Of a stretch of 64,000 bases of DNA, positions 1 to 64,000 are shown piece by piece. Position numbers and translations under genes: made by a program. The DNA is from an uncultured Verrucomicrobiae bacterium (GTDB taxonomy: Bacteria > Verrucomicrobiota > Verrucomicrobiia > Chthoniobacterales > UBA10450): assembly GCA_963726745.1 (NCBI GenBank), contig CAVSDR010000003.1, positions 192,001 to 256,000 on the forward strand. The letters are read 5' to 3'. Below the pieces are notes generated by a model that was given only the letters and a program-made list of their open reading frames with translations, did no database searches and had not been told where the DNA came from. Numbering within the stretch: position 1 is the first letter of the stretch; each line of letters starts with the position of its first letter.

Positions 1-1
1 C

Positions 2-103
2 GCCCGGCTCCAGGCGCACGGGCCGTGTCCGATTCACCGGCGGTCGTTCGAGCCGGTGGCGCAGCCGCTTTTCGCCTTCGTGAAAAGTGAAGTCGCTGTC
101 TAA
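2..103 (+). CDS. rnhB: Ribonuclease HII, 3' end (partial, truncated by window)
   Basis: Frame from nt 2 reads ARLQAHGPCPIHRRSFEPVAQPLFAFVKSEVAV*. HGPCPIHRRSF is the typical RNase HII C-terminus, and rnhB-yraN adjacency is common. Confidence 0.85.
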   Translation, partial: ARLQAHGPCPIHRRSFEPVAQPLFAFVKSEVAV

Positions 104-207
104 TTCTCGCGCGGGCGTCCCGCTGTAGCCCTGCACATTTTGTCGCTTGTAGCCCGCCGGGTCGCTGGACGTCGCTGGCGCTCCCCGGATGACAAAACGA
201 GCGTGTT

Positions 208-681
208 TTGGTATGCCTCGATCTCGCGATGCGAAGAAGTCTGCCGCCTTCCTTCCGGACCTTGCTCTCGGGGTGGCGCGCGCAGCTTTTTCGCCGTGGT
301 CCGGCGCATCTGCGCCAGGGGCGGCGCGGGGAGAAATTAGCCGCCCGCTTCCTCCGCCGCCACGGCTACAAAGTGCTGTATAAAAACTTCCGCGGCCGCA
401 CCGGCGGCGAGATCGATCTCATTTGTCGCGACCGCGACACGCTCGTTTTTGTGGAGGTAAAAACGCGCGCGAGCGAAGACTTCGGCCGCCCAAGCGCGGC
501 GATCCACGCGGAGCAGCGGCGGCGGATTTCGCGCGGCGCGCTCGCCTGGCTGCGCCTGCTCGACCACCCGGAGATCCTCTTCCGCTTCGATGTGGTGGAA
601 GTGCTCCTGCCCGCCGGCGAAGCACCGCGGCTCGAGCTTCTGCGCGACGCTTTCGGCCTGGCGGAACCGTATCGCTACTGA
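208..681 (+). CDS. yraN: YraN/UPF0102 family putative endonuclease (true start may be the ATG at 229)
   Basis: GRRGEKLAARFL, GEIDLI, LVFVEVKTR and RFDVV motifs. Confidence 0.9.
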   Translation: MVCLDLAMRRSLPPSFRTLLSGWRAQLFRRGPAHLRQGRRGEKLAARFLRRHGYKVLYKNFRGRTGGEIDLICRDRDTLVFVEVKTRASEDFGRPSAAIHAEQRRRISRGALAWLRLLDHPEILFRFDVVEVLLPAGEAPRLELLRDAFGLAEPYRY

Positions 682-695
682 GTTCGCGGCGGCGG

Positions 696-723
696 TTGTG
701 ATCGCGCACGAGGCCGTTATAAT
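696..723 (+). promoter_or_regulatory. Sigma70-like promoter for the tRNA
   Basis: TTGTGA (696-701), 16 nt spacer, perfect TATAAT (718-723), 14 nt upstream of the tRNA. Confidence 0.55.
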
Positions 724-737
724 CCCGGCCACGAGCT

Positions 738-811
738 GCGCCCGTAGCTCAATTGGATAGAGTGACAGCCTCCGAAGCTGTAGGTTGCGCGTTCGAGCCG
801 CGCCGGGCGCA
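738..811 (+). tRNA. tRNA-Arg (anticodon CCG), CCA not encoded
   Basis: Acceptor stem GCGCCCG/CGGGCGC, D-arm GCTCAATTGGATAGAG, anticodon arm ACAGC-CTCCGAA-GCTGT, T-loop GTTCGAG. Confidence 0.95.
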
Positions 812-858
812 CTTTCCGGGGAAAGCGGGCGCTACGACGCGGCCGCGCCACCGAGGAT

Positions 859-1188
859 TTAGGCGAGCGCCTCGATCCGGCCTAACAAGTCCTTCTTGCT
901 GGTCATGCCGGTGATCTGATCCATCACCTGGCCATTCTTAAAGAAGAGGAGCGTGGGAATGGCGCGCACGTTGAAACGCGCGGAGAGGCCTTGGTTATGG
1001 TCGATGTTCACCTTGGCCACCTTGATCGTGCCGGCTTTTTCCTTCGCGATCTCGTCCAGCACCGGGGCGATCATTTTGCACGGGCCGCACCATTCGGCCC
1101 AGAAGTCCACCAGCACGGGCGTGTCGCTCTTGGTTACCTGGTCGTCAAAATTGCTCTCGTCGATCGTCAGCGTGGTCGAGTTATCCAT
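859..1188 (-). CDS. trxA: Thioredoxin
   Basis: VLVDFWAEWCGPCK active site; 109 aa from MDNSTTLTID. Confidence 0.95.
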   Translation of the reverse strand: MDNSTTLTIDESNFDDQVTKSDTPVLVDFWAEWCGPCKMIAPVLDEIAKEKAGTIKVAKVNIDHNQGLSARFNVRAIPTLLFFKNGQVMDQITGMTSKKDLLGRIEALA

Positions 1189-1190
1189 AG

Positions 1191-2129
1191 TCAGGAAACG
1201 TAGTTCCAAATCTGGATAAGCAAAGTGACCGTGGAAGCGCCGAGGATGAGCCAGCAAACGCCCAGCGGGACGGAATCGAGCCGATCGACGAAGCTCTCGT
1301 TAGGCGACAAGACGGGCGCTTTCGGCGAAGTCGTGAGCACGGGCGGCGCGTTGTGGATCGTGACCGCCGGCACCGTCTTCTGTAACGGCTGCGTCTTCGA
1401 CATTTTCACCGTCGGCTGCGGCGCGGCGCGCTCCGGCAGGATATTGATCCGCGCAGTTTCCTTCTTCGGGCCGGACTGTGTGCCGGAGCCGGGATAATTT
1501 GCCGGCGCGGCGGAAACGGAACCGGGCGCCGCGGCTGGCGGGGTGACGCGCGGGGGCGGCGGAAGCACTCGGGGGCGGGAAGGCATCGCGGGCACCGGAG
1601 CCGGCGCTGGCGTGGACGCCGCCGGCGGCGGAATCACTGGCGGCGCAGTCGGCGTGGGCACACTGGCGGGCGGCGGCGGGGGCGTGGCAGCCGCCGGCAC
1701 CGACTCGGAAGGAGGCGGAGTGACCGGCGAAGGGGGGCGGGGCGGGGGCGGCGGAACACTCGCGGCCGGAGGACGGGGAACCGCGGGAGGCGGAGGCGGC
1801 GGAGCCCCGGGCGGGCGGGCGGCAAGAGGCGCGCCCGAGGGCGGCGCTGGCGGCTTGAAGGAAGGGGGACGCACTGCGCCAGCGGCGGCGGGCGGCGGAA
1901 CCGGCGGACGGGCCATAGGCGGCGGCGCGACCGGCCGCGAGGGCGGCGGAGGCATGGGCGGCGCAGACCGCTTCGGGCCGCCGACGGTGCCGCTGGCTCC
2001 CGGAGGTTTAGGCGGCAAATTGATCTTTCGGGTGTCGCCCGAATCGTCTCCGGCAGCCCCTTTCTGGGGCAGGCGCGGCGGAAGAGTGATGCGAACAGTT
2101 TCTTTTTTCGGCTCGTTCAGATCACTCAT
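1191..2129 (-). CDS. Proline-rich, probably disordered protein with a C-terminal transmembrane anchor
   Basis: Very Pro/Ala-rich core, repeated KKETxRI motif, hydrophobic C-terminus VCWLILGASTVTLLIQIW. Confidence 0.75.
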   Translation of the reverse strand: MSDLNEPKKETVRITLPPRLPQKGAAGDDSGDTRKINLPPKPPGASGTVGGPKRSAPPMPPPPSRPVAPPPMARPPVPPPAAAGAVRPPSFKPPAPPSGAPLAARPPGAPPPPPPAVPRPPAASVPPPPPRPPSPVTPPPSESVPAAATPPPPPASVPTPTAPPVIPPPAASTPAPAPVPAMPSRPRVLPPPPRVTPPAAAPGSVSAAPANYPGSGTQSGPKKETARINILPERAAPQPTVKMSKTQPLQKTVPAVTIHNAPPVLTTSPKAPVLSPNESFVDRLDSVPLGVCWLILGASTVTLLIQIWNYVS

Positions 2130-2233
2130 GGGCGCAGCGAATTGCGTCAGGGAACTTCTCTGAAAGGCCAACCTTTGTCACTGGTTAAATCCAAGGACTA
2201 CCAGTTTTTTCCGACCGCGCGCCGCGCCACCGT

Positions 2234-3616
2234 TCACGCGAGCAAATCATAGCCGCGGCTGCCGGTGATTCGGCGAAAGACGAACTCGCCCACGGGCGCG
2301 GGCTGCGCCAGAACCACGGTGGCATCCACGTCCGGCGCATCGGCTTCGGTGCGGGCGATGTGCGGCTGCTCGACCAGCATTTTCAACTCCTGGCCCACGC
2401 GCGCGGCGGCGAGCTCACGAGCGATCCGCTGTTGCGCGAGCATTGCGCGCCGGAAGCGGGCGTTCTTCGTTCGCGCCGGCACCTGGTCAGGCATCTTGGC
2501 CGCGCGCGAGCCTTCCTCCTGCGAATATTTGAAGATCCCCAGCCGCTCGAAGCGCACCCGCTCGATGAACTCCAGGAGGGTCTCGAATTCCTCCTCCGTC
2601 TCCCCGGGAAAACCGACGATGAAAGTCGTCCGGAGCGCGATCCCGGGAAGGCCGGCGCGCAGCGCGACGATCAAATCCTCAATGTGCTGCTTGCCGGTCT
2701 CCCGGCGCATCCGGCCGAGCATGGCTTCGTGGATGTGCTGCAGTGGCATGTCGATGTAGCGCGCGACCTTGGGGCAGGCCGCGATCGTCTCGATGAGCTC
2801 GCCGCTCCAATGCGCCGGGTGCGTGTAAAGCAGGCGCACCCAAAACTCGCCCGGCACTTCCTGGATCTCGCGGAGCAAAGTCGAGAGCGTGGTCCCGCGG
2901 GCGGAATCCACCGGCTGGCGCGGCCCGGCCTTTTCGTTCCAGGAATCCATCCCGTAATAAGTCGTGTCCTGGCTGATGAGGTTGATCTCCTTGACCCCTT
3001 CCGCGACTAACGAGCGGACTTCCGCGAGGATCGATTCCGGTGGCCGGCTGCGATGCCGCCCGCGCATCTGCGGGATCACGCAGAAACTGCACGGATGGTT
3101 GCAACCCTCGGCGATCTTGAGGTAGGCGGTGTGCGGCGGGGTGAGGCGAAAGCGCGGCGTGTCGTAGGACGGGATGTAAGTCGGCCGCGCGGTCACGAGG
3201 TTGAGCGGATCCGCCTCGTCCGCCGCGGGCGACGCTGCGAGCACGCGTTCGGCGATCTCGCCGAGTTGCGTCACCTGGTCGAGCCCGATGAAGGCGTCCA
3301 CTTCCGGCAACTGCGCGCGCAGTTCGTTGGAAAATCGCTGCGACATGCAGCCGCTCACGATCAGGCGCTGGCCGGCGCGCTTCGCCAGGCCGCGCTGCTG
3401 GTGCGCGTCGAGGATCGCGTCGATCGATTCCTCTTTCGCGGAGTCAATGAAAGCGCAGGTGTTAATCACGAGCACGTCGGCGTCCTCGGCGCTGGCGGTG
3501 ATCTCCATCCCGCGCGCGCGCACGCTCCCGAGCATGATCTCGGCATCGACTAAATTTTTCGCGCAACCGAGCGAGATCATTCCGACCTTCGGCCGCGCGG
3601 ACAGAGTCTCGATCAT
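2234..3616 (-). CDS. rimO: Ribosomal protein S12 methylthiotransferase
   Basis: SLGCAKNLVDAE, NTCAFI, radical-SAM CNHPCSFC, C-terminal TRAM-like region. Confidence 0.95.
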   Translation of the reverse strand: MIETLSARPKVGMISLGCAKNLVDAEIMLGSVRARGMEITASAEDADVLVINTCAFIDSAKEESIDAILDAHQQRGLAKRAGQRLIVSGCMSQRFSNELRAQLPEVDAFIGLDQVTQLGEIAERVLAASPAADEADPLNLVTARPTYIPSYDTPRFRLTPPHTAYLKIAEGCNHPCSFCVIPQMRGRHRSRPPESILAEVRSLVAEGVKEINLISQDTTYYGMDSWNEKAGPRQPVDSARGTTLSTLLREIQEVPGEFWVRLLYTHPAHWSGELIETIAACPKVARYIDMPLQHIHEAMLGRMRRETGKQHIEDLIVALRAGLPGIALRTTFIVGFPGETEEEFETLLEFIERVRFERLGIFKYSQEEGSRAAKMPDQVPARTKNARFRRAMLAQQRIARELAAARVGQELKMLVEQPHIARTEADAPDVDATVVLAQPAPVGEFVFRRITGSRGYDLLA

Positions 3617-3618
3617 CG

Positions 3619-4647
3619 CTACTCGACCCTCACATCGGCGTCGCCGCCGCTGACGATTTTGCCGTTCTTGCGGATGACCAGGTCGGCGCGATCGAGCGAT
3701 TTTACCGCGATGCTTTTGCCGCGGAGTTGCAGCGGTGTGTTCACGTCGACCCAGCGCTGGAACGAGGAGCGGCCGCGGTCGGTGTCGAGCGTGACACGCA
3801 CAAAAGTTTTCTTGAGCGGACGGATGTCGAAGATCTTGGCCGCGGGCGTGGGGGAAATAGACGGCGAGATGGCGGCTACAGGCGCCGCGGTCGGCATCGG
3901 GGCGACCGTCGCGGTCGGCGAAGGCGTTGGTGCCGGAGTGGAAGCGGCTACCGGCGGCGGCGTGGCCTTGTTGACCTCATCCGCGCGCACCGGCTCGGCG
4001 CGGCGCACCTCCGGTTCGCCCTCGGTAAGCGGGAGCGCGGCGATGGGAGTTTGTTCGGGAGTGGCCGAGGCGCTCGGGAGAGGAATGGGCGTCGCCACCG
4101 CGAGCGCGGCCCGCGCCGGGGCCGGCGTCGGATCCACCGGCAAGGCTTTGGGCGCGACGATCGTCTCCGAGGCCGCCGGCGTGGGGCTGGCGCTGGAGGC
4201 CGCAAGCGCCTGCGCATCGCGCTCGCTCGGCTTCAGCCTCCGCAAATCCATCATGAATTTGAGCAGCAAAAATCCGCCTACGAGCACGACCACGCCGATG
4301 ACCAGCGGCGTGAGCGAAGAGCGATTGCCGGAGCGCGGCTCGCGCCGGACGACCTCGGTGCGGCGCGGCGCCGGCACAGGGTTGTCCTGCAAATAAGAAT
4401 AGCCATCGACGGTCATCGTCTCTGGCGCTTCGAAGGCCTCGAGATACGGCGTGACGTCGACGTTGAGAAACTTCCCATAGATCACGAGGAAGCCCTTGGC
4501 ATAGGCCAGGCTGGGAAAGTGCGAGAAATCTTCCGCTTCGAGCTCGGCCAGTTTCGCGGGACGGATCTTCGTCATCCGCGCGGCTTCCTCGAGCGTGAGA
4601 TTGCGCGCCTGCCGCGCTTTTTGAAACTTATCGCCTAGACCTTCCAT
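3619..4647 (-). CDS. rodZ: RodZ-like helix-turn-helix membrane protein
   Basis: N-terminal HTH (LGDKFQKARQARNLTLEEAA...YAKGFL), one TM segment, Pro/Ala linker; lies between ftsK and rimO. Confidence 0.8.
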   Translation of the reverse strand: MEGLGDKFQKARQARNLTLEEAARMTKIRPAKLAELEAEDFSHFPSLAYAKGFLVIYGKFLNVDVTPYLEAFEAPETMTVDGYSYLQDNPVPAPRRTEVVRREPRSGNRSSLTPLVIGVVVLVGGFLLLKFMMDLRRLKPSERDAQALAASSASPTPAASETIVAPKALPVDPTPAPARAALAVATPIPLPSASATPEQTPIAALPLTEGEPEVRRAEPVRADEVNKATPPPVAASTPAPTPSPTATVAPMPTAAPVAAISPSISPTPAAKIFDIRPLKKTFVRVTLDTDRGRSSFQRWVDVNTPLQLRGKSIAVKSLDRADLVIRKNGKIVSGGDADVRVE

Positions 4648-4666
4648 GGAGGGATGCCCGGCGTTG

Positions 4667-7132
4667 TTAAACCGCCGCGTCGAGGTCGACGAGAATCTCG
4701 CGCGGCTTCGCGCCTTCGCCGGGCCCCAAAATGCCGCGCTGCTCCAGAATGTCAACGATCCGGGCCGCGCGCGTATAGCCCAGCCGCAAGCGGCGTTGCA
4801 GCAGCGAAGTAGAGGCGCGTTTCTCCTGACGGATAATTTCGAGACATTTCTCGACCAGCTCCTCGTCTTCTTCGGTCACGTCCTCGCCTTCTTCGCCCGA
4901 CATCCCGCCGGCTAATTTCTCGCTGATCGCGAGGTCGTAGGCTGGCGGGCTCTGCGCGCCGACAAACTCGACCAGCCGCTTGATCTCGTCGTCGGTCACA
5001 AGCACGCCCTGCGCGCGGATCAGGCGCGAAGTGCTCGGCGGGAGATAGAGCATGTCGCCCTGGCCTAACAAGCGGTCGGCGCCGTTCTCGTCCAGGATCA
5101 CGCGGCTGTCGATCTTGCTCGCAACCTGGAAGGCGATGCGGCTGGGAATATTCGCCTTGATCACGCCGGTGATGACATCCGCGCGCGGCGTTTGCGTGGC
5201 CACGATCAAGTGAATTCCGGCGGCGCGCGCCATCTGCGTGATCCGCGCGATCGCGCTTTCCACATCGGCCGGCGCGGTCTGCATGAGGTCGGCTAATTCG
5301 TCAATGATCACGACGATATACGGCAGCTTCTCCGGGATGATTGGCTCGTCGTCGCGCGGGACGACGATGTTCAGCTTCTGGGTGTATTCCTCGACCGAGC
5401 CCATTGGCGGCTTTTCCTCGAGCGGCAATTGTTCGCCCTTCGCTTCGGCTTCTTCGTCGAGTTCCCGCTGCGTTTTCTTCTTCGGCCGGCCGTTGAAGCT
5501 GGTGATATTGCGCACGCCGGTCTTGGCGAAAATCTTGTAGCGATTCTCCATTTCCAAAATCACGTGGCGCAGCGCGAGCAGCACTTTCTTCGGATCGGTC
5601 ACCACCGGGATGATGAGATGCGGCAGCTCGTTGTAGACCTGCATCTCGACCACCTTCGGATCGATCATGATGAAGCGGAGCTCATCCGGGGTGAAGCGGT
5701 AGAGCATCGAGGCGATGAGCGCGTTGATACAGACGCTCTTGCCGCTGCCGGTGGTCCCGGCGACGAGCAAATGCGGCATCTGCGCGAGGTCGGCGATGAT
5801 GGTTTTGCCGTAAACATCCTTGCCCAAAGCGATGGGTAATTTCTGCTTCGCGTCCGTCCAATCAGGTGACTGCATCAGCTCGCGCAGCGTCACCTTGACC
5901 TTGCGGCTATTCGCCAGCTCGATGCCGACGGTGTCCTTGCCGGGAATGGGCGCGAGGATGTTGATTCGCTCCGCGCGCGTGGCCCGGGCGAGGTCGCGCT
6001 CGAGGCTCACGATCTTGTCCACGCGCACGCCTTTGGCCGGATAAACTTCGTAGCGGGTGATCGTGGGGCCGCGGGTGATATCGCCCGGCGCGACCGAGAT
6101 GCCGAACTGCAGGAGCGTGTCGATCAAGGTCGCCTGGATGCGCTCGAGCTCCGCGGGATCCGCGGCCACGCGGCCCTCGAGATCGTGCTCGTCGAGCAGG
6201 TCGAGGCCAGGAAGTTCGTAGTTTTCGAGATCGATTTTGGCACTCGTTAGACCATCGAGGCTTTTGTTGCCGGATTTGTCTTTGCCGCGGAGTTCTGCCA
6301 ACGACGGCTTCTTTTTCGCAGCCGGCAATTCCGTCGGCAGCGCGGTGGTATCGACCACTTTTGGCTTCGGACGATTCGCCAATTCCTCCGAAACAGACAG
6401 CGCGCTCGCCGGCTCCGGGACGGGCGCGCCTTTCTTCTTCAGCTGCCGCTCGATCGAGCGCTGCTGCTTGGCAAGCTCGCGCTGGCTGATTTCCAATTGC
6501 CCCTTGAGGTCGGTGCGCTGAAGGCTGCGCTTCAGGCGCCAATTGCGGTAGTCCGCCACGCTCCGGCGCATCCCGGCGACGCCTTCGCGCACCAGGTGAA
6601 TCGGCCGCAGGCCGGTCATCATGATCAAGCTCGTGAGGTAGAGTCCGCTCAGGAGAAGGAGCGAGCCGACCTGCCCCATGAGCAGCAGGAAGATGTGCCG
6701 CCCGAAATAGTAGCCGACCCAACCGCCCGGACCCTGGATATTAAAAAGCGTCCGCCAATCGCTCAGGAAATGCGTTTGCAGATGCAGCAGGCACGCGCCC
6801 GTGCCGACGAAAAGCGCGATCCAGCCGGCGCGCTTGCCGACGTGCAGCTGCGCGTAGAAGAGCTTGGCCGCGCCGAAGCCGAGGAGCGCCACCGCCAGCA
6901 GGTACGAAGCGCCGCCGATCATGAAGTAGGAAAAGCCGGCCACGATCGCGCCCAGCGGCCCGATGAAATTCTGCGCCGGCGAATTCGGCGAGGAAACTTT
7001 GCTGAACCAGACCCAGGCGGGTAAATCGCGGGGCGAATAGGAGATCAACGCCAGGAAAAGCAGCGTCCCGACGAAGAGGAGAATGAGCGCGAAGACTTCA
7101 TCCCAGGCATTGTTTTTCGCTGTGCGGGCCAC
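4667..7132 (-). CDS. ftsK: DNA translocase FtsK/SpoIIIE
   Basis: N-terminal TM domain, Walker A GTTGSGKS, IDELADLM, ATQTP, gamma domain SLLQRRLRLGYTRAARI; start GTG 7132 (or TTG 7141). Confidence 0.95.
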   Translation of the reverse strand: MARTAKNNAWDEVFALILLFVGTLLFLALISYSPRDLPAWVWFSKVSSPNSPAQNFIGPLGAIVAGFSYFMIGGASYLLAVALLGFGAAKLFYAQLHVGKRAGWIALFVGTGACLLHLQTHFLSDWRTLFNIQGPGGWVGYYFGRHIFLLLMGQVGSLLLLSGLYLTSLIMMTGLRPIHLVREGVAGMRRSVADYRNWRLKRSLQRTDLKGQLEISQRELAKQQRSIERQLKKKGAPVPEPASALSVSEELANRPKPKVVDTTALPTELPAAKKKPSLAELRGKDKSGNKSLDGLTSAKIDLENYELPGLDLLDEHDLEGRVAADPAELERIQATLIDTLLQFGISVAPGDITRGPTITRYEVYPAKGVRVDKIVSLERDLARATRAERINILAPIPGKDTVGIELANSRKVKVTLRELMQSPDWTDAKQKLPIALGKDVYGKTIIADLAQMPHLLVAGTTGSGKSVCINALIASMLYRFTPDELRFIMIDPKVVEMQVYNELPHLIIPVVTDPKKVLLALRHVILEMENRYKIFAKTGVRNITSFNGRPKKKTQRELDEEAEAKGEQLPLEEKPPMGSVEEYTQKLNIVVPRDDEPIIPEKLPYIVVIIDELADLMQTAPADVESAIARITQMARAAGIHLIVATQTPRADVITGVIKANIPSRIAFQVASKIDSRVILDENGADRLLGQGDMLYLPPSTSRLIRAQGVLVTDDEIKRLVEFVGAQSPPAYDLAISEKLAGGMSGEEGEDVTEEDEELVEKCLEIIRQEKRASTSLLQRRLRLGYTRAARIVDILEQRGILGPGEGAKPREILVDLDAAV

Positions 7133-7253
7133 CGGCGCCAATAGTAGGCGCGCGCCCCGGGCAATTCAATGACCCACCTTTGCCATTGCAACGCGCGAGG
7201 CGGTCGTTCTTTCCACTTGCTGCGAATCTAACCGGATGGCTACTGTCCGCCCA

Positions 7254-7505
7254 ATGTCGCGCTTTTCTCCTCGCCGCCTTATCGCCACCACCGCCGCCGT
7301 CGCGCTCGTCTGTTTTTGCTCCTGTGAGCGCCATCACCCGGACGAGCTGCATTCTGAGACGCTGCAAGAGACGACCTCGCAGCACGTCGGCCAGCACCAG
7401 GACGGCGAGCACCTGAAGGCGGACAAAGGCGCTCCCGCCGCCGCCGATATGAGCCCGCTGCCTAGTTCCACGCCGGTGGAGTTTTTCCCCTCGCCCACAC
7501 CTTAA
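7254..7505 (+). CDS. Small predicted lipoprotein, His-rich
   Basis: MSRFSPRRLIATTAAVALVCFCSC signal with Cys, followed by ERHHPDELH; a -10-like TACTGT lies 7 nt upstream. Confidence 0.55.
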   Translation: MSRFSPRRLIATTAAVALVCFCSCERHHPDELHSETLQETTSQHVGQHQDGEHLKADKGAPAAADMSPLPSSTPVEFFPSPTP

Positions 7506-7535
7506 GCCTCAGAGTTAACCCGGAGCCCACCGACC

Positions 7536-8960
7536 ATGGCCAAGCATCAATACGCGACCAAGCCGCCAAACTTGAGCACGATGCCTCCGGGCGTGCCCTA
7601 CATCATCGGGAACGAAGCCGCGGAGCGTTTCTCGTTCTACGGGATGCGCTCGATCCTGATCGTGTTCATGACGACCTACCTGGTCAACGTGACCGGGAAG
7701 CTCGCGCCGATGGGCGATGCCGAGGCCCGCGCCTGGTTCGCCACTTTCGTCTCCGCGGTTTATTTCCTGCCGATCCTGGGCGCCATCCTCGCCGAGGGCG
7801 TTCTCGGGAAATACCGGACGATCCTCTATCTCTCGATCGTCTACTGCCTGGGCCATCTCACGCTCGCCTTCATGGACACCGATTGGGGCATCGGCTTCGG
7901 CCAGGAAAAGGTGCTCGCGATTGGCCTGGGCCTGATCGCCTTTGGCTCCGGCGGAATCAAGCCCTGCGTCTCGGCGAACGTGGGCGACCAGTTCGGCGAG
8001 TCGAACAAGCATCTCCTCTCGAAGGTCTTTGGCTGGTTCTATTTTTCGATCAACGCCGGTTCCTTCCTTTCGACCATTTTCTGCCCGTTGATGCTGGCGA
8101 ATCCCGCTTGGGGCCCGCGCTGGGCCTTCGGCATTCCCGGGGTGGCCATGTTCATCGCTACGGTTTTCTTCTGGCTCGGCCGCAAGAAATTCGTTCACAT
8201 CCCGCCGGCTGGCTGGGGCTTTGTGAAGCAGATGTTCAGCAAGGAAGGCCTCGGCGCCCTTGGACGGTTGGTGATTGTCTACATCTTTGTCGCCATCTTC
8301 TGGTCGCTCTGGGACCAAAGCTCGGGCGGTTCCTGGACGCTGCAGGCGCGGAACATGGATTTGAATTTCTTCGGCCTGCAACTGCTCCCGGCCCAGGTGC
8401 AGACGGCCAACCCGATTCTCATCCTGCTGTTTATTCCGTTGATGAACTACCTGATCTATCCCGCGATCGAGAAGGTTTTCCCGCTCACGCCGCTGCGAAA
8501 GATCGGCATCGGCCTCTTCCTCACTGGGTTCAGCTTCGTCGTCATTGCTTTCATCCAAAGCATGATCGACGCGGGCCAGCAGCCGACCATCTGGTGGCAA
8601 TTCCTCGCCTACGTCATCCTGACTGCGGGCGAGACCATGGTCTCGATCACCGGCCTCGAGCTCTCCTATACTCAGGCGCCGAACAAGATGAAGAGCGCGG
8701 TCATGGCCGCGTGGCTTTTCTGCGTCTCGTTAGGCAACGCTTTCACCGCGGGAGTGAACTTTTTCATCTCCAATCCCGACGGCAGCTCGAAGATGACCGA
8801 CTTCCACTACTACCTCTTCTTTGCGGGCTTGATGATCGTGGCCTCGCTCATCTTTGCGGTGGTCGCGAAGTTCTATCGCTACCGGACTTACCTGCAATCG
8901 CAGGAAACGCCGGCTGAAGAAGCGACCGAGCCGCTCCTCGCTGGCGGGACCCCGACCTAA
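7536..8960 (+). CDS. POT/PTR family proton-dependent oligopeptide transporter
   Basis: NEAAERFSFYGM (ExxERFxYYG-like), GSGGIKPCVSANVGDQF, FYFSINAGS, many TM segments. Confidence 0.93.
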   Translation: MAKHQYATKPPNLSTMPPGVPYIIGNEAAERFSFYGMRSILIVFMTTYLVNVTGKLAPMGDAEARAWFATFVSAVYFLPILGAILAEGVLGKYRTILYLSIVYCLGHLTLAFMDTDWGIGFGQEKVLAIGLGLIAFGSGGIKPCVSANVGDQFGESNKHLLSKVFGWFYFSINAGSFLSTIFCPLMLANPAWGPRWAFGIPGVAMFIATVFFWLGRKKFVHIPPAGWGFVKQMFSKEGLGALGRLVIVYIFVAIFWSLWDQSSGGSWTLQARNMDLNFFGLQLLPAQVQTANPILILLFIPLMNYLIYPAIEKVFPLTPLRKIGIGLFLTGFSFVVIAFIQSMIDAGQQPTIWWQFLAYVILTAGETMVSITGLELSYTQAPNKMKSAVMAAWLFCVSLGNAFTAGVNFFISNPDGSSKMTDFHYYLFFAGLMIVASLIFAVVAKFYRYRTYLQSQETPAEEATEPLLAGGTPT

Positions 8961-9862
8961 AGTTTCGCCACCGCCGCAACCATCCGCGCGCGCATCTGCT
9001 CGTTAGGCAACGGGCCGGTGCCGGCAGTCATGTTGTCGGCTAAATGCCGCGGGTTCGAGGTCGCCGGGATCGCGCAGGTGACCGCCGGGTGCGCCACGAT
9101 CCACTTGAGGAAGAATTGCGCCCACGACTTGCAGCCAAATTCCGCCGCCCACTCCGGCAACGGCTGTGCCCGCACTCGTGGAAATAAGCCGCCGCCGCCG
9201 AAGGGCCGGTTAATGATCACCGCCACGCCACGCTCCTGCGCCAGTGGGAGGACGCGCTCCTCGGCTTCGCGTTCCATGAGCGAGTAATTAATCTGCACGA
9301 AGTCGATCGGCTCGTTCGCGAGCACGCGCGCGACTTCCGCGTGGCTCCCCGCGGTGTAATGCGTGATCCCGAGGTAGCGCAGCTTCCCCTCCTCTTTCCA
9401 CGCGCGCAGAGTCGGGAGGTGCGTCGGGAGATCGACTAAATTATGCACCTGCATCAGGTCGAGCCGTTTTGTCCGAAGCAGGTCCAACGAGCGCTGCATC
9501 GACTCGATCCCGGCTTCGCGGCCCGTGGTCCAAATCTTGGTCGCGAGAAAAAGCGGCAGCTCGAGCTTCGCCGCGAGCTCCCCCAGGACCGCTTCCGCGC
9601 GGCCATACATCGGCGAGCTGTCGACCAACTTGCCGCCTAATTTCACGAAGCTTCGCAACACTTCCTCGAGCGGCGCGCGTTCGGCGGCGGAAGCGCCCAC
9701 GTCAAACGTCTGCCACGTTCCCAAGCCGATAACCGGCAACTTCTCGCCCGATGAAGGGATGGAGCGCTCGAGCATGGCGACACTTTCCGCGCGCCCCGAC
9801 GGAAGGAGCAAGCCAGCAGCTCCACCGACGAGGATGCGCGTCGCCGCCCGCCGCGTGATCAT
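8957..9862 (-). CDS. Aldo/keto reductase with a twin-arginine-like N-terminus
   Basis: IGLGTW, DSSPMYG, LATK, DLMQVHN, GKLRYLGIT, QINYS motifs. Confidence 0.9.
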   Translation of the reverse strand: MITRRAATRILVGGAAGLLLPSGRAESVAMLERSIPSSGEKLPVIGLGTWQTFDVGASAAERAPLEEVLRSFVKLGGKLVDSSPMYGRAEAVLGELAAKLELPLFLATKIWTTGREAGIESMQRSLDLLRTKRLDLMQVHNLVDLPTHLPTLRAWKEEGKLRYLGITHYTAGSHAEVARVLANEPIDFVQINYSLMEREAEERVLPLAQERGVAVIINRPFGGGGLFPRVRAQPLPEWAAEFGCKSWAQFFLKWIVAHPAVTCAIPATSNPRHLADNMTAGTGPLPNEQMRARMVAAVAKL

Positions 9863-10471
9863 CTACTCGAGCGCCGCGATCGCGGCCATCACGCGCTCGC
9901 TCAGTTGCTGGTAAACGTCTTTCCCGCGCGCACTCAATTCCTCGTCCGTAAAACGAATCGGCTCGCCGATGACCACGCGAATGGGATGGAAGCGCAGCTT
10001 CGAACTTCCGCGCGGCAGCGCCTCGTGCGCGCCGAAAATCCGCATCGGCAAAACTGGCGCGCGCGTCTTCGCGATCACGAAGCCGATGCCCGGGAGCGCC
10101 GGTTGCAAGTTGCCGTCTAAAGTCCGCGCGCCTTCCGGGAAAACCACCGTCGCATGCCCCGCTTTCAGGATTCGAATCAACGCTTTCAAGGCGCTGCGGT
10201 CGGTCCCTTCCTGGTCCACCGGGACGACATTCAGCTTCGGCAAAAGCCAGCCGAGCACGGGTGCATCGAGGAGTGTCTTGCGCGCGAGAAAATAAGTTTC
10301 GCGCCCGGAGGCAACGCCGGCCAGCGGCGGGTCGAGATAGCTTTGGTGATTCATCGCCAGGATCACCGGGCCCTCAAGGATGCGATGCTCGCGATGCTCG
10401 ACGTGGAAGCGAAAAAAGAGGCGGCCGATCGCCTTCGCGAGGTGGTAGCCGGTCCAGAACCAGAGATTCAT
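9863..10471 (-). CDS. plsC: 1-acyl-sn-glycerol-3-phosphate acyltransferase
   Basis: NHQSYLDPP and FPEGAR motifs. Confidence 0.88.
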   Translation of the reverse strand: MNLWFWTGYHLAKAIGRLFFRFHVEHREHRILEGPVILAMNHQSYLDPPLAGVASGRETYFLARKTLLDAPVLGWLLPKLNVVPVDQEGTDRSALKALIRILKAGHATVVFPEGARTLDGNLQPALPGIGFVIAKTRAPVLPMRIFGAHEALPRGSSKLRFHPIRVVIGEPIRFTDEELSARGKDVYQQLSERVMAAIAALE

Positions 10472-11151
10472 CTGGCCGAAGGCAGCGCGAGGCCTTTGCT
10501 CTTCAAGCGTTCGATGATCTCGCGCACGACTTCCTCGATACTAATGGCGGAGCTGTCGATAATGTGCGCATCGCTCGCGATCGTCAGCGGCGAGGCGCGG
10601 CGGGAAGAGTCGGCGCGATCGCGGGCGGCGATGCGGTCGGTTTGTCCCTGGTCCGCGCGGCGCTTCGCGCGAATCTCCTGCGAGGCATCGATGTAAAACT
10701 TGTAGGGCGTGTGCGGGAAAACGGCCGAGCCAATGTCGCGACCTTCCATGACCACGTCGTCCTGCAAGGCATAGGCGCGCATCTTTTCCACGAGCACTTC
10801 GCGCACATGGGCCACACTGCTGACCGGCGAAACGGATTCGTTCACGCTCTGGTCGCGCATGTGCTCGGTCGGGTCGATGCCGTCGATGCAGATGCGGGAC
10901 GAGCGCTCTTCCAGGTCGCAGACGATATTGGCTTCATCGGTCGCCCGGGCGACCGCCGCGACATCGAAGGGGTCGATCCCGCGAGCGAGCACATACCAGG
11001 TGATCGCGCGATACATCGCGCCGGAGTTTACGTAAAGAAAACCGAGCCGCTCCGCGAGCATGCGGGCGACGCTGCTTTTCCCGGAGGCGGCCGGGCCGTC
11101 GATCGCGACCACCCGGTGAAACGCAGGCGCGGCGCTACTCGTCATCGGCAC
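10468..11151 (-). CDS. cmk: Cytidylate kinase
   Basis: VAIDGPAASGKSS, SGAMYRA, MEGRDIG; follows aroA. Confidence 0.95.
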   Translation of the reverse strand: MPMTSSAAPAFHRVVAIDGPAASGKSSVARMLAERLGFLYVNSGAMYRAITWYVLARGIDPFDVAAVARATDEANIVCDLEERSSRICIDGIDPTEHMRDQSVNESVSPVSSVAHVREVLVEKMRAYALQDDVVMEGRDIGSAVFPHTPYKFYIDASQEIRAKRRADQGQTDRIAARDRADSSRRASPLTIASDAHIIDSSAISIEEVVREIIERLKSKGLALPSAR

Positions 11152-12487
11152 GCGAAGGGGTCAGCGAGCTGATGACCGGGGTGGTGACGCGCGCCCGTTT
11201 CGTGTTCATGAAATCCTCGAGCGCCTTGCCAAACTCGGGATACGACTCTTCCACGCATTGCGCATCCTGCACGATGGTCTCGCCATCGGCAAAAAGTCCT
11301 GCCACCGCGAAAGCCATGGCAATGCGGTGATCGCCGAAGCTGGCCACGCGCGCGCCGCGGAGCGAACCGCGCCCGTGGATTTCCAAGCCATCGTTTAACT
11401 CGATCACCTGTGCGCCCATCGCGCGAAGATTGTGCGCGATCGCCGCGATGCGGTCGGTTTCTTTCACACGCAATTCCTGTGCGTGCCGGATGGTGGTGGT
11501 GCCGCTGGCGAGCGCGCCGGCGACCGCGAGGATCGGGAGCTCGTCGATCACCTGTGGGATTTCTTTCCCCTGGATGACCGTGCCCTTGAGCGCGGCGCCG
11601 GTTACTTCCACGGTCCCGCGCGGTTCGATCTGGTCGACATCCTCGATCGCCTCACGCACCTGCGCGCCCATGCGCACGAGCACGCCGAGAAGGGCAGTGC
11701 GGGTGTCGTTCAAGCCCACATCCCTAACGAGTAGTCGGCCGCCCGGCTGGACCGCGGCCGCGACCAGCCAAAAAGCAGCCGACGAGATGTCGCCCGGGAT
11801 GGTGAAGTCGCGCGACTCCGGCGTTTGGTCGCCGAAGATGGTGATCCCGCCGTCTTCCTCCTTGACCGTGCGCACGAGAAAATAGTTCAGCATCAGCTCG
11901 GTGTGATTCCGGCTGGGCGAGGGCTCGGTCACGGTGGTTTTGCCCTTGGCAAAAAGCCCGGCGAGCAGGAGCGCGCTCTTGATTTGCGCGCTGGAGATGG
12001 GCGAAGCGTACTCGATCCCGCGCAGCTTCGAGCCGGTGATGCGCAAAGGCGCAGTGTCGTTAGGCCCCTCGGCGCTGAGGAGCGCGCCCATTTCTCGCAA
12101 CGGGGTAATGACGCGCTCCATCGGGCGGCGGCCGAGCGTGGCGCCACTGACCAGCCGGCTGTCAAACGGCTGGCCCGCCAGCAAGCCCGCGAGCAGGCGC
12201 ATGGTCGTGCCGGAGTTTCCGCAATCGATGTCGCCCGGCGGTGCGGTCAGGAGCCGACGTTTGCCGTGGACGATGAGCATGTCCGGCTCCGGTTGCTCGA
12301 TGCGAATCCCGAGCGCGCGCAAAGCTTGCACCGTGCGCAGGCAATCTTCGCTCGCGAGGAAACCGCGGAGCACGCAGACGCCATTGGAAAGCGCGGCGAT
12401 GATCACGGCCCGGTGCGAGATGCTTTTATCACCGGGGACGATGATCTCGGCGTCGATGCGCGGGGCTCGTTTTACGCGGAATTCCAT
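11135..12487 (-). CDS. aroA: 3-phosphoshikimate 1-carboxyvinyltransferase
   Basis: PGDKSISHRA, DCGNSGTTMR, SAQIKSA, ELRVKETDRI, GDHRIAM. Confidence 0.96.
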   Translation of the reverse strand: MEFRVKRAPRIDAEIIVPGDKSISHRAVIIAALSNGVCVLRGFLASEDCLRTVQALRALGIRIEQPEPDMLIVHGKRRLLTAPPGDIDCGNSGTTMRLLAGLLAGQPFDSRLVSGATLGRRPMERVITPLREMGALLSAEGPNDTAPLRITGSKLRGIEYASPISSAQIKSALLLAGLFAKGKTTVTEPSPSRNHTELMLNYFLVRTVKEEDGGITIFGDQTPESRDFTIPGDISSAAFWLVAAAVQPGGRLLVRDVGLNDTRTALLGVLVRMGAQVREAIEDVDQIEPRGTVEVTGAALKGTVIQGKEIPQVIDELPILAVAGALASGTTTIRHAQELRVKETDRIAAIAHNLRAMGAQVIELNDGLEIHGRGSLRGARVASFGDHRIAMAFAVAGLFADGETIVQDAQCVEESYPEFGKALEDFMNTKRARVTTPVISSLTPSRADDE

Positions 12488-12623
12488 GTGCCTATGAGTT
12501 CGTGCCGGCATCCGCCGAGGGCGGCACGATTATCGGAAATTCGCGCGCGGTGCCTAGCATCGGCAGAACGCCGGAGTTGTCCAGCGCGAGCACGCCGGAC
12601 GGTTCGACCCGCAGGACGACTCG

Positions 12624-13058
12624 TTAGGGAACGAGGAAGATTTTCCCGGTGTAGGGATCCTTCACTTCCGTGCCCGGAGCGTAGCCGCGCACGTCGGTCA
12701 TCTTGTCGGGTGAAAACGGGCTGCGGACAAAGCCGGGCTTCCCAGGAACCGGAATGGCGTAGGGATAATCACCCTTCGCCGTCGTCTGCGTGGCCGGCTG
12801 GCTTGGAGGATTATTTGACGGCGCCGAGACAGCTTCGGTCGTGGTGCTCTCGTGCAGCGCCGGCGCAGAGCCGGTCGTCGTGGTCGTGGTCGTTACGCCA
12901 TCTTCGGCGAACGGCTGGGGCTGCGCAGGATATTGCGTCTGCTGCGGGGTGGGATATTTCGCGACCGGGCGGCGAACATTCCGCCGGGGCGGCTCATCGA
13001 TTTCGCAGGAGGTGAGGGCAAAAGCCGCGAGCAGACCGATCGAGAGCGCAAGTTTCAT
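12624..13058 (-). CDS. Lipoprotein with a low-complexity linker and a C-terminal PVPGKPG...DPYT domain
   Basis: Lipobox LTSC; Thr-rich linker; C-terminus paralogous to 45206..45739. Confidence 0.75.
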   Translation of the reverse strand: MKLALSIGLLAAFALTSCEIDEPPRRNVRRPVAKYPTPQQTQYPAQPQPFAEDGVTTTTTTTGSAPALHESTTTEAVSAPSNNPPSQPATQTTAKGDYPYAIPVPGKPGFVRSPFSPDKMTDVRGYAPGTEVKDPYTGKIFLVP

Positions 13059-13161
13059 AGGCGATAGGACGAACAGGCTTGGTTCTAATTCAATGTCGCA
13101 GGGCTGACAATGGCTAATTACCCGCGGCGCAGGGGCGTGCGCTCGAGAAAAAAATAGCTGG

Positions 13162-14367
13162 GTGCAGAGCGGCGCTTCCGAAACTATCAGTGAAACAATG
13201 GCGGCTCACGGCGGACCGGAAATCCTGGTGGTAGATGACGATCCGCTGAGCCGGCGTCTCCTGACGCGCACTCTCACCGCGGCCGGTTTCCACTGCCGGG
13301 AATCGACCGATGGAAGCGATGCCTTGCGGCAATTACACGACAAGTTGCCCGCGCTCGTGCTGCTCGATTTCGACATGCCGGGAATCAACGGCGCCCAAGT
13401 GCTCGAACGCCTCCGCGCGGATCCCGATCCGCAGGTCGCGCAGTTGCCTGCGATCATGCTCACGGGCCATGGCGGCGAGGAAAGCGAAGTCCATTGCCTC
13501 GAAGCGGGTGCGAATGACTTCGTGACCAAGCCGATCAACGACGCCGTCCTGCGCGCGCGCATCGAGACGCAGCTGCGCTTGCAATCCTTGCGCCGGCAAT
13601 TGCAGCAGCAGAACGACGAACTCGAAGCCTGGCGGACGAATCTCGAGCGCGACCTCGAGGCGGCGCGCCTGACCCAGCAATCGCTGATTCCGCAGAGAGG
13701 CCCGGCCCTCGACGGCTGGGAAGTGGCCGCGGTTTATCGGCCGGTCATTCAGGTAGGCGGCGACATCTACGGCTGGCTGCGGCTGGCTGACGGGCGGACG
13801 CTTTTCTGGATGGTCGACGCCACCGGGCACGGCGCTTCCGCGGCCTTGCTCACGACCCTGGCCAAATTGCTTTTCCATCACGGCGGAATGGAGCATTCGA
13901 ACCCGGCCGCGATCATGCGCGCGGTCAACGACGACTTCCGCAGCATCTTCGGCGCGCGCTCGTTCATGACCGCAATGTGCGTCGCGCTCGACCCGCAGAC
14001 CGGCGCGGCCGCCGTCGTGGGCGCCGGCCATCCCCCGCTCTTCTTGCGCCGGCGCGACGGGCGCACGGAAGCGGTGGCTTCCTCGGCGCCGCCTTTGGGA
14101 TTAATGGAGCGCACGGAGTTTGCCGAGAGCGCGATCGAGGTCGGCCCGGGCGATGCCTTCCTGCTTTATACCGATGGGCTCTTCGGCGCGGAAAACGCGC
14201 ACGGTCCGCGGCTCACTCCAGAGAAGCTGGCGCAATTGCTCGCCAGCCCGGGGGCAGATGCACAGGCATTGCTCGATCGTGTCCTGGCGCACACCCTGGC
14301 GGAGCATGGCGAGAAGACGCTGCCAGATGACGTGGCCGCGATTGTGGTGCGGCGCGAGGGAGAATAA
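13162..14367 (+). CDS. Response regulator receiver fused to a PP2C/SpoIIE phosphatase (RsbU/RsbP-like)
   Basis: LVVDDD...LLDFDMP...KP receiver; VGGDIY, DATGHG, LYTDG, DD phosphatase motifs; start could be 13198. Confidence 0.9.
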   Translation: MQSGASETISETMAAHGGPEILVVDDDPLSRRLLTRTLTAAGFHCRESTDGSDALRQLHDKLPALVLLDFDMPGINGAQVLERLRADPDPQVAQLPAIMLTGHGGEESEVHCLEAGANDFVTKPINDAVLRARIETQLRLQSLRRQLQQQNDELEAWRTNLERDLEAARLTQQSLIPQRGPALDGWEVAAVYRPVIQVGGDIYGWLRLADGRTLFWMVDATGHGASAALLTTLAKLLFHHGGMEHSNPAAIMRAVNDDFRSIFGARSFMTAMCVALDPQTGAAAVVGAGHPPLFLRRRDGRTEAVASSAPPLGLMERTEFAESAIEVGPGDAFLLYTDGLFGAENAHGPRLTPEKLAQLLASPGADAQALLDRVLAHTLAEHGEKTLPDDVAAIVVRREGE

Positions 14368-14427
14368 CGCGCCCAGAGCGCAAAATTTAGTGTTGCCCTG
14401 CTATGGGCCACGGATTAATCAGCCTCT

Positions 14428-14727
14428 ATGCCGAAAACCACTTCCTCTGCGAAAGCACCCGCTAAACGTAAACCGAACCCGGCCTTCATGCGTCCGGTCC
14501 AGCCAGACGACAAGCTGGCCGAAATCGTCGGTTCCAAACCCCTCCCGCGCTCTGAACTGACCAAGAAGCTCTGGGATTACATCAAGAAAAACAATCTGCA
14601 GGACAAAAAGAAGCGCACGCAGATCAACGCCGACGACGCGCTCAAGCCCGTCTTCAATGGCAAGACTCAGGTGAGCATGTTCGAGATGACCAAGCTCGTC
14701 TCCGGCCACATCAAAGCGACTGCCTAA
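14428..14727 (+). CDS. Stand-alone SWIB/MDM2 domain protein
   Basis: LAEIVG...PRSELTKKLWDYIKKNNLQD...INADDALKPVF...SMFEMTKLVSGH. Confidence 0.93.
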   Translation: MPKTTSSAKAPAKRKPNPAFMRPVQPDDKLAEIVGSKPLPRSELTKKLWDYIKKNNLQDKKKRTQINADDALKPVFNGKTQVSMFEMTKLVSGHIKATA

Positions 14728-14757
14728 ACCCCCACCCTTACCAAAAAATTCCCCACG

Positions 14758-14790
14758 AGCCCGGCGTTTTACACGCCGGGCTTCTGTTGT
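14758..14790 (+). terminator. Intrinsic terminator after the SWIB gene
   Basis: Stem AGCCCGGCGT-TTTAC-ACGCCGGGCT followed by TCTGTTGT. Confidence 0.7.
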
Positions 14791-14846
14791 ACTGGAGGCG
14801 CGCAAGCGTCCTTGCACCCGGGCCGAAGCTGCGGAAAACTGAGGCC

Positions 14847-15296
14847 GTGAAAACCCTGCGCTCCGCTTTTTTAGCCATCACTTTCACTGCCCTCGTGGCG
14901 GTGGCCTGCGCCGCGGGCAAGCCAGGATGGCTGACGGATTTCAAGCAGGCCAGGGATGAAGCCAAGGCGAAGAACAAGCTCATCCTGGTGGACTTTACTG
15001 GCTCCGATTGGTGCGGCTGGTGCATCAAGCTCGATCGCGAAGTCTTCTCGAAGCCGGAGTTCAAGGAATATGCCGAGAAGAATCTTGTCCTTCTGGAAGT
15101 AGATTTCCCGCACGGGAAAAAGCAGTCGGAGGCCGAGCAGATCCAGAATCAAAAGCTCGCGCAGGAATACGGCATCCAGGGTTTTCCCACGATCATCGTC
15201 CTCGATGGTGCCGGGAAAAAAGTCGGCGAGCTCGGCTACATGCCGGGCGGCCCCAGCGCCTTCCTCGCGGAGCTGGACCGGCTGCGCAAAGGTTAG
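14847..15296 (+). CDS. Exported thioredoxin-fold protein (DsbH-like)
   Basis: Signal peptide, DFTGSDWCGWC active site, GFPT cis-Pro loop. Confidence 0.85.
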   Translation: MKTLRSAFLAITFTALVAVACAAGKPGWLTDFKQARDEAKAKNKLILVDFTGSDWCGWCIKLDREVFSKPEFKEYAEKNLVLLEVDFPHGKKQSEAEQIQNQKLAQEYGIQGFPTIIVLDGAGKKVGELGYMPGGPSAFLAELDRLRKG

Positions 15297-15313
15297 CGCC
15301 TAACGAGTGCTTC

Positions 15314-17203
15314 TTAGGCCGCGGCCGGCGCCTGCAGGAGACGCTTGAGCGCCTCCGCGAGATCGCTCCGCGTGAACGGTTTTGGCAGCGCGCCACGGAA
15401 ACCGTAAGCGATAAATTCCGAAAGTGCCGCTTCGTCCGAGTAGCCGCTGCAAATGATCGCGCTCACTTCGGGATCGATCGCGCGCAGGCGTTCGATCGTA
15501 GCCACGCCGCCGAGGCCGCCGCGCACGGTCGCATCGAGGATCACGGCCTGGAACCCCTCGCCCCGGCGGAAAGCGCGCTCGTAGGCCTTGATCGCCTCCG
15601 TCCCATCGGGCACGGCGGTGACTTCGTAGCCCAAAGTGCCGAGTAATTGCGAGGTCAACTCGCGAATCGCCGGCTCGTCATCCATCACCAGCACGCGCAA
15701 CTGCGCGGTGTGGCTCGTGGTGGCGCTTTGTTTTTCCTGCGCCGCCAGCGGACCGGCACTGGCCGGCAGATAGAAACTGAAAGTTGAGCCCTGCGCCGAG
15801 GAATCTTCGAGCAGGAGAAGGCCGCCGTGTTTTTTCACAATGGAATAACTGATCGCGAGCCCCAGGCCGGTGGCCGTGGGTTTGGTGGTAAAGTAAGGGT
15901 CGAAAATCTTCGTCATCAGCTCGTCGGGAATGCCCAAGCCGCCATCGGAGATCGAGATTTTGAGGTAACGTCCGGCCGGCAGGAGCGCGCCCGCTTTTTC
16001 CTCCAGCTCGACGTTTCGTGCAGAGACGCTCACGGTGCCCCCGTGCGGCATGGCCTCGCGCGCATTCAGGATGAGTGCGTTGACCACTTGCTCGATCTGC
16101 GAGGCGTCCACTTCCGACTTCCAGAGATTGGCCGCGATGTCGATGTGCGCGCGCACACTCGAGCCGTAGAGCGAAAACTCCGAGGCCTGCGCAAGCAGCG
16201 GGGCCATCGCCACCACTTTCTTGAGCGGCGCGCCGCCCTTGGAAAAAGTCAGCAGCTGGCTGGAAAGATGGGCCGCGTGCTGCGCCGCCTGCGCCGCCTT
16301 CGAGAGGAAGGATTGCAGGTTGGCGTTCTCCCCCGGGGCCTCGATCTGCGCCAGCCCGATGTTCCCGGAGATGACCGTGAGAATGTTGTTTAAATCATGC
16401 GCGATCCCGCCCGCGAGCGTGCCTAACGACTCCAGCTTGCCGGTGGTAAGCCGTTCTTCCTCGCTCCGTCGCCGCTCCGTAATGTCGCGGAAGAAGACCG
16501 ACACGCCGCCGCCGCTCGGGTAGGCGTGCACTTCAAACCACTTCCGCCCCTCGGCGTCGCTGGCCTCGAATTCCGTGGCCACGTTTTCCGCGAGCACCCG
16601 CCGGTAGTTCGTCTCGAAGACCGAGTCGCGCAGTTCCGGGAGCGTCTCCCAGAGATTTGCCCCCAGGATCTCCTCGCGGCGGCGCGCGAGCAGCAGCTCG
16701 GCCTCCGCGTTCATGTAGGTGATGTTCCAGGCCGCATCGACCGCGAAAAAGCCGTCGGTCGTGTTCTCGAGGATGTTGCTTAAATTCCGGCTGGAATCCT
16801 GGAGCGCGGCTCGAGCCTGGTTGCGCTCGGCGAGATCGCTAATCTGGCGCTCCGCGACCGAGAGGCGCACATTCAGCAAGGAGAGGTTGATCGGCTTGAT
16901 CAGGTAATCGTTCGCGCCCGCCTCCAGCGCCTGTTGCAGGTCTTCGCTGTCGCCGCGCGCGGTGACCAAGAGGATGAACATCTCGTCGCCGCCGGGGCGG
17001 GCGCGCAGCTCGCGGCAGAGCTCGACGCCGCTTTTACCCGGCAACATCCAATCAAGCAGGAGGAACGGAAACGACTCCTGCGCGAGGGCGCGCTCGGCCT
17101 CCTCCGCGCTGGCCAGCGCGGTCACTTCGTGACCACGGCGCTCGATTAGCCGTTGCAGGTTGCGACGACTATCCGCGTGGTCCTCGACTAGCAGGATTTT
17201 CAT
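15314..17203 (-). CDS. Hybrid sensor kinase REC-PAS-HisKA-HATPase-REC (cytoplasmic)
   Basis: N-terminal receiver, PAS (DGFFAVDAAW..YMN), AGGIAHDLNN H-box, FDPYFTTK and GLGL boxes, C-terminal receiver; no TM segment. Confidence 0.92.
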   Translation of the reverse strand: MKILLVEDHADSRRNLQRLIERRGHEVTALASAEEAERALAQESFPFLLLDWMLPGKSGVELCRELRARPGGDEMFILLVTARGDSEDLQQALEAGANDYLIKPINLSLLNVRLSVAERQISDLAERNQARAALQDSSRNLSNILENTTDGFFAVDAAWNITYMNAEAELLLARRREEILGANLWETLPELRDSVFETNYRRVLAENVATEFEASDAEGRKWFEVHAYPSGGGVSVFFRDITERRRSEEERLTTGKLESLGTLAGGIAHDLNNILTVISGNIGLAQIEAPGENANLQSFLSKAAQAAQHAAHLSSQLLTFSKGGAPLKKVVAMAPLLAQASEFSLYGSSVRAHIDIAANLWKSEVDASQIEQVVNALILNAREAMPHGGTVSVSARNVELEEKAGALLPAGRYLKISISDGGLGIPDELMTKIFDPYFTTKPTATGLGLAISYSIVKKHGGLLLLEDSSAQGSTFSFYLPASAGPLAAQEKQSATTSHTAQLRVLVMDDEPAIRELTSQLLGTLGYEVTAVPDGTEAIKAYERAFRRGEGFQAVILDATVRGGLGGVATIERLRAIDPEVSAIICSGYSDEAALSEFIAYGFRGALPKPFTRSDLAEALKRLLQAPAAA

Positions 17204-17400
17204 CTGGTTTAAAACCTCCGGCACACAAAAGCGCGCGCTGCGGCAGCCTGTGTGTGGAGCAGGATAACTGCCAGCAAGTGGGCTTTCTCAATGAGCGAGT
17301 GCGGCAGGGGACGGGATGTGCTTTCTTCCGGTGGCCAGGCTCCGGAGATTGCGCGGGGCAACCACTCTGCTAGATACACCTTCCCTCGCTCGCTTTCCTC

Positions 17401-18253
17401 ATGCCCTTTATACGGTTCTTCCTGTTCCTTGGTTTGTCTTTCCCTGCGCTGGTTCAACTCTCCGCGCAAGTTTCTTCCCCGTCGCCCGTGGCCACGCCGC
17501 TCCCGTTGGCCAGCACCAGCCCCGGCAGTTTCGGCCGCGCCGCAGATCACTTTCAATTCCGTGCACGTCGACGGCCCCTATGTGGCCATGACCTTCGACG
17601 ACGGCCCGAGCGCGGCCCTCACCCCGAAGCTGCTCGACCTGCTCGCGCAGCATAAAATGAAGGCGACCTTCTTCGTCGTCGGCCAGAACGCCGCGGATCA
17701 TCCGGAGATCCTGAAGCGCGCCGTGCGCGAAGGCCACGAGATTGCAAACCATTCCTGGTCGCATCCGAATCTCGCGCGCATGGGCGACGAGGCCGTGCGC
17801 CGCGAGCTGCAGAAAACAGACGACGCGATCAAGGCCGCGATCGGCACCCGCCCCACCCTCATGCGCCCGCCTTACGGGGCAATCACTCCCCGCCAGAAAG
17901 CGTGGATTCACTCGGACTTCGGCTATCGGATCATCATCTGGGACGTCGACCCGCTCGATTGGCGCCGCCCCGGCCCGAGCGTGGTCACGCATCGGATCGT
18001 GAGCGAAGCGCGCCCCGGCTCGATCATTCTTGCGCACGACATCCATCCGCCCACGATCGAGGCGATGCCGGCCACCTTCGATCAACTCGAAGGCAAAGGC
18101 TTCAAGTTCGTGACCGTCTCGGAATTACTCGCGATGGCCCGGCCGACGCCGCCGAAGGCACCGGTCGTCGCGCGTCCCGCAGCCTCGCCCGCCTCCGCCT
18201 CGCCCGCTGGGGCCAACGCGCCGGCCGCGCCGCCCGCGCAACCCAACGGCTGA
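17401..18253 (+). CDS. Secreted polysaccharide/peptidoglycan deacetylase (CE4); apparent frameshift near 17520
   Basis: TFDDGP, HSWSHP, RPPYG, IILAHD motifs; the signal peptide MPFIRFFLFLG lies in another frame upstream. Confidence 0.85.
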
Positions 18254-18261
18254 TTCGCGGC

Positions 18262-19986
18262 ATGCTGGCCGACGATTACCTGCAGCTGCGGAGCGAACTG
18301 GAGACAGCGCTCGCCGGGGTCCTCAAGCTCAGCTCGGAATTGCGCCGCGACCCGGCGGCGATCGAGACGCTCCAGGGATTGCTCACCGATCTGCGTGAGC
18401 CGCTGCTTTTTGTAGTCGTAGGCGAAGTGAAGGCGGGCAAGTCTTCCCTGCTGAACGCGCTTTTTGGCCAGGAATTTGCCCGCGTCGATGTGCTCCCGGC
18501 AACCGATCGCGTCTGCATCTTCCGCTACGGCGAAACGCCGAAGACGGTCGAGGTCTCGCCGCAACTGCTCGAGCGCTACGAGCCGATCGAGTTCCTGCGG
18601 AACTTCAACGTCGTCGACACCCCGGGGACGAACACCATGGTCGAGAAGCACCAGGAGATCACCGAGGGTTTCATCCCGCGCGCCGACCTCGTGCTCTTCG
18701 TTTTCTCGGTCACCAATCCGTGGACGCAATCCGCCTGGGCGCTACTCGATCTGGTGCAAAAGAAATGGCTCAAGAACGTCGTCTTCGTCTTGCAGCAAGC
18801 CGACCTGCGCGACCCGGCCGAGGTGGAAATTATCCAGCGACATCTGGAGGATACCGCGCTCCAGCGGCTCGGCTTCAAGCCGCCGATCTTTGCCGTCTCC
18901 GCGCGCAAGGCGCTCCTCGCCCGCACCACCGGAATCGACAAGGAAGGCCTCTGGACCGAAAGCCATTTCGAGGCGCTCGAGGAACAGATCACGCGCATGG
19001 TCACCGAAGGGAGCGCGCGTATGCTCAAGCTCCAGTCGGCCGGCCGCACCGCCGCGCTTATGCTCAACGAAGTGGCCGAGGAAGTGCGCGGCAGCTTCGA
19101 GACCATCCGGCGCGACGAGCTGCATCTCGCGCGCATCTCCGAGTTTCTTGAAGCGCGGAAAGCGCAAACGCTCCGGCAGGTGGCCGGCTTCCTCCGCGGG
19201 GTGGAACGCGCCTGCCGCGATTGCGCCGACCACGGCACGAAGTTGATCGAGGAAAAGCTTTCGTTTTGGAAGACCTGGCGCCTGATCTTCTCGCGCGCGC
19301 AATGGCAGCAGGATTTCCAGCAGGAAGTGGAAGCAAAGCTTCGGCAAACGGTCCAGCCACAGGTGGAAAACGCGGTGCAGTTGCTCGAGACCGACCTGCG
19401 CGGGCTCTGGCCGCAATTGCAGGATAACCTCGAGGCGCAGTTCGCCTCCGCCGGGCGCGCCCGCGTCGGCAAAAGCGCGCCCGATTTTGCACGCCAGCGC
19501 CGCGAACTTCTGCAATCGATCGAGCTCACGCTCATGGAACGTGTCGCCGGCAAAGGGATCGAGGAACAGCTCAGCCGCATGTTTGCCGAAAGCGCGGCCT
19601 GGTTGCGCGTGCCCGCGGGGGTGGCCGCAGCCGGCGGCCTCGCAACCGTTCTGGCGGCCATGATCAGCGCCTCGGTTGCCGACGTTACCGGGATCATCGC
19701 CGGTTCCGCACTCGCGCTCGGAACGTTCTTCGCCTTCACCCAACGACGAAAAATTCTCCGGACCTACGAGAAGGAAATGGAGACGAAGCGGGTGGAATTA
19801 GTCAGCGCGATCGAAGCGCAGATGGAGCACGCGATTGATCTTTTCTACAAAGAAATCGCGATCGCCTTCGAGCCGCTCGCGGCCTTCTGCTCCACCGAGC
19901 GCAAGCGCTACGAGCCGCTGCTCACCAGGGTGGAAACGCTGCGCGAAAACTTCGGCTCCTTGAAGACGCGCCTGGGCCAGGCCTAA
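18262..19986 (+). CDS. Bacterial dynamin-like GTPase
   Basis: GEVKAGKSS (G1), LPAT (G2), DTPG (G3), helical stalk, C-terminal hydrophobic hairpin. Confidence 0.85.
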   Translation: MLADDYLQLRSELETALAGVLKLSSELRRDPAAIETLQGLLTDLREPLLFVVVGEVKAGKSSLLNALFGQEFARVDVLPATDRVCIFRYGETPKTVEVSPQLLERYEPIEFLRNFNVVDTPGTNTMVEKHQEITEGFIPRADLVLFVFSVTNPWTQSAWALLDLVQKKWLKNVVFVLQQADLRDPAEVEIIQRHLEDTALQRLGFKPPIFAVSARKALLARTTGIDKEGLWTESHFEALEEQITRMVTEGSARMLKLQSAGRTAALMLNEVAEEVRGSFETIRRDELHLARISEFLEARKAQTLRQVAGFLRGVERACRDCADHGTKLIEEKLSFWKTWRLIFSRAQWQQDFQQEVEAKLRQTVQPQVENAVQLLETDLRGLWPQLQDNLEAQFASAGRARVGKSAPDFARQRRELLQSIELTLMERVAGKGIEEQLSRMFAESAAWLRVPAGVAAAGGLATVLAAMISASVADVTGIIAGSALALGTFFAFTQRRKILRTYEKEMETKRVELVSAIEAQMEHAIDLFYKEIAIAFEPLAAFCSTERKRYEPLLTRVETLRENFGSLKTRLGQA

Positions 19987-20013
19987 GCGTCTCTGCCAGC
20001 GTGAAAGCGCTGG

Positions 20014-20841
20014 CTATTTCTTCTTGCTGTTCGTCTCCTGCACCAGCCGCTGCTGGCTTTGCCGCTGGGCGATCACAAAGTGATTGTTGTCGCCGTAGGA
20101 GCGCCACGGCCCGGGCGGGACATCACGCACCTCGACAAACTGCCAGTCGGTCACGTCCGTGCTCGAAAGGCCGAGGTAATCGCGCACTGCCGGGGAAACG
20201 TCGAGGCCGGCGCCGCGGTTCAGGTTCGGCTTCGGCCGTTCATTCTGGAAGACGTATTGGAAGTGATCGGTGCGAAACGGCCCGCAATCTTCCCACTGCG
20301 CGTAGCACACGCGGTTGCCCTTGCGCACCGCGAGCCAGCGGCCTTTGCAAACCGATTGCCCGGGCGCGGTGTAGGATTGCTTGAACCACGGGATGACCAG
20401 CGCCGCCTCCGGCTTGAACTGGCCGTGCGTGACGTCGTTATACGGCAGCGCGACGTAAAAGGGATTTTGGCGCGGGACGAAATTCACCGGGATGTAATTG
20501 CGCCGGCTGGAAGGATCGGGTGAATCATAGCCGCCGTAGTTTCCCACCCAGTTCGCGTCCCAGGAGCTCTTGTTGTTCGGCACCGGGTTGTTCTCCGTAG
20601 GCTGCTCGCCGATCCAGAAAACCGTGGTCACGATCCCGGTTTTCCACGGGTAACGCTGGGTGCTGGTCCGCGAGGTCGTGGGCACGAAAACCTGCGGCTC
20701 CACCTTCAGCATGGCCTGCTCGCGCAGCTTCATCGCGTACTTCGCGAAGTCGGCCGCGCTCTCGTAGGGCGACATCGATTGCCCTTCCACGGCCAGGGCG
20801 CTCCCGGCGAGCAGGAAAGTGAGGGCGAGGAGTCGTTTCAT
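20014..20841 (-). CDS. Secreted protein, possibly RlpA/DPBB-like
   Basis: Signal peptide; WEDCGPF and GLDVSPAV resemble the DxGP and DLS motifs of RlpA-like double-psi beta-barrels. Confidence 0.55.
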   Translation of the reverse strand: MKRLLALTFLLAGSALAVEGQSMSPYESAADFAKYAMKLREQAMLKVEPQVFVPTTSRTSTQRYPWKTGIVTTVFWIGEQPTENNPVPNNKSSWDANWVGNYGGYDSPDPSSRRNYIPVNFVPRQNPFYVALPYNDVTHGQFKPEAALVIPWFKQSYTAPGQSVCKGRWLAVRKGNRVCYAQWEDCGPFRTDHFQYVFQNERPKPNLNRGAGLDVSPAVRDYLGLSSTDVTDWQFVEVRDVPPGPWRSYGDNNHFVIAQRQSQQRLVQETNSKKK

Positions 20842-20963
20842 GGAGCGAATTGCCGGGCTTTAAGTATCCGAAAACAAGGGGGCGGGCAAGCGCCTTTCCC
20901 CTCGCGGAAACGCGGCCAAACCGCGCTTCCACACCTCGTCAAAGCAGCATCCATTCCACCGCT

Positions 20964-22562
20964 TCACATCCGGCTGAGACGCGTGTCGTTTTGGAAGCGT
21001 CGCTCATCCGGCTCCGGATAGTCGAGCGTGTAATGCAGCCCGCGGCTTTCCCGCCGACTAAGCGCCGAGTCGACGATCAAGGCCGCGACCGTCGCGAGGT
21101 TGCGCAATTCCAGCAGGTCGACCGTGATCTTGAAGTTCCAGTAAAATTCCCGGATCTCGCGCTGGAGATTCCGCAGCCGCGCGCTGGCCCGCTGCAGGCG
21201 CTTGGTCGTGCGCACGATGCCCACGTAATCCCACATCAGCCGCCGGATCTCGCCCCAGTTGTGGTAGATCACCACCAGCTCATCGACGTTCTGCACATCT
21301 CCCGGTTCCCACTGCGGCAGCACCACCTGGCGCATCAGGTGCGCGGGTGGTTGCTCGCGGAGCGCGGCCTCGAGCGCGCGATGCGCCACCACCAAGCCTT
21401 CGAGGAGGGAATTGCTCGCGAGCCGGTTCGCCCCATGCAAACCAGTGCAGCCGACCTCGCCCACGGCATACAAACCCGGGAGCGTAGTCGCGCCGTTCAC
21501 GTCCGTCTGGATCCCGCCGCACTGGTAGTGCGCCGCCGGCACCACCGGGATCGGCTGCTTCGTCATGTCGATGCCAAAACGCAGGCAGGTCTCGTAGATA
21601 TGCGGGAAACGCTCGCGCAAAAACTCCGGCGCCTGCTCCGTGATATCGAGGTAAACGCAGGGGTCGCCCGCGCGTTTGATCTCGCTGTCAATCGCGCGGG
21701 CCACGATATCGCGCGGCGCGAGCGAGCCGCGCGGGTCGTAGCGCTTCATGAAATCTTCCCCGCGACTGTTGCGCAAAATTCCGCCCTCGCCGCGGACCGC
21801 CTCCGAGATCAGGAACGACTTTGCCTCCGCGTGAAACAAACACGTCGGATGAAATTGGATGAACTCCATGTTCGCGATCGTCGCCCCCGCGCGCCAGGCC
21901 ATGGCCACGCCGTCGCCCGTCGCGATGTCGGGATTGGTCGTGTAGAGGTAAACCTTCCCGCAGCCGCCGGTGGCCAGGACCAGGCGATCCGTCCGGATGG
22001 TTTCCACCTCGGTGGATTTTTCATCGAGCACGTAAACGCCCAGGCAGCGATCCTCTGTCGCGAAGCCCAGCTTGCCCGCGGTGATCAAGTCCACCGCCAT
22101 GTGATGCTCGAAGAGCGTCACCCGCGGCGCCCGCGCGAGCTCACGCAGCAGAGTCTTCTCGATTTCCAACCCGGTCACGTCCTGCACATGCAGCACGCGG
22201 CGCTTTGAGTGGCCGCCTTCCCGCCCAAGATCGAGCTCCCGATGTCCCTCGACCGTCCGGCGATCGAACTCCATCCCCAGCTCGATCAGTTCGTTGATCC
22301 GCGCCGGTCCCTCGGTCACGATCGTGCGCACCGTCGCCTCGTCACATAATCCCGCGCCGGCGATCAAGGTGTCGCGCACATGCAACTCGAAGGAATCCTC
22401 CTCGCTGGTCACGCAAGCCACGCCGCCCTGCGCCCAGGCGGTGTTCGAGTCGGCGCCCTTGCGTTTCGTGAAGACTGCGACCGAGCCATGCTTCGCGGCC
22501 TTGAGCGCAAAAGTCAGCCCGGCGATCCCGCTGCCGATGACGACGAAATCAAACTCCTTCAT
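20964..22562 (-). CDS. nadB: L-aspartate oxidase
   Basis: GSGIAG, WAQGG, EGGHSKRR, EFIQFHPT, LAPRDIVARA, GLHGANRLASNSLLE, RESRGLH. Confidence 0.96.
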   Translation of the reverse strand: MKEFDFVVIGSGIAGLTFALKAAKHGSVAVFTKRKGADSNTAWAQGGVACVTSEEDSFELHVRDTLIAGAGLCDEATVRTIVTEGPARINELIELGMEFDRRTVEGHRELDLGREGGHSKRRVLHVQDVTGLEIEKTLLRELARAPRVTLFEHHMAVDLITAGKLGFATEDRCLGVYVLDEKSTEVETIRTDRLVLATGGCGKVYLYTTNPDIATGDGVAMAWRAGATIANMEFIQFHPTCLFHAEAKSFLISEAVRGEGGILRNSRGEDFMKRYDPRGSLAPRDIVARAIDSEIKRAGDPCVYLDITEQAPEFLRERFPHIYETCLRFGIDMTKQPIPVVPAAHYQCGGIQTDVNGATTLPGLYAVGEVGCTGLHGANRLASNSLLEGLVVAHRALEAALREQPPAHLMRQVVLPQWEPGDVQNVDELVVIYHNWGEIRRLMWDYVGIVRTTKRLQRASARLRNLQREIREFYWNFKITVDLLELRNLATVAALIVDSALSRRESRGLHYTLDYPEPDERRFQNDTRLSRM

Positions 22563-23392
22563 GGCAAACGCAGATTGTCGATCAGCCGAGTCTGGCCAAA
22601 GCGCACCGCCAGCGCGAGCAGCGAGTTCGCTTCCACGCGACTGCGCGGCGCAAGCGTTTCCGCATCCACCACGGCCACGTAATCAATCCGCGCCGCGGGC
22701 TGCGTCTCGATCCGCGAACGGATTTTTGCGATGAGGTTGTCGGCTATTTTTTCACCGCTCGCGGCCGCTTCCATGAGCGCGATGCGCAACACCGGCGCCT
22801 GCGCTCGTTCCTCCGCGCTCAGGTATTTATTGCGCGAGCTGCAGGCCAGGCCATCGGCTTCGCGCACCGTCGGCGCGCCGATGATCTCGATCGGGAAATC
22901 GAGGTCGCGCACCATTCGCCGGATGATCGCAAGCTGCTGCCAGTCCTTCTCACCAAAGACCGCCGCGTGCGGCCCGAGCAGGTGAAACAACTTCGCCACC
23001 ACCGTGCAGACCCCGCGGAAATGCCCCGGCCGCGAAGCTCCTTCGAGCACCAGTGAAAGCGCTGTCTCTTCCACGTAAGCCGAGCGCTCGTCGAGATACA
23101 TCTCGCCCGGCCGCGGCCGGAAAAGCACGTCCACCCCAGCCGCGCGGCATAACTCTTCGTCCGCCTCCTGCGGGCGCGGATAACGCTCGAAATCCGAGCC
23201 CGGCTCGAACTGCAGCGGGTTCACAAAAATGCTCGCCGCCAGCTCGCCGTCGGCGCCTGCGAGTTCGCGGCCGAGGCGCAGCAGCTCCGCATGCCCGCGG
23301 TGGAGCGCACCCATCGTCGGCACAAGCACACGGCGCGCGCGGCTCTGCGCGGCATAGGCGTGCGCCTCTTTCACAGTCTCGATGATTTGCAT
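22559..23392 (-). CDS. panC: Pantoate--beta-alanine ligase
   Basis: PTMGALHRGH, SIFVNPLQF, RPGHFRGV, FGEKD, GLACSSRN, RLIDN; start MQIIETV overlaps nothing upstream, and the stop overlaps the nadB start. Confidence 0.95.
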   Translation of the reverse strand: MQIIETVKEAHAYAAQSRARRVLVPTMGALHRGHAELLRLGRELAGADGELAASIFVNPLQFEPGSDFERYPRPQEADEELCRAAGVDVLFRPRPGEMYLDERSAYVEETALSLVLEGASRPGHFRGVCTVVAKLFHLLGPHAAVFGEKDWQQLAIIRRMVRDLDFPIEIIGAPTVREADGLACSSRNKYLSAEERAQAPVLRIALMEAAASGEKIADNLIAKIRSRIETQPAARIDYVAVVDAETLAPRSRVEANSLLALAVRFGQTRLIDNLRLP

Positions 23393-23394
23393 GC

Positions 23395-24094
23395 TCAAGT
23401 CTTCTCCAGCCAGATCGCCTGGCGCGCCCAGCGGAATTTCCCCGCGCCAAAACTTCCGCCAGCCGGCCTTCTCCGCGAGCGCGCGGAGCTCCGCAAAGCT
23501 AAACGCCCGCGCCGCGGAAACGCGGCCATCTTCCCGCGTCATCCGGTCGCGAAAGATCAGGGCCGTTAGCAAATAAACGCCCACGTGCGCGAGCCAGCCG
23601 CGCCGAAGATCCGTCACCAGGACAAAGTGCCGGCTAATTTCCCGACATCTTCGCAGGAGCGCGACCGCGTCCTCGTCGCTGAAGTGGTGCAGCGCGAGCG
23701 AGCAGATCACCAGGTCGAAGGAGCCCTTCGCGCCAAACGTCAGCACATCCGCCTGCTCGCAGGTGATCTCCGGATAATCGCCGCTTAAGGCCTGCGCGGT
23801 CGCGAGCGTTCGTGGCTGGAAATCGACCGCTACGATCTCGACCTCGGCTCCGACCTGGCGTGCAAAATCCGCCACCAGCCGCGGAATATCGGCCGAGCCT
23901 GTCGCCAGATCCGCCACCCGCCAGCGATCCCCCGGCCGCAGCCAGCGGCGGAGAAATTTCTCCACCATCCGGTGGCTGCCGAACCAGCGATTGAGCGCGC
24001 GCAGGCTCCGGAGCGCGGCCGCCAATTCCGCCGCGGAGGCGTCCGGCCGGTCCATCAATTCCGGCTCCCCGGAGGCAAACTCCCGCCGGCTCAT
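23395..24094 (-). CDS. Class I SAM-dependent methyltransferase; +1 frameshift near 23450 artificially fuses it to panC
   Basis: EPELMD, ADLATGSAD, FDLVICSLALHHF; removing one T from a T4 run restores ...FRWARQAIWLEKT* just before the panC ATG. Confidence 0.8.
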
Positions 24095-24102
24095 CTTGCT
24101 GC

Positions 24103-24849
24103 CTAACGAGCGAGAAAACGGCTCCACGATTCCGGCAGCGGCGCGCTTTCCACCTCGGCCGCGATCCGGCCTTCGAACTCCGGGTGAAAGGAAACGCTCG
24201 TCCCGTAAACCATGATCAGATCTTCCGAGCCTTCCGCGCGCAGCGCATGCGCCACGCCTGCGGGAATGACCACGCCGCAGTTGTTCGGACCGCGATGGTT
24301 GTCGCCCTCGATCAGGAAACGCATCGTCCGCGGCGGCAGGCCCGCGCGCGCCTCCTGCAGGATCATCTCCGCGTTTCCCTGCACGAAAAACATCACGTCC
24401 CACTGCTCCCGATCGTAGGGACGCGCCGCAAAATCTTCCGGCGCGCGCACGAAGAGTTCCTCGAACCATTGCGCTGCCTCTTTCCCTTCCGGGATGTGCG
24501 GCGGATGCACATGGAAGCCTTTTGCGGTCTGGGCAAACATCCGCGCGGTGGCCCACTGCGCCGGCCAAAAGCCGATCTTCGCCAGCAACCCTTCGTCGCG
24601 CCGCGCAAACTCCCCGAAGAAGCCGCGATGCCGCTGCGGATAAATCGCGCGCGCGAAAAGCTCCACCCCGGGAATCCAGGCCGCGCGCACTTCCGGCGTG
24701 TTCCGGTCCGCGGCCAGGAGCTTTCCAGCCTCGATCCCGGCGCCGCCGAGTTGCTCGGCCAGGCTGCCGCTGGCGTAGTCCCGCGTGGCCAGGGCGGCGC
24801 GCGCCTCCGCGGAGAGACCGGCCCAAAGGTTGTCGTCTGTTTTTTTCAT
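24103..24849 (-). CDS. RmlC-like cupin (dTDP-4-dehydrorhamnose 3,5-epimerase-like)
   Basis: RGFFGE, KGFHVH, VVIPAGVAHA cupin motifs; directly downstream of the GT2 gene. Confidence 0.7.
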   Translation of the reverse strand: MKKTDDNLWAGLSAEARAALATRDYASGSLAEQLGGAGIEAGKLLAADRNTPEVRAAWIPGVELFARAIYPQRHRGFFGEFARRDEGLLAKIGFWPAQWATARMFAQTAKGFHVHPPHIPEGKEAAQWFEELFVRAPEDFAARPYDREQWDVMFFVQGNAEMILQEARAGLPPRTMRFLIEGDNHRGPNNCGVVIPAGVAHALRAEGSEDLIMVYGTSVSFHPEFEGRIAAEVESAPLPESWSRFLAR

Positions 24850-24856
24850 CGAGGAA

Positions 24857-27289
24857 TCATCTGCCTAACGAGAAATCCGCCTGCTCGCGAGAAAGATTTG
24901 GATTGTAGTAGGGATCGCATGCGATCACCTCCGCCCAGCGCTCGCGCATCACCTCGGTCTCGCGCGCTTCCACGCTCCGCCGGCGCGTGGCCGACTCGTG
25001 ATGATAAAGCTTGGCGAAGGGCGTGTAGACCACCAGGTAACCCGCGCGCCAGAGCTTCAAACACAGGTCGACATCGTTGAAGGTCACGGGCAGGCGCGCT
25101 TCATCGAACCCGCCGACCGCCTCGAAGACTTCCCGCCGCGTGAGCAGGCACGCGCCCGTGACCGCGCAATAATTCCGCGTCACCTGAAGTTGCCGGCAAA
25201 CTCCCGGCTCCTCCGCGCCAAAGCCGCGAAAAGCATGCTGCGCGATTCCGCCCACGCCCAGGACCACGCCGGCATGCTGGATGGTCTCGTCCGGGTAAAG
25301 CAGGCGCGCGCCAACTGCGCCCACCTCGGGACGCTGGACATGCTGGACCATCGCATGGAGCCACTCGCCCTCGATCACCTCGACGTCGTTGTTCAGGAAA
25401 AGCAGCCACGGGCAATCCGTCTGCTCGACCGCGAAATTGTTGATCGCGGAAAAGTTAAAGGGCCCCGGGTAACGCAGGACGCGGTGCGGGGTGCGCGCGA
25501 AATACTCCTGCGCTTCGGCGGTGACGCTGTCGTTATCCACCAGCACGATCTCGTAGTTCTCGTAGCTGGTCTTCTCGACCACGCTTTCGACGCAGCGCGC
25601 CAGCAGCTCGATCTGGTCGCGCACCGGGATGATGATGCAAACCTTGCGCGCCTCGCGCACGTCGCGCTTCACCCGGTAGGCATGCGTGGGCCAGTCGACC
25701 GTCACGTGTCCGGCTACGCCAGTGCGCTGGAGATGTTCCTCGATTGCTTTCTTCCCGGCTTCGAGCGCGAGCGGCTTCCGCCGGATGTTATCCGAGGTCG
25801 AGGAAGCGCTCCGTCGCCAGTGGTAAAGCACCCGCGGGAGATGATGGATGCGCTGCGTCCGCTCCGTCACCCGCAGGAGCAAATCGTAATCCTGCGCGCC
25901 ATCGAACTCCGGCCGGAAGCCCCCCACTTCTTCGATCAAACGCCGCCGCAGCACCGTCAGGTGCACGATGTAGTTGTAGGAGAGAAAAAAATCCGGCGAC
26001 CAATCCGGCTTGAAGATCGGCGCCTCCGGTCCTTGCTCGGTCAGCTTGTCTTCATCGGAATAGACCAGGTCGATCTCCGGGTTTTCCGCGAGCGCCTGGA
26101 CCACGCGGAAAAGCGCATCCGGCTCGAGCAGGTCGTCATGGTCCAGGAGCGCGATCCACTCACCCTGCGCGAGCGCGAGCCCGCGATTCGAAGCCACGGA
26201 AATTCCCCCACCCGCGGGCAGTCGCTCGTGCCGAATGCGAGCGTCGCGCGCGGCGATCTGCGGCAGCGCCGCGATCGTTTGCTCGTTCGTCGAGCCGTCG
26301 TCAATCAAGAGCAACTCCCAGTTTTCGTAGGCCTGCGCGCGGACCGATTCCACCGCCGCCTCGAGCCACTCGACCGGCGTGTTGAAGACCGGAGTGAGAA
26401 TGCTGATCGTCGGCGCGCAGGCAAACTTCGCCGCTTCCGCGCGCATTTGCGCGAGCGCTTGCGCGGTCGGCTGCTGGCGTTGCAGCCACGCTTGATATGC
26501 ACTGGCGCTCGCCGTCTCAGTTTCCCGGCGGCGCGGCTTTGGCGGCGCATCGCCCTGGAGGCGTTTGCGCACTTCGCGGAAGAGCTTTTGCGGCAGTCGA
26601 TAGGGCGCAAGGATCACCTGGCCGACCTTGCGCTCGGGACATTTCCGCAGCGCCTGCTTCTCCTGCTTCAGCTGGCGGACGGTTTTCTTGGCCTCCTTCA
26701 AGGCGAGCACTTTTTCCTCCAGCTTCGCGATGTGGCGATCGGCCGCTTCCAGCTCCGACATCCGCGTGCGCAAGGTCCGCTCGAGCGCCCGCTGGCGCTG
26801 GCTGGCGCGCGCAATCGCCTGCTCGACCGAGGCGATCGCGGCGGAGCCATCGGCTTCCGGCCGCCGCACCAGCAAGAGCGCGCCCGCCTCGAACTCGCTC
26901 ACGTCGAAATCGTAATCCGGGACGAAGCCGAGCCGCTGGAATTGCTCGACCAAAGACGGCCGCTGGCGCGCGACCTCGGCCGCCGGGCCGGGGACGAGCA
27001 CGATGGTTTGCGCGGCGGCGGCCAGCGCGCGCACCGCCGCCTCCTCGCTCCCGACGTTCTTCGGGTAAAGCCAGATGAGAATGTCGGCTAACGAGTGGTG
27101 TCGGTTCTCCGGGAGGGCCTGGCGCAGGTCTGCCGGCTCCGCAAAGGTGGGCAGGCCCGCGAGGGGAATCTCCCCCGCTTCCGCCGGCCAGCCGACGACC
27201 GCAAGCCGCGCGCTCCCGAACTTGCCCGCGAGGAGACGCGCGAAATCCGAGCGGAGCGAATGACTCGGCGGCTGCAGCACGGGGGACAT
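24857..27289 (-). CDS. Multidomain glycosyltransferase: N-terminal domain, coiled coil and two GT2 domains
   Basis: SILTPVFNT/LIDDGS/LLDHDD and IIIPVRD/LVDNDS/FLNNDV, AVTGACL, NDVDLCL; coiled coil at about aa 155-215. Confidence 0.9.
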   Translation of the reverse strand: MSPVLQPPSHSLRSDFARLLAGKFGSARLAVVGWPAEAGEIPLAGLPTFAEPADLRQALPENRHHSLADILIWLYPKNVGSEEAAVRALAAAAQTIVLVPGPAAEVARQRPSLVEQFQRLGFVPDYDFDVSEFEAGALLLVRRPEADGSAAIASVEQAIARASQRQRALERTLRTRMSELEAADRHIAKLEEKVLALKEAKKTVRQLKQEKQALRKCPERKVGQVILAPYRLPQKLFREVRKRLQGDAPPKPRRRETETASASAYQAWLQRQQPTAQALAQMRAEAAKFACAPTISILTPVFNTPVEWLEAAVESVRAQAYENWELLLIDDGSTNEQTIAALPQIAARDARIRHERLPAGGGISVASNRGLALAQGEWIALLDHDDLLEPDALFRVVQALAENPEIDLVYSDEDKLTEQGPEAPIFKPDWSPDFFLSYNYIVHLTVLRRRLIEEVGGFRPEFDGAQDYDLLLRVTERTQRIHHLPRVLYHWRRSASSTSDNIRRKPLALEAGKKAIEEHLQRTGVAGHVTVDWPTHAYRVKRDVREARKVCIIIPVRDQIELLARCVESVVEKTSYENYEIVLVDNDSVTAEAQEYFARTPHRVLRYPGPFNFSAINNFAVEQTDCPWLLFLNNDVEVIEGEWLHAMVQHVQRPEVGAVGARLLYPDETIQHAGVVLGVGGIAQHAFRGFGAEEPGVCRQLQVTRNYCAVTGACLLTRREVFEAVGGFDEARLPVTFNDVDLCLKLWRAGYLVVYTPFAKLYHHESATRRRSVEARETEVMRERWAEVIACDPYYNPNLSREQADFSLGR

Positions 27290-27359
27290 TATATTGATTG
27301 AAGGGGCGCGCAGGCAAATTTACGGTGCCGCGCCCGCGCCCGCTGCGCCGGCCGCTCGC

Positions 27360-29240
27360 ATGCTCGACCTCGGCATCTACCTTTTCTACCGGCTCGTGAC
27401 CGGTCTCGTGAGCGCGCTCCCCCTGCGGTTTCTCTTCTCGTTAGGCCAATTCCTCGGCCTGCTCGCCTGGTTCGTCTCGGGGAAATATCGCCGCCTGGCG
27501 CAGCGCAATCTCCGCATCGCATTCCCTGCGGAAACAGCCGGCAACTTGCGCGCGCTCAGCCGCCAGCATTTCCAGCGTCTGGGCGCGAACCTCCTCTGCA
27601 GCGTCAAGCTCGGGACCATGCCGCTCGCGGAAGTCGCGGAGCGCGTCACCCTGGAAAATGCCGACGCTTTGCACGCGCCGCTGCGCGCCGGCCGCGGCGT
27701 CGTCCTGGCCCTGAGTCACTTCGGGAGCTGGGAACTTTTCGCGCAAATCTTTACCCACCACTTCGGCTACGCGCCCATCAGCACCGTCTTCCAGCCGCTC
27801 GCGAACCAGCGGATCGACGCCGATGTGCGGCAAAAGCGCAGCCGCTCCGGCGCGATCTTGTTCGACCGGCGCGACGGTTTCCAGAAGCCGATGGAATTGC
27901 TCCGGCGCGGCGGTTTGGTCGGCGTCCTTTGCGATCAACACGCCGGCGACCAGGGCCTTTGGACGCCGTTTTTCGGCCGGCTCGCTTCGACCACACCGCT
28001 GCCGGGATTGCTCGCGCGACGCACCGGCGCGGCCGTGATCGTGGCCGCGATTTACACCGAGACGCCGGGACGGTGGCGCATGGTTTTTGCGCCGCCGCTA
28101 AATGACGCCGGCGACTCCGTGGAGGCGATCACCGCAAAGGCGAATGCCGCGGTCGCGGAGCAAATCCGGCGCGCGCCGGCGGATTGGTTTTGGGTGCACA
28201 ATCGCTGGAAAACGCCGCGGCCAAATTTCCTCCTCGCGCGCTACAAACGCGGCGTCTATTTGCCGGCAGATTCTCCCGCGGAAACGTTGCAACCCTTCCG
28301 CATTCTGGTGCGCGCGAGCAACTGGCTGGGCGATTGCATCATCAGCGCGCCCGCGGTGCGCGCGCTCAAGCGCGGCCGTCCCGATGCCCACGTGACCGTA
28401 GCCGTGCCGGCCAAACTTGCGCCGGTCTGGCGGCTCATCCCGGAGGTCGACGAAGTCCTGCCGTTGCCCTCGAAAAGTTTGTGGGAAACGCGCCGGCTTT
28501 TCGCGCGGCAAAAGCCGTTCGACGTGGCCGTCTTGCTGCCAAATTCCCTCCGCGTCGCGCTCGAGGCCTGGGGCATTCCGCGCGTGGTCGGCTTCCGCGG
28601 GCACCGGCGCGCCTGGCTGCTCGACCAGATCGTCCCGCCGCGCGTGGTCGCCGGGCCGATCGAGCACCAGGTGCGGCATTACCTCCATCTGGCGCGCGAT
28701 CTCGGCGCGAAAACAGACAGCGCTTTGGATGCCAGGCCGCGCCGCCTAACGAGTGGTCGCCGGCTGGGCCTTTGTCCGGGCGCGGAATACGGCCCGGCGA
28801 AGCGCTGGCTCCCGGAGCGTTTCGCAGAAGTGGCGGCGGCTTTCCCGGATCGAGAGTGGATCCTTTTCGGCACCGAGAAGGACGCCAGGGCGGGCGCAGA
28901 AATAGCCAGCACTTTGGGCGCGCGCGCCGTCAACCGCATCGGCCAGACGACGCTCGAGGAGCTGATCGCGGAGCTGCAAGAATGCCGGCTCTTATTGACG
29001 AACGACACCGGCACGATGCATCTCGCGACGCTGCTCGGCGTGCCCGTGGTCGCGATTTTCGGCTCGACCGAGGACCGGCTCACCGGTCCGCTCGGCCCCG
29101 GAAATCTCGTCGTGCGCCATCACGTCGCCTGCAGCCCTTGTTTCCTGCGCGAGTGCCCGATCGATTTTCGCTGTATGACCGAGGTGACCGCGGAGGAAGT
29201 GATCGCCGCGGTGCGCGCGCAGCTCGCACTCCCGGAGTAA
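27360..29240 (+). CDS. Fused lipid A secondary acyltransferase (LpxL-like) and heptosyltransferase II (WaaF-like, GT9)
   Basis: HFGSWE, LCDQ and WFWVHNRWK (LpxL), then NWLGD, PGAEYGPAKRW and TNDTGTMHLA (GT9), in one uninterrupted frame. Confidence 0.88.
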   Translation: MLDLGIYLFYRLVTGLVSALPLRFLFSLGQFLGLLAWFVSGKYRRLAQRNLRIAFPAETAGNLRALSRQHFQRLGANLLCSVKLGTMPLAEVAERVTLENADALHAPLRAGRGVVLALSHFGSWELFAQIFTHHFGYAPISTVFQPLANQRIDADVRQKRSRSGAILFDRRDGFQKPMELLRRGGLVGVLCDQHAGDQGLWTPFFGRLASTTPLPGLLARRTGAAVIVAAIYTETPGRWRMVFAPPLNDAGDSVEAITAKANAAVAEQIRRAPADWFWVHNRWKTPRPNFLLARYKRGVYLPADSPAETLQPFRILVRASNWLGDCIISAPAVRALKRGRPDAHVTVAVPAKLAPVWRLIPEVDEVLPLPSKSLWETRRLFARQKPFDVAVLLPNSLRVALEAWGIPRVVGFRGHRRAWLLDQIVPPRVVAGPIEHQVRHYLHLARDLGAKTDSALDARPRRLTSGRRLGLCPGAEYGPAKRWLPERFAEVAAAFPDREWILFGTEKDARAGAEIASTLGARAVNRIGQTTLEELIAELQECRLLLTNDTGTMHLATLLGVPVVAIFGSTEDRLTGPLGPGNLVVRHHVACSPCFLRECPIDFRCMTEVTAEEVIAAVRAQLALPE

Positions 29241-29241
29241 G

Positions 29242-29661
29242 ATGGAGGCGATGAAGTCCGAGACGCCGCGCATTCGCACCGAGGTGCAGGTGATGTTTTT
29301 CGACACCGACTGCGCGGCCGTGGTGCACAACATCGCCTACCTGCGTTTCATCGAGACTGCGCGCACCTTGCTCGCGGAGCAGCTCGGGCTCGAGCTCGTG
29401 CAGATGGGCGAGGAGAAAAAATATCCGGTGGTTGTGCGCACCGAAATTGATTACCGCCGCCCCGCGAAATTAGGCGACAAGCTGGTGGTCGAAGGCTGGC
29501 TCGACCGGATGGAGCGGGTGCGCTTCTGGTGCGGCTTCCGCATCACCCGCCCGGCGGACGAGACGCTGATCGTCGAGTGCCGGCAAAGCCTGGCGATCGT
29601 CGAAATGCCCTCGGCGAAACTCCTGCGCCTCCCGGAGGATTGGGAAAAATTCCGCGCCTAA
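29242..29661 (+). CDS. Acyl-CoA thioesterase (4HBT/YbgC family)
   Basis: FFDTDCAAVVHNIAYLRFIETAR hotdog-fold motif. Confidence 0.9.
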   Translation: MEAMKSETPRIRTEVQVMFFDTDCAAVVHNIAYLRFIETARTLLAEQLGLELVQMGEEKKYPVVVRTEIDYRRPAKLGDKLVVEGWLDRMERVRFWCGFRITRPADETLIVECRQSLAIVEMPSAKLLRLPEDWEKFRA

Positions 29662-29667
29662 CGAACG

Positions 29668-31308
29668 ATGGCCGCCGGCGCCCACACCTTTGCCTTGGGA
29701 GAAACGCTCCTGGAGCCGCAGGTGCTCCCGCCGCCGCCCACGCGGCACGCGCTCCTGGCTTTCCTGCTCGCGCTCGCTGCCATTCTTCATCTCGGCACCG
29801 CTGGCTGGAGCGAAATTCACAACGGCCCCGAGGGCTATTACGCAGGCGCGGCCCGGGAATTGATCGCGCACCCGGCGGAGGCCGGCAGACTCCCACATGA
29901 TCCCCCGCTCCTGCTTTGGCTGCTGCTGGGTTCGCTGAAAACCTTTGGGCTCTCGGCGATGGCTGCGCGGGTGCCGATCGCACTCGCGAGCATCAGCGCG
30001 GTCGCCTTCACTTTTCTTATCGGCGAACGGCTGGCGGATTACTGGCGCGGCTTTCTCGCCGGGCTGCTGCATCTTTGCTCGTTAGGCATGTTCGTCTGGG
30101 GGCGGCTGGTCGCGCCCGAGCCGCTCTTCGCCGCAATTCTCGGCGCGGCGCTCTTCTGCGCGGTCTGCGGCTACCAACGGCAACGCCGGCGGCAATGGTG
30201 GTTCACTGGAGTCTGGCTCTGCGCTGGTCTCGCCGGGCTGGCGAAAGGTCCGGCTGGGCCGCTCTACCTGGGCGCGATCCTGCTGCTGCTCGCGCTTCCT
30301 TTTCGCGAAGCGCGGTTGCGTTTTCGCCAAATCTTCCGCTGGCCCGGCCTGCTGCTTTTCGCCGCTCTGCTGGCGGCCTGGCCGCTGTGGCTACGCTGGA
30401 TGTCGGTCGAGACGCCGGGCGTCTGGTTCCTCCCCTTCGCGGTCAATTTCCGCGAGCCGCAGGCCTTGCGGCTGGCGCGCTTCCTCGCGACTCATCTCGT
30501 CTGGTGGTTTCCGGCGTGGACGCTCATCCTGCCGGGTCTGCTTTTCGCGTGGAGGAAAATTATCCGGCCACATGAGTTCGGCTTCGCCGAGGCGTTGCCG
30601 CTCGTCTGGATGGCAGTCGGCTTCGTCCCGTTCCTTTTTCTCCCGGCGCGCAACGAATACCATTCCGTCGCGATGTGGAGCGGGCTCGCGCTCTGGGCCG
30701 CGTGCGCCTGGGAGCGCATGCCGCCGCGGCTGCGGACCGCCGGCCTGGCGATGACCGCGGCCGGCGCGCTCTTCATGGTCGCGGCCACTTTTGGGAAATG
30801 GCTTCCGCGCTTGCTGCCGGCGCCCGCGTGGGAGCCAGCGCTTTGGGTGGTCGCGTCCATGGCGGCAATCCTGTGCGCAGCTGTGGCGGTGGCGGCGTTT
30901 TTCGTGCACCGGCAACGGGATACCCTCGCGCTCACGATCGTGCTCCTGGCGGTCGCGCCGGCGGGCTTGAGCATCGCCGAGGCGATGGTGCGCTTTGAGC
31001 CGGAGCTTTCCTTCGCGAGCGCGGTTCGCTTTCTCGAACCGCGCCTGGGCGAACGCGGCGAGGTGCTTTTCGAGGGCAACGCCCGTAGCGGCAGCAGCCT
31101 GCGTTTTTATCTCGATCGGCCATTCACCCTCGTGGCCCCGGCGACGACCGCGCAAGCCCTCGAGCGCATGCGCGCGCCGCATCCGGTTTACCTGATCGTG
31201 GAGAAATCGCGGCTGGTCCTGTGGCAGGCGCGTTTAACCAGCGAGTTCCACGTTTTCCACCAGGAACACACCTGCGGGCGGCACGTGATTCTGAGCAATC
31301 AGCCCTGA
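29668..31308 (+). CDS. ArnT/PMT-like membrane glycosyltransferase (GT-C)
   Basis: EGYYAGAARE, DPPLLLW, ARVP, LAKGP, many TM segments. Confidence 0.75.
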   Translation: MAAGAHTFALGETLLEPQVLPPPPTRHALLAFLLALAAILHLGTAGWSEIHNGPEGYYAGAARELIAHPAEAGRLPHDPPLLLWLLLGSLKTFGLSAMAARVPIALASISAVAFTFLIGERLADYWRGFLAGLLHLCSLGMFVWGRLVAPEPLFAAILGAALFCAVCGYQRQRRRQWWFTGVWLCAGLAGLAKGPAGPLYLGAILLLLALPFREARLRFRQIFRWPGLLLFAALLAAWPLWLRWMSVETPGVWFLPFAVNFREPQALRLARFLATHLVWWFPAWTLILPGLLFAWRKIIRPHEFGFAEALPLVWMAVGFVPFLFLPARNEYHSVAMWSGLALWAACAWERMPPRLRTAGLAMTAAGALFMVAATFGKWLPRLLPAPAWEPALWVVASMAAILCAAVAVAAFFVHRQRDTLALTIVLLAVAPAGLSIAEAMVRFEPELSFASAVRFLEPRLGERGEVLFEGNARSGSSLRFYLDRPFTLVAPATTAQALERMRAPHPVYLIVEKSRLVLWQARLTSEFHVFHQEHTCGRHVILSNQP

Positions 31309-31330
31309 GCCGTCGCCCTGCGATCTCTGG

Positions 31331-31358
31331 TTGAAAACCGGGGCTTGCCGGCTACTGT
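31331..31358 (+). promoter_or_regulatory. Sigma70-like promoter for the small basic protein gene
   Basis: TTGAAA, 16 nt spacer, TACTGT. Confidence 0.45.
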
Positions 31359-31390
31359 GCGGGCTCACTTTTCCTCAGGAACCGAATCTT

Positions 31391-31546
31391 ATGTCCCAGC
31401 ATCGCAGCCTCAAAGGCGCCAGCACCATCACCGCGAAACGCAACGTCCTGAAACGATTCGAGCGCGTCGACCTGCTCAAGAAGCGCGGGCAGTGGAAGAG
31501 CGAGCAGAAGGTCCTCGGCCTGCCGAAGACCAAGCCCGACGCCTAA
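31391..31546 (+). CDS. PVC-superphylum signature small basic protein (51 aa)
   Basis: MSQHRSLK...KRNVLKRFERVDLLKKRGQWK...VLGLPKTK matches the Planctomycetes/Verrucomicrobia/Chlamydiae small basic nucleic-acid-binding protein. Confidence 0.9.
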   Translation: MSQHRSLKGASTITAKRNVLKRFERVDLLKKRGQWKSEQKVLGLPKTKPDA

Positions 31547-31588
31547 GGTCGCTCGCCTCGACGCAGCGAGGCGGCTACAGTTCCCGGC

Positions 31589-32299
31589 GTGCGCCTCAAT
31601 AAATTTCTCGCCGCGGCCGGGGTCGGTTCGCGGCGTCATTGCGACGAGCTCATCGCCGCCGGCCGGGTCACGGTCAATGGCCGCGTCTGCGAGGATTTCA
31701 GCTACCAGCCGACGGCGACCGATCACGTCAAAGTAGGCAGCAAGATGGTGCACGCCGAGCGGCGGCTCGACATTATCCTGCACAAGCCCGCCGGCTTCGT
31801 TTCCACCCGGAGCGACCCGAATGCGCGCGATACGATTTTCGATCTCCTCCCGCCGAAAATGCCGCGCCTGTTCAACGTGGGCCGGCTCGACACCCAGAGC
31901 GAAGGCCTGCTCATCCTGACGAATGACGGCGAGCTCGCGCAACGCCTGACGCATCCGCGTTACAAGGTCGACAAGGAATACGAGGTCACGCTCGACAAAG
32001 CGTGGGACCCGACGCTGGCCGAAAAGCTCCTGCGCGGCGTCTTCCTCGATGGCCAGCGGGCCAAGCTCGAGCGGGTGATGTCGATCAATCCCGTGCAGGT
32101 GCGCGTGATCCTGCGCCAGGGAATTAACCGGCAAATTCGCCGGATGTTTTACGAGGTCGGCTATGAGGTGAAACGTCTCGTGCGCACGCGCATCGGCACT
32201 CTCCGGCTGGGCGATCTCCCGCGCGCGCACTGGCGGCCGCTGACCAAGAGCGAGCTCACCGCGCTCACGCCCAAGCCAGCCGGCGCCGGGAAAAAGTAG
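31589..32299 (+). CDS. rRNA pseudouridine synthase (RsuA/RluB family)
   Basis: S4 domain MRLNKFLA..G..SRR, HKPAG, VGRLD..SEGLLILTNDG. Confidence 0.93.
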   Translation: MRLNKFLAAAGVGSRRHCDELIAAGRVTVNGRVCEDFSYQPTATDHVKVGSKMVHAERRLDIILHKPAGFVSTRSDPNARDTIFDLLPPKMPRLFNVGRLDTQSEGLLILTNDGELAQRLTHPRYKVDKEYEVTLDKAWDPTLAEKLLRGVFLDGQRAKLERVMSINPVQVRVILRQGINRQIRRMFYEVGYEVKRLVRTRIGTLRLGDLPRAHWRPLTKSELTALTPKPAGAGKK

Positions 32300-32305
32300 C
32301 GCGCA

Positions 32306-34849
32306 CTATTCCGCTTCCTCGCGCAGGATTTGCAACGGCGGTGTGCTTCCAATCCCGCGACTGGTCAGGAGACCCAGCGCCACGGTCAAGGTCGTGACTG
32401 CGATCGCCGCGACGCCCACGGGAACGAACGCGACGCTGTATTCCAGCTCAAAGACAAACCGCGCCAGGGCCCAGCTCGAGAGCAGGGCGAGCACGATCCC
32501 GGTGCCGCTCGCGAGCAGGCCAAGGAGAAGATATTCCGCGCACAGAATTTTCCAGATCGTCGCGCGGGTTGCGCCAAGCGTGCGCAGGAGGACGCTCTCC
32601 TTCAGCCGTTGGTAGCGCCCGCTCCAGATAGTGCTCGCGAGGACCACGACGCCGGCGCCCACGGTAAACAGCGACATCACCCGGATGACCAGCGCGACCT
32701 TGGAAAGGATCGAGTCGACCGTCTGGATGACCGCGGTCAGGTCGAGCGCGGAAACGTTGCTGAACTGCGCCACGACCGCGCTCTGGAGGCGCGCGGAAGC
32801 AGCTGCATCCGGCACACGGCTGACGATCACGTTGAACGTCGGCGCGGCTTCAAGCACGCCTGCGGGGAAGACGACGAAGAAGTTCGTTTGGAAGCGTTTC
32901 CAATCGATCTCGCGCAGGCTGGCGATGCGCGTGCGGATCGGGATGCCCTGCACATCGAAGACCAATTCGTCGCCTATGCCCGCGCGGAAGTCTTTTGCGA
33001 TCTCGCGGTCGAGCGAGATCGGGACGATGTCGCCCGGTTGGTAGTTCTCGACGCGCCCGATCCAGCTCCCAGCGACGACTTTCTCGGTCTCGGCTAATTC
33101 CGCGCGATAGGTCGAGCGATACTCGCGCTGCAGTTCCCACTCGGGAATCTTGCGCTCGGGATCGGCCAGGATCTCGCTGACTGCGCGGCCTTTAATCTCA
33201 GTGAGCCGCATGGTCACGATCGCGGCTTCCTCGATGACCGGGAAACCGGAGGAGCGCACGAGCTCCGCCACGGCCGCAGTTTGATCCGGCTGGATGTCGA
33301 AGAGGAAAATATTCGGCTGGTTCTGCGCATCGAGCGCGCGGAACTGCGAGAGCAGCACCCCGCGCGTGAGGTAAAGATTGAGCAGCAGAAAAGTGCCGAG
33401 GCCTAACGAGACTGTGAGCAGAAGGGTGCGATTGTTCGGCCGGTAGAGATTGGCCAGTCCCTGACGCGCGGCGAAGCTCCAGCGTTGCGGAAAAAATCTC
33501 CGCACCAGCCACATGAGCAGCCGCGCCATTCCAGCGAAGATCGCGATCGCCAGCCCGAGCGCGCCGGCAAAGATCACGCCGGCGAGCCAGCGATCGGATT
33601 GCGCTATGGCAAAGGCGATCACGCTGCCGGCGATGAGCAGGTAAACCAGCGCCACCGCCCAATCGACGGGACGCTTCCGCGTTTCCTCCGTCGCGCCCGC
33701 GCGCAAGATGAGCAATGGCGAAAGCCGGCGAAAACGCAGCAGCGCCGGGAGCGCAAAGAGAATGCAGATGGCAAAGCCAAGCAGCATCCCGCGCAGCACC
33801 GGCCCCCACGCGAGCGTGCTCTCGATCGGGAACGGCAGAAAGCTTTGCAGGATGGCCGGGAAGACGCGCTGGAGCGCAACGCCCAGGACCGCGCCCGCGG
33901 TCGCGCCAAACAATCCCATGGCCGCGGCTTGCAGGAGATAAATCACCACCGTCCCCCGGCCGGACGCGCCGAGACAGCGAAGGATTGCGCCGGTCTGGTG
34001 CTTCTGCTGGAGGTGCGCCTGGATCGCGCTGGCCACGCCAACCGCTCCCAGCAAGAGCGCGATGAAGCCGACGAGATTGAGGAAGCGGTAGAGATTTGCC
34101 AGCGCTTTCCCGAGATCTTTTTTGCGCTTCTCGACCGTGTCGTATTCCAGGCCGAAACGTTTCAGCTCCGGCTCCAGTGTGGCGATGCGCGCCGCCACGT
34201 CGGTGCCGCGCGGGAACTGCACATAATTCCGGTAGTGCACCACGCTTCCGGGCTTCACCAGATTAGTCTCCGCGAGATGCTGCAACGGGAGGTAAACCCG
34301 CGGCGCGAAGGAGCCGGCCGCGGAGGCTTCGCCCGGCATTTTCTTGAGCGCGCCAGCGACGGTGAATTCGGCGTCGCCGATCCTGATTTTGTCGCCTGTT
34401 TTCGCGCCGAACTGGAGCAGGAGACTTTCTTCGACGACCGCGCCGCGGGTTTCACGGTAGGTTTGGGCCGCATCCGCAGGGACGGTTTCCATTTTGCCAT
34501 AGAAGGGAAAATCCCCGCCAAGCGCGCGCAGGGTCACCAGCCGCGTGCCGCCGGTCGCGGGAAAAACGGCCATCGTGCGAAAGCGCGCCTCACGCGCCTG
34601 CGCCGGGCCTAACGAGCGGAGAAATTGTTCTTCCTCCGCGGTGAAAACGCGCGCGCTTTCCACGATCAAATCCGCGCCGATGAGGGTGCGCGCCTGGTCG
34701 TCGATCGCGCGCCCGAGGCTTTGCCGGAAGGAGCCGATGCCGACGAGCGCGGCGATGCCGAGCGTAATCGAGATCGAAAAAACCAGCAGCCGCCGCCGGC
34801 TCGAGCGGCTGTCCCGCCAGGCCATTTTCCCGAGAAACGACCAGTGCAT
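32306..34849 (-). CDS. ybbP: ABC transporter permease, YbbP-like (duplicated FtsX/MacB)
   Basis: AWRDSR N-terminus, two FtsX-like repeats (ILRCLGA, LLRTLGA), FLFDIQPDQ. Confidence 0.85.
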   Translation of the reverse strand: MHWSFLGKMAWRDSRSSRRRLLVFSISITLGIAALVGIGSFRQSLGRAIDDQARTLIGADLIVESARVFTAEEEQFLRSLGPAQAREARFRTMAVFPATGGTRLVTLRALGGDFPFYGKMETVPADAAQTYRETRGAVVEESLLLQFGAKTGDKIRIGDAEFTVAGALKKMPGEASAAGSFAPRVYLPLQHLAETNLVKPGSVVHYRNYVQFPRGTDVAARIATLEPELKRFGLEYDTVEKRKKDLGKALANLYRFLNLVGFIALLLGAVGVASAIQAHLQQKHQTGAILRCLGASGRGTVVIYLLQAAAMGLFGATAGAVLGVALQRVFPAILQSFLPFPIESTLAWGPVLRGMLLGFAICILFALPALLRFRRLSPLLILRAGATEETRKRPVDWAVALVYLLIAGSVIAFAIAQSDRWLAGVIFAGALGLAIAIFAGMARLLMWLVRRFFPQRWSFAARQGLANLYRPNNRTLLLTVSLGLGTFLLLNLYLTRGVLLSQFRALDAQNQPNIFLFDIQPDQTAAVAELVRSSGFPVIEEAAIVTMRLTEIKGRAVSEILADPERKIPEWELQREYRSTYRAELAETEKVVAGSWIGRVENYQPGDIVPISLDREIAKDFRAGIGDELVFDVQGIPIRTRIASLREIDWKRFQTNFFVVFPAGVLEAAPTFNVIVSRVPDAAASARLQSAVVAQFSNVSALDLTAVIQTVDSILSKVALVIRVMSLFTVGAGVVVLASTIWSGRYQRLKESVLLRTLGATRATIWKILCAEYLLLGLLASGTGIVLALLSSWALARFVFELEYSVAFVPVGVAAIAVTTLTVALGLLTSRGIGSTPPLQILREEAE

Positions 34850-35522
34850 CAGACGGCCTCGCCGTTGCGCAGGCGGATGGTGCGCTCGGTGAGTTTGGCC
34901 ACTTCCGGGTCGTGGGTCACGAGGACGAGCGCGGTCCCAGCGTCGCGGTTGAGCTCGAACATGATCTCGATGATCCCACGGCTGGTTTCGGCATCGAGAT
35001 TGCCGGTCGGTTCATCGGCGAAAAGAATCTTTGGGCGATTGATGAACGCCCGCGCCAGGGCCACGCGCTGCTGTTCGCCTCCGGAAAGCTGGGCCGGGAA
35101 GTGATCCACCCGTGCGCCCAGCCCCACCCGGCCTAACAAGTCCTGGGCGAGCGCGCGCGCGCGCTGCGGTCGCCCCGCAGCTCCAGCGGCACGGTCACAT
35201 TTTCCAGCGCGGTGAGCGTGGGGATGAGCTGGAAGTTTTGGAAAACGAAACCGACATGCTGGTTGCGCACGCGGGCGCGCGCGTCCTCGTCCAGTTCGCC
35301 TAACGACTCGCCGTGGAGCCGGATGGAACCCGAGCTCGGGCGGTCAAGCCCGGCGCAGAGACCGAGAAGCGTGCTCTTGCCGCTGCCGGACGGGCCGAGG
35401 ATCGAGCAGGTCGAGCCCTGCGGGAGGCTGAAGGAAATTTCCTTGAGCACGGTGAGCGCGCCCGCGCCGGTTTGGTAGGTCTTGCGCAGGCGCTGGGCTT
35501 CGAGAATCGGGTGGGCGGTCAT
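34849..35522 (-). CDS. ybbA: ABC ATP-binding protein YbbA-like; frameshift in a (GC)7 run at 35151-35164
   Basis: GPSGSGKS and GFVFQNFQL in one frame; LSGGEQQRV, FADEPTGNLD and LVTHD in another. Confidence 0.85.
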
Positions 35523-35571
35523 TGACGGTGCGGACGGGTGCGATTTGCTTACGCGAATCTATTCGCTGCGC

Positions 35572-36207
35572 ATGGGAAAATTGTTGCTCCGCATTTCCGG
35601 CTACCTCTTTACGCTCGCGCTCTGCGCCGGGCCGCTGGAGGCGCGCGTGGCCAGGAGCGTGGTCTTTTTAGGCGACAGTTTGAGCGCCGGGTTCGGGGTC
35701 AAGCCAACGGAAGCTTTCCCGGCATTAATCGAGGAAAAAATCCGCAGCGCCGGCCTGCCTTACGAAGTGGAAAACGCCGGCTTAAGCGGCGACACCAGCG
35801 CCGGCGGCCTCCGCCGAATCGATTGGCTGCTGCAGCGCCCGATCGATGTTCTGGTGATTGAGCTGGGCGGAAACGACGGCTTGCGCGGCCTGCCGGTGGC
35901 CGCGCTCAAGACCAACTTGCAGGCAATCATCGACAAGGCGCGCGCGAAAAATCCCCAGGTGAAAATCGTCCTCGCCGGGATGCAAATTCCGCCAAACCTC
36001 GGGCCGGACTACGCGCGCACTTTCCAAGCGACCTACCGCGAGGTCGCCGAGAAAAATAACGCCACGCTGATCCCCTTTCTGCTCGAAGGTGTGGGCGGCA
36101 TCCGCGAGCTCAACCAGCCGGACATGATCCACCCGACCGCGAAGGGCCACGCGCTCGTGGCCGAGGTCGTCTGGCGGGTGCTCGAGCCGGTGCTGCGCGC
36201 GGACTAA
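35572..36207 (+). CDS. tesA: SGNH arylesterase / acyl-CoA thioesterase I
   Basis: FLGDSLSAG, NAGLSGDTS, ELGGNDGLRG, DMIHP; divergent from ybbA as in the tesA-ybbAP arrangement. Confidence 0.9.
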   Translation: MGKLLLRISGYLFTLALCAGPLEARVARSVVFLGDSLSAGFGVKPTEAFPALIEEKIRSAGLPYEVENAGLSGDTSAGGLRRIDWLLQRPIDVLVIELGGNDGLRGLPVAALKTNLQAIIDKARAKNPQVKIVLAGMQIPPNLGPDYARTFQATYREVAEKNNATLIPFLLEGVGGIRELNQPDMIHPTAKGHALVAEVVWRVLEPVLRAD

Positions 36208-36210
36208 CGA

Positions 36211-37012
36211 ATGAAGCTTCAAGATTGCACTGCGCTGATCACCGGCGCCTCCTCCGGGATCGGGCGCGAGTGCGCCCGGCAGCTGGCCGACCGTGCGCGC
36301 GTGCTTGTGCTGGTCGCGCGCCGGGGCGATCGCCTGGAGGAACTGGCGCAGGAACTCAGTGCCCGTCGTCCGGCGCTGGCAATTCACCTGCAGGTCGCCG
36401 ATTTGACCAAGCCGGACGCGGTCGCGGAACTCTGTCACTCGTTAGACCAATCCGGAATCGCGATCGATCTGCTGGTTAATAACGCCGGCGTGGGTGACCA
36501 GGGGAACGTCGCCGGCATCGAGGAAGCGAGATTAGCCGACATCATCCGCCTGAACGTCCTCGCCCTGACCGCGCTCACGCGGCGCTTGCTGCCAGGGATG
36601 CTCGCGCGGCGCCGCGGCGGGATCTTGAACGTGAGTTCGAGCGCCTCTTTCATGCCGATTCCCGGGATGGGGATTTACTCCGCGAGCAAGGCTTACGTGA
36701 CCAGTTTCTCCGAGGCGCTGCGCGCGGAAGTGCGCGGGCAAGGCGTGAGCGTGAGCGCGCTCTGCCCCGGGCCGGTGCACACGGAATTCAGCGAGGTGGC
36801 GCATCGGCCGGGGGAAAGCGGGAAGCTCGGGCCAGACTTCGCCTACGTCTCGGTCGAGGAGGTGGCGCGGGCGGGCCTGCGCGGGATCGAGCACAACCGC
36901 GCGCTGGTCGTCCCCGGGATGGCGATGAAACTGGCGATGCTGCTGGTGCGCCTGACGCCAATGCCGTTGATGCGGCTGGCGTTTTCCCTTTCCCCGGCCA
37001 GCGAAAAAATAG
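36211..37012 (+). CDS. Short-chain dehydrogenase/reductase (reads through in frame into the desaturase in this sequence)
   Basis: TGASSGIG, NNAG, YSASK, LCPGPV; an out-of-frame TAG at 37010-37012 follows an A6 run. Confidence 0.85.
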
Positions 37013-37020
37013 CCGACGAG

Positions 37021-38010
37021 ATGCAGGAAAATTTCTTCCAGACCGAGCTCGATCAGCCACACCCGGAGCGGACGCGCGCAATCTTACAGGCGCATCCGCA
37101 GGTGCGGGAACTGATCGGCCGGAATCCATGGACCGCGGTGATCATGCTCGCGGTGCTCTCGGCGCAGACCGCGCTGGCTTACTCGTTAGGCAAACTCGGC
37201 GGCGGCTATTGGTGGCTCAGCCTGCTGGTCGCGCTCGGCTTCGGCGCGTTCATGAATCACTGCATGTATGTGATCATCCACGACGCCACGCATAATCTGA
37301 TCCTGAAGCGCAAGACGGCGAACAAGTGGATCGCCGTCCTGGCCGATTTGCCGAATCTCGTGCCCGGCGCGATTGGCTTCGGCGTTTACCATCTGCAACA
37401 TCACGCGCACCAGGGCGACTACGATTACGACGCGGACATCGCCAGCCGCTGGGAGGCGCGCCTGATCGGCGACAAGTGGTATCGCAAGGCGCTTTGGCTG
37501 CTCTTCTTTCCCTTCTTCCAGCTGACCCGGCCGCCGCGCTTGAAAGCGATCACGATGTGGAGCCGATGGAGCTTCGTGAATCTAGCCAGCGCGATCACCT
37601 ACGACGCGTTGATCGTTTATTTTTGCGGCTGGGCCGGCTTGCTCTATCTGGTCTTCTCGTTCGCATTTTCCATCGGCCTGCACCCGGTGGGCGCGCGCTG
37701 GATCCAGGAGCATTACACCTACGACGCCGACCAGGAGACGGCGAGCTACTACGGCCCGATCAATTTCCTCGCGCTCAACGTCGGCTACCACAACGAGCAC
37801 CACGACTTCCCCTCGATCGCTTGGAATCGCCTCCCGCGGCTGCGCGCGCTGGCGCCGGAATTTTACGACACTTTGCGTTACCACACTTCGTGGACGCGGC
37901 TGCTGATCGAGTTCATTTTCGATCCGCGCTACACGCTCTTCTCGCGAGTGGAACGGATCGAAGCAGGCAAAGTGGCGCACGACCGCGCGCGGCGCGAAGC
38001 GGTCGCCTAA
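37021..38010 (+). CDS. Membrane fatty acid desaturase, sphingolipid Delta4-desaturase/C4-hydroxylase (DEGS/DES1)-like
   Basis: His boxes HDATH, HLQHH, HNEHH; N-terminal PHPERTRAILQAHPQV; SYYGPINFLALNVGYHNEHHDFP. Confidence 0.85.
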   Translation: MQENFFQTELDQPHPERTRAILQAHPQVRELIGRNPWTAVIMLAVLSAQTALAYSLGKLGGGYWWLSLLVALGFGAFMNHCMYVIIHDATHNLILKRKTANKWIAVLADLPNLVPGAIGFGVYHLQHHAHQGDYDYDADIASRWEARLIGDKWYRKALWLLFFPFFQLTRPPRLKAITMWSRWSFVNLASAITYDALIVYFCGWAGLLYLVFSFAFSIGLHPVGARWIQEHYTYDADQETASYYGPINFLALNVGYHNEHHDFPSIAWNRLPRLRALAPEFYDTLRYHTSWTRLLIEFIFDPRYTLFSRVERIEAGKVAHDRARREAVA

Positions 38011-38032
38011 AGCGAATCGCGTCGGCTGGGCG

Positions 38033-38611
38033 CTAGACCGCCGCGCGACGACGAGCCACGCCCCAGATCAAGCCGAGACCGCCCATGGCGAGTAACGCCA
38101 GCGACCCCGGCTCCGGCACCGAGGTACCATTAAGCGACACGCGGTTGCCGTTGTCGTCGACCAAGAAAGTGGTGAAGGTGCCGCTGGCTGGCGGGGGCTG
38201 CGCGAAGCTGCTGTCGGTCGTAAGCGAGCCAGCGGTGACGACGACGGTATCGCCCGACGTGACGCCGGGTCGGTTCCCGTAGAAGTAGAGATCATTCGCG
38301 GTAAGCGCGCCGCCCACGAAGCCGGAATTGGCGACCGTCAGGGTCGTGGCGGGACCACCGTTCACCGAGAAGGTGATCGTGCCGGAAACGGCCGGATAGC
38401 TGTTCCCGAAAATGTTGCCCACGTTCGCGAAAACCGGGAGGGGCGCGAGCGGCGTAGTCGCGGTAACCGTGTAGGTGACGGCCTGCGCCAGCGTAAAGGT
38501 AAACGGCGAGCCGTTGCCGCCGGTGATCGTGAGGTTAGCCTGACCGTGGGCCGAGCCCACGAGAAACGCGGAGACGGCTAGGAGACAGAGGAAAGGGCGG
38601 AGGAAAGTCAT
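38033..38611 (-). CDS. PEP-CTERM sorting domain protein
   Basis: Signal peptide, Thr/Gly-rich body, VPEPGSLALLAMGGLGLIWGVARRR C-terminus. Confidence 0.9.
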   Translation of the reverse strand: MTFLRPFLCLLAVSAFLVGSAHGQANLTITGGNGSPFTFTLAQAVTYTVTATTPLAPLPVFANVGNIFGNSYPAVSGTITFSVNGGPATTLTVANSGFVGGALTANDLYFYGNRPGVTSGDTVVVTAGSLTTDSSFAQPPPASGTFTTFLVDDNGNRVSLNGTSVPEPGSLALLAMGGLGLIWGVARRRAAV

Positions 38612-38668
38612 CAGTTCAGTCGGTTGAGTGGTCGTGGTGTCCCGGAAAGGGTCTGCACGGTAAACGGA

Positions 38669-38684
38669 AGCGGTAATCATGCCA
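38669..38684 (-). promoter_or_regulatory. Possible sigma-54 promoter for the PEP-CTERM gene
   Basis: Minus strand TGGCATGATTACCGCT gives GG-N10-GC spacing; the -12 element is imperfect. Confidence 0.35.
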
Positions 38685-38697
38685 CCGGAAACGGCGG

Positions 38698-38734
38698 AAA
38701 AAAACGGAGGGACACGCGGTCGCATCCCTCCGTT
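38698..38734 (-). terminator. Intrinsic terminator after the redoxin gene
   Basis: Minus strand ACGGAGGGATGCG-ACCG-CGTGTCCCTCCGT followed by a T run. Confidence 0.8.
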
Positions 38735-38765
38735 GAGTTTCGCGAAATCCGGAACGTCTACGCGC

Positions 38766-39371
38766 TCAATACTTCACCGAACAGCCGTATGGCTTGGTGT
38801 TGGGATTGGAGACTGGCTTACCGGCGAGCGACTCTTCCAGGGCGACCTTCACGTAATTGGTCGCGCCGTCGATATCGGCCGGATTAGCGCTCGGTTTGCT
38901 GTCGATCGCGCCCTCGTAGATCACTTTGCCCTCGGGATTGATGATGAACATGTGCGGCGTGTTCTTGGCGCCGTAGACCTGGCCGGTCTTGCCGTCCGGA
39001 TCGAGCAGGATGCTGGTGTTTTTCATCTTCCACTCTTCCTTTTGCTTGGCCGCCTGCTCGGGCGTGAGGTGGCCTTGCTTCCCGGGCGCGGAGGAATCGA
39101 CCGAATACCAGACGACGTTTTTGCCGGCAAATTGATCCTGCAATTTCTGCATGTTGCCGCTGCCGTAATGCTTCTTCACAAACGGGCACTCGGGGTTGAA
39201 CCATTCGAGCACGACGTATTTGCCCTTGCTCTCGGCTAACGAGTGCTGCTTCCCGGTGCTGTCGGCTAACGAGAAGTCGGGCGCGGCGCTGCCCACCTTG
39301 GGCGACTCGGCCGCGATCATGCTGCCGGCGGTGAGGCTCGCGAGGAGCGTGAGGAGGATTTTGTTCTTCAT
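38766..39371 (-). CDS. Exported AhpC/TSA-type redoxin
   Basis: APDFSL, VLEWFNPECPFVKKHY, TPHMF, YEGAID, PYGCSVKY. Confidence 0.88.
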   Translation of the reverse strand: MKNKILLTLLASLTAGSMIAAESPKVGSAAPDFSLADSTGKQHSLAESKGKYVVLEWFNPECPFVKKHYGSGNMQKLQDQFAGKNVVWYSVDSSAPGKQGHLTPEQAAKQKEEWKMKNTSILLDPDGKTGQVYGAKNTPHMFIINPEGKVIYEGAIDSKPSANPADIDGATNYVKVALEESLAGKPVSNPNTKPYGCSVKY

Positions 39372-39377
39372 AACGAT

Positions 39378-41493
39378 TTATTCTACGGCCACCTGCGGGG
39401 CCACGGTTTCAAGTTTCTCGAGCACGAGGCTCTGGGTGAGCAATTCCGGGAAGACGATCGGCGCGGCCGCGTTCCCCGCCGGATAGAGCACATAGAGTGG
39501 GACACCGGGCCGGCCGAAGTGTTGCAACATTTTCGTGATCGCGGGATCGGCGTTGGTCCAATCGGCCTTGAATTTCACGATTCCGCGGCGGGCAAACGCT
39601 TCCCGCACCGCGCTCGCTTCCAGGACGGTGCGCTCGTTGAATTTGCAGGTAATGCACCAGGCGGCGGTGAAATCGACGAAGACTGGGCCGCCCTTCGCCA
39701 GCTCGGTCTCGAGCGCCGCTGGGGTGAAGTTGCGCCAGCCGTCGACCGCCGGCGCGGTTGCCGCGAGTGTGGTGCTGGCAAACTTCTCGCGGATGAAATA
39801 AGCGCCGCCGCCGAGCAGGAGCGCGAGCAGGAGCACGAGGACGAGGACACGCTGGCGGCCGGAGGCGAGCGGCGTGGCAAACGCGCCCCACATCCAGCAG
39901 GCGATGCTGACCACCGTAAGAAAAGCAGCCGCCCAGATGATCGCATCGACCCCGCGTTGCGCCCCGAGCACCGAGAGCAGAAAGAGCAACGTGGCGATGA
40001 GGAGGAAGCCCATGAATTGCTTCACCCGCTCCATCCACGCCCCGGGCTTCGGAATGAAGCGCATCCAAGCCGGCTGCGCCGAAAGCAAAATATACGGCGC
40101 GCTCATCCCCGCGGCGATGCTCAGGAACATGAGCAGGATGACCCACGACGGCTGAGTAAACGCAAACCCCAGGGCCGTCCCAAGAAACGGCGCGGTGCAA
40201 GGCGTTGCCAAAACCGTCGCGAAAATTCCCTGGAAAAACGAGCCCGCATCCCCTTCCCGCGAGGTCCAGCCAAGCAGGCCGCGGCTGGCGCTTTGCGGCA
40301 GCGTAATCTCGAAAACGCCGAAGAGATTGAGCGCGAAGACAAGCACGAAGACGCTCATCCCAAGGACGAAATAAGGGTTGGTAAACTGGAGCGCCCAGGT
40401 GATTTCGCGGCCGGCACTTTTCAGCGCGATCAAGACCGCCGCCAGCCCGATGAACCAGACGAAAATGCCAGCGACGAACGAGAGCCCACTGCGCAGGATG
40501 CGGCGGCGGTCGGCGCCAGCGTGCTGGATAAATCCGAAGATCTTGAGCGAGATCACCGGGAGGACGCAGGGCATGAGATTGAGGATGAACCCGCCGATGA
40601 AGCCGAAGAGCAGAAAGGTGAGCAACCCGCGGGCGGGCCCGTCTGTCGCGCGCGCGGCTACGGGCGCAACCGCGGGCGACAAAGTGCCGGCTAAACTCCA
40701 GGCGGTGCGCCCGGCCCCCTCGCCGAAGACGACCAACCCCGGCAGCGCCTGCACGCTGGCATCCGCGCCCTCCAGCGGAATGCGCACGGTCATGCCACTC
40801 AGCGGTGCGCTCCGCGCTGACGTGGCCCACGACCACCTCCGCGCCCGGAAGCGGGAAAAAATCGACCACGGAAGCCTGCGCGAGCGCGGGATGCTGCACC
40901 TTGAGCGTGAGCCCGGTCGCATCGCGGCTCCAGGCGGTCTTGGTGTCGTTAGGCAGCGGCTGCGGCAATTGCCGCTCGAAGCGCTGGAAAAGTTCTTCGT
41001 TGGCCGGCGCGGCTTGCGGTGCGACCGGCAATTCCAGCGCGACCGACGCCCCGCCGGGGATGCAAATTTTCTCGCAAACGAGCCAGTTCGCCTCTGCGGT
41101 CAGCTTCACCATGTTGCTGTCTATTTTTGCCGGCGGGGTGATCTCCTGCAGTAGCAGGACCTCATCGTGATAACCGAAAATGCGGATGTCGCCCGGCTCC
41201 TCCAACCGCAGCGGCACCGGCCAGGAAAGATCGCCCGCCTTCCAATCCGGCGGCAGGCTCCACTTCAGCTCCGTAGGAATGCCGGCATCGCCCGGAAATT
41301 TCCAGTAGGTGTGCCAGCCGCGCTCCATGTGCAGCAGCAGGCCGACCTGAAACGGCTGGCCGGGGACGATCGCGGAAGTATTCGCAACCAGCTGCGCCTT
41401 GACCAACTCCCGGCCCTGGTAGGTCTGCGCCGGCACTTCGCCTAACGAGAGCAAGAGCGCGGCGGCGAGGAGGAGAAAGCGCAGTTTCATCAT
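39378..41493 (-). CDS. DsbD-family thiol:disulfide interchange protein; frameshift near 40800
   Basis: N-terminal GWHTYWKFPGDAG...WLVCEKICIPG; TM domain LNLMPCVLPV, ATPCTAPF; C-terminal DFTAAWCITCK. Confidence 0.88.
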
Positions 41494-42935
41494 GGGCTCA
41501 CGTCGTAGACCTCGACCAGGCCGATGCCGTTCATTCCCGTGGGGCTGCGCAGAATCGCGGTAAAATTTCCGGGCACGAGACGCTGGATAATCGCGGACTC
41601 CGCCGGGTCGCTCGGGGCGAGGCCGGCGTAGTCGGGCGAGCCGGCGCAACCCGGGCAGCCGCTCGCGGCAGTGAGCAGGTCGCCGTTGCCGTTGCGCAGT
41701 TCCAGCGCGGTATCGCCGAGCGCGGAGGGCAGCGCCGACCGGAGCGAAGGACCGAGCGCGCGCACGACCACGGTTTTCGATTGCGGGCCGACGATGATGA
41801 AGCCGGCAATCATGACGTTGTTGCCCGTGTCCACGTGGCCGCGGGTGGAGATGTTTGCCAGGCGACCGCTCCCCGGCGTGAGATCGTAGATCTCCACCAA
41901 GCCCAGGCCGGAGGTCTCGTGGTTGCCGGAGACGATCGCGGTGTAAGCGCCGGGTGCGAGCGTGACCACGAGCGCAGCTTCGGCGTCGTTCGATGGCGGG
42001 AGAGTGCTGTCGCGAATCTCCTGCGCCTGCGTTTCGCGCCAATCGTTATTCGCGGCCACGATCGCGCCACGATCATCGTGCAGTTCGATCACCGGATCGC
42101 GCAAGGTGTCGGCTAAAGGCAGCGACGGCCCGAGCGCGCGCAGGAGCAATTTCTTGGGCGCATCGCGAATGATGAAGCCGCCGATCATGACCCGCTCGGC
42201 CGTGCCTACGCGCACGCGCGTGGAGATGTTCGCGAGGCGGCCATTCCCGCTCGCGGGCGGCGGCGTGGCCGGCGCGCCGTAGAGCGAGCGGAGGCCATCG
42301 ATGTCGTCCTGTTGCAGTTCGAAAACGTCACTCACACGCGAGTTCATAATCGCGGAAAGGATCTGGCCATATTGGTCCGGATGATCGAGGCCGAGCGCGT
42401 GTCCGAGTTCATGCAAGGCCACGCGGTGCAGGTCCTCGGATTTCTGGCCATCAAGCGTGCCGACAAAGGAGTCCCATTTTCGCCGGCTGTTGAAAGCGAT
42501 GTCTGTTTCCTGCATTCGCGCGCCGGAATTGCGAATGAGCGTAATCGCGAGGGTGCTCGCACCCAGGTCCTGGCCGTAAATCGCGGTCTCGAAGGAAAGC
42601 GTGGTCACGCCATCGCGTTCCGGCGGGCCGGTGCGGGCGCTTTCCGTCCAGGTGAATTGCGCCGCGCCCATCTGTTGGTTCCAAAGCGCGAGCGCGCGCT
42701 CGACCGTGCGATCGTAGTTCGCGCTCCCATCCTGCAAAACGATCGGCGCCGCTCCCAGCTGCACGACCACCGGGATGGTCGGGCCCGGCCAGCGCGCAGC
42801 GTCGCGCGTGTCGTAGACAAACGCGGAGGCGAGCGGCGCGGCGAAACTGCAGAAGAGCGCGCAGAGCAGCGCGCCGCAGGCCTTACGGCTGCGCTTGGTC
42901 AGCCAGCTTGCCGCGGATGGCCGACTTGAAGGCAT
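41490..42935 (-). CDS. Matrixin-like (M10/metzincin) metalloprotease with two RLANISTR C-terminal domains; start uncertain
   Basis: HELGHALGLDH plus Met-turn AIMNS; tandem RLANISTR...GLVEIYD repeats. Confidence 0.8.
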   Translation of the reverse strand: MPSSRPSAASWLTKRSRKACGALLCALFCSFAAPLASAFVYDTRDAARWPGPTIPVVVQLGAAPIVLQDGSANYDRTVERALALWNQQMGAAQFTWTESARTGPPERDGVTTLSFETAIYGQDLGASTLAITLIRNSGARMQETDIAFNSRRKWDSFVGTLDGQKSEDLHRVALHELGHALGLDHPDQYGQILSAIMNSRVSDVFELQQDDIDGLRSLYGAPATPPPASGNGRLANISTRVRVGTAERVMIGGFIIRDAPKKLLLRALGPSLPLADTLRDPVIELHDDRGAIVAANNDWRETQAQEIRDSTLPPSNDAEAALVVTLAPGAYTAIVSGNHETSGLGLVEIYDLTPGSGRLANISTRGHVDTGNNVMIAGFIIVGPQSKTVVVRALGPSLRSALPSALGDTALELRNGNGDLLTAASGCPGCAGSPDYAGLAPSDPAESAIIQRLVPGNFTAILRSPTGMNGIGLVEVYDVSP

Positions 42936-43485
42936 CGACATCAAGCGGCGCGGAATCGGCCGAGACGGCGCCGCCTTTGCGCGCGACCGAGGTCGCACTC
43001 TCGGTATGGCCGAGCTGTTCGAGATTGGTAACCGGGTCGCCATTGTCCGCTTTCACCATACGTGCGCCGCTGGCCTTGTCCTGCTCGACGTGGAAACGCC
43101 CGTGCATGATCCCGACGAGCGGGATGAACTGCTGGCCGTTGTGTTCCACGAACAAAATATCGCGATCGCCGACGGCGAACTTCGGCGCATCGCTCACTTC
43201 CATGCGGTCCTCGCCGACGGTGCCGCCGAGCATGCGCAGGGTATAGCTCGCGCCGGGCTGGCCCTTGAGCGCCTCTTCCACTTTCACGGTCACGTAGGTC
43301 ACGATGTGGCGCTGGGCGCCTTCGCCGGTCCACTCGGATTTCACCTCCGTCACGGTGGCGTCCATGATCACTTCGGCCTGGCCCACGAGTTCGTCGAACG
43401 TCGGCGGGATAACGGTGGTGGCGCGGGCGGAAGTGGCGGCCAGGGTGGCGCCGAGGACAAGGGCGAGGAGCGGTAATTTTTTCAT
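42883..43485 (-). CDS. Secreted hypothetical protein (stand-alone prodomain-like module)
   Basis: Signal MKKLPLLALVLGATLAATSARA, then TTVIPPTFDELVGQAEVI...LKG...LRMLGG. Confidence 0.75.
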   Translation of the reverse strand: MKKLPLLALVLGATLAATSARATTVIPPTFDELVGQAEVIMDATVTEVKSEWTGEGAQRHIVTYVTVKVEEALKGQPGASYTLRMLGGTVGEDRMEVSDAPKFAVGDRDILFVEHNGQQFIPLVGIMHGRFHVEQDKASGARMVKADNGDPVTNLEQLGHTESATSVARKGGAVSADSAPLDVDAFKSAIRGKLADQAQP

Positions 43486-43541
43486 AACAAAGTGCCGGCT
43501 AAATTTTCTCACGTTTCGGGCGGAAATCCATCGGAGGCTGC

Positions 43542-45002
43542 TTACGGCTCGAGATCGTAGACTTCGATCAAGCCGATGCCGACGCCGCCATTTACCCCGC
43601 GCACGATCGCGGTGTAGTTCCCCGGCGCGAGCGTGGCCACGACGGCGCTTTCCGCAGCATTCGACGGCGCGACGGTGCTGGCGATGATCTCGGCCGCTTG
43701 CGGGCTGGTCTGCCAGTTGTCGTTCGAGGAAACGAGCGCGCCGGCGCTGTTGTAAAGCTCGAGCGTGGGGTCGGCCAGGGCGCCATCGATCGCGGCCGCG
43801 AGCGAAGGGCCGACCGCGCGGATGAGGACTCGTTTGCCGCCGTTGCCGGAGACAATCAAACCGCCGATGAGCACCTGATCGCCCACGCCGATGCGGCCGC
43901 GGGTCGAGAGATTGACCATGCGCGTGCTCGGCGTGTCGAGCTCGTAGCCTTCGACCAAGGCCACGCCCTGGGTGCCGCCAACGCCGCGGACCATCGCGGT
44001 GTAGCTGCCGGGAGCGAGGGTGGCGATGAGCGCGGCCTCCGCGGGATTCGACGGAGCGACGCCGGTGGCGGAAATCGCGGCCGCCTGTCCCCCAGCCTGC
44101 CAGTTGTCGTTCTGCGCGATGATCGCGCCGCTGCTGTTGTAAAGTTCGAGCGCGGGATCGGCCAAGGCGCCGCTCACGCCGCCAGCGGCGAGCGACGGGC
44201 CGGTGGCGCGCAGGAGGAGCTGCTTCGGTTGCGAGCCCTTGATGATGAAGCCGCCGATGAGCACTTCCGCACCGACACCCACTTTCATGCGCGTGGAAAT
44301 ATTTGCCAGCCGCGCGCCGAGGATGGGAGTCGGGGTCGGCACTGGGAGCCCCACGCCATACATCGCCTGTGCGCCGGCGATGTCGTCGGCCGCCAGGACT
44401 TCGCGGTCGCTCGTGATCGCGTTCATGACCACATCGCCTTGCGAGTGATTCATGCCCAAGGCGTGTCCGAGTTCGTGCAGGAAAACGCGGCGGATATCCG
44501 CCAACGCGAAGCCGCTCGACTGGAACTTCAGCGGCCCACGGTAGGAATCGAAGTTCTGCGCATTATTAAAAAGAATGTCCGCCTCCACCATGTTGGAGCC
44601 TTGCGTGATGTAATAAGTGACCGCGAGAGTGCCGTTGCCAAACGACTGTCCAAAGACCGTGCTCGACCAGACGACGCAGTTGACCCGATCGCCTGAGGAA
44701 GCGGGTGCCGACGAGTTCATCACGCTGCCAAACTGCACCCGGCCCATGACCTGGTTCCACGCGTCGAGCGCCGGCGCCACGGCGGTATTGTAAGAGGAGT
44801 TTCCGTCGGTGAGCGCAGGGTTGGCATTGCCGAGACCGAGCTGCATCGTGACCGTCCCGCTGGCCCAGCTCTTGCCGTTCAAGGCGTATGCCTGCGCCGA
44901 GCGGATGGGACCCGAAAGCGAGGCGGCGGCGACGACCAAAGCGATGGCTAAAAGTGAGGCGCGTCGCGTCGGCAAGACACTCCGCAGGGCGCGTGGAATC
45001 AT
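43542..45002 (-). CDS. Matrixin-like metalloprotease with two RLANISTR C-terminal domains (paralog of 41490..42935)
   Basis: HELGHALGMNH, VVMNA Met-turn, RLANISTR and RMVNLSTR repeats ending GLIEVYDLEP. Confidence 0.85.
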   Translation of the reverse strand: MIPRALRSVLPTRRASLLAIALVVAAASLSGPIRSAQAYALNGKSWASGTVTMQLGLGNANPALTDGNSSYNTAVAPALDAWNQVMGRVQFGSVMNSSAPASSGDRVNCVVWSSTVFGQSFGNGTLAVTYYITQGSNMVEADILFNNAQNFDSYRGPLKFQSSGFALADIRRVFLHELGHALGMNHSQGDVVMNAITSDREVLAADDIAGAQAMYGVGLPVPTPTPILGARLANISTRMKVGVGAEVLIGGFIIKGSQPKQLLLRATGPSLAAGGVSGALADPALELYNSSGAIIAQNDNWQAGGQAAAISATGVAPSNPAEAALIATLAPGSYTAMVRGVGGTQGVALVEGYELDTPSTRMVNLSTRGRIGVGDQVLIGGLIVSGNGGKRVLIRAVGPSLAAAIDGALADPTLELYNSAGALVSSNDNWQTSPQAAEIIASTVAPSNAAESAVVATLAPGNYTAIVRGVNGGVGIGLIEVYDLEP

Positions 45003-45205
45003 GTAATTACTGGAAAGCAGGATGCGTGCGCGGGCCGTGACGCGCTCGAGCTCTCCCTCGTGGAGATCTTTTGCGCGCGCCGCGAGGAGGCGGCGCAAAC
45101 AGGCGAAAGTCTCAAGACTGCGACTCGCAGGAGTCGTCAGACGCAGCCGGGACTAATTCATGAGGCCGGAGACCGAGGCCGCCGCGGCGCTGGGCCGCGT
45201 CGTCC

Positions 45206-45739
45206 TCAAGGAACGATGAAAATTTGTTTGGTGTAAGGGTCGCGCGCCTTATCGCCAGACTTGTAGCCGGTGACGTCGACCATGCCGCCATTGGGGTCGA
45301 GGCTGAAGACGTAACCGGGCTTGCCGGGCACCGGCTTGGCGACGGGAAATTGCGTGGGGCTGCTCGTGGCCGCGGCGGGGCGCGGCGTCGGCGTCGGGGT
45401 CAGTTTCCGCGGAGTGGCGCTGGCTTGCGGGCGCGGCGTCGTCCGGGGCGCGGGCGAAGCCGTCCGGCGCGGCGGCGTAGCGGTGGCCCGCGGGCGCGAG
45501 GTGGCCGTGGGCGCGACGATCGGATGCCCCGGAGCGCTCACATCGGAAGGCGAATTCGTGACTGTGGTCGTCGAAGTGGTCGTGGTGGTGCGCGGTTGGT
45601 CGACCGCATCCACGCGTTCGCGCATGTAGCGCGCGGGCGCATCGACGACGCGAAAGGAAGTCACCGCGACACGCTTCGCGGTTTCGCAACCAGCCAAAAG
45701 CAGGAGTCCCAAAACGCAGAAGCGTGCGGCCGTGATCAT
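45206..45739 (-). CDS. Lipoprotein with Thr/Pro linker and C-terminal PVPGKPG...DPYT domain
   Basis: Lipobox LAGC; C-terminus paralogous to 12624..13058. Confidence 0.75.
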   Translation of the reverse strand: MITAARFCVLGLLLLAGCETAKRVAVTSFRVVDAPARYMRERVDAVDQPRTTTTTSTTTVTNSPSDVSAPGHPIVAPTATSRPRATATPPRRTASPAPRTTPRPQASATPRKLTPTPTPRPAAATSSPTQFPVAKPVPGKPGYVFSLDPNGGMVDVTGYKSGDKARDPYTKQIFIVP

Positions 45740-45805
45740 ATCGGCGCCTTTTTAAGACCTTTCGCCCGCGAACGCCAGCGGTATTCAGCGCCGGAAAACT
45801 TTCCC

Positions 45806-47176
45806 TCAGCGCAGCGGCGTCGGATACACCGCCGGGCTCACATTCCCATCGCGATCGACCGCGGCCACGCCGAAGAGGAAGTTATCCTTCGAGATCTTCG
45901 GCAGGGTAAAATCGGTCCCGCTGCCGGCCGGGAGAGAGTGCTGCCAAAACGGCGCCGTGGTTTCGCGCCAATAGATCCGGTAGCCAGCAAGATCAGGCTC
46001 CGTGTTCGCGCGCCATTGCAGGGTGGTGTCGTTGGTTAATTCCTTCGTTCGCACCTGCACTTCCTCCGGCGCCGCCGGCGCAAGCGCGAGCGCACCGAGT
46101 GCCGCCGCGTTGATCCGCGCGACGTTCGCGATGTAATCAAATCGCAGAACTCCGGGAGGTCGCCGAATTGCACCGCGCCTTCCTTCCGCAGGTCCTGGTG
46201 CTGATGGCGGAAGTCCTCGTTCGGCTCGGTGAATCGAACCGCCGCATAGCCGGCATCGAGGAAGGGCGAATGATCGCCGCCGCGCAGGTAGCGATCGCGC
46301 CGGTAGATCACGTTCACCTGCATCGCGGGCACGTATTGCTCGCCGGTAGTCTTGATGAAGCGCGCCAGCTCGCGCGTGCTGCTGTCGTTCTCGCCGCCGG
46401 TCTGGAGGCGCGTGCGCAAGGCTTCGTCCACTTCCTTCATCGCGGGCACGCCTTCGGCAAACAGCCGCACTTGCTTGTCCTCCACTTTGCCATCCTCGGA
46501 GCGCGAGCTGCCGATGATGTCGTTCGTGAACATGCCGGCAATATTCCAGTTCTTCGCCTTGGCGGCTTGCGCCCAGTGCGCCGCGCCCAGCAAGCCTTGC
46601 TCCTCGCCGGCCACGGCCATGAAAACGATCGTCGCATCCCACTTCCGCTTCGACATCACGCGCGCTAACTCCAGAACCGCGGCCACGCCGGAAGCATCGT
46701 CGTTGGCCCCGGGCGCGTCGGCGGTGGCGTTCATCACGTCGGTCACGCGCGAGTCGTAGTGTCCGCTAACCACGTAGATCCGATCGCGCGCTTCCGACTG
46801 CGCGCCCGGGAAGTGTCGCGACTACGTTCACCACCTGCACCGGCTCCGGGTTGCGCTTGCCCGCGGGCTCGGTGAACTCGTCCATCGTGACCTCGAGGCG
46901 GCCGTCGGACTCCTGCGCGTAACGCTCGAACTCGCTCTGGAGCCAGCGGCGCGCGGCGCCGATTCCACGGGTTTCGCTGGTCGCATCCGAGAGCGTGTGG
47001 CGCGTGCCAAAGCTGACCAGCTTGCGGATCGTGGCCTCGATGTTTTGCGGTGAAATCTCGCGCACGCACTCGGCGATCTGCGCGTTCGGCTTATTCTCGG
47101 GCACATTCGGCGGCGCCGCCGTGGCCCTCGTTAGTCCAATCGCCGCCACCGCCGCTGCCAGGAGAGTCGCTCGCAT
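45806..47176 (-). CDS. Secreted M28 family metallopeptidase with FN3-like C-terminus; two frameshifts (about 46807 and 46140)
   Basis: [32 protein letters not shown] spread over three frames. Confidence 0.85.
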
Positions 47177-47184
47177 GGAAGCAC

Positions 47185-48240
47185 CTAAACCTGATTCCCG
47201 CGGCTGGCGAGTTCCCGCACGTCGGCCGTGAACTCTTCGATCGTCTCCTCGGTCGTGGCCCAGGAGCACATCAGCCGATAGACGTCCGGCTCGACAAACT
47301 TGTAGAAATGCCAGCCACGCGCGTGCAAAGCGCTGACTAACGACTCCGGGAGCTGCAGGAAAACGGCGTTGGCTTCCCGCGGAAAAGCCAGCTCCAGGCC
47401 GAGAATCGCCCGCAAGTTGTCGGCTAATTTCTGCGCCGATCGGTTTGCCCGCGCGGCGTTGCGCAGCCACACGTCGTCCTGGAGAAGACCGAGCCAGGGC
47501 GCGGAGAGGAAGCGCATCTTGGAAGCGAGTTGCCCGGCCTGTTTCGCGCGGTAATCGAATTCCTCCGCCAGTTCCTTCCGGAAAAAGACGACGAGTTCAC
47601 CGCCAGGGGCGCCGTTCTTGGTCCCGCCGAAACAGAGCGCGTCGACTCCCAGCTCCCAGGTAATTTCCCGGGGCGCGCAGCCTAACGAGACCAAGGCGTG
47701 CGCAAAGCGCGCCCCGTCCAGGTGCAGAAAGAGCGAGCGCGCGCGCGCAAATTCCGCCAACCGCTCGAGTTCGCCGCGGCTGTAGGCGGTGCCGAATTCC
47801 GTCGTCTGCGTCAGGCTGAGCGCGCGCGGCTTGGGGGAATGCAGATCGCGCTGCCGCACGAGTGTTTCTTCGATCGCCGCGAGCTCGAGCTTGCCATTTT
47901 GGCCCGGCGTGGTGAGCAACTTCGCGCCGCCGGAAAAGAACTCCGGGCCGCCGCATTCATCGGTCGCGATGTGCGCATACTCGTGGCAAACGACGCTGTG
48001 AAAGGGCCGGCAAATTTGCGCCAGCGCGAGACTGTTCGCGGCCGTCCCATTGAAGACCATGAAGACCTCGCAATCGGTCTCGAAGATTTCGCGCACGCGC
48101 TCGGCCAGCCGCTCAGTCCAGCGATCGCCGCCATAGGAAGCATCGGTCGCGCGGTTCGCCTCCTCCAGCGCCTGCCAGGCCTCGGGGCAAATGCCCGCGG
48201 TGTTGTCGCTCGCGAAATCGTAACGGTGCCGCTCTTGCAT
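47185..48240 (-). CDS. ltaE: Low-specificity L-threonine aldolase
   Basis: DFASDN, FNGTAANSL, HLDGARF, FGGTKNG, KQAGQLASKMRF. Confidence 0.9.
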   Translation of the reverse strand: MQERHRYDFASDNTAGICPEAWQALEEANRATDASYGGDRWTERLAERVREIFETDCEVFMVFNGTAANSLALAQICRPFHSVVCHEYAHIATDECGGPEFFSGGAKLLTTPGQNGKLELAAIEETLVRQRDLHSPKPRALSLTQTTEFGTAYSRGELERLAEFARARSLFLHLDGARFAHALVSLGCAPREITWELGVDALCFGGTKNGAPGGELVVFFRKELAEEFDYRAKQAGQLASKMRFLSAPWLGLLQDDVWLRNAARANRSAQKLADNLRAILGLELAFPREANAVFLQLPESLVSALHARGWHFYKFVEPDVYRLMCSWATTEETIEEFTADVRELASRGNQV

Positions 48241-48347
48241 CCGCGGACTTTAGAAGCGTCTCCCGAAAAAGAAATCGCCTGGCGAAGTGCTCGCGGATGA
48301 ACCCGCGAAATCGCCAGGCGAACTACCCCTTACTTACCCCCAAAAGT

Positions 48348-48464
48348 CTAGGTGCAACCGCGCAGCAAGAAGAAGAGCAGCAGCACCGGGATTGGCACTC
48401 CGAGCAGCCACAAAAGCATGTATCCGGCCGCGCCCTTTTCTCCGTTTTCGTCCGTTTGTTTCAT
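48348..48464 (-). CDS. Small (38 aa) single-TM membrane protein
   Basis: MKQTDENGEKGAAGYMLLWLLGVPIPVLLLFFLLRGCT; purine-rich GAAGGAAAA upstream. Confidence 0.55.
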   Translation of the reverse strand: MKQTDENGEKGAAGYMLLWLLGVPIPVLLLFFLLRGCT

Positions 48465-48625
48465 GTTGTTTTTTCCTTCACCATTGCTTCGCATGCGAAC
48501 TCCGGCGCGAGCGTGTCGACCGCATTTTTTTTGGAAGATTTTTTCGTCGCTTTCCGATCGATGAAACGAGCCTGGACGCACGCGCCGCTTTGCCGAGTTG
48601 CAGCGCACGCGCTAGGCTCCGCGCC

Positions 48626-51600
48626 ATGAGTCCTCTGCAGGCGGAAACGGAGCAGCGCGGTCTGGAAATTTTCGAACTGGTCGACCGGCACCCGGAATCG
48701 ATCTTCACCAAGGCTGGCTTCTACCAGCGGATGATGGCGATCTCGATGAAGGACGAGGCCTTCAAGGTGCAGATGTTTCGCTTCGTCGACGTGCTCGCTT
48801 CGCTCCGCCGCTCGGACGATATCGTGCAGCATCTCGACGAGTATTTTACCGGGATGACCGAGGGCTTCGGCCCGCTGATCCAGCCAGGGATCAAGCTGGC
48901 GAAAATCTTCCCGTGGCTGACTGCGCCGATCCTGCGTTGGAACGTCTCGGGGATGGCGCGCCAGTTCATCAGCGGGCGCGATCCGCAGGATGCGATGAAG
49001 ACGCTGCGCAAGGCGCGCAAGCGGAACATCGGCTTCACCGTCGACTTGTTAGGCGAAGCGGTCGTGAGCGAGCAGGAAGCCGACGAATACGGCGAGCGTT
49101 GCCTGGCGTTGCTCGAGGGCCTGGCCGCGGAAACGCGCGGCTGGACCGATCCGCTGGGCCGCGACAGCGAGCTTTTCCCGGTAGTGAATGTGTCGGTTAA
49201 AATTTCCGCGCTCTACTCGCAGATGAACCCGGCCGACCCGGCGGACGCGATCGCGCACCTCGCGCCGAAGCTGCGGCCGATCATCCGCCGCGCCCGGGAG
49301 CTGGGCGCCTTCATCAATTTCGACATGGAGAGCTACGCGCATAAAAACAGCACGCTCGAGCTTTTCAAAACGCTCTTCACCGAGCCGGAGTTCCGCGATT
49401 GGCCGCATGCCGGCATCGTCATCCAGGCCTACCTGCGCGACGCCGAGCGCGACTTGCGCGACCTGATCCAGTGGGGCCGCCGGCGCGGCACGCGTTTCAC
49501 CGTGCGCCTGGTCAAAGGGGCCTATTGGGATTACGAGCGGATCAAGGCCGCACAGAACGGCTGGCGCGTGCCCGTGTGGCAGCAGAAGCCGGAGAGCGAC
49601 GCCAATTTCGAAACCTGCACGCGTGTCCTCCTGGAGAACGAAGACATCGTCACCGCGGCCTTCGGTTCGCATAACGTCCGCAGCATCGCGCACGCGCAGG
49701 CGCTGGCCGAGCAGATGGGAATCGCGAAGAGCCGCTTCGAGTTCCAGCTCCTTTATGGAATGGCGAATCCGATCAAGCGCGCGCTCGTCGAGATGGGTTA
49801 TCGCGTGCGTGAATATTGCCCCGTGGGCGAACTCCTGCCCGGGATGGCTTACCTCGTTAGGCGACTACTTGAGAACACTTCCAACGAAGGCTTCCTGAAG
49901 GCGAAATTTACCGACAACGCCTCCGCCGCGAAGCTCCTGCGCGATCCAGCATCACTCGTTAGCCAGCGCGTTCGTGAGGTCGATGAGGTCGAGCCAGATG
50001 GCTCGTTAGACTTCGGTTATGAGCGCAACGGCCAGTCGCGCGAGACGCCTCCGGGCGACAGCTACGAGAACGCGCCGCTGGTCAACTTCGTGCATGAGGA
50101 AGCGCAGGAGGAGATGCGTGCCGCCCTTGGCGCAGCGCGCAGCCGCTTCGGGAAGCAATACCCGATGGTGATCAACAACCAGCCGGTCAGCACCGGGAAG
50201 TGGATGCCGTCGGTGAACCCGAGCAACCCCACGGAAGTCGTCGGCTCCGTGGCCGAGGGCGGCATCGCGGAAGCGGAAGCGGCGGTCAAAGCCGCGCGCG
50301 ATGCTTTCGGGCACTGGTGCCGCGTGAGCGTGGAGCATCGCGCGCAGCTGCTCGAGCGCGTGGCCGAGATCATGGATCGCCGGCGTTTCGAGCTCTCCGC
50401 GGTGGAAGTCTATCGAAGTCGGCAAACCGTGGGCCGAAGCCGATGGCGACATCCGCGAGGCGATCGATTTCCTCCTCTTTTACGCGCAGCAAATGCGCAT
50501 CCTCGGCCGCCCGAAGCTGACCCAGCACATCCTCGGCGAGGAAAGTTACCAGCATCATTGGCCGCGCGGCGTCGCGCTGGTGATCGCGCCCTGGAATTTC
50601 CCGATCGCGATCCTCTGCGGGATGGTCTCGGCCGCGCTCGTGACCGGCAACACCGTGGTCATGAAACCGGCGGAACAGTCAGCGATATGTGGCGCGCTCC
50701 TGATGGAAATGTTCCAGGAAGCGGGCGTGCCCGCGGGCGTGCTGAATCTCCTCACGGGCGACGGCGCCGTCGTGGGCAAGCACCTGGTCGAGCACAAGGA
50801 CGTCGACCTGATTGCCTTCACCGGCTCGCGCGAAGTCGGCCTCAATATCTGGAAAGCCGCCGGCGTGACTTTGCCCGGCCAGCGCGAGCTCAAGAAGGTC
50901 ATCTGCGAGATGGGCGGGAAGAACGGGGTCATCGTCGACAGCGACGCCGACCTCGATGAGGCGATCGTGGACACGATCTACAGCGCTTTCGGTTACCAAG
51001 GGCAAAAATGCTCGGCCTGCTCGCGCTTGATCGTGCTCGAGGAAAACTACGACCGCGTGGTCAAGCGCCTGCTCGAAGCGGCCGCGAGCTTGCGCGTGGG
51101 CGACCCGCAAGAACCTGGAATGACAGTCGGCCCGGTGATCGACGAGGACGCTTACCGGCGGATTCTCCAGCGGATCGAAGAAGGCAAAACAGAAGCGACT
51201 CTGGCCTATCAAGCGCCGAAGATTCCTGGCAACGGCTACTTCATCCCGCCGACTATTTTCACCAATGTGTCGGCTAATTCACGCCTGGCGCAGGAGGAGA
51301 TTTTTGGGCCCGTCTTGAGCGTGATCAAAGTGCGCGATCTCGACGAAGCGATCGCAGTCGCGAACGGCACGCAATACGCCCTCACCGCTGGCTTCTTTAC
51401 GCGCAGCCCGGCGAACAGCGAGCGCGTGAAAGCGGAACTGGAAGCGGGCAACGTTTACATCAACCGCTCCTGCACCGGCGCGGTCGTGGGGCGGCATCCG
51501 TTTGGCGGCTTCAAGATGAGCGGCGGCGGGACCAAGGCCGGCAGCGCGGATTACCTGCTGCAATTCCTCGTCCCGCGCGTGGTCACGGAAAACATCATGC

Positions 51601-51671
51601 GCCACGGCTTCGCTCCCGACACCACGCCGATGTATCGCGAGGAATTCGTCGGCGGCCGCGGGAACGCCTAG
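48626..51671 (+). CDS. putA: Bifunctional proline dehydrogenase / P5C dehydrogenase; +1 frameshift near 50414
   Basis: DLLGE, SVKISAL, NFDME, RLVKGAYWD, GSHN, YLVRRLLEN; then IAPWNFP, FTGS, EMGGKN, GQKCSAC, EEIFGP. Confidence 0.93.
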
Positions 51672-52231
51672 ACCTTTCGTTTTTCCTGTAAGCGCCGCCA
51701 CTTCTGCGCCATCCGCCGGAGGCCGCCATCGAGCGGCAGGCGTTCCATCTCGTCGGCAGTGAACCAGCGGAGCTCGTGGCTTTCCGCGCTGGTCACGTGC
51801 GCCGCATTTTCCGGCGCGATCAGGACATAGCGCACGTCGTAATGCCAATGCGTCGGCTCGTCCTTGTGCGCAGGAATTTCATGCAGATCGAGATCGAACG
51901 GGCGCGCGGAAGCGACGATCAAACCTTCAATCCCCGATTCCTCGAGCGCTTCGCGCTGCGCCACGCGCAAGACGTCTTCATCGCCATCGCAATGGCCGCC
52001 GAATTGCAGCCAGCGGTCGAGCTTGCGATGATGGTGGAGGAGCGCGCGGCTCCCATCGGCGCTCACGACCAGGGCGCTCCCGGTGAAATGCGCCGGAAAA
52101 GCAGTGCGCTCAAAACAGCCAGCCACTTCATCGAGGAGCGCAAGCATCTGCGTGCGCGCCGTCTCTTCGTCTGGCCGGTTCGTCAGGTCGAGCGCGGCCA
52201 GTTGCGCTCGGAATTCGGCGCGCCTCATCAT
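51668..52231 (-). CDS. NUDIX hydrolase
   Basis: HFTGSA, WLQFGGHCDG...AQREALEESG Nudix box, HYDVRY. Confidence 0.9.
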   Translation of the reverse strand: MMRRAEFRAQLAALDLTNRPDEETARTQMLALLDEVAGCFERTAFPAHFTGSALVVSADGSRALLHHHRKLDRWLQFGGHCDGDEDVLRVAQREALEESGIEGLIVASARPFDLDLHEIPAHKDEPTHWHYDVRYVLIAPENAAHVTSAESHELRWFTADEMERLPLDGGLRRMAQKWRRLQEKRKV

Positions 52232-53907
52232 TTGAGTTGCGCGCGCAGCTTGGCGGCATGCTCGCCGCGGGTCGTGTTGGAAGGCTGCAAAGCGAGCCAG
52301 TCAAGAAAGCGCAGGAACTCCGTCTGCTCGTTTGGTGTGAGCGCATCGAAGCAGGCCCGGAGCGGATTCGGAATTTCGAGCTCGCGATAAGTGGAAGCCT
52401 CGACAATCGCGGAGAGCTTCAGCTTCGTGAGCGGGTCCTTCTCCTGCCACGCGCTCAGGATATGACGCGCCTGGTGGAAGCGCCCTGACGCAAAGACGCC
52501 GTCCGACGAAGAACCGGAGTTACGTTTGCTCGCGATTTCCATGGGCGAAGCGGTCGCGAGCTTTTGCAGCGCCGGGGTCAGCTCGGTGAAGTGGCCCGTC
52601 CAAATCGCTCCGAAAAGCGCATCCACGGAGATCGATGAAGTGCCGATCTTCTCCAGTTGCGCGCGCAGATAAGCGAGCAGGCGCGTGCGCACCTCGGGAT
52701 CGTGCAGCGCGACGAGCGAAGCACCTTCCAGCGGCACTTCCGGACCGCAGGCCCAAGCGCTCGGTTGCGGCTTTTCGAGTAGTTGCAGGAGGAGCGGCCC
52801 GCTCTCTGGATGGCCGCGTTCGGCCAGGGCGTGGGCAGCGTAATTGGCATCGCGAAAGTGCGTGTCCGGTCCCTGCTCGCGCGGGACATTGGCGGTGCCG
52901 GCGTGCGCGATTTGCAAAAGCGTTTCGTCGATGCGCGCGTCGTGATAGCGCAGCGGCTCGGAGTGCGGAACCAGGCGCTCGATCGCGTAGGAGTGGAAGT
53001 CTTGCGCTCTCGGATCGGCAATGACGCCGAGCAACGCGGAGATCCACGTGCGCGTCTGCTTTTCGTCGGCTGGATCGGGCGGCGTTGATTCATGCACGAG
53101 CTCCCGCTCCGGCCGGACCTCGCGCTTTCCCACTTTCGGCGCGTCCGCGTCGTCCGATGCGAGGCCGAGCTTTTCCTCCATGAGCCGCTGGAGAATGAAC
53201 CAAGCAAAGTTTGCGCGCAGGCTGCTGTTGTATTCATCGGTCCAGCGCTCGGCGATTTCGCTCGGGAACAATCCCGTCTGCTCTGGCCTCCCCGGCGGCG
53301 GCGCGATCCAGAACTTTGCCGACCCATCCGCCGTGCTCACGATGTCCACGCCCTCTTCGTTCATCGGGATGCGGCCAAGCCACCAGATCGTGTCGTAGAT
53401 CTGCCGCGCCAGCGCCGCTGGCACCGGCACGGCGCGGGTCTTCTGCGTCGCTGCGCGCAGTTCCTCCTCCGCTACCGGGCCGACGATCTGCACTCTTGAA
53501 AAAGTGAGCTCTCCGCCCGCCGGCGAAGCGCGCAGCACCGTCACGCCGGCAGCGGGATGGAAGACATCACCGCGGAATTCCCATTCGAAACCCACCTCGC
53601 CGCTTGCGGGCGGCAGCGCCTTTTCCGAAGAGCGAAAGTTGATACGAGTGGCCGCGCGATTTTTCGGAGAATGATTCGCGCGGAGAAGAGCGATCGCGGC
53701 TTCTTTCGCTGGCAGTTCCCAAAAGCCTTCCGGTAAATGCGTCGCGCTCCGCGCCTCGACTTCGCGTTGAATCGCATCCTTCCCGCTGCTCAGGAGCGCG
53801 AGCAACTCCGCGTCGCTTTTCCCTTTCAACGAAATGGGCTGCCAATCCGCAGCGACCGCCGCGAGGCCAAGCAACAGGAGGCACGGAGCGCAGAAGCGGC
53901 GCAGCAT
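52228..53907 (-). CDS. Secreted hypothetical protein, largely helical C-terminal half
   Basis: 559 aa ORF with signal peptide; stop overlaps the NUDIX start; no family recognised. Confidence 0.65.
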   Translation of the reverse strand: MLRRFCAPCLLLLGLAAVAADWQPISLKGKSDAELLALLSSGKDAIQREVEARSATHLPEGFWELPAKEAAIALLRANHSPKNRAATRINFRSSEKALPPASGEVGFEWEFRGDVFHPAAGVTVLRASPAGGELTFSRVQIVGPVAEEELRAATQKTRAVPVPAALARQIYDTIWWLGRIPMNEEGVDIVSTADGSAKFWIAPPPGRPEQTGLFPSEIAERWTDEYNSSLRANFAWFILQRLMEEKLGLASDDADAPKVGKREVRPERELVHESTPPDPADEKQTRTWISALLGVIADPRAQDFHSYAIERLVPHSEPLRYHDARIDETLLQIAHAGTANVPREQGPDTHFRDANYAAHALAERGHPESGPLLLQLLEKPQPSAWACGPEVPLEGASLVALHDPEVRTRLLAYLRAQLEKIGTSSISVDALFGAIWTGHFTELTPALQKLATASPMEIASKRNSGSSSDGVFASGRFHQARHILSAWQEKDPLTKLKLSAIVEASTYRELEIPNPLRACFDALTPNEQTEFLRFLDWLALQPSNTTRGEHAAKLRAQLK

Positions 53908-53941
53908 TGAGCGAACTTAGCCGCACGCGTTAGAGTGCGCG

Positions 53942-54610
53942 ATGCTTTACGTGGTCGCGACACCGATCGGCAACCTCGACGACATTACCCTGCGTGCGCT
54001 CGCGGTGTTGAAGTCGGTCGACTTGATCGCGGCCGAGGACACGCGGCACTCGGGAAACTTGCTGCGGCATTTCGAAATCCGGAAGCCGCTTGTGAGCTAC
54101 CACGAGCACAACGAAGCCATGCGCACGGCCGAGCTTTCCGAGCGGCTGGCCGCAGGCGAGAACATCGCGCTGATTACGGACGCGGGCCTGCCGGGCGTTT
54201 CCGATCCCGGCACGCGCCTCCTCCGCGCCTGTATCGAGCGGGGATTAGCCTACACCATCATCCCGGGGCCCTCAGCCTTGCTCACGGGCCTGCTCGGCTC
54301 GGGATTCTCCACCGAGCGCTTCTACTGGGGCGGATTTTTACCCCCAAAGAGCGGCGGCCGCGAACGCGAGCTCCGCGCCGCGGCTGAGCGCGCGGAGACG
54401 AGCGTTTTCTTCGAGTCGCCGCACAAGATCGCGAAGACGCTCGCGGCGGCGGTCGGGATCATGCCGGAGCGCATGCTCTGCGTCGCCCGGGAATTGACGA
54501 AAAAATTCGAGGAATTCCGCCGGGGGACCGCGGCGGAATTACTGGCGCACTATGAGGCGCACCCGGCCAAAGGGGAGATCACGCTGGTGATCGCCGGGCA
54601 GGGCAAATAG
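53942..54610 (+). CDS. rsmI: 16S rRNA C1402 2'-O-methyltransferase
   Basis: LYVVATPIGNLDDITLRA, AEDTR, DAGLPGVSDPG, FESPH, RELTKKFEE. Confidence 0.95.
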   Translation: MLYVVATPIGNLDDITLRALAVLKSVDLIAAEDTRHSGNLLRHFEIRKPLVSYHEHNEAMRTAELSERLAAGENIALITDAGLPGVSDPGTRLLRACIERGLAYTIIPGPSALLTGLLGSGFSTERFYWGGFLPPKSGGRERELRAAAERAETSVFFESPHKIAKTLAAAVGIMPERMLCVARELTKKFEEFRRGTAAELLAHYEAHPAKGEITLVIAGQGK

Positions 54611-54672
54611 GCCGGATTTCCACTTGCCAGCTCCGCACCGCCGTGTGACCTTTCGCCTCTTTTTCCAAGGCC

Positions 54673-55002
54673 ATGGCTTACGCAATTATCAAAACCGGCG
54701 GACGACAGCATCGTGTGGCGCCTGGTGATATCATCGATGTGGATTTTCTCGACGCGGAGGTCGGCAAGGAAGGCATTTTTGCCGACGTGCTCTTCATCGG
54801 CGACGGGGATCAATTGACCCACGGCAGCCCGCTGATCGAAGGCGCGACCGTCCATGGCGAAGTGCTCGAGCAGCGCAAGGACAAGAAGGTAATCGCCTTC
54901 AAGTATCGCCGCCGGAAAGGCTACCACCGCACCGTCGGCCATCGCCGCAAACTCACCCGCATCAAGATTACCGACATCGATCTCGGCTCTTCCAAGAAGT
55001 AA
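54673..55002 (+). CDS. rplU: 50S ribosomal protein L21
   Basis: [13 protein letters not shown]...[15 protein letters not shown]. Confidence 0.97.
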
Positions 55003-55007
55003 CTCTC

Positions 55008-55271
55008 ATGGCTCATAAAAAAGGACAGGGCAGCGTTAAAAACGGCCGCGACAGCGTCAGCAAGCGGTTGGGCGTGAAGAAATTTGGCAGCGAAGTCGTG
55101 GTTGCCGGCAACATCATTATCCGGCAGCGCGGGACGAAGTTCCTCCCGGGCAAAAACGTCGGCCTGGGACGGGATTACACCATCTTCGCATTGGTCGACG
55201 GCCGGGTGAAGTTCGACCGTGCTGGTCGCCGGGTGAACGTCGAGCCGCAAGCTGCGGTCGCCGCTTCCTAA
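55008..55271 (+). CDS. rpmA: 50S ribosomal protein L27
   Basis: [22 protein letters not shown]...IIRQRGT. Confidence 0.97.
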
Positions 55272-55358
55272 CGAGCCTCTTTTCACAGTGAAGGCTCGCA
55301 GTCCGGCAGGAGCGGATTGCCGTGCGCGGGCCGTTTGTCGTATAAAACGGAGACGCGC

Positions 55359-55973
55359 ATGAAATACAAAACTCACCTTCTTTTCGGCCCTCCGGGCAGC
55401 GGCAAAGGCACCCAGGGAAAAATCCTCGGGAACATCCCGCGCTTCTTTCATTGCGCCTGCGGCGATGTCTTCCGCTCGATCGACACCCGCACGGAGATCG
55501 GCCGCGCCTTCCTGGAATACTCCAGCAAGGGCCACCTCGTGCCGGACGAGATCACGGTGAAACTTTGGAAAGCGCGGATCGATGCCGCGGTCGACGCTCA
55601 CAGTTTCAAGCCGGATATTGACGTCCTTGTCCTCGACGGCATTCCGCGGAACGTCGGCCAGGCAAAGATCATGGATGAACTGATCGACGTGGAGAACGTT
55701 TTCCACCTCTCCTGCCCGAACCGCGAGGCGCTCTTCGCTCGCTTAAAGAAGCGCGCGCTCAAGGACAATCGCCTGGACGACGCCAACGAGGAAGTGATCA
55801 AGCGCCGCCTCGCGACCTACGAAACCGAGTCGAAACCGGTCCTGAACTACTACGGCAAGGATCGCATCACCTGCATCGACGCGACCGAACCGCCGGCGAA
55901 AGTCTTGCTGCACATCCTGGAGTGCCTTAATGGCGTAAACGCAGAGCATGAGCCAGTCGCCGCAGCAGTTTGA
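55359..55973 (+). CDS. adk: Adenylate kinase family NMP kinase, short-LID type
   Basis: GPPGSGKGTQ, GHLVPDE, LDGIPR, RLDD. Confidence 0.8.
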   Translation: MKYKTHLLFGPPGSGKGTQGKILGNIPRFFHCACGDVFRSIDTRTEIGRAFLEYSSKGHLVPDEITVKLWKARIDAAVDAHSFKPDIDVLVLDGIPRNVGQAKIMDELIDVENVFHLSCPNREALFARLKKRALKDNRLDDANEEVIKRRLATYETESKPVLNYYGKDRITCIDATEPPAKVLLHILECLNGVNAEHEPVAAAV

Positions 55974-56205
55974 AAATTTCACCGCCTCGAGCCTCTATTG
56001 CGAGAAGTGCAAGGCGGCGATGCCGGTGCGTGAGCGCCTCCTCCTCGTCCTCCCGGACAAGGAAGTTTACGACTATCTCTGCACTGGGTGCGCCTCTTCG
56101 GTTGGCTCACGCGAAGTAACCGCCGGGGAGAAATTAATGGCGCAAGGCATGGCTGCGCGCCGTCCGCGCCGCGCGCCGGCGGCCGTTCCGCGACTGCGGA
56201 TTTAA
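55948..56205 (+). CDS. Small zinc-ribbon protein
   Basis: CEKC...CTGC pairs; overlaps the adk end and abuts fmt. Confidence 0.65.
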   Translation: MSQSPQQFENFTASSLYCEKCKAAMPVRERLLLVLPDKEVYDYLCTGCASSVGSREVTAGEKLMAQGMAARRPRRAPAAVPRLRI

Positions 56206-56211
56206 CGCGCG

Positions 56212-57126
56212 ATGCGCGTCGTTTTCATCGGCACGGGCGAGATCGGCCTGCCGACGCTGCGCTGGCTCCTGGCTTCAACAGAGCACGAATTAGCCGGCGT
56301 AATCACGCAGCCGGACAAGCCGGTCGGCCGCGCACAGACGATCACTGCCCCGCCGATCAAGGCTGCGCTCTCCGGCCTCGCCATTCCCATCCTGCAGCCG
56401 GTGCGGATCAAGCGCGAGGAAGCCATCGCCGAGATCCGCGCGCTCGCACCGGAGGTGATCGTGGTCATGGCTTACGGCCAAATTCTGCCGCCGGCGTTGC
56501 TCGAGATTCCGCCGGTCGCCTGCCTGAATCTCCACGCCTCGCTCCTCCCGAAATACCGTGGCGCTGCGCCCATCCAGGCGGCGATCGTCGAAGGCGAAAG
56601 CGAGACCGGGATCACGGTGATGTATATGGATGCAGGGCTCGACACCGGCGACATCCTCCTCAAGACAATGCTCGCGATCGCGCCTGATGAAACCGGCGGC
56701 TCGCTGCACGATCGGCTCGCGGAGATCGCGCCCAATTCGCTGGCTAATGCCCTCAAGCTCCTCGCCGCCGGAAAGGCGCCGCGCACCCCGCAAGATTCCG
56801 CCGAGGCGACCTATGCGCCCAAGCTCGAGCGCGAGCATGGCCGGATCGATTGGTCGCAATCCGCCGCTGCGATCGAGCGGAAAATCCGCGCCTACGATCC
56901 CTGGCCGGGGAGCTACGCGCTCCTGCGGACGGAGTCCGGCCGCGAAAGCAAGCTCAAGGTCTTCCGCGCGGAGATCCTGCCGGCTAACGAGTCGTCGCCC
57001 GGCGAACTCATCTTCGCGGCCGCCGACGGCGCGCTCCGTTTCCTCGAGGTGCAACCGGAAGGGAAAAAGCGGATGTCCGCGGCCGATTTCCTCCGCGGCC
57101 GGCCGCAGATCTTGCTGGCAGTTTAG
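56212..57126 (+). CDS. fmt: Methionyl-tRNA formyltransferase
   Basis: [42 protein letters not shown]. Confidence 0.95.
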
Positions 57127-57176
57127 CCGGCAACCTTTCGCTTCCCAAGCGCGCGACCTTGTTTGATCTTCCGGCC

Positions 57177-57905
57177 ATGCAAGCCGCCGCCGCCCCCGTT
57201 TACAAACGCGTTGTGATCAAGCTGAGCGGCGAGGCCCTGCGCGAGGCCGGCTCCCGGGAAAACATCTCGCCGCAGATCGTGCGCGACATCGCCACCTGCA
57301 TCAAGTCGGTGAAAGACCTCGGCGTGCAGACCTGCGTGGTCATCGGCGGCGGCAACATCTGGCGCGGTCTTTCCGCGAGCCATCGCGGGATGGACCGCAC
57401 GACCGCCGATTACATGGGCATGCTTGCGACCGTGATCAACGGCCTGGCCCTGAAAAGCGCGCTCGACGAACTCGGGGTGGAGACGCGCGTGCAGACGGCG
57501 ATCGAGATGCAGAATGTCGCGGAGCCGTTCATTCTCGGCCGCGCCATTCGTCATCTCGAAGTCGGGCGCGTGGTCATCTTCGTTGCCGGCACCGGCAATC
57601 CCTATTTCTCCACCGACACCACCGCGGCCCTGCGCGCAAGCGAGGTGCGCGCGGACGTGATCCTGAAAGCGACAAAGGTCGATGGGATCTACGATTCCGA
57701 CCCGAAGAAGAATCCCGACGCGAAACGCTTCGAGCGCCTGACCTACAACGACGCGCTCGGGCAGCGGCTGCAGGTGATGGATTCCACCGCTTTCAGCCTC
57801 TGCATGGACAACAAGATTCCGATCATCGTTTTCGACATGAACCTGCCGTCAAACTTCACCGACGTCGTCCTTGGGAAGAAAATCGGCACGACCGTTTCCG
57901 AGTGA
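57177..57905 (+). CDS. pyrH: UMP kinase
   Basis: [41 protein letters not shown]. Confidence 0.96.
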
Positions 57906-57947
57906 GCGGATTGCGAACCGGAGATTGCTGACTAAAACTGCCCCTGC

Positions 57948-58508
57948 ATGAGCGCCGAAGATATTTTGTTCGAAGCCGAGGAAACGATGGAGAAGAGCGT
58001 GGACTACATGATCCACGAATTTTCCGCGGTGCGGACCGGGAAAGCCTCCCCTGCCCTGGTGGAAAACGTGGACGTGGAAGCCTACGGCTCGGCGATGAAA
58101 TTGAAGCAGCTCGCGCTCATCACCACGCCGGAGCCGCGGCTGCTGGTGGTGCAGCCATTCGACGCGGCCACGATCAAGGACATCGAGCGCGCGCTCAAGG
58201 AATCCAAGATCGGCATCCAGCCGCTGGTTGACGGCAAGATCATCCGCCTGCCGGTGCCGGAGCTGTCGGAGGAACGCCGCAAGGACCTGGTGAAATCGCT
58301 CAAGCAAATGGCCGAGGAAGCGCGCGTGCGCGTGCGGACCAATCGCCGGCACGCGATCGACGAAGCGAAGAAGCTGCAAAAAGGCGGCGACCTGACCGAG
58401 GACGGCCTGCGCGACCTGGAAGCGGACGTGCAGAAATTAACCGACCGCTTCGTCAAATCGATCGACGACCACTTCGAGCGCAAAGAAGCCGAAGTGATGA
58501 AGGTTTAG
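57948..58508 (+). CDS. frr: Ribosome recycling factor
   Basis: RTGKASP, PELSEERRKDLVK, RVRTNRR; follows pyrH. Confidence 0.96.
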   Translation: MSAEDILFEAEETMEKSVDYMIHEFSAVRTGKASPALVENVDVEAYGSAMKLKQLALITTPEPRLLVVQPFDAATIKDIERALKESKIGIQPLVDGKIIRLPVPELSEERRKDLVKSLKQMAEEARVRVRTNRRHAIDEAKKLQKGGDLTEDGLRDLEADVQKLTDRFVKSIDDHFERKEAEVMKV

Positions 58509-58516
58509 GCTGCTTC

Positions 58517-58634
58517 GAACGAGACAGGATTTGCGGGATTATCAGGATGCACAGGATTCCGGAGGGCCGTGTTGGCCATCTCATCCTCTCGGCTACATGG
58601 GAATCCTGTTAATCCAAGAAATCCTGTCTAGTTC
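58517..58634. repeat. REP-like imperfect inverted repeat with about 9-nt periodic CAGGATT units
   Basis: Left arm GAACGAGACAGGATTTGCGGGATTATCAGGATGCACAGGATTCC; right arm GGAATCCTGTTAATCCAAGAAATCCTGTCTAGTTC; lies between convergent genes. Confidence 0.75.
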
Positions 58635-58637
58635 GCT

Positions 58638-59453
58638 TCAGAGCCGAACCAGATCGAGCAGGAATTGGCACCAGAGGTAGACCATCCCGCGGAAGGAATA
58701 CTTCACTTCCCGCTCGTCCACCGGCTTGAGCACGCCGGCATCGATGTTGTGCTGGATCTGCTGGCGCAAGTCATTCTCGATCTCCGCCTGGATGCGCTCC
58801 TCGTCCATCGCGTCGATCACGCTCGTCTCCACCTGGTTCTGCCGGAGGAATTGCTTGTGGCTTTGGTAGAGCTGCCAAAACGATTGGTCCGGCCGCTGGC
58901 GGTTGATCTTGAACTGCGGCGTGAGTTTTAGCCCGTAGGAGAGCGGGTAGTTCCAGGTCGTCCAGATGATCCCGTCGCGTGCCCGCGAAGAAATGCGCAG
59001 GTAGTAAAACGAAAGATCGTTCTGCTCGTTCAGGCAGATAGTGGCCTGCGCGCGGTCCTCGTCCTTGTAGAACAAGCGGAAGAATTGCTTGTAGTCCTCC
59101 CATTCCCAGCCGGCGTCGCTGATGTGCGCGAAGCTCTCGTTCTCGATCTCGCGCGTGATCTCATCGAGCGTCGGGAAGACGTCCTGCGAAGGCGGCGTCT
59201 TCGGACGGAGCGATTTCTCCTTCGGCAAACGGAGCGCGCGAATGCGCGTGAGGATTTCCAGCCACGGAAGGAAGAGCCAGAGGAGCGCCGCGATCGTGCC
59301 GATGATCCAGCTGCCAGTGATGAAATAGACCGCGAGAAAGGTGCAGACGAGAATGCCGACGGCGCCAGCTTTTTGCGCCAGCGAATGTTGATAGCTGCGC
59401 AGGGCCACGCTGAGGACGGCGACCCCCAGCGTCAGTAACAGGCCGAAAAGCAT
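58638..59453 (-). CDS. Hypothetical membrane protein (2-3 N-terminal TM segments plus soluble domain)
   Basis: 271 aa ORF with normal codon usage; abuts the glutaredoxin gene. Confidence 0.7.
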   Translation of the reverse strand: MLFGLLLTLGVAVLSVALRSYQHSLAQKAGAVGILVCTFLAVYFITGSWIIGTIAALLWLFLPWLEILTRIRALRLPKEKSLRPKTPPSQDVFPTLDEITREIENESFAHISDAGWEWEDYKQFFRLFYKDEDRAQATICLNEQNDLSFYYLRISSRARDGIIWTTWNYPLSYGLKLTPQFKINRQRPDQSFWQLYQSHKQFLRQNQVETSVIDAMDEERIQAEIENDLRQQIQHNIDAGVLKPVDEREVKYSFRGMVYLWCQFLLDLVRL

Positions 59454-59693
59454 CTAGGGCTTGATCTGGTGCTCGCTCAGGAACTTCTCCAACTGATCGG
59501 TGTCGAAATTCGCCAGCACATGATCGCCCGCGACCAGCGTAGGCACGTAGGTCTGCTCGGAAAGCTCCACCATTTCCTTATACGCCTCGCGATCTTCGCC
59601 CACGTCGATCTCGTCAAACTGGAAGCCGCGCTCGGAGAGGAATTCCTTCGCGTCGATGCACCAGGAACACCATTCACGACTGTAGAGTTTCAT
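59454..59693 (-). CDS. Glutaredoxin/NrdH-like redoxin
   Basis: LYSREWCSWC, SEQTYVPTL. Confidence 0.85.
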   Translation of the reverse strand: MKLYSREWCSWCIDAKEFLSERGFQFDEIDVGEDREAYKEMVELSEQTYVPTLVAGDHVLANFDTDQLEKFLSEHQIKP

Positions 59694-59765
59694 TGCGGTA
59701 GCCACGGCGGGAATAAACGCGCCGCGCCGGAAGGCGTCAACCTGCGAGGCGCGCCGCGCCTGCGC

Positions 59766-62534
59766 CTAACGAGCGAAATTCCCGGTCCGCTGGCGCACGT
59801 TCAGGACGTCGCCGGCGTTAATCACGCCGTCGCCGTTAATGTCGGCCCGGAAAGTCTGCGCGCTCGCCGCTTCGCCCGACCACTGGCGGCTGCGGAGAGT
59901 GTCGCCGGCGTTGACCACGCCATCGCCGGTGACGTCACCGACGAGGATCACCACCTGCAGGAAGACGTCGTCGGTACACCGGCCGTCGTTCACGCCATGC
60001 AGGACGAGCTGCAGGCGTTGTTGGTCGGCCACGCCGGAAAGGCCGATCACGAGGGTGTCGCTGCCGCTTCCGGTCTGCGTCCGAATTTGTCCGTTGCTAC
60101 CCTCGAGCGTGGTGCCGCTGTAGCTGACCGGCGCGGGGAAGCGCACTATGAGATCGTAGTCTCCCGCGCTCCCGCCGTTCCGCGGCTCCACCCCCGGCAC
60201 ACCCCCGAGCGGCAAGGCGACCGAGAAAATGCCGGCTGCGCCGTGATTCCGCTGGGAAAGAAACTGGCTGGGCACGATTTGGCGGAGACGCGCAGCGCCG
60301 AGGCGCGATTGCCCGTCGATGCGGGTAAAGAGACCGCCCAGCCAGATGCTCCCGTCGTTAGCCGGCAAGATCACATGCACCGTGCTGTTGGCGGTGACCT
60401 GGAATGTCGGATCAACCGTGCCATCGTTCTGCAGACGGGCGAGGCGTTGCCGCGGCACTCCGCCGATGCTGGTGAACTCGCCGCCCACGAGAATTCGCCC
60501 GTCGGCCTGCAACGCCAGCGCTTCGATGAAATCATTCACCGGCACCGCGAAGCCGTCGGCTGTTCCATCGGGATTCACGCGCAGGAGCGAGCCGAACCTC
60601 CCGCCGAAAATCACTTTTCCATCCGGCTGCACCTCGAGTTCCGAGACGCCGTTCGACGGCGTGACCGGCCGGAAGCTGGGGTCCGGCAGGCCGCTCGCAC
60701 TGACGCGCGCGAGGTAGTGATAAGAGGCGTCACCGTTGACGTTGGTAAAGTCGCCGCCGAGCACCACCTGACCATCGGGCTGCAGGGCGATGTCGTTCAC
60801 GAAGTAGACCCCACCGCGTGCGGCCACGATCTGGAAAGTGGAATCGAGCTGCCCATCCGGCAGCAGGCGCACCAACCCGGAAAGCACCGGTGAAGTCGCA
60901 CTGCCGGTGATCAATTTCCCGGCCACCAGGATGCGACCGTCCGGTTGCAACAGAATCTTGCGAATGACCGTGCGTTGCTGAATCGAGGAAGAGAAAGAAA
61001 CAAACGGCGACATGAAGGTGAAGTCGACCGTGCCGTCAGGATGCAACCGTTGCAGGAGGATGCTTGCACCCCCGTTGGCCGCGAGAACTTTTCCATCGCC
61101 CTGCACGGCCAGGCTGTAGACCGGGCCAAGATTCCGGCGCGGGTCAAAGGTCGGGTCGAGCGCGCCGCTACCGGAATAACGCGCGGCTCCCCGGCGAGCC
61201 GCCTGCTCAGCGTAGAAAAAATCGCCGCCGAGCACAACCTTCCCGTCTGGCTGAAGCGCGATGTCCTCCACAATGCCCTGGCGCGTGACGTTGAAGGTGC
61301 CACGCACGCTTTCGTCGATCGTCCCATCGGTGCGCACGAGCGCGAGATTTTCGTAGAAGTTGGTCCCGTCGGGCAGATTGATCACCGAAAAGGATCCGCC
61401 AAGGACCGCGCTTTCATCGGGCAGCAGAGTCACCGCGAGCACCAGGCCGGCCAGCTGACGGTCGATGTTGAAGCTGGGATCGCGCGCGCCACTGTTCGTT
61501 AGGCGGACCACCCGAAACTGCGTCACGCTTCCGTCGTAAAGGTAGAAGTCGCCGCCGACGGTGATCCGCCCGGCGGCATCGAGCGCGAAGTCGTAGACCG
61601 TGCCGTTGAGGATCTCTCCGCCATGGAAAGCCGGGTCGATCGTTCCATCCGGCAGCAAGCGCGCGAGCGGCCCGACCAGGCGACCGGCGATCTGGGTGAA
61701 CGCCCCACCCAGCAGGATCTTGCCGTCCGGCTGCAAGACGAGCTCCTCGATTCCGAAATTTAGTTCCGCAAGGATGGCCTCGAGCGCGCCGTTAGCCGAA
61801 TAGCGGCGCAGCTGGGGCGGAGTGATGGTGCCCAGGCTGGTGCCGACGAGGATGCGACCATCTGGTTGCAGCGCGAGGGTGTCGCTCGACTCGGAGGCGT
61901 TCCCGGTGAAACTGAAATCCACGCTCCCATCCGGCTGCAGGCGCGCGAGATTTTTCGCGATGTAGGCGCTGCCGGTCGATGGATTGGTCGCGGAGAGCGT
62001 GAAGGTGCCCCCGACGATGATCTTGCCGTCTGTTTGCAGGACGATCCCGCCAACGCGGCCGTCAATCGTGGGCGACTGGTTCTGCAGGAAAGCGGGATCG
62101 CGCGAGCCGTCGGCATTCAAGCGCTCCAGCGCGACGACCTGGCCGGTCTCGTCGCGCCGATAACGGCCGCCGACGAGAATTTTGCCATCCGGTTGCACTT
62201 GAAGCGCACGGACCGTCCCGCCAGTGCTCAGGATCGAAACGCCCACTTCGCCGACGCTGATGTCGCCGGCGTCAAAGGAAGGATCGATGGTTTTGTCCGG
62301 GAGGAAACGCGCCACGCCGCTGCGCGCCAGTCCGCCGGCGGTGAGGAAATTTCCACCCGCGAGGATTTTTCCGTCGGTCTGCAAGGCGGTCACATAGACG
62401 GTCGCGTTGCCCGCGGTGCTCGAGGAAAACTGCCGCAGCGTCGGCTTGAATTCCGGGTCCACCTCCGTGGCCGGGAGCGGCCGGGAGAACAACGACAAGC
62501 CGAACAGGACGCAACCAAGCAACCGCCAATGCAT
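59766..62534 (-). CDS. Secreted delta-60 repeat (beta-propeller-like) protein with C-terminal dockerin-like domain
   Basis: More than ten LQPDGKILVGG / RLxxDGxxDxxF repeats; C-terminal GDVTGDGVVNAGD and DINGDGVINAGD. Confidence 0.88.
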   Translation of the reverse strand: MHWRLLGCVLFGLSLFSRPLPATEVDPEFKPTLRQFSSSTAGNATVYVTALQTDGKILAGGNFLTAGGLARSGVARFLPDKTIDPSFDAGDISVGEVGVSILSTGGTVRALQVQPDGKILVGGRYRRDETGQVVALERLNADGSRDPAFLQNQSPTIDGRVGGIVLQTDGKIIVGGTFTLSATNPSTGSAYIAKNLARLQPDGSVDFSFTGNASESSDTLALQPDGRILVGTSLGTITPPQLRRYSANGALEAILAELNFGIEELVLQPDGKILLGGAFTQIAGRLVGPLARLLPDGTIDPAFHGGEILNGTVYDFALDAAGRITVGGDFYLYDGSVTQFRVVRLTNSGARDPSFNIDRQLAGLVLAVTLLPDESAVLGGSFSVINLPDGTNFYENLALVRTDGTIDESVRGTFNVTRQGIVEDIALQPDGKVVLGGDFFYAEQAARRGAARYSGSGALDPTFDPRRNLGPVYSLAVQGDGKVLAANGGASILLQRLHPDGTVDFTFMSPFVSFSSSIQQRTVIRKILLQPDGRILVAGKLITGSATSPVLSGLVRLLPDGQLDSTFQIVAARGGVYFVNDIALQPDGQVVLGGDFTNVNGDASYHYLARVSASGLPDPSFRPVTPSNGVSELEVQPDGKVIFGGRFGSLLRVNPDGTADGFAVPVNDFIEALALQADGRILVGGEFTSIGGVPRQRLARLQNDGTVDPTFQVTANSTVHVILPANDGSIWLGGLFTRIDGQSRLGAARLRQIVPSQFLSQRNHGAAGIFSVALPLGGVPGVEPRNGGSAGDYDLIVRFPAPVSYSGTTLEGSNGQIRTQTGSGSDTLVIGLSGVADQQRLQLVLHGVNDGRCTDDVFLQVVILVGDVTGDGVVNAGDTLRSRQWSGEAASAQTFRADINGDGVINAGDVLNVRQRTGNFAR

Positions 62535-62570
62535 GGGAAAAGACTTGGACGCGTCCGACAGCCGCGCGAG

Positions 62571-62609
62571 CTAATCCTTCGAGGATTAGGTAACTTTTTT
62601 GTTACCTAA
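62571..62609. promoter_or_regulatory. Two overlapping inverted repeats between proS and the delta-60 gene
   Basis: CTAATCCT-TCG-AGGATTAG (62571-62589) overlaps TTAGGTAAC-TTTTTT-GTTACCTAA (62586-62609). Confidence 0.55.
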
Positions 62610-62621
62610 CCAGCGAAATCA

Positions 62622-64000
62622 TTAGTAGCTCTTCGCCCAGACCACGCGCTGCTTGCTCGGCTCGCCGGTAAAAATGCAGGTGCCGGCTTCGCCGCTTTCG
62701 AAAGGGATGCAGCGGATGGTGACTTTGAGGTCGGCTTTGATCTGCTCCTCGACCGCGCGGCTGCCGTTCCAATGGGCCAGGGCGAAGCCGCCGTGGATCT
62801 CCGGTTTGCCGGCATTCTTCGGAGTGAAGAAGGCGTAGAACTCCTCCTTGGAATTGATCTCGCGCGTGTGCGCTTCGCGAAAATCGAGCGCGCGTTGCAA
62901 CAAGGTTTGCTGGATCGAATCAAGCATCCCAGCGGCTTGCGCGACGAAGTCAGCACTGGCGACGAACTCCTTGGCCTTCACGCCCTGGTCGCGGCGGCTG
63001 ACGGCCACCTTGCCCGACTCGAGATCGCGCGGCCCAAGCTCCACGCGGATGGGCACGCCTTTCTTGATCCATTCCCAGCTCTTCACTCCGCCACCGAGAT
63101 CGCGGGTGTCGACGTCCACTTCGATCGGCGCCCCGGCATAAGTTTGCGCGCGCAAATCGCTGGCTAATTTCTGCGCCGCTTCCAACACCGCGGCGCGCGT
63201 CTCTTCCTTCGGCGTGATCGGGAGGATGACGATATGCGTGGGCGCGATGCGCGGCGGGAGAACAAGGCCATCGTCATCCGCGTGGGCCATGATCAAGGTG
63301 CCGATCATGCGCGTGCTCATGCCCCAGCTCGTCGTCCAGCCGAACTCCTGCTTGCCATCGCGTGTCTGGAATTGAATGCCGCTGGCCTTCGAGAAATTTT
63401 GCCCGAGGAAATGCGACGTGCCGGCCTGGATGGCTTTGCGGTCCTGGACCATCGCCTCGATGCAAAGCGTCTGATCGGCGCCGGGAAAGCGCTCGCTTTC
63501 CGACTTCTCGCCGGTGAAGACAGGGACGGCCACGTGGTCGCGCACGAACTTCTCGTAGACGTCGAGCATGCGTTTAGTTTCCTCGCGCGCTTCGGCTTCG
63601 GTTTCGTGCACCGTGTGGCCTTCCTGCCAGAGAAATTCAGTCGTGCGCAGGAAGATTCGCGGCCGCATTTCCCAGCGGACGACGTTGGCCCATTGGTTGA
63701 TCAAAATCGGCAGGTCGCGATAGCTTTGAACCCACTTGGCATAGCTCGCGCCGATGATCGTCTCGGAAGTCGGCCGGACGACCAGTGGCTCGCTCAGCGG
63801 GCTCGCAGGCACGAGCTTGCCCTCGGCATTCGCTTCCAGCCGGCTGTGCGTGACGACGGCGCATTCCTTGGCGAAGCCCTCCACGTGCGCGGCTTCTTTT
63901 TCGAGATAACTCAGCGGGATGAAGAGCGGGAAGTAGGCGTTCCGATGGCCGGTGGCCTTGAACATGGCGTCGAGCTGGCGCTGCATGTTTTCCCAGATGC
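62622..64000 (-). CDS. proS: Proline--tRNA ligase, archaeal/eukaryotic-like type (5' end outside the window)
   Basis: RPTSET, QWANVVRWE, FLRTTEFLWQEGHT, QAGTSHFLGQNF, SWGMSTR, C-terminal TIRCIP...AKSY. Confidence 0.96.
   Translation of the reverse strand, partial: IWENMQRQLDAMFKATGHRNAYFPLFIPLSYLEKEAAHVEGFAKECAVVTHSRLEANAEGKLVPASPLSEPLVVRPTSETIIGASYAKWVQSYRDLPILINQWANVVRWEMRPRIFLRTTEFLWQEGHTVHETEAEAREETKRMLDVYEKFVRDHVAVPVFTGEKSESERFPGADQTLCIEAMVQDRKAIQAGTSHFLGQNFSKASGIQFQTRDGKQEFGWTTSWGMSTRMIGTLIMAHADDDGLVLPPRIAPTHIVILPITPKEETRAAVLEAAQKLASDLRAQTYAGAPIEVDVDTRDLGGGVKSWEWIKKGVPIRVELGPRDLESGKVAVSRRDQGVKAKEFVASADFVAQAAGMLDSIQQTLLQRALDFREAHTREINSKEEFYAFFTPKNAGKPEIHGGFALAHWNGSRAVEEQIKADLKVTIRCIPFESGEAGTCIFTGEPSKQRVVWAKSY

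What the first reader, a model, noticed from the sequence alone, without database searches (positions are those of the whole stretch)
881..61503. Highly iterated, frame- and strand-independent DNA word GNCTAACGAG: a candidate uptake-sequence, HIP1-like or nucleoid-organising signal
Seen in sequence: exact CTAACGAG on + at 3007, 11724, 15300, 24103, 24865, 27088, 28746, 33403, 34609, 39236, 39266, 41442, 47682, 55268, 56984, 59766 (16 copies). Its reverse complement CTCGTTAG occurs at 1296, 6243, 8726, 8999, 12620, 27437, 30078, 36438, 37182, 47127, 49853, 49955, 50002 (13 copies). One-mismatch variants lie near 881, 5064, 35132, 49045 (CTAACAAG), 12056, 16422, 35299, 40945, 47336, 60354 (CTAACGAC) and 29657, 36203, 61495 (CTAACGAA). 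26 of the 29 exact copies have G two bases upstream, and 16 are the 10-mer GCCTAACGAG. At about 65% GC a base-composition model predicts about 1.3 copies of the 8-mer and about 0.15 of the 10-mer, so enrichment is roughly 20-fold and 100-fold (hand count, may be incomplete). It sits inside core genes (rimO, ftsK, aroA, putA, fmt) in different frames and orientations, using codons rare in this window: TCG-TTA-G (S-L-G/A/D/V), CTC-GTT-AGG (L-V-R), CTA-ACG-AG (L-T-S/R), CCT-AAC-GAG (P-N-E). Protein coding therefore does not explain it. Established: Neisseria DUS, Pasteurellaceae USS and cyanobacterial HIP1 show this embedded, both-strand pattern, whereas Chi and KOPS are strand-polarised. Inference: a sequence-specific system (DNA uptake receptor, nucleoid/segregation protein, or methylation-directed repair) maintains the word genome-wide. 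I know of no description of this word.
Basis: partly seen in the sequence, partly recalled or inferred. Interest (0 to 1): 0.92.

Follow-up and report, generated by a model that had tools for sequence, protein, structure and literature searches.

The report
Uptake-sequence-like genome word in soil Verrucomicrobia
A ten-letter DNA word is written many hundreds of times through the genes of an uncultured soil bacterium and its whole family, held there by a force acting on the DNA itself, a pattern otherwise known from the self-DNA tags that Neisseria and Haemophilus use to choose which DNA to take up; what reads it here is untested.

Summary
Genome-wide, GCCTAACGAG (W1) is the commonest 10-mer. 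It has 820 copies, against 4-8 expected under Markov models, and 624 in called genes against 8.8 under protein-preserving codon shuffles.

W1 is a stand-alone word of about 14 nt (GCCTAACGAG-W-N-N-W). Its copies are balanced between strands and show no replication polarity. It occupies four reading frames and the DNA between genes, avoids close neighbours, and is rare in low-GC polysaccharide islands.

Orthologue alignments show synonymous changes towards rare codons (CTC to TTA). Sites are kept four to seven times better than control 10-mers.

W1 is enriched in most of 36 genera of one family of uncultured Chthoniobacterales and in no other family of the order that was searched. Other genera carry an unrelated word, AAGATCGACA. 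This genome also has a young third word, GYYGGCTAAW (958 copies).

Best reading (about 0.5): a DUS/USS-like self tag kept by biased DNA uptake. ComEC, DprA, secretins and pilins are present. No ComP or FimT receptor homologue was found, and terminator pairs are rare. Function is untested.

This scan noted similar words before in other Verrucomicrobia (e1-5146323, e1-7723080, e1-7722972).

The parts
1296..1305 (-). W1 GCCTAACGAG
3005..3014 (+). W1 variant GACTAACGAG, in RimO-like gene
6243..6252 (-). W1 variant GTCTAACGAG, in ftsK
8726..8735 (-). W1 GCCTAACGAG (read TCG-TTA-GGC, S-L-G, in POT transporter gene)
8999..9008 (-). W1 GCCTAACGAG (CCT-AAC-GAG, P-N-E); also present in G024
11722..11731 (+). 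W1 variant CCCTAACGAG in aroA (CTC-GTT-AGG, L-V-R); low-density relatives have CTC-GTG-CGC
12056..12065 (-). W1 variant GCCTAACGAC in aroA; this position carries the core in 25 of 76 aligned relatives
12620..12629 (-). W1 variant CCCTAACGAG
15298..15307 (+). W1 GCCTAACGAG
16421..16430 (+). W1 variant GCCTAACGAC (TCG-TTA-GGC); low-density relatives have TCG-CTC-GGC or TCG-CTC-GGG, a synonymous difference
24101..24110 (+). W1 GCCTAACGAG
24863..24872 (+). W1 GCCTAACGAG, shared with G024 and G013
27086..27095 (+). W1 variant GGCTAACGAG
27437..27446 (-). W1 GCCTAACGAG, shared with G024; low-density relatives have synonymous TCC-CTC-GGG or TCG-CTG-GGC
28744..28753 (+). W1 GCCTAACGAG
29656..29665 (+). 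W1 variant GCCTAACGAA
30078..30087 (-). W1 GCCTAACGAG
33401..33410 (+). W1 GCCTAACGAG
34607..34616 (+). W1 GCCTAACGAG; the core is shared with G024, G013, G017 and G005, so this is an old site
35298..35307 (+). W1 variant GCCTAACGAC
36202..36211 (+). W1 variant GACTAACGAA
36438..36447 (-). W1 variant GTCTAACGAG
37182..37191 (-). W1 GCCTAACGAG
39234..39243 (+). W1 variant GGCTAACGAG
39264..39273 (+). W1 variant GGCTAACGAG
40945..40954 (-). W1 variant GCCTAACGAC
41440..41449 (+). W1 GCCTAACGAG
47127..47136 (-). W1 variant GACTAACGAG
47335..47344 (+). W1 variant GACTAACGAC
47680..47689 (+). W1 GCCTAACGAG, shared with G013
49853..49862 (-). W1 GCCTAACGAG
49955..49964 (-). W1 variant GGCTAACGAG
50002..50011 (-). 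W1 variant GTCTAACGAG
55266..55275 (+). W1 variant TCCTAACGAG
56982..56991 (+). W1 variant GGCTAACGAG, in fmt
59764..59773 (+). W1 GCCTAACGAG
60354..60363 (-). W1 variant GGCTAACGAC
61495..61504 (-). W1 variant GCCTAACGAA
4907..4916 (+). W3, second word (GYYGGCTAAW), in ftsK
5288..5297 (+). W3
9035..9044 (+). W3
23629..23638 (+). W3
36531..36540 (-). W3
40686..40695 (+). W3
42108..42117 (+). W3
43494..43503 (+). W3
47419..47428 (+). W3
51269..51278 (+). W3
56289..56298 (-). W3
56739..56748 (+). W3
57122..57131 (-). W3
63159..63168 (+). W3

Best explanation
GCCTAACGAG (W1; full footprint G-C-C-T-A-A-C-G-A-G-W-N-N-W) is a lineage 'self' tag. It is maintained by a sequence-specific bias in which DNA gets passed on, not by any coding need. 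The most likely bias is preferential uptake of word-bearing DNA during natural transformation, as with the DUS of Neisseriaceae and the USS of Pasteurellaceae. The proposed chain is as follows. A surface DNA receptor, probably a type IV pilus component of a family not yet recognised, binds the word on double-stranded DNA. The fragment is pulled through a secretin, passed to ComEC, and loaded by DprA for recombination. Any mutation that creates or repairs a word is therefore over-transmitted among relatives (molecular drive). The word then climbs until it saturates the places where proteins tolerate it. Shown here: DNA-level maintenance, saturation, spacing, lineage restriction, turnover of words, and presence of the uptake machinery. 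Inferred only: that uptake is the biased step, and the identity of the receptor.
For: (1) Scale and form. W1 is the commonest 10-mer of the genome: 820 copies against 4.4-7.7 under Markov orders 0-3. It has no conserved long flanks. A frame-independent W at +1 and +4 after the word appears in all four occupied frames and outside called genes. (2) Coding does not explain it. There are 624 copies in called genes against 8.8 +- 2.2 under synonymous shuffles. 427 of 711 S-L-G tripeptides are written TCGTTAGGC and 147 of 232 P-N-E are written CCTAACGAG. 15% of all TTA and of all CTA codons lie in the word. (3) Orthologues show the process. TCG-CTC-GGC in low-density relatives becomes TCG-TTA-GGC here, and CTC-GTG-CGC becomes CTC-GTT-AGG. 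(4) Maintenance. G000 sites are kept in G024 at 26 of 39 and in G013 at 18 of 43, against 0.099 and 0.110 for all aligned 10-mers. The few core sites of low-density genomes are mostly shared with G000 (8 of 11 and 7 of 13, against 0.157 and 0.156 for control 8-mers). (5) No polarity. The 9-mer counts are 681 forward and 631 reverse, with no correlation with GC skew. On contig C6, whose GC skew is monotonic, forward minus reverse stays within +-12 of 408 sites. (6) Copies avoid each other. Gaps of 60 bp or less number 10 against 40.3 +- 6.4; gaps of 250 bp or less number 76 against 160.2 +- 11.0. This is expected if one tag per fragment suffices, and not from a mutational bias. (7) Depletion in atypical DNA. 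The longest desert, 35 kb at GC 0.593, is a surface-polysaccharide cluster. Density rises from 0.40 to 6.31 per 10 kb across GC classes (Spearman 0.46). (8) Lineage restriction with alternative words. All 24 genus members searched exceed the reversed-word control, and all 16 genomes from other families of the order lie below it. By my hand count, 41 of 61 family genomes are at 3x control or more. Other genera carry AAGATCGACA instead (up to 4653 copies). G000 has a young third word. (9) Machinery. ComEC is present in 26 of 26 and secretins in 26 of 26 genus genomes. G000 also has DprA, 16 prepilin N-methyl matches over the cut-off and 10 T2SSE-family ATPase matches. (10) Mechanistic precedent. 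The abstract of PMC1939737 argues that mutation plus uptake bias is enough to accumulate such words.
Against: Nothing here shows uptake. These organisms are known only as MAGs (record titles), and I found no paper on competence in them. The Pfam ComP_DUS model gives only sub-threshold matches to its N-terminal part in G000 (21.9 bits against a cut-off of 27.3); only 1 of 26 genus genomes passes the cut-off. No FimT/GspH domain was found. The ComEA-like match is weak (29.3 bits over 30 residues). About half of known DUS/USS copies sit in terminators (abstract of 10.1101/2025.10.24.684340). Here only 14 opposite-strand pairs lie within 120 bp of each other among 1514 core sites. The uptake genes are equally present in low-density genus members, for example G002 with 51 copies and an intact ComEC, so presence of the machinery does not track density. 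Two or three words coexist in single genomes. W1 and W3 do not repel each other: 133 W3 sites lie within 120 bp of a W1, against 101.0 +- 9.9. No DUS/USS genome is known to me to behave so (recalled). The competence parts are also widespread in the control genomes (6 to 13 of 14), so their presence is weak evidence.
Confidence: 0.5

Rival explanations
1. The word is the binding site of an intracellular DNA-binding protein (nucleoid organisation, a repair or recombination 'self' marker, or a non-polar Chi-like signal). Natural selection holds each site.
For: Sites are conserved far above background. They are spaced out at short range, as a regularly binding factor might require. The footprint of about 14 nt is asymmetric and suits a monomeric protein. 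The word is absent from probably foreign islands, which any self marker would show. HIP1 is also described as quasi-periodic (abstract of PMC13756078 in the listing).
Against: There is no replication polarity, unlike Chi, KOPS and other architecture-imparting words. There is no positional concentration: density is 0.35-0.63 core sites per kb on all 7 contigs. Selection would have to pay for rare codons and amino-acid changes at more than 1000 separate sites, each of tiny benefit. A transmission drive explains this more easily (inference). Unrelated words replace each other between genera and even within the genus, which is odd for a core chromosome-organising factor.
Confidence: 0.2
2. HIP1-like case: the word is the target of a DNA methyltransferase or a modification-linked repair system. 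Biased repair, or a function tied to methylation, enriches it.
For: Specificities of modification systems turn over quickly between species, which would suit W1, W2 and W3. W2 contains GATC (sequence). G000 encodes DNA methyltransferase-family genes: N6_Mtase matches at 3 loci, one N6_N4_Mtase and one C5 methylase. HIP1 is recognised by two methylases (abstract of PMC13756078 as listed).
Against: The word is not a palindrome, and its footprint of about 14 nt is longer than typical methyltransferase sites (recalled). One-mismatch neighbours at the seven core positions are uniformly rare (0-28 copies each). No single transition variant is singled out as a very-short-patch-type repair would do, and such repair can drive only one position (inference). 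A purely mutational or repair process predicts Poisson spacing, not the deficit of close pairs. No methyltransferase was linked to the word. Methylation could not be tested here.
Confidence: 0.12
3. The drive is a transfer bias in another vehicle: a packaging signal of a gene-transfer agent or transducing phage, or a nick or entry site of a conjugation-like system.
For: Any biased transfer followed by homologous recombination would give the same population-genetic signature. A link between HIP1 and type IV secretion has been proposed (title and abstract of PMC13756078).
Against: I did not look for such a vehicle, so none was identified. Known packaging signals are not iterated about 1000 times per genome (recalled). 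The word is as old as the family, which would need an equally old, stably inherited vehicle.
Confidence: 0.08
4. Function-free by-product of a context-dependent mutational bias.
For: None specific. This is the null.
Against: Enrichment is 188-fold for the exact word, 6-fold at one mismatch and below 1 at two or three mismatches. Site retention is four to seven times that of control 10-mers over about 25% nucleotide divergence. Close pairs are too few. The same aroA position carries the word in two distant clades.
Confidence: 0.03

Closest known systems
DUS of Neisseriaceae (10-12 nt; receptor the minor pilin ComP; dialects between genera)
   Same: Short, non-palindromic and hyper-abundant: here one 10-mer per 4.2 kb and one core 8-mer per 2.2 kb. 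Both strands carry it equally. It lies inside genes in several frames. It has a strict core with softer edges. It is lineage-restricted, with other words in relatives, and depleted in atypical DNA.
   Different: No ComP homologue passes the Pfam cut-off. Almost no inverted pairs or terminator use. The alternative words are unrelated rather than 1-3 nt dialects. Two or three words coexist in one genome. The phylum is Verrucomicrobiota, not Proteobacteria. Uptake is untested.
USS of Pasteurellaceae (9-nt core plus AT-rich flanks; predicted receptor ComN/PpdA, PMC12616744 abstract)
   Same: A core plus weak, phased A/T preferences beside it. Most copies lie in coding DNA, with frame preferences set by what proteins tolerate. 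Sites are shared between related species. Two word types occur within one family.
   Different: The flank signal is much shorter. No PpdA/ComN comparison was made. No competence regulon is known here. The words differ completely.
HIP1 (GCGATCGC) of cyanobacteria
   Same: A phylum- or family-level hyper-abundant word inside genes, evenly spread, of unresolved function.
   Different: HIP1 is a palindrome recognised by methylases (abstract of PMC13756078, seen in the listing). W1 is asymmetric, and no methylation link was tested.
Chi, KOPS and other polar architecture words
   Same: Octamer-scale words at about one per few kb that are read by DNA machines.
   Different: Those words are strand-polarised with replication (recalled). 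Their over-representation is modest by comparison (recalled). W1 has no polarity and is about 190-fold enriched.

Membership tests
DNA uptake sequences (DUS/USS, 'DUES') | Short non-palindromic word, hundreds to thousands of copies, far above composition and codon expectation | tested here: met
   820 copies against 4.4-7.7; 624 against 8.8 under codon shuffles
DNA uptake sequences (DUS/USS, 'DUES') | Both strands equally, no replication polarity | tested here: met
   681 forward and 631 reverse; no correlation with GC skew
DNA uptake sequences (DUS/USS, 'DUES') | Restricted to a lineage, with differing words (dialects) among relatives | tested here: met
   The alternative words are unrelated rather than close dialects.
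DNA uptake sequences (DUS/USS, 'DUES') | Under-represented in recently acquired or atypical DNA | tested here: met
   Deserts in polysaccharide clusters; density rises with GC
DNA uptake sequences (DUS/USS, 'DUES') | Frequent inverted pairs acting as transcription terminators (about half of DUES: abstract of 10.1101/2025.10.24.684340) | tested here: not met
   Only 5 '+-' and 9 '-+' neighbour pairs within 120 bp among 1514 core sites
DNA uptake sequences (DUS/USS, 'DUES') | Transformation machinery encoded (type IV pilus or secretin, ComEA, ComEC, DprA) | tested here: met
   ComEA is only a weak match. The set is common in bacteria and so is not discriminating.
DNA uptake sequences (DUS/USS, 'DUES') | Cognate sequence-specific receptor of a known family (ComP_DUS; FimT/GspH as a known DNA-binding pilin) | tested here: not met
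   ComP_DUS is sub-threshold in G000 (21.9 against 27.3 bits). GspH gave no match. ComN/PpdA was not tested.
DNA uptake sequences (DUS/USS, 'DUES') | DNA carrying the word is taken up preferentially | not testable with these tools
   Uncultured organisms; needs an experiment
HIP1-type iterated palindromes | Palindromic word | tested here: not met
   GCCTAACGAG differs from its reverse complement CTCGTTAGGC (sequence)
HIP1-type iterated palindromes | Word is methylated by cognate methyltransferases | not testable with these tools
   Methyltransferase genes exist, but no modification data were available
Chi / KOPS / polar architecture words | Orientation skewed with the direction of replication | tested here: not met
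REP / MITE / other dispersed repeat elements | Longer conserved unit or hairpin, mostly intergenic | tested here: not met
   Information content falls to background within 4 nt of the word. 616 of 820 copies lie inside called genes.

The most novel reading that the evidence does not exclude
A whole family of abundant, uncultured soil Verrucomicrobia (Chthoniobacterales, including relatives labelled Ca. Udaeobacter) runs a heritable genome-watermark system whose specificity can be replaced. W1 is as old as the family. W2 (AAGATCGACA) has taken over in other genera, reaching one copy per 0.6 kb. W3 (GYYGGCTAAW) arose within this genus and wrote about 960 new sites by point substitution while W1 stayed at about half the density of the sister species. 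It would also be the first with coexisting and succeeding words, read by a receptor family not yet known.
Probability: 0.45. Interest if true: 0.9.

Novelty: new variant of a known kind. Interest (0 to 1): 0.8.

Why it matters
By the abstracts I read, uptake-enhancing sequences are documented only in Neisseriaceae and Pasteurellaceae. A system with the same genomic signature in soil Verrucomicrobia that have never been grown would imply frequent, self-biased DNA exchange in some of the commonest soil bacteria. It would give a sequence handle (W1, W2, W3) for tracking lineages and gene flow in metagenomes and for spotting foreign islands. Because words of different age coexist, the birth and decay of such a word can be studied here directly. 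That is not possible in the two classical families.

Tried and rejected
(1) Short local BLAST of +-75 nt around each site gave patchy alignments. I replaced it with whole-locus alignments.

(2) I looked for a close dialect in the low-density genus members G002 and G005 (400 kb each). None was found: the same core is still their top non-tandem enriched word, at lower density.

(3) G080 (124 kb sampled) showed no hyper-abundant word. The sample is small.

(4) Terminator or inverted-pair use was rejected.

(5) Replication polarity was rejected.

(6) A MITE or REP reading was rejected.

(7) An RNA-level motif was rejected because both orientations relative to genes are used: 230 sense and 386 antisense.

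(8) Mismatch classes show O/E of 0.68 and 0.76 at two and three mismatches. I do not read this as 'draining' of near-cognate sequences, because the word's own copies inflate the trinucleotide counts used for the expectation.

(9) ComP_DUS and GspH searches gave no credible receptor.

(10) The methyltransferase inventory is not discriminating.

(11) The search for public runs returned only two soil runs, holding 0.09 and 0.05 of the sampled words. I did not lay them, so they say nothing.

(12) I considered using the fragmented ComEC and secretin frames of G005 as evidence of lost competence. I dropped this because several genes of that few-contig assembly are split in the same way, which suggests assembly indels.

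(13) My gene caller is crude: ORFs of 80 aa or more with GC3 above 0.70, covering 80% of the genome. 'Outside called genes' is therefore an upper bound for intergenic DNA.

(14) A codon-pair-preserving null was not run.

Full report
OBSERVATION. CTAACGAG occurs 29 times in the window, 16 on + and 13 on -. The mean in 100 dinucleotide-preserving shuffles is 0.63 and the maximum is 2. GCCTAACGAG occurs 16 times against 0.07. 26 of the 29 copies have G two bases upstream, and the listed one-mismatch variants lie within 1 nt of the stated places. Pfam confirms that copies sit in a RimO-like radical-SAM gene, FtsK, EPSP synthase, methionyl-tRNA formyltransferase and other ordinary genes. putA was not checked.

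THE WORD IN THE WHOLE GENOME. The window is G000:C3:192001-256000, in an assembly of 3.41 Mb, 7 contigs and 64% GC. The 8-mer occurs 1293 times, on every contig, at 0.24-0.51 copies per kb. GCCTAACGAG (called W1 below) occurs 820 times and is the most frequent 10-mer of the genome, ahead of GCGCGCGCGC with 634. Markov models of order 0-3 predict 4.4-7.7 copies.

The logo shows G and C before CTAACGAG and no conserved long flank, so this is not a piece of a repeat element. Single-base variants show a strict core, C-T-A-A-C-G-A, with 0-28 copies per variant, apart from CTAACAAG with 93. The edges are softer: the last G is replaced by A in 226 copies and by C in 237. Just after the 10-mer, A or T is preferred and G avoided, and A or T is preferred again three bases on. 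This holds in each of the four occupied reading frames and outside called genes. The recognised unit is therefore a DNA footprint of about 14 nt.

NOT A CODING EFFECT. I used a crude gene caller that covers 80% of the genome. By its calls, 616 of the 820 copies lie in genes. 325 are read xxC-TCG-TTA-GGC on the antisense strand. 129 are read xxG-CCT-AAC-GAG, 101 xGC-CTA-ACG-AGx and 61 CTC-GTT-AGG-C. None lies in the two frames that would give a stop codon.

Shuffling synonymous codons within each gene keeps proteins and codon usage. Under it the 10-mer count is 8.8 +- 2.2 (maximum 14 in 20 shuffles) against 624 observed. 15% of all TTA codons (427 of 2799) and of all CTA codons (219 of 1426) lie inside the word. 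427 of 711 S-L-G tripeptides are spelled TCGTTAGGC, and 147 of 232 P-N-E are spelled CCTAACGAG. The permissive protein contexts are close to saturated.

ORTHOLOGUES SHOW THE PROCESS. I aligned the window to five genus members, each about 75-76% identical to it. G000 has TCG-TTA-GGC where the low-density relatives have TCG-CTC-GGC or TCG-CTC-GGG (site 16421). It has CTC-GTT-AGG where they have CTC-GTG-CGC (site 11722). These changes are synonymous and run from common to rare codons. At other sites the word also cost conservative amino-acid changes, such as P-D-E to P-N-E and A-L-G to S-L-G.

With larger samples (224 kb aligned to G024 and 164 kb to G013), 26 of 39 G000 10-mer sites are the same word in G024 and 18 of 43 in G013. 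Only 0.099 and 0.110 of all aligned 10-mers are identical. The few core sites of the low-density genomes are mostly shared with G000: 8 of 11 in G002 and 7 of 13 in G005, against 0.157 and 0.156 for control 8-mers. The sites are therefore old and actively kept.

In an alignment of 76 aroA genes, one position carries the core in 25 genomes. Another position carries it in 7 genomes that fall in two distant clades of a single-gene, midpoint-rooted tree. That is either a parallel gain or very long retention.

DISTRIBUTION ALONG THE CHROMOSOME. Orientation is balanced: 681 forward and 631 reverse for the 9-mer. It does not follow GC skew in 50-kb bins. On contig C6 the cumulative GC skew falls monotonically over 1.03 Mb, yet forward minus reverse stays within +-12 of 408 sites. 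The word is therefore not Chi- or KOPS-like.

Copies avoid each other. Gaps of 60 bp or less number 10 against 40.3 +- 6.4 for random placement. Gaps of 120 bp or less number 27 against 79.3, and gaps of 250 bp or less number 76 against 160.2 +- 11.0. Opposite-strand pairs within 120 bp are rare (14), so the terminator-pair habit of DUS and USS is absent.

Long deserts exist. The largest, 35 kb at GC 0.593, is a surface-polysaccharide cluster with DegT aminotransferases, glycosyltransferases, Wzz and an ABC transporter. Another holds WecG glycosyltransferases and an exosortase. Density rises from 0.40 per 10 kb in windows below 59% GC to 6.31 in windows above 65% (Spearman 0.46), even though the word itself is only 50% GC.

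RELATIVES. Among 24 other genomes of the genus, every one has more W1 than the reversed-word control. The range runs from 51 against 40 (G002) to 1549 against 57 (G024). All 16 genomes from 15 other families of the order have 0-14 copies, each below its control.

A tree from 30,393 shared columns groups the high-density genomes as (G000,(G024,G013)) and sets them apart from G002, G005 and G017, with support of 1.0.

Across the family (61 genomes, 36 genera), I count by hand from the table 41 genomes at three times the control or more. Examples are G090 with 1338, G059 and G086 with about 725, and G098 with 714. Five genomes are at or below control: G054, G064, G074, G080 and G096.

Tallies include genomes flagged unpublished (G001, G008, G043, G047, G054, G101). 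No conclusion depends on them.

Titles of the closest public records name uncultured Chthoniobacterales, Spartobacteria or Verrucomicrobiae MAGs, one of them 'Candidatus Udaeobacter'.

OTHER WORDS. In G074, where W1 is at background, an unbiased k-mer screen of 288 kb found a different word, AAGATCGACA (W2): 76 copies against 1.9 expected. It is short, stands alone and is balanced between strands (135 and 139 for its GATCGAC core). W2 has 300 or more copies in 21 of the 61 family genomes by my hand count, reaching 4653 in G067 and 4179 in G091. It has only 22-40 copies in the four genomes of G000's own genus in that sample. W1 and W2 are roughly complementary between genera, but both are abundant in some genomes, for example G067 with 491 and 4653.

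G000 itself has a third word, G-Y-Y-G-G-C-T-A-A-W (W3), with A-W five to six bases upstream. It has 958 copies, 482 forward and 476 reverse, in several frames. In the genus, W3 is enriched only in G000, G011 (394) and G015 (254). The other 31 genomes lie near or below control, except G009 at 90 against 69. In the family sample, G047 alone is also above control, at 190 against 72.

None of 38 and 33 aligned G000 W3 sites exists in G024 or G013. The aligned sequences differ by 1-7 substitutions, so W3 was written recently by point changes. W3 shows only mild self-avoidance: 45 gaps of 250 bp or less against 65.5 +- 7.4. It lies slightly closer to W1 than chance: 133 against 101.0 +- 9.9 within 120 bp.

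G000 has about half the W1 count of G013, G079 and G024 (820 against 1404-1549). It keeps only 26 of 74 G024 sites. This would fit a partial shift of specificity from W1 to W3, but gains in the sister lineage explain it equally well.

W1 (GCCTAA...) and W3 (GGCTAA...) share five of six letters in register, and GGCTAACGAG is the commonest position-2 variant of W1 (166 copies). This hints that the two readers are related, but it could be chance.

MACHINERY. ComEC is found in 26 of 26 and secretins in 26 of 26 genus genomes. G000 also has DprA, 16 prepilin N-methyl matches over the cut-off (18 listed) and 10 T2SSE-family ATPase matches, several of them partial as in PilT-like proteins. It has only a weak ComEA-like helix-hairpin-helix match. 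These parts are common in the control genomes, so they are necessary rather than telling.

The ComP_DUS model gives only sub-threshold matches to its N-terminal part in G000. GspH/FimT gives no match. If there is a pilus receptor, it belongs to no recognised family.

DNA methyltransferase-family genes exist: N6_Mtase matches at 3 loci, one N6_N4_Mtase and one C5 methylase. Nothing links them to the words.

INTERPRETATION. What is shown is a DNA-level, sequence-specific process. It creates the word by point substitution, keeps it for long periods and saturates permissive contexts. It ignores strand and frame, disfavours close pairs, spares probably foreign DNA, and has changed its target more than once within one family.

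The only documented process with this signature is biased DNA uptake followed by recombination. The abstract of PMC1939737 describes that molecular drive. The abstract of 10.1101/2025.10.24.684340 defines uptake-enhancing sequences as the DUS of Neisseriaceae and the USS of Pasteurellaceae.

I put this reading at about 0.5. Against it stand the absence of any test of uptake, the lack of a known receptor, the lack of terminator pairs, and the coexistence of words.

The rivals are a selected intracellular binding site (0.2), a methylation-linked HIP1-like word (0.12), another transfer vehicle (0.08) and pure mutational bias (0.03).

LITERATURE. A full-text search for the 8- and 10-mers and their complements found 711 papers. 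The 20 listed were primer or unrelated uses, and none had the string in its title or abstract. 'DNA uptake sequence' together with 'Verrucomicrobia' gave 3 papers, which look incidental by title and abstract start. Searches combining Udaeobacter or Chthoniobacterales with competence or oligonucleotide terms listed nothing relevant among the rows shown. PMC2843746 mentions neither the word nor Verrucomicrobia (find). For 10.1101/2025.10.24.684340, PMC12616744 and PMC1939737 I read the abstracts and outlines. For PMC13756078 I saw only the listing with the start of its abstract.

Earlier notes of this scan report the same kind of word, with other letters, in other Verrucomicrobia. I did not test those.

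Noticed in passing
G000 genome-wide; in the window at 4907, 5288, 9035, 23629, 36531, 40686, 42108, 43494, 47419, 51269, 56289, 56739, 57122, 63159: A second hyper-abundant, strand-balanced word, (A-W-N3-)G-Y-Y-GGCTAA-W, with 958 copies. In the genus it is enriched only in G000, G011 and G015, and it is absent at the aligned positions of G024 and G013.
   Followed up: yes
G074 (L134-L149) and 21 of 61 family genomes; one copy in the window at 5107-5116 (-): An unrelated hyper-abundant word, AAGATCGACA(A), in other genera of the same family, reaching 4653 copies in a 2.9-Mb genome. It contains GATC.
   Followed up: partly
G000 C1:5127-5258, C3:82903-83070, C3:731719-731832, C4:146754-146855, C6:313696-313929, C6:1027519-1027668: Six perfect tandem arrays of the hexamer GTTGGC/GCCAAC, 102-234 bp long. 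They account for the commonest 12-mers of the genome.
   Followed up: no
G028 (another family of the order), contigs C7:94047-95481, C13, C21: The only out-of-family genome with more than 6 W1 copies (14). They lie clustered on one strand at spacings of about 0.4-0.9 kb, which looks like a repeated gene or domain rather than a genome-wide word.
   Followed up: no
G000 C5:212477-213604: The single C5 DNA-methylase gene lies inside one of the W1 deserts (C5:204153-219285, GC 0.619), so it may sit in acquired DNA.
   Followed up: no
G005 C12:409293-409950, C12:561420-562077, C4:1170920-1171373: ComEC and two secretin genes of this few-contig assembly are split over adjacent frames. This is more likely indel errors of a long-read assembly than real pseudogenes.
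   Followed up: no
G005, first 400 kb of C4 (L045-L064): Very abundant tandem hexamer-type repeats (GTCGGT, and GTCGGA variants) dominate the k-mer spectrum. ACACCGACAC has 170 copies in 400 kb.
   Followed up: no
window 4667-7141 (-): FtsK carries a gamma domain, the part that reads polar KOPS words in other bacteria (recalled). Neither W1 nor W3 is polar, so a separate polar word may exist in this genome; I did not look for one.
   Followed up: no
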